Shown here piece after piece: positions 1 through 64,000 of a stretch of DNA of 64,000 bases. Made by a program: the position numbers and the translations under genes. The stretch is taken from assembly GCA_948465965.1 (NCBI GenBank), contig CAOJYR010000005.1, positions 714-64,713 on the forward strand, in the 5' to 3' direction. The DNA is from an uncultured Mycoplasmatota bacterium (GTDB lineage Bacteria > Bacillota_I > Bacilli_A > RF39 > UBA660). Below the pieces are notes generated by a model, which was given only the letters and a program-made list of their open reading frames with translations, ran no database searches and was not told the DNA's origin. The first letter of the stretch is position 1. Every line of letters begins with the position of its first letter.

Positions 1-48
1 GATGGTATTATTGGTATTAAAACTGTTGAGAAGGTAAAATCTAAGTAG
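1..48 (+). CDS. 3' end of an upstream gene (partial)
   Basis: Frame 1 is open from base 1 to TAG 46-48 (...DGIIGIKTVEKVKSK*). DGIIG-x-x-T resembles the tail of a peptidoglycan-binding repeat, but 15 aa is too little to name it. Confidence 0.3.
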   Translation, partial: DGIIGIKTVEKVKSK

Positions 49-66
49 TTGTTTGGGGGATAATTT

Positions 67-1851
67 ATGATTAAAGATTTAAATATTAATGATGATAAAA
101 TGAGAGATTTATATTTAAGGGATTTAGCTGTGGGTAATATACAAGGTCCACCAATGGGAAGGATATCTTGGGATAAACCTTGGTTAAAGTATTATACTGA
201 GCAACAGATTATTGATTTTGAAGTTCCAAGTATGACGATTTATGATTATATGATGAAGAATAATAAAGATCATTTGTCTGATGACGCCTTATTTTATTTT
301 GGTAAAAAAATTTCTTATGAAAAATTAGAAGGGATGATTAATCAGTTTGCTAGTGGTGTATTGGAAAGTGGTATAGTAGCTGGTGATGTTGTTACTGTTT
401 GTATGCCTAATACTCCAGAGGCGGTGGCAGCATTTTATGCTTTAAATAGGATTGGTGTAGTTGCGAATATGATACATCCGTTGTCTTCGGAAAATGAGAT
501 TAAAGAGTATTTAAAGGAATCTAATTCTAAATTGTTATTAACTATTGATAGCTCACTTGATAAAATTTCTAATATTATAGATGATACGAATGTAGAAAAG
601 ACTGTCGTTGTTTCACCAAGTGATTCTATGTCTTTACCAATGAAGATTGGTTATAATTTAAAATTTGGAAAGGTAGCATTACCTGATAATAATAAATTTA
701 CTTCTTGGAAGAAATTTATTAAGGAAGGTAGAGAAAATAAAATAAGTGACTCATTTCCATTTGAAAAGGATAGTCCCGCTGTTATGTTACATACTGGTGG
801 TACCACTGGTAAATCAAAGGCTGTTGTATTAACTAATGAAAATTTTAATTCTATGGTTGAACAATTTAAAAATAATACTTCTAATTTCGAAAGAGGTGAA
901 AAGATGTTGACTGTTATGCCAGTTTTTCATGGGTTTGGATTATGCAGTTCACTTCATTTGCCTTTGTCATTGGGTGTTGGATGTATCTTAATTCCTAAGC
1001 TTGAGATTAAAGATATTGATAAGGTTTTTGATAAATATCATCCTAATCATATTTTAGGGGTTCCTACTTTGTTTAAGGGGATTTTGAAAAATAAAAATAT
1101 GCATAATAAGGATTTTTCTTATGTTAAGAATATTGTTTCCGGTGGAGATTTAGTAAAAGATTCTTTAGAGGATACTGTTAATGAATTTTTCGGAATTAAC
1201 TTAAGTAAGGGTTATGGGTTGAGTGAAGCTGTAGCTGGAGCTACCTTTGCAACGGGTGATTATAATTCTTATGGTTCTATTGGTATTCCGATGATTGGAA
1301 CTAATTTAAAAATTGTGAAGCCTGGTACAGATATTGAAGTTTATCAGGGGGAAGTTGGTGAGATATGTATTAAGGGATCATCTGTAATGAAGGAGTATTA
1401 TAATAATGAGGAAGAGACAAAAAATACTTTAATTGATGGATGGCTACATACTGGAGATTTAGGATATTATTCTAAGGAGGATTGCCAACTTTATTTCTCG
1501 ACGCGTAAAGGTAATATGATTATTTCTAGTGGAGTTAATGTTTACCCTAATGTAATAGAAGAAGTAATTGAGTCACACGAGGCAGTATTGATGTGTGCTG
1601 TTATTGGGGTTCATGATCAATATAAAGGGCAAATTCCAAAAGCTTTTATAGTTTTGAATGAGGGGTATGAATTAAACGAGAAACTTGAACAAAGTATTAA
1701 TGATTTATGTCAAAGAAATTTAAATAAGTATTCAATTCCTAAGAAATATGAGTATTTGGAAAAGTTACCTCAAACGTTATTAGGAAAGGTATCTCATAAA
1801 AAATTAAAAGAATATGAACAAGGACACGTTTTAGTAAAGTCGAAAAGGTAG
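67..1851 (+). CDS. AMP-dependent acyl-CoA synthetase/ligase (fatty-acid-CoA ligase-like)
   Basis: 594-aa ORF with AMP-binding signature LHTGGTTGKSKAV, GYGLSEA and hinge GWLHTGDLGY. G-rich RBS upstream. Confidence 0.85.
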   Translation: MIKDLNINDDKMRDLYLRDLAVGNIQGPPMGRISWDKPWLKYYTEQQIIDFEVPSMTIYDYMMKNNKDHLSDDALFYFGKKISYEKLEGMINQFASGVLESGIVAGDVVTVCMPNTPEAVAAFYALNRIGVVANMIHPLSSENEIKEYLKESNSKLLLTIDSSLDKISNIIDDTNVEKTVVVSPSDSMSLPMKIGYNLKFGKVALPDNNKFTSWKKFIKEGRENKISDSFPFEKDSPAVMLHTGGTTGKSKAVVLTNENFNSMVEQFKNNTSNFERGEKMLTVMPVFHGFGLCSSLHLPLSLGVGCILIPKLEIKDIDKVFDKYHPNHILGVPTLFKGILKNKNMHNKDFSYVKNIVSGGDLVKDSLEDTVNEFFGINLSKGYGLSEAVAGATFATGDYNSYGSIGIPMIGTNLKIVKPGTDIEVYQGEVGEICIKGSSVMKEYYNNEEETKNTLIDGWLHTGDLGYYSKEDCQLYFSTRKGNMIISSGVNVYPNVIEEVIESHEAVLMCAVIGVHDQYKGQIPKAFIVLNEGYELNEKLEQSINDLCQRNLNKYSIPKKYEYLEKLPQTLLGKVSHKKLKEYEQGHVLVKSKR

Positions 1852-1862
1852 GGGGGATATAG

Positions 1863-3290
1863 ATGAAAATAGGTATTGATGTTGATGGAGTATTAACAAA
1901 TTTAGAAGAATATCAGTTAAAGTATGGTAAAAAGTATTTTAAGGATATTAAAGATATTGATGAGACAGGATATGATATTTGTGATATTTTTCATTGCAGT
2001 GAAGCAGAAAGAGAGAAATTCTGGACTAAATATATATGGAAATATAGTTTAACAGAATCAATTAGGGAAGATGCAAAATTAGTTATTGATAAATTAAAAG
2101 AAGAGGGGAATGAAATCTATATTATCACTGGAAGAGCTCATACTACTGAGGATAATACAATGGGTAATTTATTTCGTAAAATGCTTGAGTACTGGTTGAG
2201 AAAAAATGGTATAATATATGATGCAATATATTATTGCTCGGAGGATAAAAGTTCTAATGAAAAGTTTGAGCTTTGTCAAAAATTAGGCATAGATGTTATG
2301 ATCGAAGATAAAAAAGAAAATATCGACAAAATTAAGGAAATTGCTAATGTCATTTGTGTAGATGCTAAATATAATCAGGGAATTGAGGGAGAAAATGTAT
2401 TTCGTATTAATAACTTTTCCCAACTTTATAATTTGATTAATCAAAAGACAAATCATAGTAATTCATACATAAGAAAATTTGATAAAGATGAGTTTAAAAC
2501 TAGCTATGGTATAGTTAGAGCAATTGGTTCTCCTGCTTTTAAGTTACTTTTGAAACCTACTATAATTAATAAGGAATATATACCTAAAGATGGCCCTTTG
2601 TTATTATGTGGGAATCACTTACATGTTTGGGATCAATTTCCTGTTATATGTTCTACAAAGAGAACTACTCATTGGATGTCTAAAAAGGAATATTTTGATG
2701 GGAAGATGGGACCATTTTTTAGAAAAACAGGGGCTATATGCGTTGATAGATTTGGGAACCCCCATGAATCTGTAAATGAAGCACTAAATTACTTAGATGT
2801 TGGTAGCGCAGTTGGTTTATTTCCGGAAGGAACTAGAAATCATCTGAAGACAAATAAAATTAAAGAATTATATGATGAGGTTAATAGTAGTTTGTCTGAG
2901 GATGAATTTAGTCGAATTTTAAAAGAACAACAACCATTATTGTCTCAGGTTAATATTTTACAACAATTATATATTGATGGAGAGGTATCTGAAAAAGAAT
3001 ATCTAGATGCTCTTGTCGACGTGGATTCTTATTTGAAAAATAATCTTTCGGAAGAGAATTATTATGATTCTTTACTTTTACCATTTAAGTATGGTGCTGT
3101 TTCGATGGCGCAGAAGAGTAATGCCACTATAGTTCCTTTTGCGGTTACTGGTGATTATACAATTGGTAATGATAATTTAATGGTTAGTTATGGTGAGGGA
3201 TATAAAATTGGTAGTATGTCTATTGATGAAGCTAATAAAGAGTTAAGAGATAAAGTTTTAACCTTATTGAAGCAAAACAAAAAAATGTAA
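1863..3290 (+). CDS. Fusion: N-terminal HAD/NT5C-like phosphatase domain + C-terminal PlsC-type lysophospholipid acyltransferase domain
   Basis: N-terminus has DVDGV (HAD motif I), ITGR and IEDK. C-terminus has acyltransferase motifs NHLHVWD (H-x4-D) and FPEGTRN. Sits 11 nt after the ligase gene. Confidence 0.75.
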   Translation: MKIGIDVDGVLTNLEEYQLKYGKKYFKDIKDIDETGYDICDIFHCSEAEREKFWTKYIWKYSLTESIREDAKLVIDKLKEEGNEIYIITGRAHTTEDNTMGNLFRKMLEYWLRKNGIIYDAIYYCSEDKSSNEKFELCQKLGIDVMIEDKKENIDKIKEIANVICVDAKYNQGIEGENVFRINNFSQLYNLINQKTNHSNSYIRKFDKDEFKTSYGIVRAIGSPAFKLLLKPTIINKEYIPKDGPLLLCGNHLHVWDQFPVICSTKRTTHWMSKKEYFDGKMGPFFRKTGAICVDRFGNPHESVNEALNYLDVGSAVGLFPEGTRNHLKTNKIKELYDEVNSSLSEDEFSRILKEQQPLLSQVNILQQLYIDGEVSEKEYLDALVDVDSYLKNNLSEENYYDSLLLPFKYGAVSMAQKSNATIVPFAVTGDYTIGNDNLMVSYGEGYKIGSMSIDEANKELRDKVLTLLKQNKKM

Positions 3291-3348
3291 CTTTGTTGTA
3301 AAGTTATATTTTTTTTGGTATACTTTATTAGAATTGAGGTGGTTTATT

Positions 3349-5688
3349 TTGAATTCTATAACTTTTCAAATTTGTAGTTTCTTTTATATTCTTATGTTAA
3401 TGTTTTTGTATTTTACTAAGAAACGTATTAAGACTCAGGAAAATGAAATTTTCTCATATATTTTGATTTGTAACTTTATTGGGTTAATATTAGATGTGTT
3501 TAGTATTTTTACTATTTTATATTCAGATAAGATTCCAATTATCAATTTTATAGTTTGTAAGGGATATTTAATATATTTAGTAACTTGGATAACCTTATTT
3601 ACAGTTTATATTTTTGCAATTTCAAGGAAAAGTGATGAAAGTAATTATAAGAGCTATCTTACAAAGGTAAAAAGAAATCTCTTTGTTATATGTTTGGTAT
3701 TTATATGTTTAATTGTAATTTTGCCATTATATTATAATACTACACCTGGTTATGTTTATTCATATGGTCCTGCAACCTATGCATTATATTTATATAGTGG
3801 TGTTTGTCTAATATTATGGATTGTAATTTTATTAAAAAATTATAAAAATATTAAACGTATTAAGTGTCTTCCTATTTTTGCATATATGGTCTTAGGTGTC
3901 TGTGTTATTTTTATTCAATTTTTAAATCCTAATTTATTATTAATGACTTCGATGGAAAGTTTTATAATTTTTATTATGTATCATACTATAGAAAATCCGG
4001 ATATAAAGATGATAGAACAACTTGAAGTTGCTCGTGAGCAAGCAGATAAAGCCAATCAAGCTAAGACTGATTTTTTGTCTAGTATGTCTCATGAAATTAG
4101 AACACCTTTAAATGCCATTGTTGGTTTTAGCGATTGTATAGGTGAGGCCGATTCTTTGGATGAGGCTAAAGAGAATGCTAAGGATATTGTGAATGCTTCT
4201 AAGACTCTTTTGGAGATAGTTAATGGAATTTTAGATATTTCTAAGATTGAAGCTGGAAAACTTGAAATAGTAAATTCTAGTTATCATGCAAGAGAGTTAT
4301 TTGAAGATTTAGCTAAGTTAATTCGGCCAAGGATGGATGAGAAGGCACTTGATTTTAGTTATTATATTGCGCCAGATCTTCCTGATGTCTTGTATGGAGA
4401 TCATGCTAATTTAAAGAAGATTGTAACGAATTTACTTAGTAATGCTTCTAAGTATACAGATAAAGGTTTTGTTAAATATGAGGTGAATTGTGTTAAGAAT
4501 AATAATACTTGTAAGTTGATTATAAGTGTTGAAGATTCTGGACGTGGAATAAAAAAGGATAGTGTAGATAAGTTGTTTACTAAGTTTCAACGCCTTGAAG
4601 AGGATCGAAATACAACAATAGAGGGAACAGGACTAGGACTTGCTATTACGAAACAGTTAATTGAGTTAATGGGTGGAAAGATTATAGTACATACTGTTTA
4701 TGGAGAAGGAAGTAAGTTTACAGTTGTATTAAATCAAAGAATAGAGAAAGTAGAACAGGTAGTGGAACCATTAAAGGTTAAAACAACATTAGATTTGCAT
4801 GATAAGAGGATATTATTAGTGGATGATAATTTATTAAATATAAAGGTGGCCACTAAATTACTTGAGAGGTATAATGCAAATTCTATTGCTAGTGTGGATA
4901 GTGGGTTTTTATGTTTAGATAGAATTAAGGCAGGAGAGGAATATGATGTTATTTTACTAGATGATATGATGCCAAAGATGAGTGGAGTAGAGACACTTAA
5001 GAAGTTAAAGGAAATTGAGGGGTTTGCTATTCCAGTAGTAGCTTTAACAGCAAATGCAATAACAGGAATGAAGGAGAAGTATCTAGCTGATGGATTTGAT
5101 GATTATTTGGCAAAACCAATAGAGAGGGAACAATTAATAAAAGTATTAAATGAAATATTTGATAAGAATAGTGTTCATAAGGAAAGAGTAGAAGATACAG
5201 AAGTGATAACTAATATAAATCATGATGTTATTCCAGTAGAAGGATTAAGTGAGGAAGAACTTTCTAATACACAAAAATTAACGCCAATTAAAGAAAAAGA
5301 TATAGAAGTATTAGAGGATAGTACTCAGTATGATGAAGGATATTTAAGAAAAAATGGAATTGATATGGATAATGCTTTAAGCTTACTTGGAGATATGGAA
5401 ATGTATAATGATACATTGAAAGATTATTTAAGTGAAGTAGATCATAAGTTTCTTGAGTTAAAAGGATATAAAGACAGTGGAGATATAAAGAATTATAGTA
5501 TCTTAGTGCATTCTATGAAGAGTGATGCGAAGTATTTAGGGTTTATGGAGTTTGCAGATGTTGCCTATCAACATGAACTTAAAAGTAAAGAGGGAGACAT
5601 TCAGTTTGTGAATACTAATTTTGAATGTCTAGAAAGTGAACTTAATAAAGTATTAGAAGTAGCTAGAGAGTATGCTAATAATATATAA
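3349..5688 (+). CDS. Hybrid sensor histidine kinase (polytopic N-terminus, HisKA, HATPase_c, receiver, HPt)
   Basis: H-box SHEIRTPLN. ATPase G-boxes DSGRGI and GTGLGLAI. Receiver LLVDDN...LLDDMMPKMSG...LTANA. C-terminal HPt HSMKSDAKYLG. The ORF track starts at TTG 3334; in-frame TTG 3349 sits 6-7 nt after GAGGTGG and is the likelier start. Confidence 0.85.
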   Translation: MNSITFQICSFFYILMLMFLYFTKKRIKTQENEIFSYILICNFIGLILDVFSIFTILYSDKIPIINFIVCKGYLIYLVTWITLFTVYIFAISRKSDESNYKSYLTKVKRNLFVICLVFICLIVILPLYYNTTPGYVYSYGPATYALYLYSGVCLILWIVILLKNYKNIKRIKCLPIFAYMVLGVCVIFIQFLNPNLLLMTSMESFIIFIMYHTIENPDIKMIEQLEVAREQADKANQAKTDFLSSMSHEIRTPLNAIVGFSDCIGEADSLDEAKENAKDIVNASKTLLEIVNGILDISKIEAGKLEIVNSSYHARELFEDLAKLIRPRMDEKALDFSYYIAPDLPDVLYGDHANLKKIVTNLLSNASKYTDKGFVKYEVNCVKNNNTCKLIISVEDSGRGIKKDSVDKLFTKFQRLEEDRNTTIEGTGLGLAITKQLIELMGGKIIVHTVYGEGSKFTVVLNQRIEKVEQVVEPLKVKTTLDLHDKRILLVDDNLLNIKVATKLLERYNANSIASVDSGFLCLDRIKAGEEYDVILLDDMMPKMSGVETLKKLKEIEGFAIPVVALTANAITGMKEKYLADGFDDYLAKPIEREQLIKVLNEIFDKNSVHKERVEDTEVITNINHDVIPVEGLSEEELSNTQKLTPIKEKDIEVLEDSTQYDEGYLRKNGIDMDNALSLLGDMEMYNDTLKDYLSEVDHKFLELKGYKDSGDIKNYSILVHSMKSDAKYLGFMEFADVAYQHELKSKEGDIQFVNTNFECLESELNKVLEVAREYANNI

Positions 5689-5761
5689 TTACAGTGAAAT
5701 TTAAAATATTTTAAACTTGATAATTAATTAGTTATTTGTATTTTAATTTAGTAAAATGTTT

Positions 5762-5803
5762 AAGAAGAAAATTAATAATTTATTAACTTTCTTCTTTTCT
5801 TTT
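5762..5803 (+). terminator. Rho-independent terminator after the histidine kinase gene
   Basis: AAGAAGAAAATTAATAA / TTATTAACTTTCTTCTT near-perfect inverted repeat followed by a T-rich run. Confidence 0.7.
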
Positions 5804-5935
5804 GTAAAAAGTGTGATTTGTACTTAATTTTTTCTTCTGTTATAGTCTATTTACTTTTGTTTATAGATTGGAGGAGATATTATAGAAACAGAAGAAAAAT
5901 TTTATACTTGTAGGTATGATCGCGCCTTTAAGAAA

Positions 5936-6706
5936 GTGATGCTTAATGAGAAAAATAAAGGTATTTTAAAATGTTTATTAGAATCTATTTTAAAAGTAAA
6001 AATAGAAGATATTGATATTTTAAATCAAGAAAGGAATTCATCTAATTTAAAAGTAAAGAGAAAACATTTAGATGCTATATTAAAAACCGATATAGGAATA
6101 ATTGAAATAGAAGTTAAGTCTAGTGATAAAAGTTATGTTCATCCGAGAAATATGTCTTATTTATGTGATGTATATTCACATAGTGTTTTAGTAGACAAAA
6201 ACTATGATGAAGATAAAATGTTTATACAAATAAACTTAAGTTATGGATTAAAAGATAATAAGTTACAAAGAATATATAAACTAACAGATAAAGATAGGCA
6301 TACTTATGTTAAAAATTTTGAAATCTATGAATTAAATATGGATATGTATAAGAAAATTTGGTATGATAAAGACAAAGAAAAGATAGAGGATAATAAGTAT
6401 ATAATCATGTTAGATTTAGAAAAAGAGGACTTATTAAAACTAGCAAATAAAGATAAGGTGGTATCTAAATATATGTCAGATTTAGAGAAAGTAAATGAAG
6501 ATTATGAGTTTAGAGAGTATATGAGTGCCGAAGAAGATAATAGAAAGATCATGAATTCTTTGAAAAAAGAATACAAAGAAGAAGTGCTAAAGGCAGGGAA
6601 AATAGAAATAGCCAAATCCATGTTAAAAGATAACATTGATATTGATATTATAGCTAGGCATACAAATTTATCTATAGAAGAAATAAAAGAGTTAAATGAA
6701 GAGTAA
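5936..6706 (+). CDS. Rpn-family / PD-(D/E)XK nuclease-transposase-like protein (start uncertain, may begin upstream)
   Basis: Family-typical N-terminal pattern ...D-x-x-FKKV...NK-x-IL-x-x-LL-x-x-IL, then a DAIL...IIEIEV nuclease-core-like segment and a C-terminal repeat (IAKSMLKDNIDIDIIARHTNLSIEEIKEL). The conserved YDRAFKKV motif lies upstream of the tracked GTG start. Confidence 0.6.
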   Translation: MMLNEKNKGILKCLLESILKVKIEDIDILNQERNSSNLKVKRKHLDAILKTDIGIIEIEVKSSDKSYVHPRNMSYLCDVYSHSVLVDKNYDEDKMFIQINLSYGLKDNKLQRIYKLTDKDRHTYVKNFEIYELNMDMYKKIWYDKDKEKIEDNKYIIMLDLEKEDLLKLANKDKVVSKYMSDLEKVNEDYEFREYMSAEEDNRKIMNSLKKEYKEEVLKAGKIEIAKSMLKDNIDIDIIARHTNLSIEEIKELNEE

Positions 6707-6765
6707 TGTAGCATTTATTATAAATGATAAATGGAAAGTGATAAGAATGTTACGAATAGAGATAG

Positions 6766-6805
6766 AAGTACATAAGGATATAAGAACTTTGTACTTTTTT
6801 CTTTT
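6766..6805 (+). terminator. Probable terminator after the Rpn-like gene
   Basis: AAGTACA ... TGTACTT stem with a 17-nt loop, followed by TTTTTTCTTTT. Confidence 0.5.
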
Positions 6806-6824
6806 AATAGGGATGTTTCTTGTG

Positions 6825-6854
6825 TTAAGAATAAGCAGATAAGAATGTTATAAT
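6825..6854 (+). promoter_or_regulatory. Candidate sigma-A promoter with extended -10 for the WYL operon
   Basis: TTAAGA-18 nt-TATAAT, with TG one base upstream of the -10 (TGTTATAAT). About 150 nt upstream of the regulator start. Confidence 0.4.
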
Positions 6855-7001
6855 GCAGGATAGCAATCCTCGAAAGTTATTTTTAAGTGTGAAGAATACA
6901 AATTGCAAAGACTGGTTAGCTAGATAATTTATTGTTAGGGTTATTATTCCTAATAATGTTCATTACCAATCTATGATAAAATATATTTGAGAGGTGGTTT
7001 T

Positions 7002-7592
7002 ATGGGTAAAATTTCTAATATGTTATATATGATTGATTTATTAAATACTGGTAATATATATTCAATTAAAGAATTGGCCAAACAATTGAATGTAACAGAA
7101 AGGATGATAAGATATTATAGAGATGAGATATCTAAAAATGGAATATGTATAGAATCTTTTAAGGGCCCTAATGGTGGATATTTTATGATTGATAAGTTAA
7201 AGAATTATACTAGTATAAATAAATATGATATTCAGCTATTGGAATATTCCTATGATATTTTAAAAACAAATAATTTTAAATTTTTGAATAAATATCAGGA
7301 TTTTATAGATAAGGTAAAGAAAATGAATATTGTATTTGAGGAAAAGAGTAAATTTATTTTAAATATTGATATAAGTGAAAGTGATGAAATGGAGAAAATT
7401 ATTGATGGCGCTATAAAAAAATCAGATAAAATTGATATTATATATGAGAGTTTGGATGGTAATAGTTCACAAAGAACTATTCATCCATTACAAATGTTTG
7501 ATTATAAAAATGAGAGATATGTAGTTGCATATTGTGAATTGAGAAATGATATTAGACATTTTGAATTAAAAAGAATTATTACAATCAAATAA
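7002..7592 (+). CDS. HTH + WYL-domain transcriptional regulator (YafY-like, short form)
   Basis: N-terminal HTH IKELAKQLNVTERMIRYYRDEI. C-terminal WYL-type segment RTIHPLQMFDYKNERYVVAYCELRNDIRHFELKRI. ATG 7002 follows GAGAGGTGG; the track starts at TTG 6987. Confidence 0.75.
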   Translation: MGKISNMLYMIDLLNTGNIYSIKELAKQLNVTERMIRYYRDEISKNGICIESFKGPNGGYFMIDKLKNYTSINKYDIQLLEYSYDILKTNNFKFLNKYQDFIDKVKKMNIVFEEKSKFILNIDISESDEMEKIIDGAIKKSDKIDIIYESLDGNSSQRTIHPLQMFDYKNERYVVAYCELRNDIRHFELKRIITIK

Positions 7593-7646
7593 AAAAGACG
7601 AAATATTTCCATTGCGTATGTTACAATAGTTTCAGGAGGTCATGTA

Positions 7647-8162
7647 ATGGATGAAAATATTATATATATAGATTTGGATGGGGTTATACTTGACTCTGAG
7701 GAAAGAATGTTGGAACGAAAATATATGATGGGATTTTGTGATCATAATGATGAAAAACAATTTCATGAATATTTTAATTATACAAATATACACAAAGAAG
7801 AGTGGGACTATATTATTAGAGATGCAAAATCAATTAATGATTCTGTTGAGATAATAAAAGAACTACAGATGTTGAAACGAAAAATAGCCATATTAACAAA
7901 AATTCATACATTGCATGAGATGAAAGTTAAAGTTGATGATTTAAGAAATCATAGGAACATAAACATTCCAATTATATTTGTACCTCCAGGAATTAAGAAA
8001 CATGAGGTGGTTTTACCAAATGAGTGTTTATTAATTGATGATTCTTTTAAAAATATTAATGGATGGATAGATAATGGAGGGTATGGATTGCTTTTTGATG
8101 AAAATAATCAAGGAGATGATAATACAAGAGTTCAAAGTTTACAATTCTTATTAAAGAGGTGA
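7647..8162 (+). CDS. Small HAD-superfamily phosphatase, 5'(3')-deoxyribonucleotidase (NT5C/YorS)-like
   Basis: Motif I IYIDLDGVILD and motif IV LLIDDS. Size (171 aa) and layout resemble phage-type 5' nucleotidases. RBS AGGAGG. Confidence 0.6.
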   Translation: MDENIIYIDLDGVILDSEERMLERKYMMGFCDHNDEKQFHEYFNYTNIHKEEWDYIIRDAKSINDSVEIIKELQMLKRKIAILTKIHTLHEMKVKVDDLRNHRNINIPIIFVPPGIKKHEVVLPNECLLIDDSFKNINGWIDNGGYGLLFDENNQGDDNTRVQSLQFLLKR

Positions 8163-8169
8163 TATATTT

Positions 8170-10479
8170 ATGTTAGATGAAATGATGTTAAAAAATTATA
8201 AATTGTCATTACAGCAGAAATATAATGCGGTTTGTTTTGACATAGATGGTACATTAACTGAAGTTAAATCTAAAAAAATAGATTCACGAGCAATCAAGAT
8301 GATTGCTGATTTATTAAAACAAAAGGTTCCTGTGGTTTTTATTACAGGAAGAGGAGAGACAGGATTAATAGATTTAAAAAGTGATATATTTGATAAATTG
8401 AAAGATAATTATAATATAAGTGATGCTGAATTTTGTAGAATGTATGTTTTAACTAATGATGGTGCAAGATTATTTTTTACAAATAGAGAAGATAAAAGTG
8501 ATATATTAAAAAACAGTGTGTATATTTCTTCTAAACAAGCATTAAATGAGTTGAAAGAATTCAATGTTAATATTATAGAAATTTTGGGACAAAAATCTTT
8601 GAATAATATATGTAATATTACATACTCCATGGATTCTAAAACTAATGATATAATAAATATTAGAATGGTTTTTGAAAATAAAAATGATCAATTAATTGAT
8701 ATGATTTTTGATATGATCGATGATATTCTTTCTAAGAATCAATTTAGTAATATTTGTATAACTAGAGGAATATATGAAGATAAAATGGTAATTCAGGTTG
8801 GTGTAGCTAAAAAAGATTTAGCAATAGATAAAGCAGAACGAATAATTGGCGTACCTAAAAATTCTATGATTAGAATTGGTGATTGTGGCGATATTCGTGG
8901 TAACGATTATTCTATGCTTAATTGTGAACAGGGGTATAGTGTAGATAAAATTAGTGGTAGTTTAAATTCATGTTTTCCAGTTATTAATAATAAGGGAGAA
9001 ATATTAAGGGGTGTTGAGGCGACATTATATTTAATTAAACATGCTAAAATCTTACCTACTATATGTTTAGAAAGTGCTAATAAAAATGATTATATTTATA
9101 ATTATGCTAATATTGAGAAAAAGATAATTTTTGGTAAGGATAATCATATTGAGTATTTTAATAAAATTATTAATGAAAATTTTAACATTATATATGGGAT
9201 TGATGATTTATTTGATAAATTTAGCGGTAGTGTAAAGATACCTATGTTTGAATGGGAATTGATAAAAGATAATCCATTAAAAAAATTTTGGTCTAATAAA
9301 GATGATGATAAATTGTTATATACTATTAGGGATGATAATAATTATCTGTTAAGAGGATCTAGTACCTACTATTATTTTCTTGCTAATAGAGAAAGTAATA
9401 GTGGTAATGATATAACGACAAAAGAAAATGTACTTAAGTGGTATTGTAATTATTTAAATTTTTTTAAGGATGCTTTTTTTGCTGTAGATAGTACTGATGA
9501 TATTAATAGTATTGAAAATAAAAAAATGATTTTGGGGTTAATGGATAATATAAGAAATGTTCTTTTAGTAATTATTAATCATAAACTTTATTCAAATTAT
9601 TCTAATAAAAGTGTTTTGTTAAATTTAGAATCTGATCAGTGTAGTGAATTATATAGTCTTTTATTATTAGTGGAAAAAGAAATGGCTAATTTATGTTTTT
9701 CAGGAAACTATAATTTATCTAAACTGAAAGTTTTAAATTTATTAGATATGATATATAAAAATATGTATAGTGAATATTTGATTATTAATAATAATTTATT
9801 GGATCAGGATTATTCTAAAGAATATAGGGCATATAGAGAAATAGATAATTTTGCTGAAAATTATATTACTATAGCTTTAAATAATGATAAAAATCAACAA
9901 ATTAAAAACTTTGGTGTATGTGGGTTAAGTTATGGTGGAACAGAGTTACCAATATTGTATAAAGTTATAAATGAAAATATTAAAGAGGTATTAATTTTAA
10001 AATTTAGTAAACAGGTATCTGGTTATACAAATAAGCAATTAATTGATCTTAGAAAGTTTAATATTAATGAACATGGTGGATTGTTAGGCTCTGATTTAAT
10101 ATTAAATAAAGAAATGTTATTATTGGATGATAATGTTCTAACTGGGAAAACCTTACAACTTGCTATAAATTCATTATATGATTGTAATTTTAATGTGAAA
10201 AATGTAAGTGTAGTAAGATATCCTGGTGTAAATAGAGTTGATCAGATGTTTATAGAGGGACATACTGCTGTTGATTACAATTTGTTTTTTGACTATATAA
10301 CGGGATTATGTTTTAATAGTCCATATAGTTGGAGAGATGAGAATGATTTAAATTTGTATGAGGATTCATTGGGCGTGTTTGATTTAAATAGAAAAAAGAT
10401 AATAGAATGTTTAATAAAGAATCATGATTATAATGAATTGAGTGAGGTTGCAGAATATAAAAGGAGAATATTAAAATGA
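8170..10479 (+). CDS. Fusion: N-terminal HAD-IIB (Cof-like) phosphatase + unknown helical middle + C-terminal type I phosphoribosyltransferase domain
   Basis: N-terminus has FDIDGTLTE, VVFITGRGE and GDCGDIRGNDYSML. C-terminus has the PRPP-binding loop EMLLLDDNVLTGKTLQLAI, preceded by GLSYGGTELP. Confidence 0.65.
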   Translation: MLDEMMLKNYKLSLQQKYNAVCFDIDGTLTEVKSKKIDSRAIKMIADLLKQKVPVVFITGRGETGLIDLKSDIFDKLKDNYNISDAEFCRMYVLTNDGARLFFTNREDKSDILKNSVYISSKQALNELKEFNVNIIEILGQKSLNNICNITYSMDSKTNDIINIRMVFENKNDQLIDMIFDMIDDILSKNQFSNICITRGIYEDKMVIQVGVAKKDLAIDKAERIIGVPKNSMIRIGDCGDIRGNDYSMLNCEQGYSVDKISGSLNSCFPVINNKGEILRGVEATLYLIKHAKILPTICLESANKNDYIYNYANIEKKIIFGKDNHIEYFNKIINENFNIIYGIDDLFDKFSGSVKIPMFEWELIKDNPLKKFWSNKDDDKLLYTIRDDNNYLLRGSSTYYYFLANRESNSGNDITTKENVLKWYCNYLNFFKDAFFAVDSTDDINSIENKKMILGLMDNIRNVLLVIINHKLYSNYSNKSVLLNLESDQCSELYSLLLLVEKEMANLCFSGNYNLSKLKVLNLLDMIYKNMYSEYLIINNNLLDQDYSKEYRAYREIDNFAENYITIALNNDKNQQIKNFGVCGLSYGGTELPILYKVINENIKEVLILKFSKQVSGYTNKQLIDLRKFNINEHGGLLGSDLILNKEMLLLDDNVLTGKTLQLAINSLYDCNFNVKNVSVVRYPGVNRVDQMFIEGHTAVDYNLFFDYITGLCFNSPYSWRDENDLNLYEDSLGVFDLNRKKIIECLIKNHDYNELSEVAEYKRRILK

Positions 10480-12437
10480 GAGTAGTAAGTATTGGAGATT
10501 TAGTAACTGATTATTATTATAAAAACGAAAAGTTGTTAGGTGTTAATGGAGGGATGACAGCTCATAACATTATTGCTAATTTATCTAAGTTTAAATTTAA
10601 TACTTCAGTGTATGCTGTTTGTGGTGATGATTGTGCTGGTAAGATAGCTATTAGAAGTTTAAGTGATTTAGGTGTTGATACATCAAATATAGATATTATA
10701 AGGAATATTAAAACTAGATGTTTTCATGTTTCTTATTTTGAAGATAATAATAAATTAGTATTTTCTTCTAAGAAAAGATGTCCTTTTTGTCATAATAAAA
10801 AATGGTATGAAGATAGTTTGATTAATACAAACAAAATATTAAGTGATGTTAAAAAAGATGATATTTTAATTTTTGATAATTTAAATATTAAAAATCAAGA
10901 AATAGTTGATAATCTAAATAATAAAAAAATAATTGATATAGGTCAATATTTTGAATTTGATTTATTAAAAGATGATGAAGTAATAAATAAGATAAAAGGT
11001 AAATTTGATATAATAAATTTTAATGAACGGGTTACAAAATATCTAATAAAAAGGTTTAATTTAAAGAGTGATTTGGATATATATAAATTGTTTTTACCAA
11101 AATTAATTACAATTACTAGAGGTGAAAGTGGTGCTACTTTTATATATGATAATCAAGTTTATAATTTTAGTTTGAATAATAAATCGAGTGTATTAGATTC
11201 AACTGGTGCAGGAGATGCTTTTATTGCTTCTGTTATAAAGGATTGGATTAAAAATGATTTTAAGTTTGAAGTAGATAAATTTTCTAAGTGGTATGATAAT
11301 TCTACAAAATTAACTTATAAGGTTGTTCAAAAAATGGGAGCTAGAGGACATTTAAAAACATTATATAAAATTAATAAAGTTAATGATTTTTGTACTTGTG
11401 ATAATTTTGTTATAGTTGAGAGAAAAAAAATAAAAAGATGTAATATTAATATAAATAATTTAGAAAAAAGACTAAAAAATGCTATTAGTTTATCTGTAAT
11501 TGATAAGCTTGATAATATAGGATTTAATGAAAACGAAAATTATTTATTTATAGGAACTGGTGGATCTTTTGCTGGTGCTAATTTTGCTTCTACAGTTATT
11601 AATAGAATGTATGGTTGTAATACGTATTCCCTATATCCAAGAGATGTTATTTATCGTAACAATAAAAAAATAGATAAGGCAATATTATTTTCTTATTCTG
11701 GTACAACAAATGATGTTATTAATAGCGTCTCAAATTTTGATAATAGTGTTAAATATCTTATTACAAAAGGTAATGTACAAGATATTGTCTTGAAAACTGG
11801 AATAATAAAGAGTAATATTGTAAGTTATAGAAATGGTAAGAATAAGGGAAAAGAAAGAGGTTTTTTATCTTTTGAGGGAGCTGTTGCTCCTGCTTGTATA
11901 TTTTTAAGATATTATTATAGTAAGGTAAATCCAGAGTATAATTTAGAATTATTTATTGATGATTCTATAAATTATTGGAAAAATTATTTTGAGAATTTAT
12001 TTAATAGTCAAGATATACTAAAATTATTTAGTAAGGAAAATACTATCAATATATTCAAAGGTGATAACACTAATTCTGCTTGTTTAGATATAGAAAGTAA
12101 AATTGTGGAGTCTGGTTTGGTAAATTGTATTGTTCACGAGAAAAAAAATTTTTCTCATGGTAGATTTATTAATTATGAGAATTTAAATAATAGGATTAGT
12201 TTATATTTTAAACAGAAGACAACTAATAAATATGAGAATAGACTTTTAGAGTATTTGAAAGATGGCAAGAATATAATTGTTGAAAGCAGATATGATGGTT
12301 TATTATGTGAATTTGATTTATTAATTGCGTCTCAGTTTTTAATATATTTTATAGGTAAAGGATTGGATATAGATGTTTCAAAACCAAAATATTCTGATGA
12401 TGCTATGAAGATATATTTTTATAAGGGAGAGTTATAA
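10476..12437 (+). CDS. Fusion: N-terminal PfkB/ribokinase-family kinase + C-terminal SIS (phosphosugar-binding/isomerase) domain
   Basis: PfkB signatures GDLVTDYY...GG and DSTGAGDAFIASVI. SIS pattern FIGTGGSFAGANFA ... ILFSYSGTTNDV. ATGA overlap with the upstream gene. Confidence 0.7.
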   Translation: MRVVSIGDLVTDYYYKNEKLLGVNGGMTAHNIIANLSKFKFNTSVYAVCGDDCAGKIAIRSLSDLGVDTSNIDIIRNIKTRCFHVSYFEDNNKLVFSSKKRCPFCHNKKWYEDSLINTNKILSDVKKDDILIFDNLNIKNQEIVDNLNNKKIIDIGQYFEFDLLKDDEVINKIKGKFDIINFNERVTKYLIKRFNLKSDLDIYKLFLPKLITITRGESGATFIYDNQVYNFSLNNKSSVLDSTGAGDAFIASVIKDWIKNDFKFEVDKFSKWYDNSTKLTYKVVQKMGARGHLKTLYKINKVNDFCTCDNFVIVERKKIKRCNININNLEKRLKNAISLSVIDKLDNIGFNENENYLFIGTGGSFAGANFASTVINRMYGCNTYSLYPRDVIYRNNKKIDKAILFSYSGTTNDVINSVSNFDNSVKYLITKGNVQDIVLKTGIIKSNIVSYRNGKNKGKERGFLSFEGAVAPACIFLRYYYSKVNPEYNLELFIDDSINYWKNYFENLFNSQDILKLFSKENTINIFKGDNTNSACLDIESKIVESGLVNCIVHEKKNFSHGRFINYENLNNRISLYFKQKTTNKYENRLLEYLKDGKNIIVESRYDGLLCEFDLLIASQFLIYFIGKGLDIDVSKPKYSDDAMKIYFYKGEL

Positions 12438-12496
12438 GATTTAGAAGTAAATAGGGTTAAAGGGTTGAATTTATAATTTTAGATAATTTAGATTAT

Positions 12497-12525
12497 AAAA
12501 ATGGATACAAAATATCCATTTTTTA
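12497..12525. terminator. Bidirectional terminator between convergent genes
   Basis: AAAAATGGATA-CAAAA-TATCCATTTTT hairpin flanked by A and T runs. Confidence 0.75.
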
Positions 12526-12530
12526 ATGTT

Positions 12531-12986
12531 TTAAATATTCATAAGATATATAGTTAATGATAAAATTGTTGCGAATAAAGATAGGAGTATATAGGGATTT
12601 AAATACTTTGTACTTTTTTCTTTTAAGTTGTTCGTCTCTTGATATAGAAATAGAGTGGATATGAATGTGGAAATACAAGAAATAAATCCTAGGAAATTAT
12701 TTTTTAGAATAAAGAAGAAAATTTGGAAACTTTGATTACATAAATAATTTATAAGTAGAGTTATTTTATATGAGAGGGGAATATCTTTTAATTTGTAGGA
12801 AGTTATTACTTGATAAATACTGATGGCTATTCCTATATAAGTTATTGTCCAAGCTATAATATAGAAGAAGTTTGGTGGGGCGAAAAATGGTAGGTTTAAT
12901 TCCTTATAATAATTATAATCGATTGGTAGTAGGGACGATATATACCAAGGAAGTAAGATAAGCAAGAATGTTACTATTTTTTTCAT
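12531..12986 (-). CDS. TspO/MBR-family membrane protein (Trp-poor variant)
   Basis: Five predicted TM helices. YYKELNLPFFAPPNFFYIIAWTITY matches the WY-x-x-L-x-KP-x-x-x-PP...W...Y family pattern. NQSFQIFFF and NPYILLSLFATILSL match later conserved segments. Confidence 0.55.
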   Translation of the reverse strand: MKKIVTFLLILLPWYISSLLPIDYNYYKELNLPFFAPPNFFYIIAWTITYIGIAISIYQVITSYKLKDIPLSYKITLLINYLCNQSFQIFFFILKNNFLGFISCISTFISTLFLYQETNNLKEKSTKYLNPYILLSLFATILSLTIYLMNI

Positions 12987-13055
12987 AATTACACCTCTTT
13001 CTTTATTTTATGATTTGCGTTATAATAGTAGTAGTATTTTTTGGAGGGGATTTTA

Positions 13056-14207
13056 ATGGATGCAGAAGTACTTATTGATGATAAAAATGTAATGGTTATG
13101 AAGTTACTTCATTATTTTATAATAGAAAAAAACTATAATCCTATTATCTTACAGGGGGTAGAGAATGAAATTTGGTTAGAAAATTTAGATGAGGATTATA
13201 AGGTTGTAAGAATAGTATCTGGATATATTCATAATGATGAGCAATTCAACTTTGATATTTTTAAAACAAAAAGAATTATGAAAAAAATAAAGAAAAAAAC
13301 ATTATCCTTAAGTATGAATTCTTTAAGTATATTCTTAGATTTGGGTGATAATGTATCGTATGACTTGGATTCTATTCATCATGTTTCTTGTATTAAAGTA
13401 AACAGTGAAGATGACTTTAAAAAAAGTGATTTAATCAAGAAATTCTTTCCTGATTTAACTCGCAAACTTAAATATAATGAGGAAGGAGTTGCTTTGTTCG
13501 CTAAGATTACTAGTGATATTAATGAGCATAATAAAAAAGACGCTAAAAAGATAAATGCAGTTTTTAAGAGTGATTTTCCTATGATTACTTATATGCTAAT
13601 TGCAATTAATGTTGTTTTATATGTTATTCCCATATTATTTGGTAATTATGATTCTTTAATTAATAATTTTGCAGTTTGGGGAGATGCCATTCGATCTGGT
13701 GAGTATTATCGTTTGGTGACTGGGATATTTTTACATGGTAATCTTTTACATTTGCTTTTTAACTGTTATGCTTTATTTGTTATTGGTTCACAAATTGAAA
13801 ATTTCTTTGGTAAAGTAAAATATCTTATCATTTATTTATTTAGTGGTATTGTAGGAGCTTTGTTTTCAATCCTATTTAGTAGTTATGCATCCATTGGAGC
13901 AAGTGGAGCTATTTTTGGTTTAATGGGATCACTTGTTTATTTTGGTTATCATTACCGAGTTTATTTAGGAAATGTTATTAAGAGTCAGATCATTCCTTTG
14001 ATTCTATTGAATTTAGTAATTGGTTTTTTGTCATCTGGAATTGATAATTTTGCTCATATTGGTGGGCTTATAGGGGGTAGTTTAATATCTATTGGATTAG
14101 GTGTTAAGGATAAGAGTAGTGGTTTTGAAAAGATGAATGGTTGGATTATTACAGGAATATTTTTAGTCTTTTTGATCTATATGGCTTTTGTATTTAAAAT
14201 GGCTTAA
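13056..14207 (+). CDS. Rhomboid-family intramembrane serine protease with cytoplasmic N-terminal domain (YqgP/GluP-like)
   Basis: Catalytic GASGAIFGLMG and AHIGGLIGG, plus HGNLLHLLFN. ATG 13056 follows GGAGGGG; the track starts at TTG 13041. Confidence 0.85.
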   Translation: MDAEVLIDDKNVMVMKLLHYFIIEKNYNPIILQGVENEIWLENLDEDYKVVRIVSGYIHNDEQFNFDIFKTKRIMKKIKKKTLSLSMNSLSIFLDLGDNVSYDLDSIHHVSCIKVNSEDDFKKSDLIKKFFPDLTRKLKYNEEGVALFAKITSDINEHNKKDAKKINAVFKSDFPMITYMLIAINVVLYVIPILFGNYDSLINNFAVWGDAIRSGEYYRLVTGIFLHGNLLHLLFNCYALFVIGSQIENFFGKVKYLIIYLFSGIVGALFSILFSSYASIGASGAIFGLMGSLVYFGYHYRVYLGNVIKSQIIPLILLNLVIGFLSSGIDNFAHIGGLIGGSLISIGLGVKDKSSGFEKMNGWIITGIFLVFLIYMAFVFKMA

Positions 14208-14275
14208 AATAAAATTATTGTAATTCATATAAATGTTTGTTAAAATTAAGTTAGATATTATAGTGAGGTGATTTT

Positions 14276-14530
14276 ATGTCACAAGATAAGACTAGTTTGT
14301 TTAGTGTAGATCAAATTGATACAGAGCTTACTAGAACTACTTTAAAAGAGGTATATGATGCTTTAGAAGAGCGAGGTTATAATCCTAGTAATCAAATTGT
14401 TGGTTATTTAATTAGTGGAGATCCAGGATATATTTCTAGTTATAAAGATGCTAGAAGTAAGATTCAAGAAATTGATAGAGCTAAAATCATTGAGATACTT
14501 TTAAGGGAATTTCAAAAGAATAATAAATGA
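14276..14530 (+). CDS. ireB: IreB-family regulatory phosphoprotein (UPF0297/YrzL)
   Basis: 84 aa with EVYDALEERGYNPSNQIVGYLISGDPGYISSYKDAR. Conserved position upstream of ruvX. Confidence 0.85.
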   Translation: MSQDKTSLFSVDQIDTELTRTTLKEVYDALEERGYNPSNQIVGYLISGDPGYISSYKDARSKIQEIDRAKIIEILLREFQKNNK

Positions 14531-14946
14531 AGTATTTAGGTTTAGATTTAGGAAGTAGAACCTTAGGTGTTTCTGTTAGTGACAAAACAGGGCTAATTGC
14601 GACTAGTTATAAGACGATTAGGCATAATGAAGAGTATAATCGTTTAATTAAGGAAGTAGTCCATTTAGTGTCAGAGTTAAAAATAGAAGCGATTGTTTTA
14701 GGATTTCCAAAGAATATGAACAATACGATTGGTCCTAAAGGAGAACTTAGTTTAAAGTTTAAGGAAAAATTAGAACGTGTTTTAGATATACCTATTTATT
14801 TGCAAGATGAAAGGCTTTCTACTAAGAGTGCTACTGATATGTTAATTATGGGACAAGTTTCCCGTAAAAATAGAAAGAAAGTAGTCGATAGTGTTGCGGC
14901 AACTATAATATTACAAACGTATTTAGATAAGGAGAAAAGATTATGA
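14527..14946 (+). CDS. ruvX: YqgF/RuvX putative pre-16S rRNA nuclease / Holliday junction resolvase-like
   Basis: LGLDLGSRTLGVSVSD, DERLSTKSA. ATGA overlaps on both sides. Confidence 0.9.
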   Translation: MKYLGLDLGSRTLGVSVSDKTGLIATSYKTIRHNEEYNRLIKEVVHLVSELKIEAIVLGFPKNMNNTIGPKGELSLKFKEKLERVLDIPIYLQDERLSTKSATDMLIMGQVSRKNRKKVVDSVAATIILQTYLDKEKRL

Positions 14947-15233
14947 AGAAAAATACTTTTTCAATGATAGATGAAAATGGAAATGAGATCGTGTATGATG
15001 TATTATTTACTTTTGAAAGCGAAGAAACAAATAAGAATTATATAGTTTATACAGATAACTCTAAAGACGAAGTGGGAAATGTTCAAGTGTTTGCTTCTAC
15101 TTATAACCCTGATGATCCTAAGAGTAAATTAGAAGCGATTGAAACTGAAAAAGAGTGGAAAGTTATAGAAACTATTTTAGATACTTTACAAGAGGAAGTT
15201 AGAAAATCAGTAAGTAAAGATAATGAGCAATAG
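14943..15233 (+). CDS. DUF1292 (YrzB-like) protein
   Basis: DENGNEIVYDVLFTFESEETNKNYIVYTDN. Conserved position between ruvX and mltG. Confidence 0.8.
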   Translation: MKKNTFSMIDENGNEIVYDVLFTFESEETNKNYIVYTDNSKDEVGNVQVFASTYNPDDPKSKLEAIETEKEWKVIETILDTLQEEVRKSVSKDNEQ

Positions 15234-15260
15234 CTCTTTATTTTTTCTGGAGGGGATAGT

Positions 15261-16337
15261 ATGGCAGTAAAAATACAAAGAAGACCAAAACCTTTATTAA
15301 TTATTCTTGTAGTACTTGGTAGTTTTTTAATATTACTAGCGGGAGTTTATATGTTTTTAGCTAGTCCAATAGATTCTAGTGACAAGAATGATATAGAGGT
15401 GGTAATACCTAGTGGTACTGGTGTTTCAACAATTGCATCCATTTTAAAAGAAAAGGATTTAATTAGAAGTAAGGGCTTTTTTAGTTTTGTAGTAAAGATA
15501 AATACTAAAATTTCTTTAAAGGCATCTACTTATGATTTGAATAAATCTATGTCTATGCAAGAAATTATCGATATTCTAAGTAATGGTAATAATTATAATC
15601 CTAATAATGTGAATATTACCTTTAAGGAGGGCCTTAGAATTACTGATTATGCAGAGGCAATTGCGACGCATACAAATCATACATATGAAGAAGTTATTAG
15701 CGTAATCAATGATAAAAATTATATTACTGAGTTAATTAGTGAATATTGGTTTTTAACTGATTCTATTTTGGATAGTAATATTTATTATCCTCTTGAGGGA
15801 TATTTATCACCTGATACTTACCAATTTAAAGATAAAGATATTTCTATTCAGGATATTATTCGGGTAATGTTAGAAGAGACTGATACAAAACTTAGTCCTT
15901 ATAAAGATATAATATCTAATGATGTTCATTCTTATATAACAATGGCATCTATTTGTGAGTTAGAGGGGACAAATGCTAAGAATCGAAAAATGATTGTAGG
16001 TGTATTTAATAATCGATTAGAATCTGGAATGAATTTGGGAAGTGATGTTACTACTTATTATGCATTACAGTATCCTATGACAAAGGATTTAACTTCTTCA
16101 CAGTTTGCGACAGTTAATCCTTATAATACTAGAAGTACTACAATGGCTGGTAAATTACCAATTGGTCCTATATGCAATCCAAGTCTTTCTAGCATAGATG
16201 CTAGTATTCATCCTACTAATAATGATTATTTATATTTTGTTGCGGATAAGCATGGTCAAATATTTTATACTAAAACAATGGCTGAACATGAAGCTAAAGT
16301 TAAAGAAATTAAAGAAAAGGGGGACTGGATATGGTAG
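15261..16337 (+). CDS. mltG: Endolytic murein transglycosylase MltG (YceG-like)
   Basis: N-terminal TM segment, then an YceG-like body with ASICELEGTNAKNRKMIVGVFNNRL and LYFVADKHGQIFYTKT. Confidence 0.85.
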   Translation: MAVKIQRRPKPLLIILVVLGSFLILLAGVYMFLASPIDSSDKNDIEVVIPSGTGVSTIASILKEKDLIRSKGFFSFVVKINTKISLKASTYDLNKSMSMQEIIDILSNGNNYNPNNVNITFKEGLRITDYAEAIATHTNHTYEEVISVINDKNYITELISEYWFLTDSILDSNIYYPLEGYLSPDTYQFKDKDISIQDIIRVMLEETDTKLSPYKDIISNDVHSYITMASICELEGTNAKNRKMIVGVFNNRLESGMNLGSDVTTYYALQYPMTKDLTSSQFATVNPYNTRSTTMAGKLPIGPICNPSLSSIDASIHPTNNDYLYFVADKHGQIFYTKTMAEHEAKVKEIKEKGDWIW

Positions 16338-16924
16338 AAAACTATCCTGTTATAAAAAGAATTAAAGAATATGCAAAAGAAAATAAAATCCCTATTATGA
16401 TGGATGATGGAATTGATTTTTTAACTACTTTTATTATAAAAAATCAGGCAAAAAACATTTTAGAGATAGGTACTGCCATTGGTTATTCTGCTATTATGAT
16501 GTGTTTATGCAGTCCCAATGTTGTTGTTACTACAATAGAGCGTGATGAAAAAAGATATTTGGAAGCTCTTAAGAATATTAAGGAACTTCATTTAGAGGAT
16601 AGAATCACTTTAATATATAATGATGCTTTGAATGTAAAACTTAGTGAGAAGTATGATCTTATATTTATTGATGCAGCTAAAGCACAAAGTATAAAGTTTT
16701 TTGAACTTTTTGAGCGTAATTTAAATCCAGAGGGTACTATAATTACTGATAATTTAAGTTTCCATGGTCTTGTTGATAAAAAAGACGAAGAGATTAAAAG
16801 TAGAAATGTTAGGGCTTTAGTTAGAAAGATCAGAGATTATATTGATTATTTAAAAAATAATTCTAAATATGAAACAGAATTTTTTGATATAGGAGATGGA
16901 ATTTCTGTAAGTACTAAAAAATAG
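16331..16924 (+). CDS. trmR: Class I SAM-dependent O-methyltransferase (YrrM/TrmR-like)
   Basis: SAM motif ILEIGTAIGYS and FIDAAK. Same position as B. subtilis yrrM. Confidence 0.7.
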   Translation: MVENYPVIKRIKEYAKENKIPIMMDDGIDFLTTFIIKNQAKNILEIGTAIGYSAIMMCLCSPNVVVTTIERDEKRYLEALKNIKELHLEDRITLIYNDALNVKLSEKYDLIFIDAAKAQSIKFFELFERNLNPEGTIITDNLSFHGLVDKKDEEIKSRNVRALVRKIRDYIDYLKNNSKYETEFFDIGDGISVSTKK

Positions 16925-16956
16925 ATTGTTTTTATCTATTAAATGAGGTGAGGTTC

Positions 16957-17793
16957 ATGAATAATTATTTTCAAATACTTGCTTGTAATGAAGTAGTTGG
17001 AACTTGTTGTAGTGATTATGGTCTTGTGACTATTTTAGATATCATGCGACAGTTTTTAGAGATCATTCAGATTGTCGTTCCTATTATACTAATTGTAGGT
17101 CTTACTATCCAATTTACTCAAATGATGATAAGTCCTGATAATAAGAAAGGTCCAAAAAGTTTATATAATCGATTGGCTGCAACTGTGATTTGTTTTTTCT
17201 TACCTTTTGTTGTTAATTTGGTTTTGAGTATTCTTCCAAATACTTTTCAAATTTCCGCTTGCTGGGAAACAGCAAAGGCTTCTAAAGAAGTTTTAAATAG
17301 AACAAGTGATAGATATATTTCTCCAACTGATAAAAAAGCAAAGAAAGTTTTAGTGGCACCAGAAGATGATGATAGTGATTCCAATGGTTCTAGTAATTCT
17401 AATCAAGGTGGAATTGGTCAAGGAAGCTCGACGGGTAAAGCCATTGTTCAATTAGCTGAGAGTTATGTTGGTGGTAAATATTGCTGGGGAGGAAAAGATC
17501 CGAATATTTGTGCAGATTGTTCAGGTTTTGTATCTTATATTTTTGGGCGATTTAATATAAATTTAGCATCTTCTACTGTTTCTATGTGGGCTGATACTAG
17601 TAAATATACTTTGGTAACAGATGGTAATATAAAGGCTGGAGATGTTGTTATGTATCAAGGTCATGTAGGTATACTTACTGGTAATGGCAATGAAATTGTG
17701 CATGCCAAGGGTGATAAATATGGTATTGTTGTCGATTCTAATTATAAATATAGTCCTGTTAAAGGTATTATGCGAATCAATGGAGTTAACTAG
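16957..17793 (+). CDS. Fusion: N-terminal two-TM pilin-like (VirB2-like paralog) module + D/S/G linker + C-terminal NlpC/P60 endopeptidase
   Basis: C-terminus has the P60 catalytic pattern GGKYCWGGKDPNICADCSGFVSYIF...GHVGIL...VHA. The N-terminal ~105 aa align by eye with ORFs 40934 and 41369. ATG 16957 follows GAGGTGAGG. Confidence 0.8.
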   Translation: MNNYFQILACNEVVGTCCSDYGLVTILDIMRQFLEIIQIVVPIILIVGLTIQFTQMMISPDNKKGPKSLYNRLAATVICFFLPFVVNLVLSILPNTFQISACWETAKASKEVLNRTSDRYISPTDKKAKKVLVAPEDDDSDSNGSSNSNQGGIGQGSSTGKAIVQLAESYVGGKYCWGGKDPNICADCSGFVSYIFGRFNINLASSTVSMWADTSKYTLVTDGNIKAGDVVMYQGHVGILTGNGNEIVHAKGDKYGIVVDSNYKYSPVKGIMRINGVN

Positions 17794-17802
17794 GAGGTTG
17801 TT

Positions 17803-18594
17803 ATGTTTAGTATTAAAGAGAACAGAAAACATCCCAAAATTAAAAAGAATAGACATATGTCAGCATTAAGAAATATTAGCTTTCGTTATGATAGTCGAAT
17901 AGTAAGGGTTTTGCCTGCTTTTGTCGCTTTAGTATTAATAATACTTTTACTTGGCTACTACTTTTATAGTAAAAATTATAAAAATTTTAATTACTTGAAA
18001 ATTGATAAAAGTCAATATCTTGTATATACAATTTATTCTAGAGATAATGATGATAATATTACTACGCGTGTTCCTACTATAAATATTAATAATGAGGTTA
18101 TTTCATCTGTTAATAAAAAAATTGTTTCGTTGATGAATGATTTTTTAAAGGAAGAAGATAATATCGCAACTTATGAATTTGAAATTAATGGAGATATATT
18201 ATCTTTGGTCTTGAAAATGGTTGATAATCATAGTAGTGAAATTCCAGAGTTTAAATTTAGGACATATAATTTTAATTTAAAGACATTACAACTAGTTGAT
18301 GATAGTGAATTATTACAAATATATAATATAGATGAAAAGACTGTGTCTTATAAAGTTCAAGAACAATTTAAAAAGTTTTATACTGATGAACAGAAAAAGG
18401 GATATATTGATTCTAATCAGTGTGATTATGCGTGTTTTCTATCATGGCGTGATGTAGATGATTATATGGATGATATTCATTACTATATAAAAGAGGGTAA
18501 GCTATATATTTATAAGGAGTTTGTTGTATATTCTATATTTGGTGAGGAATATTATTTTAAAGATAAAGACTTTGTATTTTATATTGCAGGTTAG
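17803..18594 (+). CDS. Membrane-anchored hypothetical protein
   Basis: RBS GGAGG. A basic N-terminus is followed by one TM segment (VLPAFVALVLIILLLGYYFY) and an extracytoplasmic domain of unknown function. Confidence 0.5.
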   Translation: MFSIKENRKHPKIKKNRHMSALRNISFRYDSRIVRVLPAFVALVLIILLLGYYFYSKNYKNFNYLKIDKSQYLVYTIYSRDNDDNITTRVPTININNEVISSVNKKIVSLMNDFLKEEDNIATYEFEINGDILSLVLKMVDNHSSEIPEFKFRTYNFNLKTLQLVDDSELLQIYNIDEKTVSYKVQEQFKKFYTDEQKKGYIDSNQCDYACFLSWRDVDDYMDDIHYYIKEGKLYIYKEFVVYSIFGEEYYFKDKDFVFYIAG

Positions 18595-18656
18595 AAGGTT
18601 TAATGACTTTCTTTTTTTTTTGGTTTATTGTATAATACGTCTAGTGAGGCGATACT

Positions 18657-19511
18657 ATGAAGTTGTTAGTTGAACTAAGAGATAAGAATATTAATGAATA
18701 TAAGAATATAGTTGATGGAATTATTTTAGCGTTATCAGATTTTTCTGTTTTGAATGAGGTTAGTTATACTTTGGAAGAAATAAAGAAAATCAGTGAAGAG
18801 TATACTCATTTAGATATTTTTGTGAAGCTTGATAAAAATATATTTAATGATGAAATCGATAGATTAAAAGAGGTGCTAATTTTTCTAGATAAGTTAAATA
18901 TTAAGGGAATCTTTTTTTATGATTTAGCGGTATTAGAGTTAAAGAAATCTTTGCATTTAAATATTGATTTGGTTTGGAGTCAAACTCATATGGTTACTAA
19001 TTATAGAACTTGTAATTATTACTTTGAAAAAGGCTGTACGAGTGCACTTCTTTCTAAAGAAATTACACTAGAAGAAATATTAGAAATAAAAAGGTTATCT
19101 AAAATTAGTGTTATGGTTGAGGTTTTATCTTTACCTAGTGTTGCCTATAGTCGTAGAAAGTTAGTTACTAATTATAATCATGATATAGGTAATGATAGTA
19201 CTAGTGTTATTGATATTGTAGAAAAAGTAACTAATAGTAATTATAAAGTAGTAGAGGAAAAAAGTGGTACTGGTTTTATTTTAAATAATATTTTAAATGG
19301 AACAGGTGTTATAAAAGAGTTATATGATAATGGGATTGATTATATATTAATGAGAGAATCTGGAATAGATGATTTTTTAGAATTAATTAAGGATACTAAA
19401 AGTTATATTGATTCTAATTGTAATGATACACGTTATGTAGATAAATATAAAAAATTAGGGGATAATACTGGTTTCTTTTTTAGGAAAACTGTTTATAGGG
19501 TGAAGAAATGA
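18657..19511 (+). CDS. Peptidase U32-family protein (YrrN-like)
   Basis: 284 aa, overlaps the next U32 gene (ATGA). Position and size match B. subtilis yrrN. Confidence 0.6.
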   Translation: MKLLVELRDKNINEYKNIVDGIILALSDFSVLNEVSYTLEEIKKISEEYTHLDIFVKLDKNIFNDEIDRLKEVLIFLDKLNIKGIFFYDLAVLELKKSLHLNIDLVWSQTHMVTNYRTCNYYFEKGCTSALLSKEITLEEILEIKRLSKISVMVEVLSLPSVAYSRRKLVTNYNHDIGNDSTSVIDIVEKVTNSNYKVVEEKSGTGFILNNILNGTGVIKELYDNGIDYILMRESGIDDFLELIKDTKSYIDSNCNDTRYVDKYKKLGDNTGFFFRKTVYRVKK

Positions 19512-20713
19512 AAAGAGTAGAGTTACTATCTCCTGCGGGAGATTTAGAAAGATTAAAAGTTACACTTTTATATGGAGCAGATGCGGTTTATATTGGAGGA
19601 GAAAAATTAGGGCTTAGAGCTAATGCAACTAATTTTAGTATTGATGAAATTAAAGAGGGGTGTATTTTTGCTCATCGTCTTGGTAAAAAGGTTTATTTAA
19701 CTTTAAATATCGTTTTTCATAATGAAGATATGGATGGTGTTGAAGAGTATATTCGTGATGTTGTAGATGCTGGAATTGATGCTTTTATTGTGAGTGATCC
19801 TTTTATTCTTTCCTATATAAAAAAAGAATATCCTGAGGTTGAGGTGCATTTATCTACACAGAATTCTACTACTAATTACCTTACTGTTAATTATTTTAAG
19901 AGTGAGGGAATAGATAGAGTAGTACTTGCAAGAGAGCTTTCCAAAAGTGAGATAAAAGAGATTATAGAAAAAACGCATGTTGATATAGAAGTATTTATTC
20001 ATGGTGCGATGTGTACTTGTTTTAGTGGAAGATGTGCTTTATCTAATTATGTTACCAATCGGGATGCAAATCGTGGAGGATGTGCACAAGTATGTAGATT
20101 CAGTTTTAAGAATGGTGATAATAAAGAATTCACTATGGCTACAAAGGATATGAATATGGCACGCTATATTAGTGATTTAATTGATATAGGTGTAAGTAGT
20201 TTGAAAGTAGAAGGTAGAATGCGTTCTTTATATTATTTGGCTACTGTTATAGGTACTTATAGAAAAATTATTGATAATTATTATGAAAATACTTTAACGG
20301 AAGAAAAATTAAAATTATATGAAGCAAGACTAAGTCGTGTTGCGAATAGAGAGGTTAGTAGTCATTATTTCTTAAAAGAGGCTGATTATAGTGATCAATA
20401 CTATACTGGTAGAAGTGAGGTATCTAATCAAGATTATTTAGGACAAATTATTTCTTATGATAAAAATAGTAAATTAGTTAAGTTCTATGAGAGAAATTAT
20501 TTTGAAGTAGGAGATAAGGTGGAGTTATTTACTCCAAATGGAGATAGTGTAGAATTTGTTGTATCAAAGCTATATAATGAGGATATGGTGCCTGTTGATG
20601 TTGCAAGACACCCAGATAATGTGTATTATATATATTTAGATATTGATTTTGATATATCAGAATACTCTATGATTCGATTAATTGAGAAGGGTGATAGAAA
20701 TGAAGTATTATAA
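19508..20713 (+). CDS. Peptidase U32-family protein (YrrO-like)
   Basis: ELLSPAGDLERLKVTLLYGADAVYIGG, Cys cluster GAMCTCFSGRCALSNY...GGCAQVCR, and LKVEGRMR. Confidence 0.85.
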   Translation: MKRVELLSPAGDLERLKVTLLYGADAVYIGGEKLGLRANATNFSIDEIKEGCIFAHRLGKKVYLTLNIVFHNEDMDGVEEYIRDVVDAGIDAFIVSDPFILSYIKKEYPEVEVHLSTQNSTTNYLTVNYFKSEGIDRVVLARELSKSEIKEIIEKTHVDIEVFIHGAMCTCFSGRCALSNYVTNRDANRGGCAQVCRFSFKNGDNKEFTMATKDMNMARYISDLIDIGVSSLKVEGRMRSLYYLATVIGTYRKIIDNYYENTLTEEKLKLYEARLSRVANREVSSHYFLKEADYSDQYYTGRSEVSNQDYLGQIISYDKNSKLVKFYERNYFEVGDKVELFTPNGDSVEFVVSKLYNEDMVPVDVARHPDNVYYIYLDIDFDISEYSMIRLIEKGDRNEVL

Positions 20714-21113
20714 AGTAAGTCTTTGCAAGGTAAAAGAGGATAGTTTAAGATCACTTAATCTTGAAAGTTGTTCTAAAGACATAATTGTACGTAAAAGTTT
20801 TTTTGGATTATTTGCTAAAGAGATTTTAACGAATGCTGAGTTTGAAATATGTACTGTAGATCAATGGAGTGAAAATAAACAGTTGTGTTATTCTGGATAT
20901 AATCTAAGTAATTATGGAGTTGATTATTTTATATTTAAAAATCAAATTTGTGATGGAAATATAGTAGATGCCGAAGAAGTTCAAGAATATATTGATAATT
21001 TTGATGAAAATGAATATGAATTTATTTCCTTTTTATCTCGGATAAATAAAGGAAGTAGAAAAGAGCAAAGAAAGGTTAAACAATTAATTCGCTCTCATAA
21101 GGAAAATAAATAA
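20700..21113 (+). CDS. Hypothetical small protein, paralog A
   Basis: Starts MKYYK. Shares YYK, AKEILT and ENQ-x-C...EV-x-x-Y segments with the next ORF. Confidence 0.55.
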   Translation: MKYYKVSLCKVKEDSLRSLNLESCSKDIIVRKSFFGLFAKEILTNAEFEICTVDQWSENKQLCYSGYNLSNYGVDYFIFKNQICDGNIVDAEEVQEYIDNFDENEYEFISFLSRINKGSRKEQRKVKQLIRSHKENK

Positions 21114-21130
21114 ATGATAGGAGTGTTATT

Positions 21131-21541
21131 ATGTATTATAAAGCAAATGTATATAAGATAGAGAATAAAATTAGGGAGAATAGATTAATAAGTGCTAATG
21201 TAGATAATTGTAAACATAGACCAGAGGTTTTAGATGAAGTAATTGTAGACGTTAGAAGCGAAGATGGTATACTTACTGCAAAAGAGATATTAACAGGCTT
21301 TTCTATAGATGTTTTTAAGGATGATAGCTTAGACAGTAAGGGATTATTAAATGATGATTATTGTAATTACCGAAGGTTAAGGGAATATGATGTTCAACTT
21401 TTTACTTTAGAGAATCAATTTTGTTTAGAGAATAAAGCTACAGGAGATGAGGTTGAAGCGTATTTTGAAAGATTTCCTGATAGTGAATTTAAAAACTTTT
21501 ATGTGAAAACACAGGAAAAAGTAAAAACAAATACAAGGTAG
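21131..21541 (+). CDS. Hypothetical small protein, paralog B
   Basis: Starts MYYKANVYK. Paralog of 20700..21113. RBS AGGAG. Confidence 0.55.
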   Translation: MYYKANVYKIENKIRENRLISANVDNCKHRPEVLDEVIVDVRSEDGILTAKEILTGFSIDVFKDDSLDSKGLLNDDYCNYRRLREYDVQLFTLENQFCLENKATGDEVEAYFERFPDSEFKNFYVKTQEKVKTNTR

Positions 21542-21575
21542 AAGCTTAGATGTTTTTATGGAGGGAGTATTTAAA

Positions 21576-22706
21576 ATGAAGAATATGGATCAAGCCAAGA
21601 ATAATTTTTTACTTGTAGAAGAGAACTTAAGTTGTTATGCGACTAAAAGTAGTGATGCCATTAGACTCATTGGTTTTTTAGAGGATATTAGACCATCCTT
21701 TTTTCATGATATCGATAGAATTATACATTCTTTAAGTTATACAAGGTATGCTGATAAGACGCAAGTGTATTCTTTTAAGGAAAATGATCATATCTCAAAG
21801 CGAATTATTCATGTACAACTTGTTAGTAAGATTGCAAGAACTATTGGTCGTGCTTTGAGACTTAATTGTGATTTGATTGAGGCTATTAGTTTAGGTCATG
21901 ATATTGGGCATACTCCTTTAGGTCACGCAGGGGAAGCTTTACTTAATGAGATATCACTTCGTGAATTAAATGAAAACTTTATGCATAATATTCAAGGAGT
22001 TCGTTATTATATGGATGTTGAAAATAATGGGGAAGGACTTGATCTTTGTATTCAAACCCTTGATGGAATTATGTGTCATAATGGAGAAATGTTGTCTAAC
22101 AAATATGAAGTAATGAAGAAAGATAAGGATGAATTTTTAAGGGAGTATAAGGAGAGTTATACTGATAGGGAAAGTTTTAAGAAATATCGTCCTATGACAC
22201 TTGAGGGTTGTGTTGTAAGAATTAGTGATATTATTGCCTATATTGGTAGGGATATAGAAGATGCAATTAATTTGGGACGTTTTAATAGAAGCGATTTGCC
22301 TCGTGAAATAGTAAAAGTTTTGGGTAACAATAATAAGGATATTGTTAATAATGTAATTGTTGATATTATAGAAAACAGTATGAATAAGAATTATATTATG
22401 ATGAGTCAAGATGTATATAAAGCTTTATTTGCTTTGAAGAAGTTTAATTATGAAAATATTTATGACAAAAGTATGAGTCGTGAAGATTATGAATATTATA
22501 GACGTGGAATGAATAAGATATTTAATATTTATTTGGAATGTATAAAAAATAAGGAAAAGGATAGCTTAATATATGAAATCTTTTTAAATCAACAAAGTTC
22601 TAAATATATGGAGTCTACAAGTGATAAACGTATGGTTATTGATTTTATTGCGGGTATGACGGATGACTTGTTCTTACATGAGGTAAAAAAATATGAAAAC
22701 GCTTAA
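21576..22706 (+). CDS. HD-domain dGTP triphosphohydrolase-like protein
   Basis: HDIGHTPLGHAGE and C-terminal FIAGMTDDLFL. ATG 21576 follows GGAGGGAG; the track starts at 21558. Confidence 0.8.
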   Translation: MKNMDQAKNNFLLVEENLSCYATKSSDAIRLIGFLEDIRPSFFHDIDRIIHSLSYTRYADKTQVYSFKENDHISKRIIHVQLVSKIARTIGRALRLNCDLIEAISLGHDIGHTPLGHAGEALLNEISLRELNENFMHNIQGVRYYMDVENNGEGLDLCIQTLDGIMCHNGEMLSNKYEVMKKDKDEFLREYKESYTDRESFKKYRPMTLEGCVVRISDIIAYIGRDIEDAINLGRFNRSDLPREIVKVLGNNNKDIVNNVIVDIIENSMNKNYIMMSQDVYKALFALKKFNYENIYDKSMSREDYEYYRRGMNKIFNIYLECIKNKEKDSLIYEIFLNQQSSKYMESTSDKRMVIDFIAGMTDDLFLHEVKKYENA

Positions 22707-22727
22707 TAATATAGAAGGAGTTATAAT

Positions 22728-23357
22728 ATGTTTGATTATAGATTAGATGAAGAAAAGAATGATATAGAATATATAACTAATTATTATATTAATCGAGATA
22801 ATCCAAATGAGCTTTTGGTAAAATTTGCAGACATGGATGATTATCTTGTAATTGATAATAGTTATGAAAATATAGAAAAATTAGATAAAATAATGGAAGA
22901 ACAAATAATAAAGGCTATTGAAAATAGGAAAGAATTAAAAAGACTAGGGAATACTATAAAACTTGGAGAAATAGGCAGTATTATAACTGGACTTTTCTTA
23001 GGAAGTAGTAATGTTTTAAATGGAGATATTAATAAACTTATTGGTACTTGTCTATTTAGTATTGTTATTCCTTTCTTAGGTGGAATAGTTTGGGTTGATT
23101 ATGATAAGAAAGTTGAAGAGATTGATAAGGCTAAATTTCTATTAGAAAATATGGATTTACTTATGGCATATGAAGAATATTCTTTGCCTTTGATAGGTGT
23201 TTCCAAGGAATGTCGCAGATATTTAAGGGGTAATGATGATCCATTTAAAATGAATGATTTAGATTCTTTTTCTATAAAGGATTTAAAGAAAATGGTTCAT
23301 AATATGCGAAAAGAAGATAATTTTGGTTTTACTTATAAAAAGAAATATAAGAGATAA
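22728..23357 (+). CDS. Two-TM membrane protein, tandem paralog 1 of 3 (unknown function)
   Basis: Starts MFDYRLDEEKN. Shared motifs: LDK-x-M, central hydrophobic hairpin, VEEIDKAKF, DPFKMN, and a C-terminal FGFTYKKK-like tail. Confidence 0.6.
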   Translation: MFDYRLDEEKNDIEYITNYYINRDNPNELLVKFADMDDYLVIDNSYENIEKLDKIMEEQIIKAIENRKELKRLGNTIKLGEIGSIITGLFLGSSNVLNGDINKLIGTCLFSIVIPFLGGIVWVDYDKKVEEIDKAKFLLENMDLLMAYEEYSLPLIGVSKECRRYLRGNDDPFKMNDLDSFSIKDLKKMVHNMRKEDNFGFTYKKKYKR

Positions 23358-23363
23358 AAATGC

Positions 23364-23392
23364 TTGCAAAAATCTAGAAAATGTGATATAAT
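23364..23392 (+). promoter_or_regulatory. Candidate sigma-A promoter for paralog 2
   Basis: TTGCAA-17 nt-TATAAT with an upstream TG (TGATATAAT). Confidence 0.5.
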
Positions 23393-23421
23393 CTAGCTAA
23401 TTTTTGAAAGAAGGTGTTTGT

Positions 23422-24057
23422 GTGAAGGATTATTGTTTTACTAAAGAAGAGAGAGAAAACTATGTTTTGAAATATAGTGAATGCACAGAAATTGATGGTG
23501 TAAGTAAATTACGTGTTGAATATTCAGGAGCAAAGTTAGGAAAAAAAGTTGAACTTATCCAAAATACTGAAGATAATGTCGAAAGTTTAGATAAAAAAAT
23601 GGATTTACAAATGAATTATGCAATTCAAAATAAGCAGGCGTTTGTTATAAATAGGGAGAAATCTCTTTGTTTAGGTACAATTTCTGTTGGTGGAATGACT
23701 TTGTGTAATATATTATCTCATAATCATCCTCATTTTATGGTTGCAGGAGGATTAGTTGTTTTATTTGGGTTAATTCCTGCTATAAAAAAATATTTTCAAA
23801 ATAATTTTAAGGTTGAGGAAATTGAAAAAGCAGAGTATTTGAGAAAAAACAGGGATAGGTTAGAAAATATTTCTAGCTACTCTGGCGCTTTATCCGGTGT
23901 TAAAGAAGGAGTAGTAAAACTGATAAATGAGGAAAAAGAACCCTTTAAAATGAATAATATAGATCGTTTTAAGAAAAAGGACTTAGAAAAAATTGTAATT
24001 AATATTATAAACGAAGAAAATTCAGTTTGTTCTTATGAAAAGAAAAAAATTATGTAA
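23422..24057 (+). CDS. Two-TM membrane protein, tandem paralog 2 of 3
   Basis: GTG 23422 (6 nt after AAGGTG) gives M-KDYCFTKEERENY, which aligns with the MFDY/MYDY N-termini of the neighbours. The track starts at TTG 23404. Confidence 0.6.
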   Translation: MKDYCFTKEERENYVLKYSECTEIDGVSKLRVEYSGAKLGKKVELIQNTEDNVESLDKKMDLQMNYAIQNKQAFVINREKSLCLGTISVGGMTLCNILSHNHPHFMVAGGLVVLFGLIPAIKKYFQNNFKVEEIEKAEYLRKNRDRLENISSYSGALSGVKEGVVKLINEEKEPFKMNNIDRFKKKDLEKIVINIINEENSVCSYEKKKIM

Positions 24058-24120
24058 TATAAGTGCTGATATATAGTAAATAGTTATTAGAGATGGCAAG
24101 GCATTGAAAGGAATAAATTT

Positions 24121-24822
24121 ATGTATGATTATAGTTTGAATAATGCAGAAAGAAGCAAATATATTTTAGGTTATGAAAAGGATAAATCCGGAAATTTAAT
24201 TGTACATTTTTCAGATACTAATAATACAGGAAAGGTCTCTTTTCCTAACGTTTTAGATAATGATGAAAATAGATATAAATTGGATAAAAAGATGGATTAT
24301 CAAATGACTGAAGCAATTCAGAATAGGGAAAAATTTATTTTAAATAAGAAACAGTCGTTAAGAAATACTTTATATTGTATTGGATCTGGAATAACGTCTT
24401 TTACTATAGGTGCTTTTGCTTATTCAAATGATGGTAAGTTTCCATTAACTATTTGTCTTGGAATATTAGGAGGAGTATTAACTATAGGTGGGGCTAGTTT
24501 TTTTAGACAATATTCGAAAGATAAGGAAAAGGTTAGTGAAATCAAAAAAGCGGAATATATAAGAGATAATAAGGAAAAACTAGATAGTATTTTTTCCTAT
24601 CCTAATTCGTTAGTTGGTGTTAGAGGTGATGTTTCAACGTTCATCAAGGATTCCCATGATCCTTTTAAAGTTAATAATTATGATTTATTTGATAGATGTG
24701 ATTTAGAACAGATTATTTTAAACGTTGAAAGAGAGGAAGAGTTTGGATTTCAATATGTAAAGAAGAAAACAAGCGATGGTAAGGATGTTCCAACAATCCA
24801 AATTGGGCTATTGCTAAAATAA
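24121..24822 (+). CDS. Two-TM membrane protein, tandem paralog 3 of 3
   Basis: MYDYSLNNAERSKY, LDKKMDYQM, VSEIKKAEY, DPFKVNNYD, FGFQYVKKK. Confidence 0.6.
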   Translation: MYDYSLNNAERSKYILGYEKDKSGNLIVHFSDTNNTGKVSFPNVLDNDENRYKLDKKMDYQMTEAIQNREKFILNKKQSLRNTLYCIGSGITSFTIGAFAYSNDGKFPLTICLGILGGVLTIGGASFFRQYSKDKEKVSEIKKAEYIRDNKEKLDSIFSYPNSLVGVRGDVSTFIKDSHDPFKVNNYDLFDRCDLEQIILNVEREEEFGFQYVKKKTSDGKDVPTIQIGLLLK

Positions 24823-24894
24823 AAAAAATATGTTATAATTCTGAAAGTTAAGTTCTTTAGGGACTTATTTGAAAAATAAAATGAGGTGAATATC

Positions 24895-25365
24895 ATGAAA
24901 AATAAAAATACAGTATATCTAACACAAGAAGGTTTAGACGAATTAAAGAAGGAGTTAGATAATTTAATAAATGTTAGACGACCTGAAAATATACAAGCGA
25001 TTAAGGAAGCTCGTGCTTTAGGGGATTTATCCGAGAATGCTGAGTATGATGCAGCAAGAGATGAACAAGCACAAATAGAAGGAAGAATTAAGCAATTAGA
25101 AAAAATGTTAGAAAATGTTTCTATTATAACAGAAGTCTCTACTGATAGTGTTGGTATTGGAAATACTGTATCTATTAAATATGTTGATGATGATGAAGAA
25201 GATGAATACAAGATTGTTGGTAGTCAAGAAGCAGATCCTTTTGAAAGTAAAATTTCTAATGAGAGTCCTATTGCTCAAGCATTATTTGAACATAAAGTTG
25301 GAGATATTGTAACCGTTGAGAGTCCTAATGGAAGTTATGATGTAGAAATTATAGAAATTAAATAA
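24895..25365 (+). CDS. greA: Transcription elongation factor GreA
   Basis: LTQEGLDELKKELDNL...ARALGDLSENAEYDAARDEQ. ATG 24895 follows AGGTG. Confidence 0.9.
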   Translation: MKNKNTVYLTQEGLDELKKELDNLINVRRPENIQAIKEARALGDLSENAEYDAARDEQAQIEGRIKQLEKMLENVSIITEVSTDSVGIGNTVSIKYVDDDEEDEYKIVGSQEADPFESKISNESPIAQALFEHKVGDIVTVESPNGSYDVEIIEIK

Positions 25366-25429
25366 TGTTTATAAATCGACAAAAAAATATATAAAGATAG
25401 TTTATTCTATACATGTAGGAGTTATATGT

Positions 25430-26056
25430 ATGAGGAAAATTATCTTTATTTTTTTTATAATTTTTTTATTTTTTAGTTGTATCAATTGTTCTAGTGATGA
25501 AGTGTTTTTATATGATGACTTATTATATAAAGATATAAAGGGGAAAATCTATATACCTAATACGAATATTAATCATTATATTTTACAGGCTACTGATAAT
25601 TCTTATTATTTAAATCATTCTTATACTGGTGATAGTGATAAGTATGGAAGTATATTTTTAGATTTTAGAAATGATATTTTAGATAAAAAACTTTTAATAT
25701 ATGGGCATAATTCTAAATATGATGATAAGGCTTTATTTAAGGATTTAGAAAATTATAAGGAACAATCCTTTTACAAAAATAATCAATATATTTATGTAAC
25801 TTTTGGTAGTGTTAAATATAAGTATTTAATATTTTCTATTAATATAGTCTCTAAGGATGATCATTCTCATACAAGATTAAAATATAGTCATATGGATTTT
25901 TATAGATATCTTTTGGATACTAAGAGTTATTCTTTATATGATACTTATGTTGATGTAGGTGAAGATGACTTTGTTATTACATTACAAACTTGTAATTATA
26001 CTCCATATGATAATACTTATTTATTAATAAATGCGAAGAGGGTTGATAGATTATGA
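25430..26056 (+). CDS. Sortase B-like transpeptidase (His and Cys present, canonical Arg position substituted)
   Basis: Aligns by eye along its length with S. aureus SrtB: YGSIFLDFRN, LIYGHN, EQSFYKNNQYI, ITLQTC. N-terminal membrane anchor. Confidence 0.75.
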   Translation: MRKIIFIFFIIFLFFSCINCSSDEVFLYDDLLYKDIKGKIYIPNTNINHYILQATDNSYYLNHSYTGDSDKYGSIFLDFRNDILDKKLLIYGHNSKYDDKALFKDLENYKEQSFYKNNQYIYVTFGSVKYKYLIFSINIVSKDDHSHTRLKYSHMDFYRYLLDTKSYSLYDTYVDVGEDDFVITLQTCNYTPYDNTYLLINAKRVDRL

Positions 26057-27069
26057 AAAAAATATTTTTAATAGTAATTTTTATTTTAATATTTAGTTTT
26101 TGTGTGAATTGTTTTGCTCTTAGTCGATGGGATACTGATAAAGTTATCTATTCTGCTATGAGTGATAAGATTATAGAAGAGATGGTTCCGGTTCATAATG
26201 AGGTAGGGGATTTAATCGGTTTTCGTGTTTTAATAACAATACCTAGTGATTACCAAGAAGATGAAATTGTTATTGTTCCTAGTGTTTTTCAGACTATTAA
26301 TAATTATAAGCATTTAATTCCAGGAGAAGAAGTTTCTATTGATTTAAAAGTTATTAATCATTCCAAATTTGATTATCAATATGTTAATAATAGTTTTATT
26401 TTGAGTACCGATGATTTATCTAGATATGGGGTAGATACTACTTTTTCACAAAATTATGGAATTGGTTTTGATGGAAATGTTATCTATGATCATTTCTTAG
26501 TTTATAGAACTTGTAATGAAGCAATTCGTTCTTTGTATGATAATGATTTTTGTGATGATGCTTTAAGTGATGATATTTTAGATGTAAAACTTAAGGATAG
26601 AGGTTATTCTGGTGTTCAGCAGTTAAGCCAATATTATTTGGATTTTTATAATAATAAGTATAATTTGAAAGAGGATAATTTAGATGAATTCACTTTTTCT
26701 GTTGCGAAAGAGATATTTGGTGGTAAGATTAGCAATATTAAAGAAAGTGATCCTGAGATAGTTAGGCTTTCTTATCATTATTTTTATAATAAATTACTTT
26801 ATTATAAGTTTAGTGATCAGGAAATTGATTCTTATAATAGTGATGAATTTAGTATTGGTAATTATAAAAGAAAGGGTATTGGTAATGAGTACTTTAAAAG
26901 TGGGTTTCAGAATATCGAAAGTGGGTCATTTTCTGAGATCAATCATATGAAAATAGGGATTAATGATTATTATTATTCAGAAATCTTTAATGATTATGGT
27001 TTGTATGGTTATATGGAATTTAGATTAGAGAAGAGTGGTGTTATTGTTCCACCTAATACTGGTATTTAA
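26053..27069 (+). CDS. Secreted protein ending in PPNTG-I (sortase-B-type motif without hydrophobic tail)
   Basis: Signal peptide MKKIFLIVIFILIFSFCVNCFA. C-terminus is ...GVIVPPNTGI*. ATGA overlap with the sortase-like gene. Confidence 0.6.
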   Translation: MKKIFLIVIFILIFSFCVNCFALSRWDTDKVIYSAMSDKIIEEMVPVHNEVGDLIGFRVLITIPSDYQEDEIVIVPSVFQTINNYKHLIPGEEVSIDLKVINHSKFDYQYVNNSFILSTDDLSRYGVDTTFSQNYGIGFDGNVIYDHFLVYRTCNEAIRSLYDNDFCDDALSDDILDVKLKDRGYSGVQQLSQYYLDFYNNKYNLKEDNLDEFTFSVAKEIFGGKISNIKESDPEIVRLSYHYFYNKLLYYKFSDQEIDSYNSDEFSIGNYKRKGIGNEYFKSGFQNIESGSFSEINHMKIGINDYYYSEIFNDYGLYGYMEFRLEKSGVIVPPNTGI

Positions 27070-27097
27070 AAAAGTTTAAGAAATTCTTAAACTTTTT
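27068..27097 (+). terminator. Rho-independent terminator
   Basis: AAAAAGTTTAAG-AAATT-CTTAAACTTTTT hairpin immediately after the stop codon. Confidence 0.75.
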
Positions 27098-27265
27098 ATG
27101 TTTATTTTTGTTATTTGTATCTTTTAATATTAGTTAATTTTATTAAATTATCTTTTTGATTGTTTTATACTTTTTTTATAAGTTTGAAAAGATTTAAAAG
27201 ATTTCTTTTCAAATTTATTAAAATCAGGTATACTTTATTATAGGATAAGAATAGAGGGTGTTATT

Positions 27266-28822
27266 ATGATTATTAGAAAACCATATGCATTTTTGATTAG
27301 GCATTTTAAGAAGATTCATATCTTTTTGTTGGCGTTATGTTTATATGTATTTTACAAAAATTCTCAAGCTAGATCTTTTGTATCTGAATTTTTAAATTTA
27401 GGTACTTATGATGTTTATAATGAGCCTATATCAAACTATATTAATTTTATTTCTATTCTGTTTATTTTTATTATTATTGTATTAGCGATTGCTTTGATTA
27501 TTTTATTAAGACATAAGGGTAAACCATGGAAACTATATTTAATACCAGTTGTTGCGTATGGTTATATGTTGGTTGTATTTATTATTACAACAAACTTTTT
27601 TGCCTCTTATAATGGTACTGGTGGGACTACTGGTATTCGAGCAATAAAAGATTTGCTTTTTATATCTTCTCTTTTTCAATATCCAGTTTTTATAATTCTT
27701 TTGATTCGAATACTTGGAGTAGATTTAAAGAAATTTAATTTTAAGGCGGATGAGGAGTATTTAGAACTTGGTAGTGAAGATAGAGAAGAGTTTGAAATAA
27801 GTATTGATATAGATAAAGACAGTTTCAAAAGAACTTATAAAAGACTTATACGAAATATTAATTATGTATATCAAGAACATAAGTTTATTATTAATAGTTT
27901 AATTACAATTATGATAGTGGGAATTTTGGGATATTCTTATTATTATATGTTTATTGTTCATAAGTCCTATAGGGAAGGTAGTCTTATTAATACTAGTGGT
28001 TATGGTATTACTATTAATAATAGTTATTATACAGATAAGAATTATAATGGGGAGGTTATTTCTTCTGATAGTAGTTTTGTAATTATAGATTTAAATATAA
28101 AAAATTATATTCAAGCTAGGGAAATTAATTTTAATCGATTCCATGTAATGAATGGGGTGAGTAATTATAGTTATACCTTTAAAACCTATGAGACCGATTT
28201 TGGTGATTTAGGTAAAACCTATGAGAAGAAGGAAATTAAAAGAGATGAAGAGTTTAATTTAATCATGGTTTTTAAGGTAGATAAAAAACTGGATAAAAAT
28301 GGGTTTGTCTTATATTATCAAGAGTTTGATAATAATAAGCCTTATTTAAGAAAAATAAAGCTTAATATAGATGATTTATCAAAAATAAAGAAGGATAAAC
28401 AAAAAAAACTTGGTGAAGAATTAATTATGAAAGAAGAAAAGAAAAATAAGGATTTAACAATTGAACAAATAGAAATTGATGATAGTTTTGAATATTCATA
28501 TCAAGATTGTACTAGTAGTAGTGGTTGTTATACAAGTAGTGAGAGTGTAGGTGCAAGAGAGGGTGAAAAAATACTAAAAGTTGACTTTATATCTGATGTG
28601 TTTGAGGGTAAAGATTTAATTGACTTTTCGACTAAATATGGTAAAATTAGTTATATAGATGATAAGGGTAAAAAACAGGTAGTTAATATTAAGGATGCAG
28701 TAAGTAAAAAGTATTTTGGAAAGTATATGTATATTAGGATTCCTCGTGAAGTGGAGAGTTCTAGTTCTATAAACCTTATATATACTGTTAGAAGTAATCA
28801 ATATAGTTATAAAATAAAATAG
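27266..28822 (+). CDS. Polytopic membrane protein with extracytoplasmic beta-rich C-terminal domain (unknown function)
   Basis: 518 aa with about 4 N-terminal TM helices, a further TM (SLITIMIVGILGYSYYYMFIV), then a domain reminiscent of DUF4352-type Ig-like folds (SSFVIIDLNIKNY). Confidence 0.5.
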   Translation: MIIRKPYAFLIRHFKKIHIFLLALCLYVFYKNSQARSFVSEFLNLGTYDVYNEPISNYINFISILFIFIIIVLAIALIILLRHKGKPWKLYLIPVVAYGYMLVVFIITTNFFASYNGTGGTTGIRAIKDLLFISSLFQYPVFIILLIRILGVDLKKFNFKADEEYLELGSEDREEFEISIDIDKDSFKRTYKRLIRNINYVYQEHKFIINSLITIMIVGILGYSYYYMFIVHKSYREGSLINTSGYGITINNSYYTDKNYNGEVISSDSSFVIIDLNIKNYIQAREINFNRFHVMNGVSNYSYTFKTYETDFGDLGKTYEKKEIKRDEEFNLIMVFKVDKKLDKNGFVLYYQEFDNNKPYLRKIKLNIDDLSKIKKDKQKKLGEELIMKEEKKNKDLTIEQIEIDDSFEYSYQDCTSSSGCYTSSESVGAREGEKILKVDFISDVFEGKDLIDFSTKYGKISYIDDKGKKQVVNIKDAVSKKYFGKYMYIRIPREVESSSSINLIYTVRSNQYSYKIK

Positions 28823-28831
28823 GAGAAGATT

Positions 28832-30640
28832 ATGGATAAAGAGAAAATGTTGAAATATGGTAAAATTATAATTATTTGTTTGGTCTTGGGATTAATTATT
28901 TGGTTTTTAATAGTTTCTCCTCTTTTTACGTTTAAAAGTAATGAGAATAAAATGTTAAAGGCTGGAAAGAGATATTTTGAAGTTAATAGTAATGAACTTC
29001 CTACTGGGAGTAGAGTTAAGGCTATTTCTTTAAAAGATCTTTATAGTAAGTCTTTTTTAGAGGATGATTTTTATGTTCCTTTATCACACAATGCTTGTAG
29101 TGTTACTGAAAGTTGGGTTAAGGTAAAAAGAGTAGATGGTGAATATAAATATTATACGTATTTAAAATGTGGTGTTTTGTCTTCGATTGTTGATCATAAA
29201 GGGCCTGAAATAACTTTAAATGGTGATGATACGATTACTGTTAATAAAGATGGTAAATATAGGGAACTTGGTGTAAAAAGTGTTAATGATAATAGTGATG
29301 GAGCGATAGATGTTAGCAAAGTAGAGATTAATTCTAAGAGTGTTGATACTAGTAAAGTTGGTACTTATGAAGTTACTTATACAGCATATGATAGTCTTAA
29401 TAATAAAACAGAAAAGGTTAGAAAAGTTAAGGTTGTATCTCGTTTAAAAAATACTGTTAACAAAGAGACAAATAATACTGGTTATTATGTTGGAGGTAAT
29501 CCTAATAATTATATTTATTTTTCAGGAATGTTATTTAGAATTGTTGGGGTTAGTGGTGATAATGTAAAAATTATTGCAGATTCTGATATAAGTAATGTTA
29601 ATTACAGTGGTATAGATAAATGGTTAGATTATTATTATAAACATTTAACTGATAAATCTAAAAAATATATTGTAGAAGATAAATACTGTAATATGAAATT
29701 AAATGATGAGACAATTAATACAGTTGAATGTAGTTCTTATACTAAGAAGAGAAAATCCTATATTATTTCTGTTGATGAGGTGAATAGAAGTTTAGTAGAT
29801 GGATCAAGTTATTTAAAACCAAATACTTTATCTTGGACATCTAATACATTTGATAAGGATAATTCTTATGTAACTAGAAACGTATTCTATGAAGGTGAAT
29901 ATGGCAAGACAGTTATTGCAATGCCAAATGAATATAACTATGGAGTTAGACCAGTAATTACTGTAAGGGGTGATACTCTAATAACAGGTGGTATGGGAAA
30001 ATTTGATGATCCATATTTAATAGGAGATATGAAATCAGGTAAGGCAAATGATAGTTTAAATAAAAGGTATACTGGTGAATATATAAAATATTCAGGATAC
30101 ATGTGGAGAATTATTGATGTGGACAGCGATGGGACTACTAAAGTTATATCCGAAGGAACCTTAAAAAGTGATGGAATAGATGTAGAAACTAGATATAATA
30201 CTGATAGTGAGTTTAAGATATATAATCCAAAGGAAAAAGGAAATGTTGGATATTTTATAGAAAATAAGGCGAGTGAGTATCTGAAAACAGATTATTTTGT
30301 ATCAAAAAATGTAATGGTACCAATTTATAAAAATTATATAAATTATGGGAAAGAAGTTGAAACAAAGAAATACAAAGTAAAATTATCTGCTCCTAACATG
30401 TATGAGATGTTTAGCGCTTATAGTGTTAATACAAATGATAGGTGTGGAACTTATTGGGAAATCAATTCATCAAAAACAGCGGAGCGTAAAGCAGTTGTAA
30501 TGGATATTGGATATCAGGTTAATGAAGAATTAAGTGATAATTATGATTATGGATTAAGAGTTGTGGGATATCTTTCCAAGGATGTTAATATAGTTAGTGG
30601 TAGTGGAACAGTTAATGATCCATATGTAATAAGCAAGTAA
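28832..30640 (+). CDS. Membrane-anchored surface protein: pilin-like head + Ig-like (DUF5011-type) domain + two GVRP-type modules
   Basis: N-terminal TM. GPEITLNGDDTITV...VDTSKVGTYEVTYTAYDSLNN matches the DUF5011 Ig-like pattern. Two modules end in YGVRPVITV / YGLRVVGYL, each followed by G-x-G...DPY-x-I. Confidence 0.6.
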   Translation: MDKEKMLKYGKIIIICLVLGLIIWFLIVSPLFTFKSNENKMLKAGKRYFEVNSNELPTGSRVKAISLKDLYSKSFLEDDFYVPLSHNACSVTESWVKVKRVDGEYKYYTYLKCGVLSSIVDHKGPEITLNGDDTITVNKDGKYRELGVKSVNDNSDGAIDVSKVEINSKSVDTSKVGTYEVTYTAYDSLNNKTEKVRKVKVVSRLKNTVNKETNNTGYYVGGNPNNYIYFSGMLFRIVGVSGDNVKIIADSDISNVNYSGIDKWLDYYYKHLTDKSKKYIVEDKYCNMKLNDETINTVECSSYTKKRKSYIISVDEVNRSLVDGSSYLKPNTLSWTSNTFDKDNSYVTRNVFYEGEYGKTVIAMPNEYNYGVRPVITVRGDTLITGGMGKFDDPYLIGDMKSGKANDSLNKRYTGEYIKYSGYMWRIIDVDSDGTTKVISEGTLKSDGIDVETRYNTDSEFKIYNPKEKGNVGYFIENKASEYLKTDYFVSKNVMVPIYKNYINYGKEVETKKYKVKLSAPNMYEMFSAYSVNTNDRCGTYWEINSSKTAERKAVVMDIGYQVNEELSDNYDYGLRVVGYLSKDVNIVSGSGTVNDPYVISK

Positions 30641-30658
30641 ACTATACAAATCGTTGAG

Positions 30659-31531
30659 GTGATTTATACGCTGAGTAGTATTAAAGTAGGTAAAAGAAAA
30701 ACCAAAGTAATGATTATATTATTTATGATTACTATTTTGACGCTTTTTGTTATCTGTACAAGAGATATAATTAATTTGTTTAAAAAAGATATATATAGTG
30801 TTGATAGCAGAATCAATAATATTCAAGAAGAAATAAAAAAAGATGATGTGGAAAATTATAGTACTATAGGATGGCTAAGAGTTCAGGGAACTAATATAGA
30901 TACACCTATTCTTTATTTAAATTATACAAAAATAGAAAATGATGAAGATGATGATGATTATTATGGTAGTGGAGATATAACAGTAGATAAACAGAGTTAT
31001 TTATGGAATAATATTTATGAGGAAAACCTTTTAAATAAAATAAATATTCAAGGCCACAACATATTGAATTTATCAGAACATCCAGATATTGGGCTTGATC
31101 AATTTTCAAGATTTGATGATTTGATGGCGTTTGTTTATTATGATTTTGCTAAGGAAAATAAATATATTCAATATACAGCTAATGGAAAAGATTATATTTA
31201 TGCAATATTTTCAGTAGAATTTGTAAAAGATAGTGATTTAGATACATATGTATATGAAAATTATTCTAAAAAAGAAATGAAAAAAAATATTAGGAACTCC
31301 ATAGAAAATAGTTTGTATAAATATAATATTAAAGTTAATGAAAATGATAAGATAATTTCATTAATTACATGTACTAGGATGTTTGGAGATAATTCAAATA
31401 CAGACTTTGTAGTAAATGCTAAGTTGGTTGAAAAAAATAAAAAATTAAAAAATTATAGTATACGTAAAACTAAAAAATATAAAGAAATTGAAAGTATACT
31501 GGAAAGTGAGGTAGAAAAGAATGAAGCATGA
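30659..31531 (+). CDS. Second sortase B-like protein (divergent)
   Basis: GWLRVQGTNIDTPILY, IQGHNILN (His), ISLITCTRMF (Cys), FVVNAK. The start is uncertain: GTG 30659 overlaps its own RBS, and ATG 30710 is an alternative. Confidence 0.6.
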   Translation: MIYTLSSIKVGKRKTKVMIILFMITILTLFVICTRDIINLFKKDIYSVDSRINNIQEEIKKDDVENYSTIGWLRVQGTNIDTPILYLNYTKIENDEDDDDYYGSGDITVDKQSYLWNNIYEENLLNKINIQGHNILNLSEHPDIGLDQFSRFDDLMAFVYYDFAKENKYIQYTANGKDYIYAIFSVEFVKDSDLDTYVYENYSKKEMKKNIRNSIENSLYKYNIKVNENDKIISLITCTRMFGDNSNTDFVVNAKLVEKNKKLKNYSIRKTKKYKEIESILESEVEKNEA

Positions 31532-34268
31532 GTTTAAATGTTTAGGGGTTATATTAGTTTTTGCTACATTAATAATGCTTGGTAATTGTGATGTTTATGC
31601 TGCTTCTATAGAAGAGTGTAATAATTTTGAAGCAAAGATGGAGAACTATTGCGCAGCATCAAAAATTGAAAGTGAATATGGACTTCAGATGGAAAGGGTA
31701 GGAAAGAATAAATATAAAATATCAGTTACAAGCAATAAATTAAGTAAAGATAGTAGTGATACTTTTGTCGTTAAAAAAATTGTTGGTGAATATACAGGTG
31801 ATCATAAAGATGATATAAGCCAATTGAAAGTGACTAAGGCACATAGCTTGGTATTAAAAAATTTGAAACCTAATTCATCAAATGTAATTAAAGTAAAATT
31901 GAAATTAACTAATCCTTCAACTAATTTTGGTAAGAAATGTTTGGGAGATTCAGATGCATTTTCTGGTGCTAATCAAAGATTGGAAGAAGAATGTGACTAT
32001 AGTGGTGGAATAACCTATACTTTAAAAGTAAGAATAGATGAAGACCTTGGCAAAACTGTTATAACAAGTAATGCAGCAAGTAGAACTGATAATTTAGCTG
32101 TAGAATCATCAACAACACCACATTCGGATTTTAATAAGTTCTTAGGTGTAGCAATAGATAAAACAGAAGAACAGAGAAAGGGTACTCAGGTTTTAAAATG
32201 TGATGCAAATTCAACTAAATATACTTATCTTAATGGCAGAAAGTTAACACCAGCAGAGGTTAATGAATATACAGAAACTAATACAACAAATGACTATAAG
32301 TATAAAAATATTAATGTTTATAAATCTACAAGTAATAAAAAGACAGGAACTCTTGTGTATACATACAATAGGAGTGGAAGTATAAAGAAGGTACGAGTAC
32401 CAAATGTTTGTGAACAATCGTGTACTGAAGTAGTTAAAGTCGAGTATGGAGCACCAGTAGCTTCAAAAGCAGGACTTTGTTTTGACTATCAATTTAAAAT
32501 TACAAGTTATACAAAATGTGATACTAAATTTGGTGCGAAAAAACCTAATAAAACTGATTATACAGTTTGTACACCTAAGCCTCAATGTGTTAGTAGATCA
32601 GGTGCTGTACATACACAAGGTGGTCCAAATGAGGATTTTGAAAGCTGTATAAGAGAATGTGATGGTGGAAAATATACTAGAAGTTGTAGTGACAAATGTT
32701 ATAAACAAGTTTATTCAACAGGTATAAAGAAAATCGCTGATTTAAATAATACATCCTTAATTACTAATTTAGCAAATACAGATCCAGAAAAATGTTCAGA
32801 TAGTGATGGTTGCTATTATAGAGTTGGAGATACAGTGTATTGGCAAAGTAAAAGCGAGAATCTTGGTAGATGGTATAGAGTGTGGTCTACACATCATGGT
32901 GGTGCAACATATAGTCCTACTGTACAATTTCCAGGACATACATATTTTATATTAACAACTGGAAAAGGAGCAGGAATTTGGAAAGCTACTGATTGTAATG
33001 AAAATTGTAGTTGGTCAGATGATAATTGTGATGATTCGGATTATTTAAATCCTAAACAAGCGACAGATGATTATGAGCGTAATTTGGAAATGTATGATCG
33101 AGAAAAAGAACAATGTATTGCAAAGGCAAGTTGTAATTCATCAACTTCAACATATACAATAAAAGTTAATTATGCTACACCATCTGGTGAGGAGACAATA
33201 GAATTTCCAAAAATAGGCAAAAATGATTCTGTAACTACAGGAGGATCTAATACCTTATCTGATTCTAATACAACGTTAACAACATTGGTTAATGACTCAG
33301 GATCTTGTAATGCTACTAAGGGTTCACCAAGTGAATGGTATCAATCTGAGTGGACTTTCCCAGGAACATGGATTAATAATAAAACTGGAGAAATTCAATA
33401 TAATAAACCGTCCTCTTCTGAAGGATGGCATCAGGAGAAAAATAAGTTCTGTATACCACTAGATGCTAAGAGTGTTAATACAAAGTGGTGGGAATGGAAT
33501 AAAATTGGTAATTCATGTTATTCTGATAGTAACGGTGATTTTAAATCATCTTTAGTTAGTGAGATTCAAAATAATATAATAGGTTCTGTAAGAAATTTTG
33601 GACATTATGGAGATGGTGATAATAATAAGACTGGTTGGAATTTTGATATAAAGTGTTTCTATGCCCTTAGAAATGAAATTTGTGAGGAAAATGACAAGGG
33701 TTGCTGCACCACTCCTGGAGGAGATACTTCATCTGGTGGTGGAAGTGGAGACAATAATAAAGTCGGTGTTGATAATTATAGATTTAGAGTTGTAACTACT
33801 TCTGATTTATTCCCTAATACAAATGGATCTAGTTCTACTACTGAAGATTATATGAGAACAGGTAGAACCCCAGGATTTAACTGGTCTGACGAAGCCAAAA
33901 ATGATAAAAATAGTAAATATCAAGTTGATCCTCAAACATTAATTGGTAAAATTCAGGAAAGAAAATCTTTAATATATAGTGACGCTAACAAAAGTAAATA
34001 TTTGGATTATGAATTTACTTTAGATCAAAATGCCCTTCAAAAAATTAGAGATTATACTAAAAATCATAAAGAGAAAACTAATGATAACGACAATAGATAT
34101 AAAGAAACTTATACAAATTTTGATAATGGTAGTATAGATACTCGAAATGGAGTGGCTGCTTATTCTAGTCCATTGATTAGATCTGAATTGTCTGGAATTA
34201 CTACTAAAGATGGTAAGCGTGTAGTTAGTAAGAGAGGTAATATAGGTATTAATAATGATAATGAGTAA
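31521..34268 (+). CDS. Large secreted cysteine-rich protein (unknown function)
   Basis: 915 aa. Signal peptide ...LIMLGNCDVYAAS. About 30 Cys, many in C-x2-3-C / C-x-x-x-C spacings. G/S-rich linker TTPGGDTSSGGGSGDNN. Confidence 0.6.
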   Translation: MKHEFKCLGVILVFATLIMLGNCDVYAASIEECNNFEAKMENYCAASKIESEYGLQMERVGKNKYKISVTSNKLSKDSSDTFVVKKIVGEYTGDHKDDISQLKVTKAHSLVLKNLKPNSSNVIKVKLKLTNPSTNFGKKCLGDSDAFSGANQRLEEECDYSGGITYTLKVRIDEDLGKTVITSNAASRTDNLAVESSTTPHSDFNKFLGVAIDKTEEQRKGTQVLKCDANSTKYTYLNGRKLTPAEVNEYTETNTTNDYKYKNINVYKSTSNKKTGTLVYTYNRSGSIKKVRVPNVCEQSCTEVVKVEYGAPVASKAGLCFDYQFKITSYTKCDTKFGAKKPNKTDYTVCTPKPQCVSRSGAVHTQGGPNEDFESCIRECDGGKYTRSCSDKCYKQVYSTGIKKIADLNNTSLITNLANTDPEKCSDSDGCYYRVGDTVYWQSKSENLGRWYRVWSTHHGGATYSPTVQFPGHTYFILTTGKGAGIWKATDCNENCSWSDDNCDDSDYLNPKQATDDYERNLEMYDREKEQCIAKASCNSSTSTYTIKVNYATPSGEETIEFPKIGKNDSVTTGGSNTLSDSNTTLTTLVNDSGSCNATKGSPSEWYQSEWTFPGTWINNKTGEIQYNKPSSSEGWHQEKNKFCIPLDAKSVNTKWWEWNKIGNSCYSDSNGDFKSSLVSEIQNNIIGSVRNFGHYGDGDNNKTGWNFDIKCFYALRNEICEENDKGCCTTPGGDTSSGGGSGDNNKVGVDNYRFRVVTTSDLFPNTNGSSSTTEDYMRTGRTPGFNWSDEAKNDKNSKYQVDPQTLIGKIQERKSLIYSDANKSKYLDYEFTLDQNALQKIRDYTKNHKEKTNDNDNRYKETYTNFDNGSIDTRNGVAAYSSPLIRSELSGITTKDGKRVVSKRGNIGINNDNE

Positions 34269-34283
34269 TGGGAGGTATAGTTT

Positions 34284-34757
34284 ATGAATAAGGCAATGTT
34301 AACAGTTGGTGTTATTTTACTTAGTTTTATGGCTTTATGGTTGATAAATATTGTTTCGAATTATTCAACAGGTAGTGAACTTGATTACTATCTGTTGAAA
34401 GAAACTACTGAGGCTGCTATGTCTGATGCAGTTGATTTGGAATATTACCGATTAAATGGATTACTTAGAATGGACAAAGAGAAGTTTGTTGAAAGTTTTC
34501 TTTGTAGATTTGCAGATAGTGTAGATAATACACGTAATTATAAAGTTGGTTTCTATGATTTAAATGAGACTCCTCCTAAGGCTAGTGTTAAAGTTGATTC
34601 ATCAACTGTATTAAGTTTTGAGGGAGCTAACTTAGATATCTCTACTAATATAGATGCTATTTTAGAAAGTAATTATAAAAAAGATCAATATGTTGAAAGT
34701 GCTCTTAAAGATTCAAATAGTGATGTAGGAAAGTCTTTAGAGGATAGAAATAAATAA
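34284..34757 (+). CDS. Pseudopilin-like / TadE-like minor pilin candidate
   Basis: 157 aa with a short N-terminus, then a single hydrophobic helix (MLTVGVILLSFMALWLINIV). Lies just upstream of cpaB-tadA. Confidence 0.35.
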   Translation: MNKAMLTVGVILLSFMALWLINIVSNYSTGSELDYYLLKETTEAAMSDAVDLEYYRLNGLLRMDKEKFVESFLCRFADSVDNTRNYKVGFYDLNETPPKASVKVDSSTVLSFEGANLDISTNIDAILESNYKKDQYVESALKDSNSDVGKSLEDRNK

Positions 34758-34780
34758 AAAATAAGAAAAGAGGGAATAAA

Positions 34781-35593
34781 ATGGGAAATTTAAGTGTAGG
34801 TATAAAGAAGTTTTTACAAAATAAAAATACTGTTACAGTACTTGGAGTTATCGTTGCTGTTGCAGTTCTTTATATTTCTTATAATGCTCGTGTAAAATCG
34901 GCAATTAATCCTATTAGTGTACCTTATGCAAAGGAAACAATTTCTCCAGGTACACAAATTACAGAAAGTATGGTTGGGACTATGGATGTTCCACCTGCTA
35001 TGTTAAAAGGAGAAGTTATTAGAAATCAGGGGGAAGTTATTGACAGGTATTCTAATGCTGATACTGTAATACCAGCAGGAAGTTTATTTTATGCTCGTAA
35101 TGTAGTTGAAAAAGAGCAGCTTCCAGCTAATATTATTTTGGATTATCCAAAGGGATATGTTTTATATAATATGCCTGTTGATACTGAAAGTACTTATGGT
35201 AACTCAGTATATCCAGGTAATTATATAGATATTTATTTAAAAGCAGTTAATAAATTATCAGATGAACAAATTACTGCAGGTGCTGCAAATGCTGATAAGA
35301 TTATGTTAGGAAAGTTAATGGAGAATGTAAAAGTTTTAGCTGTAAAGGATAGCAATGGGCAAGCAGTTTTTTCTAATTTAGATGAGACAAGAACTCCAGC
35401 TATGATAGTTTTTGCAGTTCCAGAGGATTATTATGTTTTATTAAAGAAGGCAAGTTATTTAAGAACATTTGATTCTACATTAATTCCAGTTCCAACGAAT
35501 GAAAGTCTTAAAGATAATCCAGGTGATTTAGATATTACTAGTACGGATTTACGTGATTGGATTAATACTGTTACTGTTTGGAATGGTGAATAG
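34781..35593 (+). CDS. cpaB: Flp pilus assembly protein CpaB/RcpC-like (SAF domain)
   Basis: N-terminal TM (VTVLGVIVAVAVLYI), then SAF-like ISPGTQITESMVG...VIPAGSLFYARNV. Adjacent to tadA. Confidence 0.6.
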   Translation: MGNLSVGIKKFLQNKNTVTVLGVIVAVAVLYISYNARVKSAINPISVPYAKETISPGTQITESMVGTMDVPPAMLKGEVIRNQGEVIDRYSNADTVIPAGSLFYARNVVEKEQLPANIILDYPKGYVLYNMPVDTESTYGNSVYPGNYIDIYLKAVNKLSDEQITAGAANADKIMLGKLMENVKVLAVKDSNGQAVFSNLDETRTPAMIVFAVPEDYYVLLKKASYLRTFDSTLIPVPTNESLKDNPGDLDITSTDLRDWINTVTVWNGE

Positions 35594-35631
35594 TATTTAG
35601 GGGGATAAAGAATAAAAAGGAGATGGGTTAG

Positions 35632-37422
35632 ATGAATGAAAACATATTTGATAAGTTAGATTTCGGACCATTAAGATCATTACTTGATAATGATGATATT
35701 ACAGATATTTCTTTTGATAATAATGGTCAAATTTGGGTTCGTTCTTTAACTCAAGGATCTTTGCGAGTTGAAATTGAAGGAGTTACTCCCGAATTTATTG
35801 AGAAACTCGCTTTTCAATGTTCTAACGTAATGGGAACAACTTTTAATAATGCAAAGCCATTTCTCGATGCTGAGTCATCTGAATTGCGTCTTAACTTTGT
35901 TCATCAATCTATTGCTACAAATGGAATTGCTATGGTTATTCGTAAGACTCCTGCAAAGATCAGACTTGAAAAAGAAAAACTATTAAAAGAAGAGTATTTT
36001 ACACAAGATATTCATGATATTTTAATTAAATGTGTCGAAGGTCATTGTAATATTATTGTTTGTGGTGAAACTGGATCAGGTAAAACTGAGTTTGTAAAAT
36101 ATTTGGCAAGTCATACTAAAACAAATGAGAAGATCATTACGATTGAGGATACTTTGGAACTTCATTTAGATAAAATTTTTCCACAAAGAGATATTGTTGC
36201 GATGAAGACAAATAATGTTGCAAGTTATACTGATGTCTTGGTCACTTGTATGAGACAGAATCCAAAATGGATATTGTTATCAGAGGTGCGTAGTGCTGAG
36301 GCTGTTTCTGCTGTGCGTAACTCGATTTCATCAGGGCATAATATCTTATCAACAATTCATGCTGATAAGGCATCAGCTATTCCTTATCGTCTTTATAGCT
36401 TGATGGAAACAGATTTGGATGTTAATCAATTTTTAAATACAATTTATAGATATATTCAGTTAGGTGTTCATATTAAAGCTTATTATAGTAAAGAAAAAGG
36501 AAGATTTCAACGTGAGCTTGATGAGGTTGTTGAGTTTTATGTTGATGAGAATAATGAACCCCAGAGTCATGTGATTTATCAGAAGCAGTTTGGGAAAGAA
36601 CCTTTTATGGCTAAACCTAGTCCCCATTTAACTGAATATTTGGAAAATCAAAATATTGATATTAATTCTATTACTTCTCATATTAAAGATGTTCCTTTTG
36701 AACAAGATAGTAATAGTGGGATTGATAATAATGTGACACAAGAAACTTCAGAAAATGAAAGTGTTCAAGTTATTGAAAATCCTGGATTAGAAGTAGATGC
36801 TCCTGTGAATTTAGAACAAGCAAATGTACAATTAAGTACTACTGATGTACAACCTGAATTGGTAAATGGTTCTACGTTACAGAGTGAACCAGTTTTGACA
36901 ATTAATCAACAGGATGTATCGTTAAACCCAATGGAACAAGTAGATGTTAATACTATTGCTAATGATGTTCCTCAGGTAAATATGAAACCTATTCAGCCTA
37001 CGATAGATAATAATCCTGTATTACAGACTGAACCTACAGAGGCAGTAAATCAGGCTGTTTTATCTAATCCTGTACCGCAACCTGAGATTTCTATCAATAA
37101 TAATGAACCTGAGATACAGCCAGGACAACAAGCAAACTTAATATCTTTACAGTCAGGTGATATTTCTAATAATGTTGTTTCATCTTCTATAGATCAGCAA
37201 CCACCAATTGAGAATAATTCTATAGCAATAGATCAAGCAACACAAAATGCTTCTCCTGTTATTCCAATTAATAATGATCCTTCATCTGATGCAGGTCAGG
37301 TTAATAGTTTGATTAATATTCCTATTATTCAACAAAATAGTCCAGCGAGCCTTGATGTTTCAACTTCTGGTGATCTTGATATCAATGGATTAGCAAGTTT
37401 GGATACACAAGAGAGTAGTTAA
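35632..37422 (+). CDS. tadA: TadA/CpaF-type secretion ATPase with ~250-aa Q/N/P-rich C-terminal extension
   Basis: Walker A GETGSGKTE, ITIEDTLEL, Walker B region WILLSEVRSAEA, His-box STIHAD. Followed by tadB/tadC-like genes. Confidence 0.85.
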   Translation: MNENIFDKLDFGPLRSLLDNDDITDISFDNNGQIWVRSLTQGSLRVEIEGVTPEFIEKLAFQCSNVMGTTFNNAKPFLDAESSELRLNFVHQSIATNGIAMVIRKTPAKIRLEKEKLLKEEYFTQDIHDILIKCVEGHCNIIVCGETGSGKTEFVKYLASHTKTNEKIITIEDTLELHLDKIFPQRDIVAMKTNNVASYTDVLVTCMRQNPKWILLSEVRSAEAVSAVRNSISSGHNILSTIHADKASAIPYRLYSLMETDLDVNQFLNTIYRYIQLGVHIKAYYSKEKGRFQRELDEVVEFYVDENNEPQSHVIYQKQFGKEPFMAKPSPHLTEYLENQNIDINSITSHIKDVPFEQDSNSGIDNNVTQETSENESVQVIENPGLEVDAPVNLEQANVQLSTTDVQPELVNGSTLQSEPVLTINQQDVSLNPMEQVDVNTIANDVPQVNMKPIQPTIDNNPVLQTEPTEAVNQAVLSNPVPQPEISINNNEPEIQPGQQANLISLQSGDISNNVVSSSIDQQPPIENNSIAIDQATQNASPVIPINNDPSSDAGQVNSLINIPIIQQNSPASLDVSTSGDLDINGLASLDTQESS

Positions 37423-37437
37423 AGGATGGTGTTATAA

Positions 37438-38340
37438 ATGTATTTTGGAGAACTTATATTTTTAGTATTATTGTTTGGTGCTATTTTATTATATCGAAAT
37501 TATAGAGGTCAAAATGTTAGTAAATTTATAACATCACAGGTTCAGACTGTTTATGATAAATTTGCACCTTACTCATTTAAATTAGTTAGGGAAAAAACAA
37601 AAGAATTGGGCCAAGAATACACAGCTAGACAGTATTTAATTCAAATCGTAGTTATGGCAGGGTTTACTGGTATTGTTACTTATTTATATTTCTATAATTT
37701 AATTATTTGTATTGTTTATATGGTAGTTGTGGTTATGTTTATTCCTTATCTTTCTTATTTAAGATGTAAAAGGGTTTATAGTGAGTTTTTATTTGAGCAA
37801 ATACAAGTCTATACATCTAATACTATTATGGAGTTTGCAACAACACAATCTTTTGTAAAATCTTTAGAGGGTGTAAGAAATTCTGGTATACTTGAAGATC
37901 CTGTAAAACGAGATGTTGATCATATGATTGAGCTTGCTTATCAAAATGGTAGTATAGATGAATCTCTTATTTATATGAGTCAGTTATATCCGTATTATAT
38001 AGTAAAAAATATGCATCAATTATTTTTACAAATCACAAAAGAGGGTGCAAGAAATTCTGCGGAATCATTAGAAAATATGCAGCTTGATATAGATATGTTA
38101 GTTGAAAGTGTTTATAGAGATAGAATTGAAAGAGCAACTTTTCATAAACAATTTTTGCAATTCGGTATTATGCTATATTTAATGGTTATGTTGGTTCAAT
38201 ACCTGTTGGGACGAGAGACTTATTTAATTCTTCTTAATCGATGGTATATAAAAGTTTTGCTTCATGGAGTTTTAATAATCAATACATTTTTTCTTCTTAA
38301 AGGTGAAAAATATTATAATGAGAATGTGGGGGCTGAATAA
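37438..38340 (+). CDS. tadB: TadB-like (T2SS-F family) pilus platform protein
   Basis: 300-aa polytopic protein with N-terminal TM, central TM pair, cytoplasmic helical domain and C-terminal TMs. Sits immediately after tadA. Confidence 0.6.
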   Translation: MYFGELIFLVLLFGAILLYRNYRGQNVSKFITSQVQTVYDKFAPYSFKLVREKTKELGQEYTARQYLIQIVVMAGFTGIVTYLYFYNLIICIVYMVVVVMFIPYLSYLRCKRVYSEFLFEQIQVYTSNTIMEFATTQSFVKSLEGVRNSGILEDPVKRDVDHMIELAYQNGSIDESLIYMSQLYPYYIVKNMHQLFLQITKEGARNSAESLENMQLDIDMLVESVYRDRIERATFHKQFLQFGIMLYLMVMLVQYLLGRETYLILLNRWYIKVLLHGVLIINTFFLLKGEKYYNENVGAE

Positions 38341-39122
38341 TGGCGGTATTTGTGGCTAGTGCTATTATTATATTTGTTTTAGTCTATAATAATACGATTG
38401 ATAAGAATAAATTTATTGCTGATAACGAAAAATATTTTCAAATTATTAGGGAAGATGATTATAGCTTTTTGGTTGCGGCTAAGTATGGAGAAGAAGCTGA
38501 TGCTGATCAGTTATTTAGACAAAGAGTTATGTATGCAGCTATAGCTGGTATTGCATTCTTATTTATATTTTTATCACAATTATCTTTAATTAATGTAGTA
38601 CTTGCAGTTGTTATTGCAGCAGCAATATTTAAAATGCCTTATATGCAATTGAAACAATATTATAAGGCACATTTACATGAAATAGATGTTATGCTTCCTT
38701 ATTATTTAAAGAGTTTGGAAATATTAATTCAACATTATACTGTTCCTGTTGCTTTAGGTAAATCAATTGACGATGCTCCTGAAATATTTAAACCAGGACT
38801 TAGAAAATTAATTGATAGAATTAATTCTGGGGATGCTAGTATTGATCCTTATATGGAATTTGCTAATGATTATCCAGTTAGGGATTCTATGCGAATGATG
38901 AGACTTTTATATCGTTTGGGACTAGGATCTCAAGAAAAGAAACAAGAAAGACTTATGATGTTTTCTAGAACAGTTTCAAATTTGCAAAATAAAGCAAGAG
39001 AAACAAAATATAAAGAGAGACTTGGTCATATGGAAAGTCAAACAATGGTAATGCTTGTTGTTACTGGTGTTGGTGTTATGCTTATTATTTTAATTTCTAT
39101 GATGATGATGTTTAGTGTTTAA
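38340..39122 (+). CDS. tadC: TadC-like (T2SS-F family) pilus platform protein
   Basis: 260 aa with the same architecture as the upstream ORF. 1-nt overlap (TAATG). Confidence 0.6.
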   Translation: MAVFVASAIIIFVLVYNNTIDKNKFIADNEKYFQIIREDDYSFLVAAKYGEEADADQLFRQRVMYAAIAGIAFLFIFLSQLSLINVVLAVVIAAAIFKMPYMQLKQYYKAHLHEIDVMLPYYLKSLEILIQHYTVPVALGKSIDDAPEIFKPGLRKLIDRINSGDASIDPYMEFANDYPVRDSMRMMRLLYRLGLGSQEKKQERLMMFSRTVSNLQNKARETKYKERLGHMESQTMVMLVVTGVGVMLIILISMMMMFSV

Positions 39123-39138
39123 ACTAATGAAAAAAGTA

Positions 39139-39166
39139 TTGTAAAATTTTGCTATTTTGGTATAAT
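39139..39166 (+). promoter_or_regulatory. Candidate sigma-A promoter for the pilin-like gene
   Basis: TTGTAA-16 nt-TATAAT. Confidence 0.5.
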
Positions 39167-39235
39167 AATAGTGTATATATAAGATAGTATACAGGGTAAA
39201 TGAAATTTATAATTTTGAAAGGATGTGTTTAATTA

Positions 39236-39406
39236 ATGAAAGCAGCTACAGGTGAATTAAACTTAACAGTTATTACTTTGATTGCTATTGCTGCAATTAT
39301 TGGATTTTTTTGGATTATGTGGCCTAATATAGCTAATTCTATCAATAAGCAATGGGGTAATATTTCTGGTGATTATTCTGGTATGATTATTGTTGAAAGA
39401 AGATAA
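39236..39406 (+). CDS. flp: Flp-like pilin candidate (56 aa; absent from the ORF track)
   Basis: ATG 39236 to TAA 39404-39406 encodes MKAATGELNLTVITLIAIAAIIGFFWIMWPNIANSINKQWGNISGDYSGMIIVERR. It has a short polar leader ending in G, then a ~20-aa hydrophobic helix. RBS GAAAGGATG is upstream, and it lies between tadC and a TadE-like gene. Confidence 0.6.
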   Translation: MKAATGELNLTVITLIAIAAIIGFFWIMWPNIANSINKQWGNISGDYSGMIIVERR

Positions 39407-39420
39407 GGAAGGTGTTTTAG

Positions 39421-39852
39421 ATGCGTGATGCTTTTGGTGGTATTGTTAATATATCTATAATTGTAGTATTTATTGTTATAGTAAGTGGTTATTTAGCATT
39501 TAATGTTAATTATACAAAAGCATTTCGTGTTAAAAACAAGATTATAACAAATTTAGAACAGTATGAGGGTAATTGTGCTCCTGGTAGTCCTTGTGCAGGG
39601 GATATAAGTACTTATATAAAGGGTATTGGGTATAACACATCTGCTCCTAATATTACGGGAACTGGAGTAACTTGTGTTGATGAATATGGGTATTGTTATC
39701 AGGAATTTTCTACTGGAACTAGTGATAATATAAAACACTACTATAAAGTCACTACACAAATTAATATTGATATTCCGATAATCAATAAGATTATGCCTAG
39801 TTTGCGTGTTTTTCAATTATCTGGAAATACTAAATTAATAAAGAAACCATAA
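39421..39852 (+). CDS. TadE-like pseudopilin candidate
   Basis: 143 aa with N-terminal MRDAFGG + hydrophobic helix IVNISIIVVFIVIVSGYLAF. RBS GGAAGGTG. Confidence 0.4.
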   Translation: MRDAFGGIVNISIIVVFIVIVSGYLAFNVNYTKAFRVKNKIITNLEQYEGNCAPGSPCAGDISTYIKGIGYNTSAPNITGTGVTCVDEYGYCYQEFSTGTSDNIKHYYKVTTQINIDIPIINKIMPSLRVFQLSGNTKLIKKP

Positions 39853-39887
39853 TTATTTAATAAAATCAATATAGAAAGGATGATAAA

Positions 39888-40877
39888 ATGAATGTTATAG
39901 TTGCGAATACACAAAAAGATATTTTATCTAATTTAGATGTTGATATTATTAAAAGTATTTATGGAGAATATGAAGCTAATGAGATAGTGGAAATGTTTAA
40001 AAACTTTTTTTATAATCGAATGATTTTGGATGTTTCTGCTATTAAGAATTTTAAAGATATACAAAGTTTTCAGATTATAGCAAATGGTCTAGATGCTGAA
40101 AAAATTGTATTTTTTTTACCTGAGGGTAGTGAAGTTTGTACATCTAGTTTTTTATCTAAATTAGTATCTTTGGGGATATATAATTTTACGACTAATATTG
40201 ATGGTGTTAAATATTTACTTAATACTCCTAATACTTATAAGGATGTGTCTAATTATCATCAAGTCAGTGATGTAGTATCTGTTAATAATGGTGGTCAGGT
40301 TTCATTACATGGTCCTAGAATAATTGGTATTAAAAATGTAACTGAGCAAGCTGGTGCTACTACGCTTGTTTATATGCTTAAGAAGGAATTAAAAGCCCAG
40401 TTGGGAGATTCTGTTATTGCTATTGAATTAGATAAGAATGATTTTCAATATTTTAATGAGAAAAATATGTTTTCCATATCTAGTGATCAATTTAGGGATG
40501 CCATAAATAGATATTCAGGAGCTTCTGCTATATTGGTTGATTTAAATAAATCGAATGTGGAGTTTAATTGTGATGAGGTTTTGTATTTAATAGAGCCAAC
40601 TATAATTAAGTTAAATAAGCTTATGAAGAGAGATAGAAGTGTTTTTTCTAAGTTGGGTGGTAAAAAAATTGTGTTGAGTAAAAGTTTACTTACCAATAAA
40701 GATGTTATGGATTTTGAATATGAGGCTAAGACTAAGGTGTTTTATAATCTTCCTCCTTTGGATGAGCGAAAAAGAAATAATGTTTTAGGGGACTTTTTGG
40801 CAAGAATTGGATTATTAGAGATTTCTTCTGATAATGGTGTTACAGGCGGTAAAATATTTGGTTTATTTAGACGTTAA
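39888..40877 (+). CDS. TadZ/CpaE-like protein (receiver-like N-domain + ParA/MinD-like domain with degenerate P-loop)
   Basis: The segment RIIGIKNVTEQAGATTLVYMLKKEL occupies the place of the deviant Walker A (KGGxGxTT) but lacks the Lys/Gly residues. Lies in the Tad cluster. Confidence 0.4.
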   Translation: MNVIVANTQKDILSNLDVDIIKSIYGEYEANEIVEMFKNFFYNRMILDVSAIKNFKDIQSFQIIANGLDAEKIVFFLPEGSEVCTSSFLSKLVSLGIYNFTTNIDGVKYLLNTPNTYKDVSNYHQVSDVVSVNNGGQVSLHGPRIIGIKNVTEQAGATTLVYMLKKELKAQLGDSVIAIELDKNDFQYFNEKNMFSISSDQFRDAINRYSGASAILVDLNKSNVEFNCDEVLYLIEPTIIKLNKLMKRDRSVFSKLGGKKIVLSKSLLTNKDVMDFEYEAKTKVFYNLPPLDERKRNNVLGDFLARIGLLEISSDNGVTGGKIFGLFRR

Positions 40878-40879
40878 TA

Positions 40880-40908
40880 TTGACAAAAGATATTTAATAG
40901 GTTAATAT
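40880..40908 (+). promoter_or_regulatory. Candidate sigma-A promoter at the head of the T4SS module
   Basis: TTGACA-17 nt-TAATAT. Confidence 0.55.
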
Positions 40909-40933
40909 TAATTTATATTGAAGGAGTGATTTT

Positions 40934-41287
40934 ATGTCAAATTTATTTCAAATAGGTGATGTGCAAAATGCTAATGTTAATTCAAATTGTGGTGGATTAG
41001 AACCTATTGTTAAATTAATAAAAAAAGGTGTATTTCCTATAGTTCAAATTGTTATCCCTTTGGTTTTGATTGTATTTGGAACTATTGATTTAGGAAAGGC
41101 AGTAATATCTAGTGATGAGAAAGCCATTAAATCAGCACAAAGTATGCTAATTAAACGTTGTATTTATGCAGCAGCAATATTTTTTGTTACTACGATTGTA
41201 TCTTTACTTATGGGTATCGTTGCAACAGGTGCAGATTCTGAGGCTAATGTTAAAGGATGGGCTAGTTGCTGGAATTCAATTAAGTAG
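40934..41287 (+). CDS. VirB2/TrbC-like two-TM pilin-like protein 1
   Basis: 117 aa with a helical hairpin: IVQIVIPLVLIVFGTIDLGKAVISSDEKAIKSAQSMLIKRCIYAAAIFFVTTIVSLLMGIV. First gene of the T4SS module. Confidence 0.5.
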   Translation: MSNLFQIGDVQNANVNSNCGGLEPIVKLIKKGVFPIVQIVIPLVLIVFGTIDLGKAVISSDEKAIKSAQSMLIKRCIYAAAIFFVTTIVSLLMGIVATGADSEANVKGWASCWNSIK

Positions 41288-41294
41288 TTTATTG

Positions 41295-41322
41295 ATAGCA
41301 AATTTATTGCTATTTTTTTTTT
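41295..41322 (+). terminator. Intra-operon terminator/attenuator after pilin-like gene 1
   Basis: ATAGCAA-ATTTA-TTGCTAT hairpin followed by a 9-10 T run. Confidence 0.65.
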
Positions 41323-41368
41323 ATTTTGATATACTTATTCTGTATAAATGTAGTTATGGAGTGATCAT

Positions 41369-41752
41369 ATGAAAAAAAGGAGAGTATTTGTTTCTTTTAT
41401 AATATTTTTTTCTGTTACTTTTTTTGTTATAAATAGTCCTATTGATGTATTTGCTGCTCAAAAGTGTAATTCATTATTAGGAAGTACCACTGATGAGAAT
41501 TCGGTGGCCTGGCTTTTACAACAAATTCTAAATTATTTAAAAGTTTTGGGACCTTTATTAGTCTTGATTTTAAGTAGTATTGATTTTGCTAAGGCTATTA
41601 TAGTTAGTGATGATGAAACGATGAAAAAGGCGCAAAAGAAGTTAATAACTAGACTTTTAGCTGTGGTTATTTTATTCTTTATTCCTGATCTTGTATCTTT
41701 ATTGTTACAAATATTTGGAATAACAGATGATCCTACTTGTGGATTAGGGTAA
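41369..41752 (+). CDS. VirB2/TrbC-like two-TM pilin-like protein 2 (with cleavable signal peptide)
   Basis: Signal peptide ...SPIDVFAAQ. Hairpin LGPLLVLILSSIDFAKAIIVSDDETMKKAQKKLITRLLAVVILFFIPDLVSLLLQIF is paralogous to 40934. Confidence 0.5.
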   Translation: MKKRRVFVSFIIFFSVTFFVINSPIDVFAAQKCNSLLGSTTDENSVAWLLQQILNYLKVLGPLLVLILSSIDFAKAIIVSDDETMKKAQKKLITRLLAVVILFFIPDLVSLLLQIFGITDDPTCGLG

Positions 41753-41772
41753 TAGAAAGGGAGTGATTAACT

Positions 41773-43845
41773 ATGTCAGATTCTTCTGAAGTTGGTATTA
41801 TATTTAAAACGACAAGATCGTTGTTTGCGGGACTTAATTCAGGTATTTATGTTATTTTAGGTGCTATTTATCAGATCTTTTTCAATATAGCCAGTTCGCA
41901 GCTTTTTGAAAATGAAACTATTCGAAATTTTTATGGTAGAGTTCAATTAATCATTGGCGTTTTTATGCTATTTAAATTAACTGTATCCGTATTGCAGGGG
42001 ATTGTTGATCCTAATAAGTTTACTGATGCAAAAAATGGTTTTGGAAATATTATTACTAGAATAATCACAGCACTTGCGATGCTTACTCTTTTAGTTCCAA
42101 TTTCTATTCCAGGAAACGATCTTAATTCATATGAGGTATCTGTTAATAATAATGGATTATTATTTGGTACATTATATTCTTTACAAGACAGGATTTTGAG
42201 TAATAATACACTGGGACGCCTTATATTGGGAACAACAGATAATAATGTATCTACTGAAGATCAGGAAAATACGTTAGCATCATCTGCCAATCAATTCACC
42301 TCAGCTATATTAAAAGGATTTATTAGAATAAATTTGAAGGAAAAGGAAGAACGCGTTGATGATGATGAGACAAACAAAAGAAACTATATGTGTTATGATA
42401 ATGAAAATAATAAGTATTATGATGATGATACAAAGAAAATTATAGATTATTATAATAAATTAGATGCTGATACTACTAGATTACTTGATTATGCTTCAGC
42501 TAGTTGTGTAACAGGATCACATGGTTTTTTAGGACTTGCTGATACAGACAGGTATGTATTTACCTTTAACTTTTTATTTTCTTTAGTTGTCGGTATTGTT
42601 TTTATAGTTATATTAATAGGTTTTTGTCTTGATATTGCAATAAGGGCTATTAAGTTATCTATTTTGAGACTTATTGCACCTATTCCTATTATTAGTTATA
42701 TTGATAAGAAAGAAGGCGGGGCCTTTTCTGCCTGGGTAAAGATTACAACTTCTACTTATTTAGATTTATTCTTAAGACTTGCAATTATTTATTTTGTTAT
42801 TTTCTTAATTCAAGATATGATTAAGAATGGTTTAATAATTAATAATGCGAGTGGATTAGTAGGAATTGTTTCTATGATATTTATTTGGCTTGGTTTATTC
42901 TTCTTTGCGAAACAAGCACCTAAATTTATAATGGATGCTTTAGGTATTAAAGGTGATGGTAACTTTAAATTATTTGGTGGTTTAGGAAAACTTGCAGGTG
43001 CGGCAACATTAGCTGCTGGTATATCTGGAGCAGCTGCAACAAATGTTAGGGCATATAGCGAGGAAAATCCTGGTGCAGGATTACTAAAGAAAATGGGAAG
43101 TGGAGCTGTTGGTGCTTTAGGCGGATTATATAGAGGTGGAAGGGCCTTAGCAACATCTGATAAGGACTATGCAGGTAATACATTTAAGGCTATGCAGGAT
43201 AGAAATACTTTACGTGCAAATCATTCAACTTTACCTGGTAGAATTCAAGATAAGGTTTATGGTGCATTTATGGGAAGGTCTTTAGCTGCTAAGAACCAAG
43301 GAATAATGGATGCTAGCAAAAGCGCTGCATCTTCAATAAAGGATTTCAAGGGTATGGCTGAAGGTGAAGCAAGAAAAAAAGGCGATTATGGATTTTACAA
43401 TGGCAAGCATTATAATTATGAAGAATTAGTAGCTGCAATGAATGCTAAGGATGCAAGTGGAAACTTTAGTTATAAAGGTGAAAGACTTAATGTTGGTGAT
43501 TTTGATGCTAATGTATTGGCGAAAATTTTGGATTCTCAAACCGCAAGATATTTGCAATCTGATTTTGATGGTAAAAAATTTGGAAATGGGAAACTTCAGA
43601 CAACATGGGCTCAAGCTTCATATGATATGGGAGAAGCAGGTTTAAGTGATGAACTTTCTAGTATCATATCGTATATGAGTGAAGCAGCTAATGCGTTAAA
43701 TGATGTTGCTGATGCGGCTAGATTGGAAGGACAATATGGTCGAATAGGAAAAGCTATTGGTTCTGCAAATACACAATATACAGAGCAAGCTACATCAATG
43801 CAAAATATTAAATATCGTGCCAATAATCAGGCTAACAAGAAATAA
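41773..43845 (+). CDS. VirB6/TrbL-like polytopic T4SS channel protein
   Basis: 690 aa with about 6-7 TM helices, a large extracytoplasmic loop and a G/A-rich cytoplasmic C-terminus. Position upstream of VirB3/VirB4 homologs matches Gram-positive T4SS loci. Confidence 0.55.
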   Translation: MSDSSEVGIIFKTTRSLFAGLNSGIYVILGAIYQIFFNIASSQLFENETIRNFYGRVQLIIGVFMLFKLTVSVLQGIVDPNKFTDAKNGFGNIITRIITALAMLTLLVPISIPGNDLNSYEVSVNNNGLLFGTLYSLQDRILSNNTLGRLILGTTDNNVSTEDQENTLASSANQFTSAILKGFIRINLKEKEERVDDDETNKRNYMCYDNENNKYYDDDTKKIIDYYNKLDADTTRLLDYASASCVTGSHGFLGLADTDRYVFTFNFLFSLVVGIVFIVILIGFCLDIAIRAIKLSILRLIAPIPIISYIDKKEGGAFSAWVKITTSTYLDLFLRLAIIYFVIFLIQDMIKNGLIINNASGLVGIVSMIFIWLGLFFFAKQAPKFIMDALGIKGDGNFKLFGGLGKLAGAATLAAGISGAAATNVRAYSEENPGAGLLKKMGSGAVGALGGLYRGGRALATSDKDYAGNTFKAMQDRNTLRANHSTLPGRIQDKVYGAFMGRSLAAKNQGIMDASKSAASSIKDFKGMAEGEARKKGDYGFYNGKHYNYEELVAAMNAKDASGNFSYKGERLNVGDFDANVLAKILDSQTARYLQSDFDGKKFGNGKLQTTWAQASYDMGEAGLSDELSSIISYMSEAANALNDVADAARLEGQYGRIGKAIGSANTQYTEQATSMQNIKYRANNQANKK

Positions 43846-43863
43846 AAGGGAGTGTGATATATA

Positions 43864-44178
43864 GTGAATTATTTAATACCTGCGAATACAAAGAAGGGGC
43901 AATTAATCCTTGGGATATTTAGACCTTTTGATTTGATTTTGTTTTTATCAGGGGTTTTAGTTACAATAATACTTTTGGCTTTTATGCCTTTAACTTCTAC
44001 CGCTGTTACTATTTTAATATTAAGTCCGGCATTTATATGTGGATTTTTGGTAATGCCGGTTCCTTATTATCATAATATTTTAAATATTATTGTGGAACTT
44101 TATGATTTTTTAACTTCTGTTCAGACATATTATTGGAAAGGTTGGTGTTTCAAAGATGGCAAAGAAAGTAAGAAATAA
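43864..44178 (+). CDS. PrgI/VirB3-like small two-TM T4SS protein
   Basis: 104 aa with GTG start after AAGGGAG. The F-x-x-x-DLILFLSG...TM-TM architecture directly precedes VirB4. Confidence 0.5.
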   Translation: MNYLIPANTKKGQLILGIFRPFDLILFLSGVLVTIILLAFMPLTSTAVTILILSPAFICGFLVMPVPYYHNILNIIVELYDFLTSVQTYYWKGWCFKDGKESKK

Positions 44179-44704
44179 TTATACTGAGAATTGGTTACCT
44201 GTTAGGGGTATTCAAAATGGTATGATTATCACTTATAATAATTTAAAGGTTACTGGTGTTAAAATTGAACCACGTAATATCTTTATATTAGATCCGCAAT
44301 CTCAAAATAATATACTTATTAGTTTAAAGAATTTTTATAATATGATTGATTTTGAGTTTTGGTTGGTTGTTGCGGATAGACCTGTAGATATTTCTGTTTA
44401 TATGTCTCAGTTACAGCTTTTGTATAATGAAACATCTTCTCCAGCAATTAGAAAGTTGATTATGCAGGATATCGATAAGGGTAATACTTTTATTAATAAT
44501 AATATTGTCGATACTGAGTATTATTTCTTATTTAAGGAAAAGGATCCTGATATGTTACAGAAGAAGGTTAGAATGATGATCAATGGTCTTGCGAGTTGTG
44601 GTTTAAATGCTAGTCAAACAAGTAATGATGATTTGCGAGTTGTTCTTGATAATTTCTTAAATGGGGGTAGTACTACACAGTTTGGGACGGTGATGCCAGT
44701 ATGA
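44156..44704 (+). CDS. VirB4-family N-terminal domain encoded as a separate ORF
   Basis: TENWLPVRGIQNGMIITYNNLKVTGVKIEPRNIFILDPQSQNNIL matches the characteristic N-terminus of Gram-positive VirB4/TraE ATPases. ATGA overlap with the ATPase ORF. Confidence 0.6.
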   Translation: MAKKVRNNYTENWLPVRGIQNGMIITYNNLKVTGVKIEPRNIFILDPQSQNNILISLKNFYNMIDFEFWLVVADRPVDISVYMSQLQLLYNETSSPAIRKLIMQDIDKGNTFINNNIVDTEYYFLFKEKDPDMLQKKVRMMINGLASCGLNASQTSNDDLRVVLDNFLNGGSTTQFGTVMPV

Positions 44705-46491
44705 GTATAGGTATAAGAAGTGAGCTTGCTCCTAAGGGATTACATTTTAATCCAAGTGACTTTTTTATAAGTGATAAGTATGCAACTATTTTAACAGTGG
44801 TATCTTATCCAAAATATATTGTTCCAGGATATTTAGCGTCTTTAACGAATATGCCAGGAATTAAGGTTGTTGTTAAACATATACCAGTTCCTTTTCAAAC
44901 TATGGCAAAAATGTTAAATAAGCAAGTAGCTGAATTAAAGGAAAAGTATCAAAATGAACGTGATCAAACTGTTAAAGAAAGAATTAGACAAGATGCTGAA
45001 AGTTTAGAGTATTTTACTTCTATGCTTGCTGGAAGTCAGGCTCGTATTTTCGATTTTCAAATGCATATTATGATTACTGCTGATACGAAAGAAGACTTAG
45101 AATTAAAGAAGGTTAATGTTAAGAATTATTTAGATGCTATGGAATTAAGGGCTATTTCTCTTCGATTTGAACAAGAAAAGGTTTTAAAATCTATTTTACC
45201 TATCTTTCCATCGCAAGATGTTGAACAAAGAATTGGTACCCCAATTCCTTCTGTAACAGTTTCTGCTATGTATCCATTTATTTTTGATAGTATAAAAGAT
45301 CCGGGACTTTCTACTTTGCTTGGAGTGGATTTTTCTGGAGGAGTTATTTTATTTAATCAGTTCTTGTATAAGATTCGTAAAGAGAGTAACAGAAATAATG
45401 CGAATATGATTATTCTTGGTACCTCTGGATCGGGTAAATCTACTGCGGCTAAATTATTACTTAGAAGCCATATTCGAAATGGTTGTCAAATTGTTGCAAT
45501 TGATCCTGAAGATGAGTTGCGTGAGATTACACAAACGTTTGGTGGAGATACTATTGATATAGGTAAGGGTGGAGAATTTGGTCTTATTAACCCCCTTGAA
45601 ATTGTAATTGATGCAGATGAAGAGGAAATTAAACAAGGATTGGGTTATACTGTTTTAACTCGTACTTTGCAGTTTTTAAAAGCTTTTATGAAGTATTATG
45701 ATCCTAGTATTACAGAGGATGTTCTTACAATGTTTAGTGAAATTGTTCAAGATACATATAAACGTTTTGGGATTGATTTTAATACAGATTTTTCTAATTT
45801 TACATCAAAAGATTATCCAACTTTTTCTGATGTATATGCTACTATAAGAGGAAGACTTTTATCAATGACTGAACAGACACAAGAGCGTGATATCATGGAA
45901 CGTCTTGAATTAAAAGTTAGACCTATAACGAAAGAGTTGAGATTTTATTTTGATGGGCATACTACATTGAGTCGTGATAGTGATTTTATGGTATTTAATA
46001 TAAAAGAGTTAATGAACAGTGATTCTAATGTTCGTAATGCGCTATTCTTTAATGTATTAAAATATGCCTGGGGACTTTGTTTAGACTTTAATGTTGATAC
46101 AGTTCTTATGGTAGATGAAGCACATGTTTTATTAGGTGATAATAATGCACTAGGAGCTGATTTCTTAGCTCAGGTTCAAAGACGTGCACGTAAGTATAAT
46201 ACTGGTACAATTATAATTACTCAACAGCCTAGTGATTTTTCAGATCCTGCGGTAATTACTGAGGGTAAAGCTATATTTGATAATGCTTCTTATTATTTAG
46301 TTATGGGACTTAAAAAACAGGCTGTAGAGGATTTGAGTTTACTTATAGATTTGAATGATAGTGAAAAAGAAAGTATAAAAAGATATTCTCAAGGTGAAGC
46401 GTTATTTGTTTGTGGAAATAGACGTATGAGAATTAATGTTGCGGTTACTAAGGAAGAGTTAGATTCCTTTGGTAGCGGTGGCGGATTTTAA
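44701..46491 (+). CDS. virB4: VirB4-type T4SS ATPase (middle + ATPase domains)
   Basis: Walker A ILGTSGSGKST, Walker B LMVDEAHVLL, IIITQQPSDF. Confidence 0.85.
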   Translation: MSIGIRSELAPKGLHFNPSDFFISDKYATILTVVSYPKYIVPGYLASLTNMPGIKVVVKHIPVPFQTMAKMLNKQVAELKEKYQNERDQTVKERIRQDAESLEYFTSMLAGSQARIFDFQMHIMITADTKEDLELKKVNVKNYLDAMELRAISLRFEQEKVLKSILPIFPSQDVEQRIGTPIPSVTVSAMYPFIFDSIKDPGLSTLLGVDFSGGVILFNQFLYKIRKESNRNNANMIILGTSGSGKSTAAKLLLRSHIRNGCQIVAIDPEDELREITQTFGGDTIDIGKGGEFGLINPLEIVIDADEEEIKQGLGYTVLTRTLQFLKAFMKYYDPSITEDVLTMFSEIVQDTYKRFGIDFNTDFSNFTSKDYPTFSDVYATIRGRLLSMTEQTQERDIMERLELKVRPITKELRFYFDGHTTLSRDSDFMVFNIKELMNSDSNVRNALFFNVLKYAWGLCLDFNVDTVLMVDEAHVLLGDNNALGADFLAQVQRRARKYNTGTIIITQQPSDFSDPAVITEGKAIFDNASYYLVMGLKKQAVEDLSLLIDLNDSEKESIKRYSQGEALFVCGNRRMRINVAVTKEELDSFGSGGGF

Positions 46492-46510
46492 AATAGGTAT
46501 TTAGAAGTAG

Positions 46511-48739
46511 GTGATGTCGGTGCCAAATGTTGGGAATAATAATCAATCTAGTGGTCAACAAGGTTATAGTGCCAATAGAACTGGCACTGGTAAAAACACC
46601 AATAATAATGATAATGTAAATTCTAATAAAAAATCAGGTGAAGTATATAAAGCAAGACCTGAAGATACAACTAAGAATCAAGAACAACCAAGTTCTTCTA
46701 AGAAAGCAGCCAAGACTGCAGCTAAGGCTGCTGGTGCATATTTGGGCGGACCTGTTGGTGCCAAAGCTGTTGATGCTCTTTCCAAAACAAAAATGGGAGA
46801 TAAAATATTAAATAATGCAGCTAAGAAGGTTGATAGAAATCCAATCATGAGGAGAGCTGCTAAAAAATTGGATGATAAAGGTGCCATTGATGTGGCAGAT
46901 AAAGCTATTGATATAGCAGGGTCAAATCCTAGTGCTGCTAGTGGTAATTCAGGAGCTAATAATGGTGCTAAAGAAGCATCATCGGATTCTTCTAGTGGAT
47001 CAACTGGTGGTGGTATGGGTTCTAACTTTTTACCCGGACCTTTTGGTAGAAAAAAACCTAATTTTTTAAACAATGATGAAGATAATAAGGATTCAAATAA
47101 AGATTCTTCTTTTAACGGAATTTTTTCTGGTTCTCTTTCTATTAAAGTTGCAGTTATGGTATTTGCTCCTGCGCTTTTGTCTTTATTGTTGTTTTCTACT
47201 GTTATATTAGCAGCATCAGGTGGTACTAGTACTTATGATGATGCAATGGGAGTTAGTGATAGTACAGGAGGTAATACCGGAAATATTGGTTATAATGCAT
47301 CAAGTCCTGAGGCTAAGGCTTTTTATGAAAGAGTAAGGGATGTAAAAAGTGAGTATCAATCTAATGGAAAGAATATAGATGTGATCTATATTGCGGGTGT
47401 TTTTTATTCTTTACAAAGTAATGTGTCTGGCATAGATTATGATTCGATGTCCACTTCTAGAATAAAAGAAATTGCGGATGCTATGTTTAAAGAAGAAAGT
47501 ACAACTTTCGATAAGGATGTCTTTCAGGATAATTTAGTTAATCATGTTTTTTTAAATTATTTACCAAATTCTAGTGTAGCGAAAAGAAAGAAAATGGCAA
47601 AAGATGCCTTAGAATATGCTAATAACTATAAAGATTTGGTTAGAGAGTGGGAAAAGGGATCTACTGGTGACTATTGTATAAGTAGTGATTTACAGGCCGA
47701 TACTTTATGCAAGCTTCATAATGAAGGCAATTTAGCAGAATGGATTAATCAGTTTGGACCAGTTGCTCAACAGGATTATAGTCGTACTGGTGTTTTTGCA
47801 TCTATTACTATGGCTCAGGCAATAATAGAGTCTGGTTGGGCATGTAGTGATATACAGAATAATTTATTTGGTATTAAATGTAATGGTTATTCAACGTGTA
47901 CGAATGTTGCAACACATGAAGAAGTTAACGGTCAATCCGTTGCTATTACTGATTCATTTAGAACTTATCCTAGTATTGCACAATCCATTATGGATCATTC
48001 GAACTTTCTAATGGAGAATCAAAGATATACAACAGCAGGTGTATTTAGTGCTAAAAATTATTCTGATCAAGCATATGCATTAAAAAGAGCTGGTTATGCT
48101 ACATCTAGTTCTTATGCAACTACCTTAATTAATGCTATAGAGCAATATAATTTGTCACAATATGATGTAGTTGTTAATACATCATCTAGTGGTTCTTGTT
48201 CTGGAACTGGAACATCTTTGGGTGGATGGACCTTACGTACTGTTGCTCCAACAGCTAGAGATGTAGCGTTTACCTATAAAAATTCAAATCGTGGTCAATG
48301 TGTATGGTATGCACAGGCGCGTGCTATTGAAATTGCACAGGATTTGGCTTCTAAAGGTAAAATAACTAGTGAACAAGCTGACAAAATTAAAAATCAACTA
48401 CTAAACGTTTATGGTAATGGTGGAGATTGGTATAATAATACAAGAGGAAAATTTAAAGGTAGTAATAATATAAAGGATTTAAAAGCAGGATCTATTATTT
48501 CGTGGACTCAACCTGGTGGATATGGACATGTTGCTATTATTGAAGATGTCACTGATAGAACAGTTACGGTTACTGAGGGTTGGGCTGATAATACAACTAG
48601 TTGTCCTAATAGTTGGGGATGTGTTAACTTTAGAAGTAAGACTGTATCATTAGATGATTTTTATAATTCTTATGGAAAATATTATTCAGGAAGTTATAAT
48701 TTTAGTGGATATGTTTACTTTTTAGAATTAGAAGGCTAG
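46511..48739 (+). CDS. T4SS-associated bifunctional cell-wall hydrolase (GH73 glucosaminidase + CHAP), VirB1 analog (CwlT/PrgK/TcpG-like)
   Basis: ~210-aa low-complexity N-terminus, one TM. GH73 pattern AQAIIESGWACSDIQNNLFGIK...YATSSSYA. CHAP pattern RGQCVWYAQARA...GYGHVAIIE. Confidence 0.8.
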   Translation: MMSVPNVGNNNQSSGQQGYSANRTGTGKNTNNNDNVNSNKKSGEVYKARPEDTTKNQEQPSSSKKAAKTAAKAAGAYLGGPVGAKAVDALSKTKMGDKILNNAAKKVDRNPIMRRAAKKLDDKGAIDVADKAIDIAGSNPSAASGNSGANNGAKEASSDSSSGSTGGGMGSNFLPGPFGRKKPNFLNNDEDNKDSNKDSSFNGIFSGSLSIKVAVMVFAPALLSLLLFSTVILAASGGTSTYDDAMGVSDSTGGNTGNIGYNASSPEAKAFYERVRDVKSEYQSNGKNIDVIYIAGVFYSLQSNVSGIDYDSMSTSRIKEIADAMFKEESTTFDKDVFQDNLVNHVFLNYLPNSSVAKRKKMAKDALEYANNYKDLVREWEKGSTGDYCISSDLQADTLCKLHNEGNLAEWINQFGPVAQQDYSRTGVFASITMAQAIIESGWACSDIQNNLFGIKCNGYSTCTNVATHEEVNGQSVAITDSFRTYPSIAQSIMDHSNFLMENQRYTTAGVFSAKNYSDQAYALKRAGYATSSSYATTLINAIEQYNLSQYDVVVNTSSSGSCSGTGTSLGGWTLRTVAPTARDVAFTYKNSNRGQCVWYAQARAIEIAQDLASKGKITSEQADKIKNQLLNVYGNGGDWYNNTRGKFKGSNNIKDLKAGSIISWTQPGGYGHVAIIEDVTDRTVTVTEGWADNTTSCPNSWGCVNFRSKTVSLDDFYNSYGKYYSGSYNFSGYVYFLELEG

Positions 48740-48746
48740 GTGGAAT

Positions 48747-49436
48747 ATGAAAAAAATTTTTAAACTTTTCTTAATAATTATTTTAACTTTATTTATTAGT
48801 GGTTGTACTGTTAAATATGATTTAACTATCGATAATAATGGTATGTATGAAAATATAAGATTATATTTTGTTAATAATGCAGAAAATAATAAGTTGGTTG
48901 ATAGTTTATATAGTCAAAATAGATCTGCTTATTATGATTTTGATACAAATATGACAAACTATTATAAAACTACTAAGGGTATTGATAAAGATCATGATTT
49001 ATTATATTTGAACTATTATTATGAATATAATGAAAATAAACTTCAGAATTCTAATGCAATTAATGAATGTTTTTATAATAAAAGTGTTACTAAAGATGAG
49101 AAGTATATTACTTTAAATACTAGTAAGGGATTAGACTGTATTTATCGTGATACAGTGAAGCAGATTGATAAATTAGAAATTAACATTAAGACTAAATATT
49201 TAGTTGTTGAATCTAATGCTGATAGTGTTTCTAAAAATACATATACTTGGAAAATTACAGATAAGAATTATAATGAAAAATCAATATATATGAAAATTGA
49301 TTATAAAAATAACTATAAGGAAGAAACTCCAATTTATATTATATTAGTGTTATTTGGTATAGTAATAGGTGGTTTTATACTTATCATAGCGTTAAAATTA
49401 AGAAGAAATAGGACGTATGATAAAAAATATAAATGA
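48747..49436 (+). CDS. Lipoprotein with C-terminal TM anchor (unknown T4SS accessory)
   Basis: Lipobox LFISGC after a signal peptide. C-terminal helix IYIILVLFGIVIGGFILIIALKL followed by RRNR. Confidence 0.55.
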   Translation: MKKIFKLFLIIILTLFISGCTVKYDLTIDNNGMYENIRLYFVNNAENNKLVDSLYSQNRSAYYDFDTNMTNYYKTTKGIDKDHDLLYLNYYYEYNENKLQNSNAINECFYNKSVTKDEKYITLNTSKGLDCIYRDTVKQIDKLEINIKTKYLVVESNADSVSKNTYTWKITDKNYNEKSIYMKIDYKNNYKEETPIYIILVLFGIVIGGFILIIALKLRRNRTYDKKYK

Positions 49437-49484
49437 CAAAAATACTATTCAATGTTATAATATATTGCGAAAGGACGTAGTAAT

Positions 49485-51683
49485 ATGAAATTTAAATTCA
49501 GGGCTGATCCAGAAGATATAACAATTTTTGTTATATTTGCTGTTTTTTTACTTTATGTAGTTTGTGTTGGAGTACTTAATCTTCATTCTTTTGCAACTGA
49601 GGGGTATTTGTATGGATTAAATCCGTTTCCTGCTTTTTCTCCTAGATTTATCGCGGCTACTTTAACTTTATATTTTTTAACTTTAGGAGGACTCTTGGTA
49701 AGTGTTAGTTCTTACTTTTTTGAACGAGAGAAGGGCTTTGGTTTTACAACAGATAAGAAAGATAAAGGTTATTCTAGATGGGCTAAGGAAAAAGAAATTA
49801 AGGAAGAGCTTGAACAAGTAGAAATTAAGCAAAAAAATTCTAAAGTGGCTGGAGTTCCATTAATTTTAAATGATAAAGAGATGTGGGTTGATAATAGTGA
49901 ATATCACTCATTAGTTATTGGTGCTACTGGTTCAGGTAAAACACAAACAGTAATTCTTCCTTTGGTTCATAGTTTAGCTAAGGCTAAAGAATCAATGATT
50001 ATTACCGATCCTAAAGGTGAAATTTATGAAAAAACGAGTACTATGCTTCGTGATAGAGGTTATCAGATTTTACTTTTGAACTTTCGTGATCCTCAAAATG
50101 GTAATGCATGGAACCCAATGACTTTACCCTATCAAATTTATAAATCTGGTAATCAAGATAAAGCTATTGAGTTATTAGATGATTTGGCTTTAAATATTTT
50201 GTATGATGAATCAAATAAAAACGCTGATCCATTTTGGGAAAAGACTTCTGCAGATTATTTTTCAGGAGTTGCCCTTGGACTTTTTGAGGATGCTAAAGAA
50301 GAAGAGATTAATATTAATAGTATCTCCTTAGCAACTACTGTTGGTGAAGAGAAATTTGGTGGATCAACATATATTAAAGAATACTTCGGAGCAAAAGATC
50401 CAGCTAGTGCAGCAGCAATAAATGCTTCTAGTACTATTATGGCTCCAACTGAGACAAAAGGAAGTATTTTATCTGTATTTAAACAAAAGGTTAAATTATT
50501 TGCATCGCGTGATAATCTAAGTGAGATGTTATCGCATAGTGATATTGATTTAGCGAGTATTGGTGAACGTCCTACAGCTGTATTTATTGTTATTCAAGAT
50601 GAGAAAAAGACTTATCATTCGTTGGTTACTATTCTTTTAAAGCAAATCTATGAAACTTTAATAAGTGTTGCACAAAACAATGGTGGTAAATTACCAGTAA
50701 GAACAAATTTCCTATTAGATGAGTTTGCGAATATGCCACCTTTAAAGGATGTTACTACTATGATTACTGCGGCTCGTTCTAGGTTGATTCGTTTTACGAT
50801 GATTATTCAAAACTTTGCTCAACTTGATCAAGTTTATGGTAAAGAGAATGCAGAAACTATACGTGGTAACTGTGGTAATATTATTTATTTGATTACTACT
50901 GAACTTAAGGCTTTGGAAGAGATTTCTAAGATGTGTGGTGAAGTTAAGTCTAAAAAAGATGATAAAACTGCTTCTACTCCATTAGTTACAGTTTCAGATT
51001 TACAAAGAATGAAGCAATTTGAAGTTATTATTCTTCGTATGAGAAAGCAGCCTTTTAAAACCAAGTTTACACCATACTTTAAGCTTGATTGGGGAAAGAA
51101 GTATCCTAAGGCGGAATATCCTGAGCGTGAAAAGCAAGTGGTACATACCTTTGATATAAAAGAATTTGTAAAAGATCAAAAGAAGAAAAAGCTATTAGAA
51201 ATGATGAATGCTGCAGATGATGAGAAAAAGGAAATGCCTAAACATCAGGAAATGTTTGGTGGAACGCCTAGAGGATCTAATCCGTTTATGGGAGATAGTA
51301 ATCGAAGTTTGCCTAATGGTATGATGCCAGGATTTATGATGGGAGGAAATGATAATCCATTTTCTTCTAAACCTGTCCAGAATCAAATGTCGCCTTTTTC
51401 TAACAATGATAATTCTTCTATCAAGTCTTCTTCTAAGGATGATGGAATTGGTTTTGATGTAGATGAGTTAGTTAAAAAGATTGATGCAAAGATTGCAGAA
51501 CTAGAAGAGGAAGAGAAGAGAAATAAAGAGGAACAGAAGAAGGAAGAAGAAAAGAAGGTAAATACAGACAAAACAGTAGCAATCCCTGATAAAATTGAGG
51601 AGAAAAAGTCGTCAAGTAATGATTTAGTTATTGATGATGATCCTGATGATGATGAATTTTTTGATGACTTTTTTGATAATTAA
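49485..51683 (+). CDS. virD4: VirD4/TraG-type type IV coupling protein with acidic low-complexity tail
   Basis: Two N-terminal TMs, Walker A VIGATGSGKTQ, ITDPKGE, Walker B FLLDEFANM, FTMIIQNFAQL. Confidence 0.85.
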   Translation: MKFKFRADPEDITIFVIFAVFLLYVVCVGVLNLHSFATEGYLYGLNPFPAFSPRFIAATLTLYFLTLGGLLVSVSSYFFEREKGFGFTTDKKDKGYSRWAKEKEIKEELEQVEIKQKNSKVAGVPLILNDKEMWVDNSEYHSLVIGATGSGKTQTVILPLVHSLAKAKESMIITDPKGEIYEKTSTMLRDRGYQILLLNFRDPQNGNAWNPMTLPYQIYKSGNQDKAIELLDDLALNILYDESNKNADPFWEKTSADYFSGVALGLFEDAKEEEININSISLATTVGEEKFGGSTYIKEYFGAKDPASAAAINASSTIMAPTETKGSILSVFKQKVKLFASRDNLSEMLSHSDIDLASIGERPTAVFIVIQDEKKTYHSLVTILLKQIYETLISVAQNNGGKLPVRTNFLLDEFANMPPLKDVTTMITAARSRLIRFTMIIQNFAQLDQVYGKENAETIRGNCGNIIYLITTELKALEEISKMCGEVKSKKDDKTASTPLVTVSDLQRMKQFEVIILRMRKQPFKTKFTPYFKLDWGKKYPKAEYPEREKQVVHTFDIKEFVKDQKKKKLLEMMNAADDEKKEMPKHQEMFGGTPRGSNPFMGDSNRSLPNGMMPGFMMGGNDNPFSSKPVQNQMSPFSNNDNSSIKSSSKDDGIGFDVDELVKKIDAKIAELEEEEKRNKEEQKKEEEKKVNTDKTVAIPDKIEEKKSSSNDLVIDDDPDDDEFFDDFFDN

Positions 51684-51697
51684 TAGGAGGACATAAT

Positions 51698-52879
51698 ATG
51701 AGTGATAAATTTAATGTAGGTAAGATTAATGTTTTAGATACAGAAGAAAAAGAGGATACTCCTAAAGATAATAAAAATAGTAATGAATTTAAAAAGAAAA
51801 TGTTGAAATTATCAGGAATTATATTAGGTGGGTTGATTCTATTACTATTGATTTTGGCTGTTTTTTCTCTTTTTTCTAAAAAGGATTATTCTTATGATGA
51901 TATTGAAGAGATTTTAAAGAATGCTGCGATAAGTTATTTTGGTGATCATAAGAAAAGTTTACCAAAGGATGAAGAACAAGTTGTTGAAATTAATTCTTCT
52001 ACTTTAATTGCTTCTGAATATATGAAGGAAATGGAAAAATATACAGGTGAGGATATTAGTTGTACGGGAAAAGTTATTGTACAAAAAAGCGGTAACGATT
52101 ATTCTTATACTCCTTATCTAAATTGTGGTGAAAATTATGCTACACAATCACTTTACCAGATTGTTACTAAGAAGACTGTTAATAGCGGGGCAGGTTTATA
52201 TAATTCTAATAACTCTTATGTATTTAGGGGAGAAGATGTAAAAAATTATGTTGAACTTGATCGTTCTTTATGGAGAATAGTTAAAATTACTTCGGATAAT
52301 AAAATTGTTTTGGTTTTAAATGGAGAATATAACTATAATTATCCATGGGATAATCGTTATAATATGCAGTCTAAATACAATTCTGGAATCAATCAGTATG
52401 ATGCTAGTAGAATAAGATCATATTTAAATGACATATATAAAGATAATGAGGATACTACTGCTATATTAAGTAGTAATGATAGAACTAAGCTTTCTAGTTT
52501 TAATTTATGTGTAGGAAATCGTAGTACTTTTGAAGAAAGTAAGGATAATTCTATTGAATGTTCCAATAATTTGTCTAATCAAAAAATTGGATTGTTAACT
52601 GTTTCTGATTATATTAATGCTAGTATTGATAGTAATTGTTTAAATTCACTTAGTCAGTCTTGCCAAAATTATAACTACTTAGAGACTGATTTTGATTGGT
52701 GGTTAGCAACATCTGTTCAAGATAGTACAGATTATGTGTTTTATGTTGATAATGGTGGAGTAGTAAAATCTGAATCTGCATCTGTTTATGCAGGTGTTAG
52801 ACCCATAGTCTATTTATCTGATACAACTTTATTTAAGAGTGGAAAAGGTACAGAGAAAAGTCCTTATAAAATAAAATAG
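51698..52879 (+). CDS. Membrane-anchored surface protein, paralog of 28832..30640 (pilin-like head + one GVRP-type module)
   Basis: The N-terminal TM and head domain align with ORF 28832 (...YF...LP...C-x-G-x-V-x-V...Y-x-Y-x-x-YL-x-CG). C-terminus is WWLATSV...YAGVRPIVYL...GKGTEKSPYKIK. Confidence 0.6.
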   Translation: MSDKFNVGKINVLDTEEKEDTPKDNKNSNEFKKKMLKLSGIILGGLILLLLILAVFSLFSKKDYSYDDIEEILKNAAISYFGDHKKSLPKDEEQVVEINSSTLIASEYMKEMEKYTGEDISCTGKVIVQKSGNDYSYTPYLNCGENYATQSLYQIVTKKTVNSGAGLYNSNNSYVFRGEDVKNYVELDRSLWRIVKITSDNKIVLVLNGEYNYNYPWDNRYNMQSKYNSGINQYDASRIRSYLNDIYKDNEDTTAILSSNDRTKLSSFNLCVGNRSTFEESKDNSIECSNNLSNQKIGLLTVSDYINASIDSNCLNSLSQSCQNYNYLETDFDWWLATSVQDSTDYVFYVDNGGVVKSESASVYAGVRPIVYLSDTTLFKSGKGTEKSPYKIK

Positions 52880-52880
52880 G

Positions 52881-52910
52881 AGTCTATAATTATTAGACTT
52901 TCTTTTTTTT
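52881..52910 (+). terminator. Terminator closing the 27-kb locus
   Basis: AGTCTA-TAATTAT-TAGACT hairpin followed by TTCTTTTTTTTT. Confidence 0.6.
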
Positions 52911-52937
52911 CATAACTTATACTAGAGGTGATTAAAA

Positions 52938-53228
52938 TTGAGTATAAGTATGGAAGAGTTGGTATCTAAATTAGGTCATGAGAATATTAATTTGATAGAT
53001 ATTCGTGATAAGTATAAATATAATATATCACATATAGAGGGAGCTATTAATATACCTAGCAATTATTTAATTACTAATCCAGGAGACTATTTAGATAAAG
53101 ATAAAACATATTATTTATATTGTTATAATGGGCATATTAGTAGTGATGTTAGTTTAGAACTTAATTATTTGGGGTATAATACTAAAAATGTTTTAGGTGG
53201 ATATAACTATTACTTGTTAATAAAATAA
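52938..53228 (+). CDS. Single-domain rhodanese-like protein
   Basis: LIDIRDKYKYNISHIEGAINIP and active-site loop YLYCYNGHIS. TTG start 7 nt after AGAGGTG. Confidence 0.7.
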   Translation: MSISMEELVSKLGHENINLIDIRDKYKYNISHIEGAINIPSNYLITNPGDYLDKDKTYYLYCYNGHISSDVSLELNYLGYNTKNVLGGYNYYLLIK

Positions 53229-53262
53229 AATTGTACTATAATAAATTAGAAGGTGATAAGAT

Positions 53263-53841
53263 ATGGAGTTTGTTCATTCTTTTGTAGAGTTTTCTACATC
53301 TTTTATATCATCTGGTGGAATTCTATTTGGCTTTTTGTTAGTGCTTTTGGAATCATTAATTCCTGCCTTACCACTTGGTGTTTTTGTGGCTTTGAATGTA
53401 AATGCATTTGGCATTTTTATAGGTATTGCTATATCTTGGATGGCTACATGTTTGGGATGCTTTTTGTCTTATTCGCTTTTTTATTATTTATCTAATCGTT
53501 TTATTTATAAGTTTCTTTCTGATAGAGTTAGGAAAAGAATCGATAAGGCTATAGATAAATTTAAAAAGATTTCTTTATCTAATTTGGTGCTTTTAATTGC
53601 TCTTCCTTTTACACCAGCTTTTCTTATTAATATCGTTTGTGGTGTTGCTTCTATTTCTAGAGAAAAATTTTTAACAGCGATTATGATTGGTAAAGTGTTT
53701 ATGATTTTATTTTGGGGATATGTTGGGAAAAGTTTAATAGAAAGTATTACTGATATTAATACAATTATTATTGTCTCTGTTATGTTAGTGGTAGCGTATT
53801 TAATATCAAAATTAGTTAGTAAAAAGATGAATATAGAGTAG
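53263..53841 (+). CDS. DedA / TVP38-TMEM64 (SNARE-associated) family membrane protein
   Basis: 192 aa, polytopic, with LLESLIPALPLG...GCFLSYSLFYYLSNRFI. Confidence 0.6.
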   Translation: MEFVHSFVEFSTSFISSGGILFGFLLVLLESLIPALPLGVFVALNVNAFGIFIGIAISWMATCLGCFLSYSLFYYLSNRFIYKFLSDRVRKRIDKAIDKFKKISLSNLVLLIALPFTPAFLINIVCGVASISREKFLTAIMIGKVFMILFWGYVGKSLIESITDINTIIIVSVMLVVAYLISKLVSKKMNIE

Positions 53842-53850
53842 AGGTGTTGT

Positions 53851-54924
53851 ATGGATTATGTTATTTTGGGGTTATTAATTGTTATTTTAATATTAGTAGT
53901 TCTTTCTTTATTTAAGAATATAAATGAAAGTAATATTACAGAGAGACTTGGTAGACTAGAAGTGAATATGATTAAGGAGCTGGGGGAATTTAAAGATAGT
54001 TTATCACAAAATTTGAATAATGATTTTAATAAATTGAATGAGCAAGTAGAAAAAAGACTTATGGCTATTAATGATAAAGTAAATGAACGACTTGATCAAA
54101 ATTTTGAGAAAACAAACAAAACATTTATGAGTGTAATTGAGCGCCTTTCTAAGATAGATGAGGCACAAAAGAAGATTGAAACTTTGTCTAGTGATATTGT
54201 TAGTTTGCAAAGTATTTTAACTGATAAGAAAACTCGTGGTATTTTTGGAGAAGTTAATTTAAAACATATTTTGAGTAGTGTATTTGGAGAGAAAAATGAT
54301 AATATATATCGCTTACAATATACTTTAAGTACTGGGGTTATTGCAGATAGTGTTGTTTTTGCACCAGAACCTCTTGGGACAATTGCTATTGATTCTAAGT
54401 TTCCTTTGGAACATTATCAATTGATGGTAGATAAGAATTTATCACAGGAAAAACGTAGTATGGCGGAAAAGTTGTTTAAACAAGATATGAAAAAACATAT
54501 AGATGCTATCAGTAATAAATATATTATTCCTGGAGAAACTACTGATCAGGCTATTTTATTTTTACCAGCTGAGGCTATTTTTGCAGAAGTTAATGCATAT
54601 CACTCTGATATCATAGAATATGCTTATAAAAGACGAGTATGGATTACTAGTCCAACTACATTAATTTCCACTCTTACTGTGATTGAAATGATTATTAAAA
54701 ATATGGAACGTGATAAATATACTTCGATTATTCATGAAGAATTAAATAAACTGGGAATTGAATTTTCTAGATATAAAGAGCGTTGGGATAAACTTGCTCG
54801 TAGTATTCAGACGGTTAATAAAGATGTTGAGAATGTTTCTATAACTGCAGATAAAATTTCTAAAAAGTTTGATACTATAAATAGGGTTGAAGTTGTAAAA
54901 TTGGAAAATAATGATGAGGTCTAG
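53851..54924 (+). CDS. rmuC: DNA recombination protein RmuC
   Basis: N-terminal TM + coiled coil, then KTRGIFGEVNLKHIL, IDSKFPLEHY, AILFLPAEAIFAEV, WITSPTTLISTL. Confidence 0.85.
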   Translation: MDYVILGLLIVILILVVLSLFKNINESNITERLGRLEVNMIKELGEFKDSLSQNLNNDFNKLNEQVEKRLMAINDKVNERLDQNFEKTNKTFMSVIERLSKIDEAQKKIETLSSDIVSLQSILTDKKTRGIFGEVNLKHILSSVFGEKNDNIYRLQYTLSTGVIADSVVFAPEPLGTIAIDSKFPLEHYQLMVDKNLSQEKRSMAEKLFKQDMKKHIDAISNKYIIPGETTDQAILFLPAEAIFAEVNAYHSDIIEYAYKRRVWITSPTTLISTLTVIEMIIKNMERDKYTSIIHEELNKLGIEFSRYKERWDKLARSIQTVNKDVENVSITADKISKKFDTINRVEVVKLENNDEV

Positions 54925-54941
54925 AAATCTAGATCTTTTTT
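54917..54941 (+). terminator. Terminator after rmuC
   Basis: AGGTCTAG-AAAT-CTAGATCT hairpin followed by TTTTT. Confidence 0.65.
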
Positions 54942-55019
54942 CTTTGTATTTTTTATTGTTGACTTTTAAATAAAAGAGCATTAATATAGGTAATTAGTAA
55001 TTATTGGTGGGTGAAAGGG

Positions 55020-55574
55020 ATGTTGGTTTATAGGGCGATAAGTGAAAAAGAATTAGAGTATTATTTAAAGGGTAAAATTGTATCAAAGAAATATAGTAGT
55101 GGAAGAAATACGCATAATTATGATCCCAATATTCGATATATTCATTTTTTTGATATGGCAGAGGCAGCACAGAAGTTTAAACAAGAAGAATTAGATGGAA
55201 GAGGATATAAAACTTATATTATTCAATGTGATTTTGATAAGGAAGTTTTAAATAAATATAAGGGGTATGGCTATTATTATTTGTATACAGAATGGCAAGA
55301 TCCATATCAAATGATTGGTTTTGTTCCTTTGTTGGAATATGCTATTCCTATATCGGAATTTAGTTTGAAAAATTTTTATGATTTATCTGTAAATGTACCA
55401 AAAGAATGGTTAAATTATGATAAATTTGTATCCTATATTCATAGTACTGATGTATGTTGTCAAGTAAAACAGTTTGTTATAGAGCATTATAATTATAGTA
55501 GTAGATTGTTAGATCAGGATGAAAATGTAAATAAATTTAAAAAATTAGTTAAAAATAATAAAATTATTGATTAG
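55020..55574 (+). CDS. Hypothetical protein
   Basis: ATG 55020 follows GGTGGGTGAAAGGG. No recognisable motif. Confidence 0.45.
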   Translation: MLVYRAISEKELEYYLKGKIVSKKYSSGRNTHNYDPNIRYIHFFDMAEAAQKFKQEELDGRGYKTYIIQCDFDKEVLNKYKGYGYYYLYTEWQDPYQMIGFVPLLEYAIPISEFSLKNFYDLSVNVPKEWLNYDKFVSYIHSTDVCCQVKQFVIEHYNYSSRLLDQDENVNKFKKLVKNNKIID

Positions 55575-55857
55575 TAGTTTTATTATTTTTTTGTATATAT
55601 TAAGAAAATATAAGTATACTAAAATTGGAAGTATCATAAAGTTTAGTATGGTGAGGAAAGTTTTAGGATTAATTGTTGGTTATATATTAATGGTTATTGG
55701 TTTTACTTATTTTTGGCTTTATTTAAACTTATTTGCTTTTGGTTTTAGTATTAGAGATTATTTTTTCTATATTTTAGGTAGATATGAGTGTTATTTTTTT
55801 ATAATTGGGTTTATTATTTTTGTGGTTTCTTTATGTAGAAAGGAGAAAAAACAATGA
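55567..55857 (+). CDS. Small polytopic membrane protein (hypothetical)
   Basis: 96 aa with three hydrophobic helices. TTG start overlaps the upstream stop; ATGA overlap downstream. Confidence 0.4.
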   Translation: MISSFIIFLYILRKYKYTKIGSIIKFSMVRKVLGLIVGYILMVIGFTYFWLYLNLFAFGFSIRDYFFYILGRYECYFFIIGFIIFVVSLCRKEKKQ

Positions 55858-56498
55858 TTTATGTTTATGATATATTACTTAATTTTAGTGATAATAAAAG
55901 ATTATTAGAGTTTTATGAGTGGAGTAAGAAGGATAATTTAGAACATATTAAAAAAATTCCTTTATTTAAGATTAGCTCTTTGGATATGGAAAATATAATT
56001 ACTAGTAATATAAAGGTTAGTAAGAGTTTTTTGGATATGATTAGTAATATGACTGTACTTTATAAAAATAAGAAAATTATTAAATATGGGGCATTATTTT
56101 GTGATTTAAATAAGGTTGTAGCGGTTGAATTTTATAAAGATGGTACTGTGATATGTAGGAGTAGTTTGCTTTTGGATGAGGAGGAAGATATCATAGATGA
56201 GGCTTCTATTCTTCCAGATTTTGATTTTAGTTATAAGGTTATTGAAAAATATGATGTTGATTTATTTTTGACTAGAAATGAGACTTTTAAGAAGAGGTAC
56301 TTATTAAAGGAGATTGAGTCTTTATTTAAAGAAAAATATTTTGATAAATTTAATTATTTATATGAAGAAGTATTTGGTAGGGATGATAAAGACATTTGTG
56401 ATCGATATAAAATAATGATAGATGATATTAATGGTCATTATGATGATAAGTATAATAACTTATATGAAATTGTTCGACTTAGTTATCAAAAAAAATAG
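55854..56498 (+). CDS. Hypothetical protein, YqhG/DUF3603-like N-terminus
   Basis: MIYVYDILLNFSD...EFYEWSKKDNLEHIKKIPLFKIS resembles the family start M-x-Y-x-x-D-V-W-V-N-W-F...EW-x-K-x-D...P-L-x-K-V (from memory). Confidence 0.4.
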   Translation: MIYVYDILLNFSDNKRLLEFYEWSKKDNLEHIKKIPLFKISSLDMENIITSNIKVSKSFLDMISNMTVLYKNKKIIKYGALFCDLNKVVAVEFYKDGTVICRSSLLLDEEEDIIDEASILPDFDFSYKVIEKYDVDLFLTRNETFKKRYLLKEIESLFKEKYFDKFNYLYEEVFGRDDKDICDRYKIMIDDINGHYDDKYNNLYEIVRLSYQKK

Positions 56499-56504
56499 GC
56501 TACA

Positions 56505-57506
56505 TTAGTAGTCTATTTTCATGGCATGTTTTACTTTATTTATTTGTTCTTTAGCTTTTGCTTGTGCTTTTGCTGTACCATTTTTTAAAATTTCATCTAC
56601 AAGATCTGGGTTTTCTTCATATTCTTTTCTTTTTTCTTTAATAGGCTTTAAAAATTCGTTCATCTTGTTAATAAGTTCTTTTTTGCAGGCTACACATCCT
56701 CGTGTTCCCATTTTACATTCAGAGCATACTGAATTTAGATTTTCTTTATTTACTAAGTTGTGGTAATAATATACCATACATATATCAGGGTTAGCCGGAT
56801 CATCTTTTTTTATTTTATTAGGATCAGTAACTGCTCCCATAACTTTTTTTCTTATTGTTTCTTCATCATCTATTAAATAAATAGCATTTCCTAAGCTTTT
56901 ACCCATTTTTTCATTACCATCTAGTCCTTTAACACGTGTTATGTTGCTTAAGACTTGTTCTGGTTCTTTTAGGACTGTTCCATAAATTGAGTTAAATTTT
57001 CTAACTATTTCGCGGCATTGTTCTAAAAGGGGTAGTTGATCATCACCAACTGGGACTAATTCTCCATCGAAGGCAGTAATGTCTGCAGCTTGAGAAACGG
57101 GGTATCCTAAGAATCCATAGGTTATACTTTCGCCATTATTTCCAAATAATTCTTTTTTTTGTGCTATTTCATTTTTTACAGTTGGATTTCGTTGTAAGCG
57201 AGCTACTGTTACTAAGTTAGAATAAAAAACAGTAAGTTCTGCAATTTCTGGAATTTTTGATTGAATAAAGAAATTAACTTTTTTTGGATCAAGTCCAATA
57301 GATAATAAATCCATAGTTATCTCTTTTACATTTTTTCTAACTTTTTCAGGATTATTAAAATTATCAGTTAAGGCCTGAACATCAGCAATCTCTAAATAAA
57401 AGTCATATTCGTTTTGCATTTTTAAATAATTTTGACATGCTCCAAAGTAATGACCTAGGTGAAGGTTTCCAGTAGGGCGTAGTCCTGTAAGAATTGTTTT
57501 TTTCAT
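56505..57506 (-). CDS. trpS: Tryptophan--tRNA ligase
   Basis: HIGH-type motif GNLHLGHY and KMSKS-type motif KMGKS. 333 aa. Confidence 0.9.
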   Translation of the reverse strand: MKKTILTGLRPTGNLHLGHYFGACQNYLKMQNEYDFYLEIADVQALTDNFNNPEKVRKNVKEITMDLLSIGLDPKKVNFFIQSKIPEIAELTVFYSNLVTVARLQRNPTVKNEIAQKKELFGNNGESITYGFLGYPVSQAADITAFDGELVPVGDDQLPLLEQCREIVRKFNSIYGTVLKEPEQVLSNITRVKGLDGNEKMGKSLGNAIYLIDDEETIRKKVMGAVTDPNKIKKDDPANPDICMVYYYHNLVNKENLNSVCSECKMGTRGCVACKKELINKMNEFLKPIKEKRKEYEENPDLVDEILKNGTAKAQAKAKEQINKVKHAMKIDY

Positions 57507-57590
57507 ATAATCACTTCCTGTAGATATTTTACCATAAATATTTAATTATGAAAAATAAATTATTTTATTAGAAGATTTTTAAGTGGAAAG

Positions 57591-58562
57591 TCAAAGATGT
57601 TCAATATTGGCGTTACATTTTAGTTTTCCTAAAGAAGTGATGTCTTTACAATCTATATCATTTATATTGGCTTTTTTTATGGTGTTATTTAAATAAGTAT
57701 TAAAATAATAGTCCCCTGTATTTAGATTCATAAAAATTGTATATTGTGTATAATTTGTACTCTTATCTTGTGTTAAAATAAGGCCCTTTGGAATGGAGAC
57801 TAGTTTCATTAATTCAAAACAGGTAATTATAGTTTCTTCTTTTGTTTCTGGTAGGTCAATAAAGTTTTTAGCAAAAGCCATTCTTACAAAGCGAGAAGGT
57901 GAGGTAAAGTCTCCTGGTAGTCCGAAAGATCCTAAACCTTGCCCAAATGGATTTAAAGTAATGCTATCCCAATTTACTGATTCTAACTGTTTTGATGAAA
58001 GATTCATGTAATTTCTTAAATTCGTTAGATGCCAATTAAATTCTGGACTGTTTGTTAAAACTCCTACTGGATTATTTATAACATGTAGACCTGATTCTGT
58101 TTGTTCAATAGAAATTGTTTTTCCGGTTTTATCTGATGCAATCCAATGTAGGGGAGCACTTGACTGGTTATCTTCTTCTATAATATGTATTGTTGGGATA
58201 ATGGTAATAATATCATTTGTATTTTCGCAATTACCTAATAGATAAGTAACAACTTCAATGTTGGCAATGGCATTTTGGTCGACTTCTGCTTTTTTGTAAG
58301 GGTTAGTATGTTCTGGGAAATATAGTGCCGCTACACCTAGACCTTTTTCATTCATTCCATCACAAAGGTAGTTTCCTTTTTCTCTTTCGGCAGTTCCAAT
58401 AAATGAATATTTATTTCTATATAATCTGGATGTAATTATACTATGCCATTCATAATTTTTAGGAATAATACATATTTCTAAGTCAAAATCGTGATAAAAA
58501 TCTAATGTACGACCTAAAAGTATTTCATTTTGTTTTGAGTTTATGGAAATAGCAGTACACAT
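57591..58562 (-). CDS. Choloylglycine hydrolase family (bile salt hydrolase / penicillin V acylase-like Ntn hydrolase)
   Basis: Starts MCTAISI (Cys2 nucleophile), followed by GRTLDF and NEKGL. Confidence 0.8.
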   Translation of the reverse strand: MCTAISINSKQNEILLGRTLDFYHDFDLEICIIPKNYEWHSIITSRLYRNKYSFIGTAEREKGNYLCDGMNEKGLGVAALYFPEHTNPYKKAEVDQNAIANIEVVTYLLGNCENTNDIITIIPTIHIIEEDNQSSAPLHWIASDKTGKTISIEQTESGLHVINNPVGVLTNSPEFNWHLTNLRNYMNLSSKQLESVNWDSITLNPFGQGLGSFGLPGDFTSPSRFVRMAFAKNFIDLPETKEETIITCFELMKLVSIPKGLILTQDKSTNYTQYTIFMNLNTGDYYFNTYLNNTIKKANINDIDCKDITSLGKLKCNANIEHL

Positions 58563-58864
58563 TATAACACTCCTTTTACTATATAATATTAAAAATATAT
58601 GTATTTTTTCATAGTTTATTAAAATTAAATGATATATTAGATAAAATGGTAATATTTTTTGTAGCGTTAGAAGCAGGGAATAATTAAGATATAAATATTT
58701 TTAGATTTGTAAGAGGTTTTAAATAGATTTAGGCTAAAATTTCCTTTTTATATTATGTTAATTGCTATCTGATTTATAAAATATAATTGGTAATAGAATG
58801 ATTTTATTAAAGTTGGGAAAGATAATAAAGAAAGTAGGCTTTCTTTCATATTTTTATTTTAAAA

Positions 58865-58894
58865 TTGACAAAATAGCGTATACTGTAGTAGAAT
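58865..58894 (+). promoter_or_regulatory. Sigma-A promoter of the T-box leader
   Basis: TTGACA-18 nt-TAGAAT. Confidence 0.6.
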
Positions 58895-58899
58895 ATAGT

Positions 58900-59156
58900 A
58901 GAAATCGATGAAGAAGAGAAGTAGGTGTTATCCCTTTTCATAGAGAGCTAAGGGTTGGTGGAACTTAGTATAATATAATACTCGAATAACACTTCTAAGT
59001 GCTTAAAGAAATTTAGTAGACTAAGCCGGTAGTATCCCGTTACAGATACTTGATTAATTGATATCAAAAAGTGATTATAGGTTTCTATAATAATTTGGGT
59101 GGTACCGCGGAACACTAGTTTTCGTCCCTTAGTTGGACTTATGCTAGTGTTTTTTG
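58900..59156 (+). promoter_or_regulatory. T-box riboswitch leader (probable Asn specifier AAC) with terminator/antiterminator
   Basis: Stem I elements: GAUGA...AGUA, AG bulge AGAGA, and distal loop GGUUGGUGGAA. Specifier context GAA-U-AAC-A-CUUC lies at 58984-58995. T-box sequence AAUUUGGGUGGUACCGCGG is at 59092-59110. Terminator AACACTAG...CTAGTGTT followed by TTTTT. Confidence 0.85.
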
Positions 59157-59174
59157 TTTATATAAAGGAGGATT

Positions 59175-59477
59175 ATGATGATAGAGAAAGAAAAGTTAAG
59201 AGATTATGCTCATAAATTAATGTTTGATATGAATGATAGTGAATATGAGACATTACAAGAAGAGTTTGATATTATTTTAAAACAGATGAATTTAATAGAA
59301 AAAATTCCTAATATTAGTGATGTTAGCCCAATGACCTTTCCTTTTCCTAATAATGATGTTAGCCTAAGAGAAGATGAAATAGGTGACTATTTAACTGTTT
59401 CTGAAGTTTTAGAAAATGCTAAACATCAAGTAAATGATCAAGTTAGGGTACCAAAGGTGGTGGATGAAGATGTATAG
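59175..59477 (+). CDS. gatC: Asp/Glu-tRNA amidotransferase subunit C
   Basis: 100 aa, RBS AAAGGAGG. Ends ...RVPKVVDEDV and is followed by gatA/gatB. Confidence 0.85.
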   Translation: MMIEKEKLRDYAHKLMFDMNDSEYETLQEEFDIILKQMNLIEKIPNISDVSPMTFPFPNNDVSLREDEIGDYLTVSEVLENAKHQVNDQVRVPKVVDEDV

Positions 59478-60933
59478 AGGAAAAAGTATTTTAGAATTAA
59501 GAGAGAGTTTAGATAATGGTAACGTTACAAGTGAAGAGTTATTTGGGAGTGCTAATAAGCTAGCACATTATTTTCAAGAGGATTATAATTCTTTTGTAAC
59601 TATTATAGATAAATGTAAAGTTAAGAGAAGTAATAGTTTAATTAGTGGTATTCCTTATGCATTAAAAGATAACTTTTCGACAACTGGTATTTTAACGACA
59701 GGATCTTCAAATATTTTAAAGGATTATGTTCCAGTATATGATGCGACTGTTTATAAAAAGTTAAAACGTGCAGGTGGAGTGTTGGTTGGTAAAACTGTAT
59801 TAGATGAACTTGCAATGGGAGGAACTGGTACTACTGGTCATACTGGAATTGTTAGAAATCCTTGGGATAAAGAAAGACAAATTGGTGGATCTAGTGCGGG
59901 AAGTGCAGCTAGTGTTGCTTTAGGAATTGTACCTTTTTCTATTGGATCTGATACGGGAGACTCTGTTAGAAAGCCTGCCTCTTTTGGAGGAATTGTCGGA
60001 TTTAAACCTACTTATGGTTTAATTTCTCGTTATGGAATGTTTGCTTTTGCATCGAGTCTTGATCATGTTGCAACACTAACTAGAAACGTGCGTGATGCTG
60101 CTATTGTTACTGATATATTAAAAGGGCAAGATCCTAAGGATATGGTTACGTTAAAAGATGATGGAAAAAAATATGTAGATACATTGGATAATGATATAAA
60201 AGGAAGAAAATTATTTTATATCAAGGAAATCTGTGATTTGGATTTATATAAAGATAGTGGAGATAGCGAATTAATAGAGGTTTTAGAAAAATTTCATGAA
60301 TTACTTGATAAGTGTCGTGAAATGGGATTTGTAGTAGAAGAAGTTTCTGTTGATAAAGATTTATTTAATGCAATCTATCCTACATATATGTGTATAAGTT
60401 GTGCTGAAGCTACTAGTAATAATGCTAATCTTACAGGAATACAATTTGGTCCTAGGGGAGAAGGTAATTCTATAGAAGAAATTATGTTTGATGCTCGTAC
60501 AAAAGGATTTTCTGAACTTATTAAGAGACGTTTTATTTTAGGTAGTTATATTTTACAAAAAGAAAATCAGGAGAAGTTATTCTTAAATGCTTGTCGTGTT
60601 CGTCATATGATCGTTGATAAAATAACTGAATTGTTTAAAGAATATGATGGTATGATTTTACCTGCTAGTGGTGGTATTGCTCCTAAGTTTGATGAGAAAG
60701 ATGAGAAGTTATCTGATAGGTATTTACTTTTAGAAAATCATTTAGCTATTGGTAACTTTGGAGGATTTCCGTCTATAACTTTACCATTTGCATTTGTTTC
60801 TGATATGCCAGTTGGTATTAATATTACTGGTGGAGTTAAATGTGATGATATTGTTTTAAATATGGCCGAAAGAATAGAAGAGTTAACTGGATATAAAGAT
60901 ATTTATGCTAAGGTAGGTGATATAGATGTATAA
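59464..60933 (+). CDS. gatA: Asp/Glu-tRNA amidotransferase subunit A
   Basis: Amidase signature GGSSAGSAASVA...GSDTGDSVRKPA. The start is ATG 59464 or 59470, after AAAGGTGGTGG; the track ORF begins earlier at 59434. Confidence 0.9.
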   Translation: MKMYRGKSILELRESLDNGNVTSEELFGSANKLAHYFQEDYNSFVTIIDKCKVKRSNSLISGIPYALKDNFSTTGILTTGSSNILKDYVPVYDATVYKKLKRAGGVLVGKTVLDELAMGGTGTTGHTGIVRNPWDKERQIGGSSAGSAASVALGIVPFSIGSDTGDSVRKPASFGGIVGFKPTYGLISRYGMFAFASSLDHVATLTRNVRDAAIVTDILKGQDPKDMVTLKDDGKKYVDTLDNDIKGRKLFYIKEICDLDLYKDSGDSELIEVLEKFHELLDKCREMGFVVEEVSVDKDLFNAIYPTYMCISCAEATSNNANLTGIQFGPRGEGNSIEEIMFDARTKGFSELIKRRFILGSYILQKENQEKLFLNACRVRHMIVDKITELFKEYDGMILPASGGIAPKFDEKDEKLSDRYLLLENHLAIGNFGGFPSITLPFAFVSDMPVGINITGGVKCDDIVLNMAERIEELTGYKDIYAKVGDIDV

Positions 60934-62365
60934 AGTTGTTATTGGACTTGAGGTTCATTGTGAACTTGAAACGAAGGCAAAAAACTTCTCATCTGCACCG
61001 AATACATTTTCTCAAATTCCAAATGAAAATGTTGCACCTGTTGATTTAGGGCTTCCTGGGATTTTACCAGTTCCTAATAAAGAGGCTTGTCGTAAAGCAC
61101 TTCTTACAGCGCAGGCTCTAAATTGTACAAATCCAGACGAAGTATTATTTGATAGAAAGAATTACTTTTATGCTGATTTACCTAAGGGTTATCAAATTAC
61201 GCAAGTGACAAAACCAATGGGTATCAATGGTTATTTAGATATAATGGTTGATGGAAAAATTAAAAGAGTCGATATTCATCAATTACATTTGGAAGAAGAT
61301 ACAGCTTCACTTGAACATCATCCAAAGTATTCTTTAATCGATTATAATAGAAGTGGAATACCATTAATTGAAATTGTTACAGAACCTTGTATTGAAAGTG
61401 CGGATGAGGCAGTTACCTTCTTAGAAGATTTGAGGGACGTATTCTTATATTTAGGAGTAAGTGAAGCGAAAAGTAACTATGGACAAATGCGATGTGATGT
61501 GAATATTTCTCTTATGGAGGAAGGCTCTGATAAACTAGGTACAAAGGTAGAGATGAAAAATATTAATGCATTTAATAATGTAAGGGCTGCAATCGAATAT
61601 GAGATAAAACGTCAAAGCGAACTTTTAGAAAGAGGCGAGAAAATTGTTCAAGAAACTCGTCGTATTGCTGAAGATGGAAAAACATATTCTATGCGTGAAA
61701 AGGTAGATGCAGTTGATTATAAATATTTTGTGGAACCTAATATTCCACCTGTTTCGTTAAGCAAAGAATATTTGGATGAATTAAGAAGTACTTTGCCAGA
61801 GTTAAAACTTAGTAGATATTTAAAATACACTCAATTAGGTATTAGTAGTGAGGATAGTGCAACTTTATCTAAGGAAAGAAGTATATCTGATTATTTTGAA
61901 GAAGTATTATCTTATGGAAGTGATGTAGAATTATCAGTTAATTTTGTAATTACTGCTATTCTTTCAACACTAAATAAGTTGGAAATATCTTTAAACGATT
62001 TATTTATTACACCTAAGATGTTAAGTGGTGTAGTGGATTTAGTTAGTAAAGGTGATATTTCTTTGGATCATGGTAAGAAGATTTTATATAAAGCGATTGA
62101 TGAAAAAATGGATCCAGTGGAATTAATTGAAAAAGAAGGTCTACATCAAATTAATGATGAAGGGGAACTTTTAAAATTGATTACTGAAATAATGGATGAA
62201 AATGGTGAGATAGTAAGACAGTATGTAGAAGATGGTAATATGTCTGCGATTAATTTCTTTATTGGTCAAACAATGAAAAGATCAAACCGTCAGGCTAATC
62301 CAAATAAATCCAAAGAAATTATTATAAGTGAATTAGAGAGGAGAAAAAATAATGCAGGAAAATAG
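60926..62365 (+). CDS. gatB: Asp/Glu-tRNA amidotransferase subunit B
   Basis: VIGLEVHCEL, YQITQ, LHLEEDTA, MRCDVNIS. Confidence 0.9.
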   Translation: MYKVVIGLEVHCELETKAKNFSSAPNTFSQIPNENVAPVDLGLPGILPVPNKEACRKALLTAQALNCTNPDEVLFDRKNYFYADLPKGYQITQVTKPMGINGYLDIMVDGKIKRVDIHQLHLEEDTASLEHHPKYSLIDYNRSGIPLIEIVTEPCIESADEAVTFLEDLRDVFLYLGVSEAKSNYGQMRCDVNISLMEEGSDKLGTKVEMKNINAFNNVRAAIEYEIKRQSELLERGEKIVQETRRIAEDGKTYSMREKVDAVDYKYFVEPNIPPVSLSKEYLDELRSTLPELKLSRYLKYTQLGISSEDSATLSKERSISDYFEEVLSYGSDVELSVNFVITAILSTLNKLEISLNDLFITPKMLSGVVDLVSKGDISLDHGKKILYKAIDEKMDPVELIEKEGLHQINDEGELLKLITEIMDENGEIVRQYVEDGNMSAINFFIGQTMKRSNRQANPNKSKEIIISELERRKNNAGK

Positions 62366-64000
62366 ATATAGGACTCATATGTGTAGTGAGTTATGTGAAG
62401 ATTTAGTTGATAGTAAAGTAAGAGTAGCCGGTTTTGTTGAAAATATCAGAGACCATGGTGGAGTTATATTCGTTGATGTTCGTGATATGTCAGGTGTTAT
62501 TCAAGTTGTTAGTAATGATGACGCTATATTTGAAGGAATTACTCGCGAATCTAGTATCACTTTATTCGGTACTATTAGAAAAAGGGATGAAGAAGATTAT
62601 AATGGTCGTATTTCAACTGGTACGATTGAGTTATTAGTAGATAGCCTAGAGGTATTAGGTAAGGCTAATAACGTTTTACCTTTTGAAGTTATGACATCTA
62701 AAGAAGTAAGTGAAGATGTAAGATTGAAATATCGTTATTTAGATATGAGAAATCCTAAAGTAAAAGAAAATATTATTTTCAGAACGAAAGTAATTGATTA
62801 TTTAAGAAAAATTATGAAAGAAGAAGATTTCTTAGAGATGCAAACACCGATATTAACTGCATCGTCTCCAGAGGGAGCAAGGGATTTTATTGTACCTTCT
62901 CGTAAATTTCATGGAAAATTTTATGCCCTTCCTCAGGCTCCACAACAATTTAAACAATTACTAATGTGTGGAGGATTTGATAAGTATTTCCAAATTGCTC
63001 CTTGTTTTAGGGATGAAGATGCAAGAAGTGATAGAGTATATGGAGAGTTTTATCAATTAGATTTTGAAATGGCTTTTGCTGAAGAAGAAGATGTATTAAA
63101 AATTGGTGAAAAAATATTTAGAAATACATTCAAAGAATTTGGTAAAGGTAAAAAACTTAGTGATGAAGCATTTACTCGTTTAAGTTTTAAAGAATCGATG
63201 GAACGCTTTGGTACTGATAAACCTGATCTTAGAAATCCTCTTGAATTAGTAGATTTAACTGATGTATTTGAAGATACTACTTTTAGACCATTTAGAGGAG
63301 TTCAAGTAGAAGGTATTGTAGTAGAAAATATTGCGGATAAATCTAATTCTTGGTTTAATGATTTAGGCGATTATGCAAAAAGTATTGGAATGGCTGCTGG
63401 TATTGGATATTTTAAAGTAGCAGATGATATGAGCTTTGTTGGCCCAATTGATAAATTCTTATCTGATGAAGAAAGAGAGGATTTAATAGAAGTTGCAAAC
63501 TTAAAACCAGGAAGTGTTATTTTCTTTATTGCTGATAGAAAGAATGCTTATAAATATGCAGGGCTAATTCGTGATGAATTAGGGCGTAGGCTTGATTTAA
63601 TTGATAAAGATGAATTTAAATTCTGTATTGTTAAGGATTTTCCAATGTATGAATGGAGTGATGAAGAGGATGGATACATTTTCACACACAATCCATTTAG
63701 TATGCCACAAGGTGGAATGGAAGCTTTAGAATCTAAGAAGCCTGAAGATGTTTTAGCTTACCAATTTGATTTTGTATGTAACGGAATTGAAATGGCAAGT
63801 GGAGCTGTTCGTAACCATGATTTAGATATTATGAGAAAAGCCTTTGCTATTGCAGGATATGAAGAGGATGAAATTGAAAAAAGGTTTAATGCTTTATATG
63901 AAGCATTTAAGTATGGAGCTCCACCACATGCAGGAATGGCTCCTGGAATCGATAGAATGTTAATGATGCTATTAGATGAGAATTCTATTCGTGAGACTAT
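62352..64000 (+). CDS. aspS: Aspartate--tRNA ligase (5' part; runs off the window)
   Basis: ATG 62352 follows GAGAGGAG. MQENRYRTHMCSEL..., class II motifs FYALPQAPQQFKQLLM and FRDEDARSDRVYGEFYQLDFEMAF. Not in the ORF track because there is no stop within the window. Confidence 0.9.
   Translation, partial: MQENRYRTHMCSELCEDLVDSKVRVAGFVENIRDHGGVIFVDVRDMSGVIQVVSNDDAIFEGITRESSITLFGTIRKRDEEDYNGRISTGTIELLVDSLEVLGKANNVLPFEVMTSKEVSEDVRLKYRYLDMRNPKVKENIIFRTKVIDYLRKIMKEEDFLEMQTPILTASSPEGARDFIVPSRKFHGKFYALPQAPQQFKQLLMCGGFDKYFQIAPCFRDEDARSDRVYGEFYQLDFEMAFAEEEDVLKIGEKIFRNTFKEFGKGKKLSDEAFTRLSFKESMERFGTDKPDLRNPLELVDLTDVFEDTTFRPFRGVQVEGIVVENIADKSNSWFNDLGDYAKSIGMAAGIGYFKVADDMSFVGPIDKFLSDEEREDLIEVANLKPGSVIFFIADRKNAYKYAGLIRDELGRRLDLIDKDEFKFCIVKDFPMYEWSDEEDGYIFTHNPFSMPQGGMEALESKKPEDVLAYQFDFVCNGIEMASGAVRNHDLDIMRKAFAIAGYEEDEIEKRFNALYEAFKYGAPPHAGMAPGIDRMLMMLLDENSIRET

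Follow-up and report, generated by a model that had tools for sequence, protein, structure and literature searches.

A chromosomally fixed locus with a Tad-like filament module and a T4SS but no relaxase in cis in an uncultured Mycoplasmatota lineage

Introduction

The conjugation operon of the Bacillus subtilis plasmid pLS20 has been described by Val-Calvo et al. (2021, PMC8557374), and the tra region of the pAW63/pXO2/pBT9727 type is a conjugation system of the Bacillus cereus group (Van der Auwera et al. 2005, PMC1196294). In pLS20 and in B. thuringiensis pBMB67, which represents the pAW63/pXO2 family here, a filament module and a T4SS module both lie within the conjugation region, with a MobP relaxase alongside. 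The filament ATPase has been named 'VirB11' in the plasmid literature and its neighbour genes 'unknown'. The T4SS set of pBMB67 comprises a MobP3 relaxase, VirD4 (CD1115 family), a 2-TM protein, TrbL, PrgI, VirB4-N and VirB4-C. Its filament region, about 9 kb further on, starts with an SLH-domain surface protein and an 851-aa hypothetical protein and encodes DUF5411-like, SAF and ParA-like AAA proteins, a T2SSE ATPase, and two polytopic and small TM proteins.

The system closest in status to the locus reported here is, judged by description, the T4SS of Patescibacteria/CPR, which is chromosomal and relaxase-less (Quinonero-Coronel et al. 2025, PMC12102498). It is of the monoderm type, with VirB4, VirB3/PrgI, VirB6 and arrayed VirB2-like PF18895 pilins, and occurs lineage-wide in hosts with reduced genomes; it is regarded as co-opted for a non-conjugative role, and it is reported to be essential for epibiotic growth in one Saccharimonadia strain (PMC12102498). 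However, these bacteria form a different phylum, no linked Tad-like ATPase/platform module or sortases are described for their T4SS, VirB1 is often missing and the linkage of the T4CP is inconstant. Mycoplasma ICEs are mobile through a DDE recombinase and reside in wall-less hosts. To our knowledge, they carry neither a Tad-like module nor a hydrolase, and we know of no recognisable canonical relaxase in them either.

Results

The window, i.e. the whole 64 kb stretch of DNA analysed, contains 24 consecutive, co-directional + strand ORFs between greA and a rhodanese gene, and an ORF re-check returned all of them at the coordinates of the preliminary description. The latter had also noted strong RBSs and short or overlapping junctions. 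The junctions measure -23 to +196 nt, and Shine-Dalgarno-like motifs were found upstream of 18 of the 24 ORFs but not of the other 6. Pfam/NCBIfam domain calls gave the gene content first described, namely surface proteins with sortases, a Tad-like filament module and a Gram-positive T4SS, and the motifs quoted earlier were found in the filament ATPase (GETGSGKTE and STIHAD), VirB4 (GTSGSGKST) and VirD4 (GATGSGKTQ). All features below are on the + strand.

At the greA-proximal edge lies a variable accessory gene for sortase-domain protein 1 (25430-26056; PF04203, E 4e-11), which was detected, at about 28% identity, in no more than 34 of the 81 related loci. The following gene (26053-27069), also variable and present in 9 of these loci, encodes a secreted protein with a signal peptide that ends in PPNTGI and a stop, a hydrophobic stretch being located beyond two stop codons. 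The product is probably a substrate of sortase with a decayed sorting signal. The conserved core begins with a 4-TM membrane protein that carries a large extracytoplasmic domain at its C-terminus (27266-28822, TM scan), which gave no Pfam or NCBIfam match and is found in 73 of the 81 loci (median identity 52% for the 71 hits covering at least half of the protein). Next come a surface protein with an N-terminal TM anchor and a bacterial Ig-like domain (28832-30640; PF16403, E 1.7e-15), with a match in 77 of the 81 loci (75 of these matches cover half of the protein or more, at a median identity of 52%), and the conserved sortase-domain protein 2 (30659-31531; PF04203, E 1.2e-7), found in 78 of 81 (median identity 42%); two sortase proteins had indeed been claimed. 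The 915-aa Cys-rich secreted protein (31521-34268), with a signal peptide and conserved Cys columns, may act as an adhesin or in cell contact; Pfam gave no match for any of 16 orthologues, and median identity among relatives is 34%. The last gene of the locus (51698-52879) encodes an N-terminally anchored surface protein with a DUF6273-like domain (PF19789, E 8e-5). Among the 43 VirD4-centred loci that reach 12 kb or more, 34 have it after VirD4, and 57 of all 80 loci have a match covering at least half of it (median identity 47%). No surface protein of the locus has a complete LPXTG-type sorting signal.

The filament module opens with a DUF5411 single-TM protein (34284-34757; PF17424, E 2.5e-48), whose counterparts, pLS20 gene 36 and pBMB67 hyp134, match this family at about 1e-5, under the Pfam cutoff. 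A CpaB/RcpC-like SAF-domain protein follows (34781-35593; TIGR03177, E 4.5e-9; PF16976, E 2.7e-6; SAF, E 0.004), a weak assignment, with the PF16976 score just under cutoff. The filament ATPase (35632-37422; T2SSE, PF00437, E 1e-27) belongs to the CpaF/TadA/FlaI clade, its best PDB matches being FlaI (8e-20) and CpaF (7e-18), then VirB11 (1e-14). Residues 1-345 are almost invariant in 14 homologues, and the 250-aa C-terminal tail is disordered and variable. The TadB-like polytopic platform protein (37438-38340; 5 TM segments) gave no match in a direct Pfam search. It aligns by hhalign with a distant homologue, P0393 (97% probability), the aligned region of which matches T2SSF at E 2.3e-5. The TadC-like platform protein (38340-39122) is similar in size and position and resembles a pBMB67 protein; it shows only weak N-terminal similarity to the TadB-like one (hhalign probability 14.5%, E 0.0019). 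T2SSF homology of the pair is only transitive and just below the Pfam cutoff. Their earlier naming as TadB- and TadC-like is supported only indirectly.

Two pilin candidates come next: a Flp-sized 56-aa protein (39236-39406) with the conserved N-terminus MKAATGELNLTVITLIAIAAV, and a 143-aa minor-pilin/TadE-like protein (39421-39852), in which MRDAFGG followed by a hydrophobic helix is kept in 18 orthologues. Both begin with a leader M-[KR]-x-A-x-G and then a hydrophobic helix, which differs from the canonical Flp G/xxxxEY motif. No prepilin peptidase was found in the locus or the 64 kb window. The module ends with a TadZ/CpaE-like cytoplasmic protein (39888-40877), composed of a receiver-like N-terminal domain and a ParA/MinD-type domain with a degenerate P-loop; an AAA_31/CbiA protein occupies the equivalent position in pBMB67. 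The earlier TadZ-like call holds at the fold level, since the AF2 model (pLDDT 81.5) retrieved HypB, ParA, BcsQ, MinD and FlhG in Foldseek. The fold is not that of a relaxase.

The T4SS module starts with two paralogous VirB2-like proteins. The first (40934-41287) has two TM helices around a conserved DLGKAVI-SDEK...AQ..LIKR motif, and the second (41369-41752) is weakly assigned to T4SS_pilin (PF18895, E 3.2e-4; NF045849, Mbov_0395 pilin-like, E 0.02). A VirB6/TrbL-like polytopic channel protein (41773-43845) matches PF19597 (E 3.8e-5) and two Mycoplasma ICE TM protein families, NF045848 (E 5.7e-8) and NF045889 (E 8.5e-5). The VirB3/PrgI-like membrane protein (43864-44178; a single long hydrophobic stretch at residues 14-55 by TM scan, median identity 72%), the VirB4 N-terminal domain in its own ORF (44156-44704; NF045975, E 3e-14) and the C-terminal part of the VirB4 ATPase (44701-46491; NF045975, E 6.5e-104; NF045971, E 8e-49; PF12846; PF19044) together span the Mycoplasma ICE VirB4 model, at positions 2-96 (marginal, E 0.05), 99-276 and 296-891. 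The second of these ORFs had been missed as a part of VirB4. A similar-sized ORF occupies the same position in pLS20, although no match between the two is detectable. The VirB4 split is kept in all related loci reaching that far, in pLS20 and in pBMB67, and is therefore not a frameshift. Downstream are a GH73 glucosaminidase + CHAP peptidoglycan hydrolase, the VirB1 analogue (46511-48739; PF01832, E 2e-29; PF05257, E 2e-15), a lipoprotein with a lipobox-like N-terminus and a C-terminal TM (48747-49436), poorly conserved with a match in few loci only, and a VirD4-type coupling protein with an acidic C-terminal tail (49485-51683; PF02534, E 2e-56; NF045973, 303 bits against a cutoff of 250).

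Promoter-like sites do exist in the intergenic gaps at 39139, before the pilin gene, and at 40880, before the first VirB2-like gene, as proposed earlier, but the overall density of such sites is that of chance in AT-rich DNA (142 observed versus 129 +/- 10 expected). The closing terminator is a hairpin at 52879-52910 with an 8-bp AT-rich stem followed by the T-run UUUCUUUUUUUU; it is weak (-7.3 kcal/mol, z = -1.9) and was not called by a consensus terminator scan. Direct repeats at the borders do not exceed chance, in agreement with the first reading, and neither att repeats nor a tRNA gene was found.

No relaxase, recombinase, Rep or Par match to Pfam/NCBIfam was obtained for any ORF of the locus or for the scanned window ORFs of at least 90 aa, as had been seen by eye. 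With the pLS20 and pBMB67 relaxases (MobP2, MobP3) as tblastn queries, the window and related loci (2.7 Mb) gave nothing at E <= 1. The related genomes were read +/-10 kb around the locus, and a relaxase or oriT could lie elsewhere in them. The sole transposase-like match in the window is a PD-(D/E)XK_2 protein at 5936-6706.

All related loci are from MAGs, of uncultured gut Bacilli, Tenericutes or Mycoplasma sp. CAG, which we take to belong probably to GTDB order RF39. Of the 81 loci centred on the ATPase, 78 are collinear, as are 77 of the 80 metagenome loci centred on VirD4. Throughout these loci (about 160) the site is always between greA and the rhodanese gene, with greA seen upstream in 53 and Rhodanese/VTT/RmuC downstream wherever the flank reaches. 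Even in a divergent branch, with VirD4 66% identical, the locus ends at the rhodanese gene, then typA and proS. The core ORFs are all intact in the window and in the related loci, the filament module and T4SS are adjacent in every locus long enough for both, and at least 218 species representatives encode the ATPase. Median identities within the apparatus (VirB4-C 90%, ATPase 85%, TadB-like 81%, VirD4 75%) can be set beside 90% for GreA, 82% for RmuC and 63% for an HD protein, whereas the surface proteins, at 34-52%, diverge far faster. Such conservation indicates that the locus is under very strong selection in the whole small-genome gut lineage.

Discussion

The combination of Tad and T4SS modules had been put forward as a novel composite. 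This has to be rejected, because pLS20 and pBMB67 carry homologous modules in nearly the same order. With pLS20 the locus shares a surface adhesin, the DUF5411-like gene 36, the T2SSE ATPase gene 37 ('VirB11'/tadA, 37% identical), polytopic genes 38 and 39, small N-terminal-TM genes 40 and 41, a PF18895 T4SS_pilin, VirD4 of the CD1115 family (28%), a VirB6-like giant TM protein, VirB3-like and VirB4 (23% for the C part). However, pLS20 is a strain-variable plasmid with a MobP2 relaxase, oriT, replication and quorum-sensing control, which the locus lacks; its VirD4 precedes the channel genes instead of following them, it has no annotated SAF/CpaB or TadZ-like gene, and the sortases are extra in the locus. 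Identities to pBMB67 are only 23-33%: VirD4 33%, VirB4 29.5%, VirB4-N 27% (with the ORF before VirB4), the CpaB/RcpC-like protein 27% (with the SAF protein, E 2e-20), ATPase 26%, TadB-like 23% (with the gene next after the ATPase) and TadC-like 23% (with the second platform-like gene, E 3.6e-5). pBMB67 also differs by its separated modules and its MobP3 relaxase, partition genes, IS elements and introns. The type IVc (Tad/Flp) pilus known from Caulobacter, Aggregatibacter and Pseudomonas shares the CpaF/FlaI-clade ATPase, the CpaB/RcpC-like protein, a two-gene platform, a TadZ-like ParA/MinD protein whose N-terminal domain is receiver-like, a pilin of about 50 aa and a larger minor pilin. It stands alone, whereas the filament module of this lineage is always inside the T4SS locus, with a non-canonical pilin leader, no directly detectable T2SSF, no cis prepilin peptidase and no secretin, which a monoderm does not need.

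Considering the observed gene content, homology, conservation and absence of a cis relaxase, we favour, with a probability of about 0.7, that the locus derives from an apparatus of the pLS20/pAW63-pXO2 class, is fixed in the chromosome and inherited vertically, and serves a whole lineage of small-genome gut Bacilli as a core organelle of the cell envelope. The relaxase and oriT, together with functions in replication and integration, would have been lost or never kept in cis. The earlier suggestion that a monoderm has domesticated an envelope machine agrees with a fixed, collinear locus whose motors are as conserved as GreA. In such an organelle, the GH73+CHAP hydrolase would open the peptidoglycan, and the CpaF/FlaI-type ATPase, the TadB/C-like pair, the CpaB-like and DUF5411 proteins and the TadZ-like positioning protein could polymerise the 56-aa pilin and minor pilin into a putative short wall-spanning filament or piston. 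VirB4 (N and C parts), VirB3, VirB6 and the two VirB2-like 2-TM proteins would form the membrane channel. The fast-evolving surface proteins, possibly with the sortases, may contact the partner cell, and VirD4 would choose the cargo and feed it into the channel. The predicted outcome is contact-dependent transfer of macromolecules between the bacterium and another cell, the nature of the cargo and the direction being equally conjectural.

The apparatus could still be a DNA-conjugation machine, exporting chromosomal or mobilisable DNA by means of a relaxase and oriT elsewhere or of an unrecognised DNA-processing protein. We regard this as unlikely. In its favour, the characterised relatives, pLS20 and the pAW63 family, are all conjugation systems (PMC8557374, PMC1196294), and the locus keeps a VirD4 that scores over the cutoff of the conjugative CD1115 family. 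Moreover, Mycoplasma ICE families (Mbov_0395, Mbov_0396, Mbov_0397) provide the best NCBIfam matches for VirB4, the VirB6-like and the pilin-like protein, in the same gene order (pilin-like, TM protein, VirB4), with scores all under the cutoffs (VirB4: 348 versus 590 bits). Against conjugation speak the lack of any relaxase match in the 64 kb window or of a MobP2/MobP3 relative in the 2.7 Mb of related loci, and a housekeeping-level conservation over hundreds of species that is unusual for gene exchange. DNA uptake, with DNA caught by the filament and brought in through the T4SS channel, as in the Helicobacter ComB T4SS or archaeal Ced, seems improbable to us. The importers known to us have no VirD4-type coupling protein, unlike this locus with its VirD4 conserved at 75% identity, and the domain calls revealed no DNA-binding or ComEA/ComEC-like gene in the locus. 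Nevertheless, T4SS-based import assisted by type IV pili has precedents (PMC12102498), and the host lineage is described as having a reduced genome and being highly auxotrophic (PMC12306168, citing Nayfach 2019).

Chance adjacency of two independent systems, namely an adhesive Tad pilus and a T4SS unrelated to it in function and regulation, is very improbable. The consensus-like promoter sites at 39139 and 40880 would permit sub-operons, but they belong to a population no denser than chance, the modules adjoin collinearly in every related locus long enough, and they co-occur within the conjugation regions of pLS20- and pAW63-type plasmids. We give hardly any credence to a degenerating, non-functional remnant of an integrated conjugative element deprived of its DNA-processing genes. 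The missing relaxase, integrase and att site, the broken sorting signal at the edge and the variable presence of the sortase 1, 26053-27069 and lipoprotein genes would suit it; core ORFs intact in conserved order and position, and VirB4 and ATPase 85-90% identical across species, equal to GreA, strongly disfavour it. Distant ancestry of this kind agrees with the data, but decay does not, given intact synteny over hundreds of species. Collinearity, the fixed site and GreA-like motor conservation argue, from sequence comparison, that the locus is neither an ICE nor a decaying remnant.

The novelty thus appears to be the status of the locus, fixed, lineage-wide and relaxase-less, rather than the pairing of the modules. 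If the DNA-conjugation reading were true, the lineage would possess a built-in means of exchanging chromosomal genes, much as ICEs drive chromosomal transfer in mycoplasmas. On the reading we favour, that of a core envelope organelle, a full Bacillus-plasmid-type transfer apparatus at a fixed site without a DNA-nicking enzyme suggests repurposing.

Gene content and borders of the locus

The 24 co-directional ORFs of the locus (25430-52879, + strand) listed in the preliminary description are all present between greA (24886-25365), its upstream border, and a rhodanese gene (52938-53228), its downstream border, and every Walker and signature motif quoted for their products was found in the proteins. 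Adjacent ORFs overlap by up to 23 nt or are separated by up to 196 nt, and a Shine-Dalgarno-like motif lies ahead of most of them. The window DNA has a GC content of about 28% and a strong positive GC skew, with nearly all genes on the + strand; it is too AT-rich for a promoter scan to be informative. Both flanks consist of housekeeping genes: ruvX, yceG/mltG, an O-methyltransferase gene, two U32 peptidase genes, an HD phosphohydrolase gene and greA upstream, and the genes for rhodanese, a VTT-domain protein, rmuC, a class I tRNA synthetase and a bile-salt-hydrolase-family protein downstream, followed by a T-box and gatCAB. This T-box leader (58899-59132, + strand; RF00230, 130 bits), upstream of gatCAB and outside the locus, was the single match of the Rfam scan. 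The region 5000-13000 is the island of lowest GC in the window (23-25%) and may be an accessory or defence island; it encodes a PD-(D/E)XK_2 transposase-like protein, a WYL/HTH regulator, an NT5C-like protein, a PfkB-domain fusion and a 769-aa ORF without a Pfam match. Between the HD gene and greA, three tandem paralogous ORFs (22728-24822, + strand) encode proteins of 209, 217 and 233 aa with a single TM segment in the middle; they gave no family match and are kept in 13-17 related loci at 25-30% identity.

A conjugation-type apparatus with no relaxase detected in cis

Pfam and NCBIfam support a TrbL/VirB6-like protein, VirB4, a GH73+CHAP hydrolase and a VirD4 of the "CD1115" family in the locus, and weakly a T4SS_pilin. 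In the logic of CONJScan, a conjugative system has VirB4, a coupling protein (T4CP) and a relaxase, and an ICE has an integrase in addition. The first two are found here: the VirB4 ATPase matches NF045975 (E 6.5e-104), NF045971 (E 8e-49), PF12846 and PF19044, and the coupling protein VirD4 (49485-51683) matches PF02534 (E 2e-56) and NF045973 (303 bits, above the cutoff of 250). In the Mycoplasma-ICE VirB4 model, ORF 43864-44178 (VirB3/PrgI-like) corresponds to positions 2-96, at a marginal E of 0.05, ORF 44156-44704 to positions 99-276 and ORF 44701-46491 to positions 296-891. Because positions 99-276 are matched by the middle ORF, it is assigned as the VirB4 N-terminal domain rather than left as a gene without a family. 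The three ORFs are not a frameshifted pseudogene, as the split is kept in all relatives and plasmids have the same ORF layout.

Pfam and NCBIfam detected no domain of a relaxase, recombinase, Rep or Par protein on the ORFs of the locus or on the scanned window ORFs of at least 90 aa. Likewise, tblastn with the MobP2 relaxase of pLS20 and the MobP3 relaxase of pBMB67 gave no match at E <= 1 in 2.7 Mb (the window and 160 related loci). The search for att repeats at the locus borders returned direct repeats of 8-10 nt at the longest, not above shuffled controls, and no tRNA gene was found. The lack of relaxase and recombinase features and of direct repeats at the borders, noted by eye in the preliminary description, was confirmed in these searches. 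The 329-aa protein encoded at 39888-40877 was the sole candidate for a hidden relaxase, since it is the only soluble protein without a known family. This cytoplasmic protein has no match at the sequence level. In its confident AF2 model (pLDDT 81.5), the N-terminal domain is receiver-like and the C-terminal one of the ParA/MinD/HypB type. Foldseek matched the model to ParA, MinD, HypB, BcsQ and FlhG, with E values between 1e-5 and 1e-2 but low TM-scores of 0.3-0.5. The predicted fold resembles the TadZ/CpaE architecture, not that of a nickase.

The second protein of the VirB2-like pair (40934-41287 and 41369-41752) has 127 aa in the window versus 300-424 aa in the orthologues of related loci L009, L015, L037, L040, L051 and L052; in some species the T4SS_pilin domain thus carries a large variable C-terminal extension. 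An NlpC/P60 hydrolase with a VirB2-like T4SS_pilin 2-TM N-terminus (PF18895, E 4.4e-4) is encoded at 16948-17793 (+ strand), 24 kb upstream amid housekeeping genes. It is similar in sequence to both VirB2-like proteins and could belong to the same machine as a third component, fused to a hydrolase.

A putative Tad-like filament module

We looked for the components of a Tad (type IVc) pilus, namely a TadA/CpaF ATPase, TadB and TadC, CpaB/RcpC, TadZ/CpaE, and a Flp pilin with its prepilin peptidase. Pfam and NCBIfam identify a DUF5411 protein, a T2SSE ATPase and, weakly, a CpaB/RcpC-SAF protein. Against PDB sequences (phmmer), the ATPase (35632-37422) matches archaeal FlaI (8e-20) and CpaF (7e-18) better than VirB11 (1e-14), as in the TadA/CpaF clade; this placement is provisional, since the NCBIfam scores (VirB11 116 bits, TadA family 104, FlaI 96) are all far under cutoffs. 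Its N-terminal 345 residues are almost invariant in relatives, whereas the C-terminal tail is hypervariable. The C-terminal half (36670-37422) is a tail of about 250 aa, disordered and of low complexity, that varies in both length and sequence between species. In most homologues this tail ends with a conserved VDFSSLxxLE-like motif, which could be a docking peptide.

The TadB-like (37438-38340) and TadC-like (38340-39122) proteins are weakly similar to each other and have no direct match in Pfam, NCBIfam or PDB. Profile searches of PDB sequences with the TadB-like, TadC-like and TadZ-like alignments returned nothing meaningful, and the AF2 model of the TadB-like protein, made from a shallow alignment (pLDDT 50), was left out of the fold search. 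The TadB-like family profile retrieved 251 clusters from 1.8 billion representatives, mostly fragments, with one full-length distant relative. The distant homologue P0393 aligns with the TadB-like protein at 97% probability (hhalign), and the matching P0393 region hits T2SSF (PF00482) at E 2.3e-5 and 24.8 bits, versus a cutoff of 25.2. The matches of the CpaB/RcpC-like protein are all weak (TIGR03177 at E 4.5e-9, 36 bits versus a cutoff of 71; PF16976 at 27.7 bits versus 28.8; SAF at E 0.004). The T2SSF, CpaB and TadZ assignments all lie under curated thresholds. The 56-aa and 143-aa ORFs both begin with the conserved leader M-[KR]-x-A-x-G and a hydrophobic helix behind it, a pattern expected of a pilin and a minor pilin. 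The canonical Flp motif G/xxxxEY is absent from these pilin-like ORFs, which have no E at +5 and no Y. No A24 prepilin peptidase (TadV/CpaA) was found among the window ORFs scanned; such a peptidase could act in trans.

Surface proteins and sortases

Pfam recognizes two sortase-domain proteins and an Ig-like surface protein in the surface module. Despite the two sortases, the locus does not have the makeup of a sortase-assembled pilus, i.e. a class C sortase with pilins that have LPXTG, a pilin motif and Cna/SpaA domains: a signal made up of LPXTG, TM and basic tail is missing from its large proteins, and Pfam detected no domain of the Cna/SpaA type. For the 915-aa protein, 16 orthologues were scanned with Pfam and none matched. 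The only variable genes of the locus are the greA-proximal sortase 1, its broken substrate gene and the lipoprotein gene. This substrate ORF (26053-27069), found with the adjacent sortase 1 in a minority of relatives only, terminates in PPNTGI-stop, with a hydrophobic stretch beyond two stop codons (region of motif and stretch, 27040-27160). PPNTGI is an (S/P)PXTG-type motif, like those of C. difficile sortase B substrates, and the end of the ORF looks like a decayed cell-wall sorting signal.

Conservation at a fixed chromosomal site

Gut metagenomes contain thousands of close relatives of the ATPase, an identical protein among them, and a relative was present in at least 218 genomes in a scan of one genome per species. 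These genomes bear titles such as "Mycoplasma sp. CAG:877", "uncultured Tenericutes UMGS...", "Candidatus Faecimonas" (placed by NCBI in Bacilli incertae sedis) and "Bacilli bacterium", names that we take to correspond to the GTDB order RF39. All are MAGs, and loci were read as +/-10 kb around anchor genes. The genes between that of the 4-TM protein (27266) and that of VirB4, both included, are collinear in 78 of 81 ATPase loci (80 obtained through the species scan and one retrieved before it, whose contig the scan also includes), with greA upstream in 53. At the other end, the order VirB2-like-VirB6-VirB3-VirB4N/C-hydrolase-VirD4-DUF6273-rhodanese-VTT-RmuC is collinear in 77 of 80 VirD4 metagenome loci. 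The six non-collinear loci reflect extra or ambiguous paralogue matches, not rearrangement. Even in a divergent branch (VirD4 66% identical), the locus still ends at the rhodanese gene, followed by typA and proS.

Median identities of related-locus proteins to those of the window are 90% for VirB4-C, 85% for the ATPase, 81% for the TadB-like protein, 79% for VirB4-N, 76% for the pilin, 75% for VirD4 and 74% for the TadC-like protein, versus 34-52% for the surface-exposed proteins and VirB6. The flanking GreA, RmuC and HD proteins stand at 90, 82 and 63%, respectively. Together, collinearity, the fixed site and the identity pattern point to vertical inheritance, with strong purifying selection on the motor and diversifying surface parts. 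Recent horizontal spread does not account for the 90% identity, as flanking synteny is kept and GreA and RmuC are equally conserved.

The same two modules in conjugative plasmids

The best tblastn matches of VirB4 among plasmids are on B. thuringiensis plasmids (29.5% identity), and the ATPase matches Bacillus plasmids, pLS20 included. Both modules lie within the conjugation region of pBMB67 (B. thuringiensis, pAW63/pXO2 family) and of pLS20 (B. subtilis). In pBMB67, the T4SS part comprises the MobP3 relaxase, VirD4 (CD1115), a 2-TM protein, TrbL, PrgI, VirB4-N and VirB4-C. About 9 kb further are encoded an SLH-domain surface protein, an 851-aa hypothetical protein, DUF5411-like and SAF proteins, a ParA-like AAA protein, the T2SSE ATPase, two polytopic proteins and small TM proteins. 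The pLS20 order is adhesin, DUF5411-like, tadA, two polytopic proteins, two small N-terminal-TM proteins, PF18895 T4SS_pilin, VirD4, VirB6-like, VirB3-like, VirB4-N, VirB4-C and the MobP2 relaxase.

As marks of the pLS20/pAW63 class we used, for the T4SS, a CD1115 VirD4, a split VirB4 (N + C), VirB3/PrgI, VirB6/TrbL, a PF18895 pilin-like protein and a PG hydrolase, and for the filament, a T2SSE ATPase preceded by a DUF5411-like protein and followed by two polytopic proteins. Compared pairwise with pBMB67 and pLS20 for homology and order of genes, the locus falls in this class as regards the mating-pair-formation part only, at identities of 23-37%. Window proteins match pBMB67 in both the filament (CpaB 2e-20, ATPase 1e-33, TadB-like 7.5e-7, TadC-like 3.6e-5) and the T4SS (VirD4 1.6e-67, VirB4-N 1e-13, VirB4-C 1e-84), and several match pLS20 counterparts as well. 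In the plasmids, Pfam backs the ParA-like, T4SS_pilin and DUF5411-like calls, the last (pLS20 gene 36, 9446-9826 of region L163; pBMB67 hypothetical protein, 30260-30664 of region L162) at about 26 bits, under the cutoff of 30. The T4SS_pilin of pLS20 (L163, 14035-14265) scores 32 bits, above the Pfam cutoff of 26.6, contrary to the stated absence of VirB2 homologues in the pLS20 family (PMC8557374). In the plasmid literature the ATPase is named "VirB11" and its neighbours "unknown", and the pLS20 family is described as having no pilus components (PMC1196294, PMC8557374, PMC9673590). The presence of a complete Tad-like module and VirB2-like proteins within the conjugation regions of pLS20 and the pAW63/pXO2 family, and the Tad-like reading of the "VirB11" module, seem under-recognised. 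The pairing was earlier considered a possible novel composite; its occurrence in both plasmids makes it ancestral to a class of Gram-positive conjugation systems rather than something that arose on this chromosome.

Interpretation

The explanation that fits the locus best is a domesticated mating-pair-formation apparatus of the pLS20/pAW63 class, kept as a core organelle. The suggestion of a domesticated envelope machine in the preliminary description fits the fixed collinear site and the housekeeping-level conservation of the motor. Its alternative, an ICE remnant that has lost its DNA-processing genes, does not: motor identity of 85-90% at such a site is unlike decay, and the strain-variable presence of an ICE is not seen (same site in 78/81 and 77/80 related loci); fixed site, synteny and identity pattern together are not those of an ICE or a decaying remnant. 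A serious rival is conjugation-like exchange of chromosomal DNA with a relaxase supplied in trans. The best family-level matches, which are Mycoplasma ICE proteins, speak for it; ordinary self-transfer is disfavoured by the lack of a relaxase in cis and the conservation at housekeeping level. Retention of VirD4 argues for selected substrates, protein or nucleoprotein.

Domestication would have removed the relaxase, the oriT and the functions for replication and integration. By homology, translocation would be contact-dependent, through a VirB4/VirB3/VirB6 channel fed by VirD4, with the hydrolase allowing passage through the wall, the CpaF-type ATPase driving a short Tad-like filament or piston, and the fast-evolving surface proteins making contact with the partner cell. 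The closest analogue in status is the T4SS of Patescibacteria, which is chromosomal, relaxase-less, MPF_FATA-derived and equipped with VirB2-like arrays, and without which one strain reportedly cannot grow as an epibiont (PMC12102498). RF39 bacteria are described as mostly having a peptidoglycan wall, along with highly reduced genomes and many auxotrophies (PMC12306168, PMC10868615). These traits agree with the finding of sortases and a PG hydrolase and with dependence on neighbouring cells.

Tentatively, with a probability of about 0.3, we propose that RF39-type gut bacteria have in this locus an organelle for interaction between cells that defines the lineage and may be essential. A conjugation apparatus with its own Tad-like filament would have been domesticated to exchange proteins, nutrients or DNA with neighbouring cells, and these strongly auxotrophic bacteria with small genomes would depend on it much as Saccharibacteria need their T4SS to grow as epibionts; as a corollary, the plasmid 'VirB11' clusters would be Tad-like filament machines. 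If so, one class of Gram-positive conjugation systems is not pilus-less, which bears on the long-standing view of filament-less Gram-positive conjugation and is genetically testable in B. subtilis. The parts and architecture (pLS20 class) and the type of evolutionary outcome (Patescibacteria) are already known. What appears new is the lineage and the combination, a Tad-like module with sortase and surface genes fixed in a chromosome; in the part of the literature covered on T4SS, pili and conjugation in RF39, the locus is not described. It would be the second independent domestication of a monoderm conjugation apparatus without relaxase, after Patescibacteria. Bacilli of the RF39 type are uncultured but common in the guts of humans and animals, and a 25-kb envelope machine, intact at one site and conserved at housekeeping level, is among the strongest available clues to their lifestyle, pointing to an obligate cell-cell interaction.
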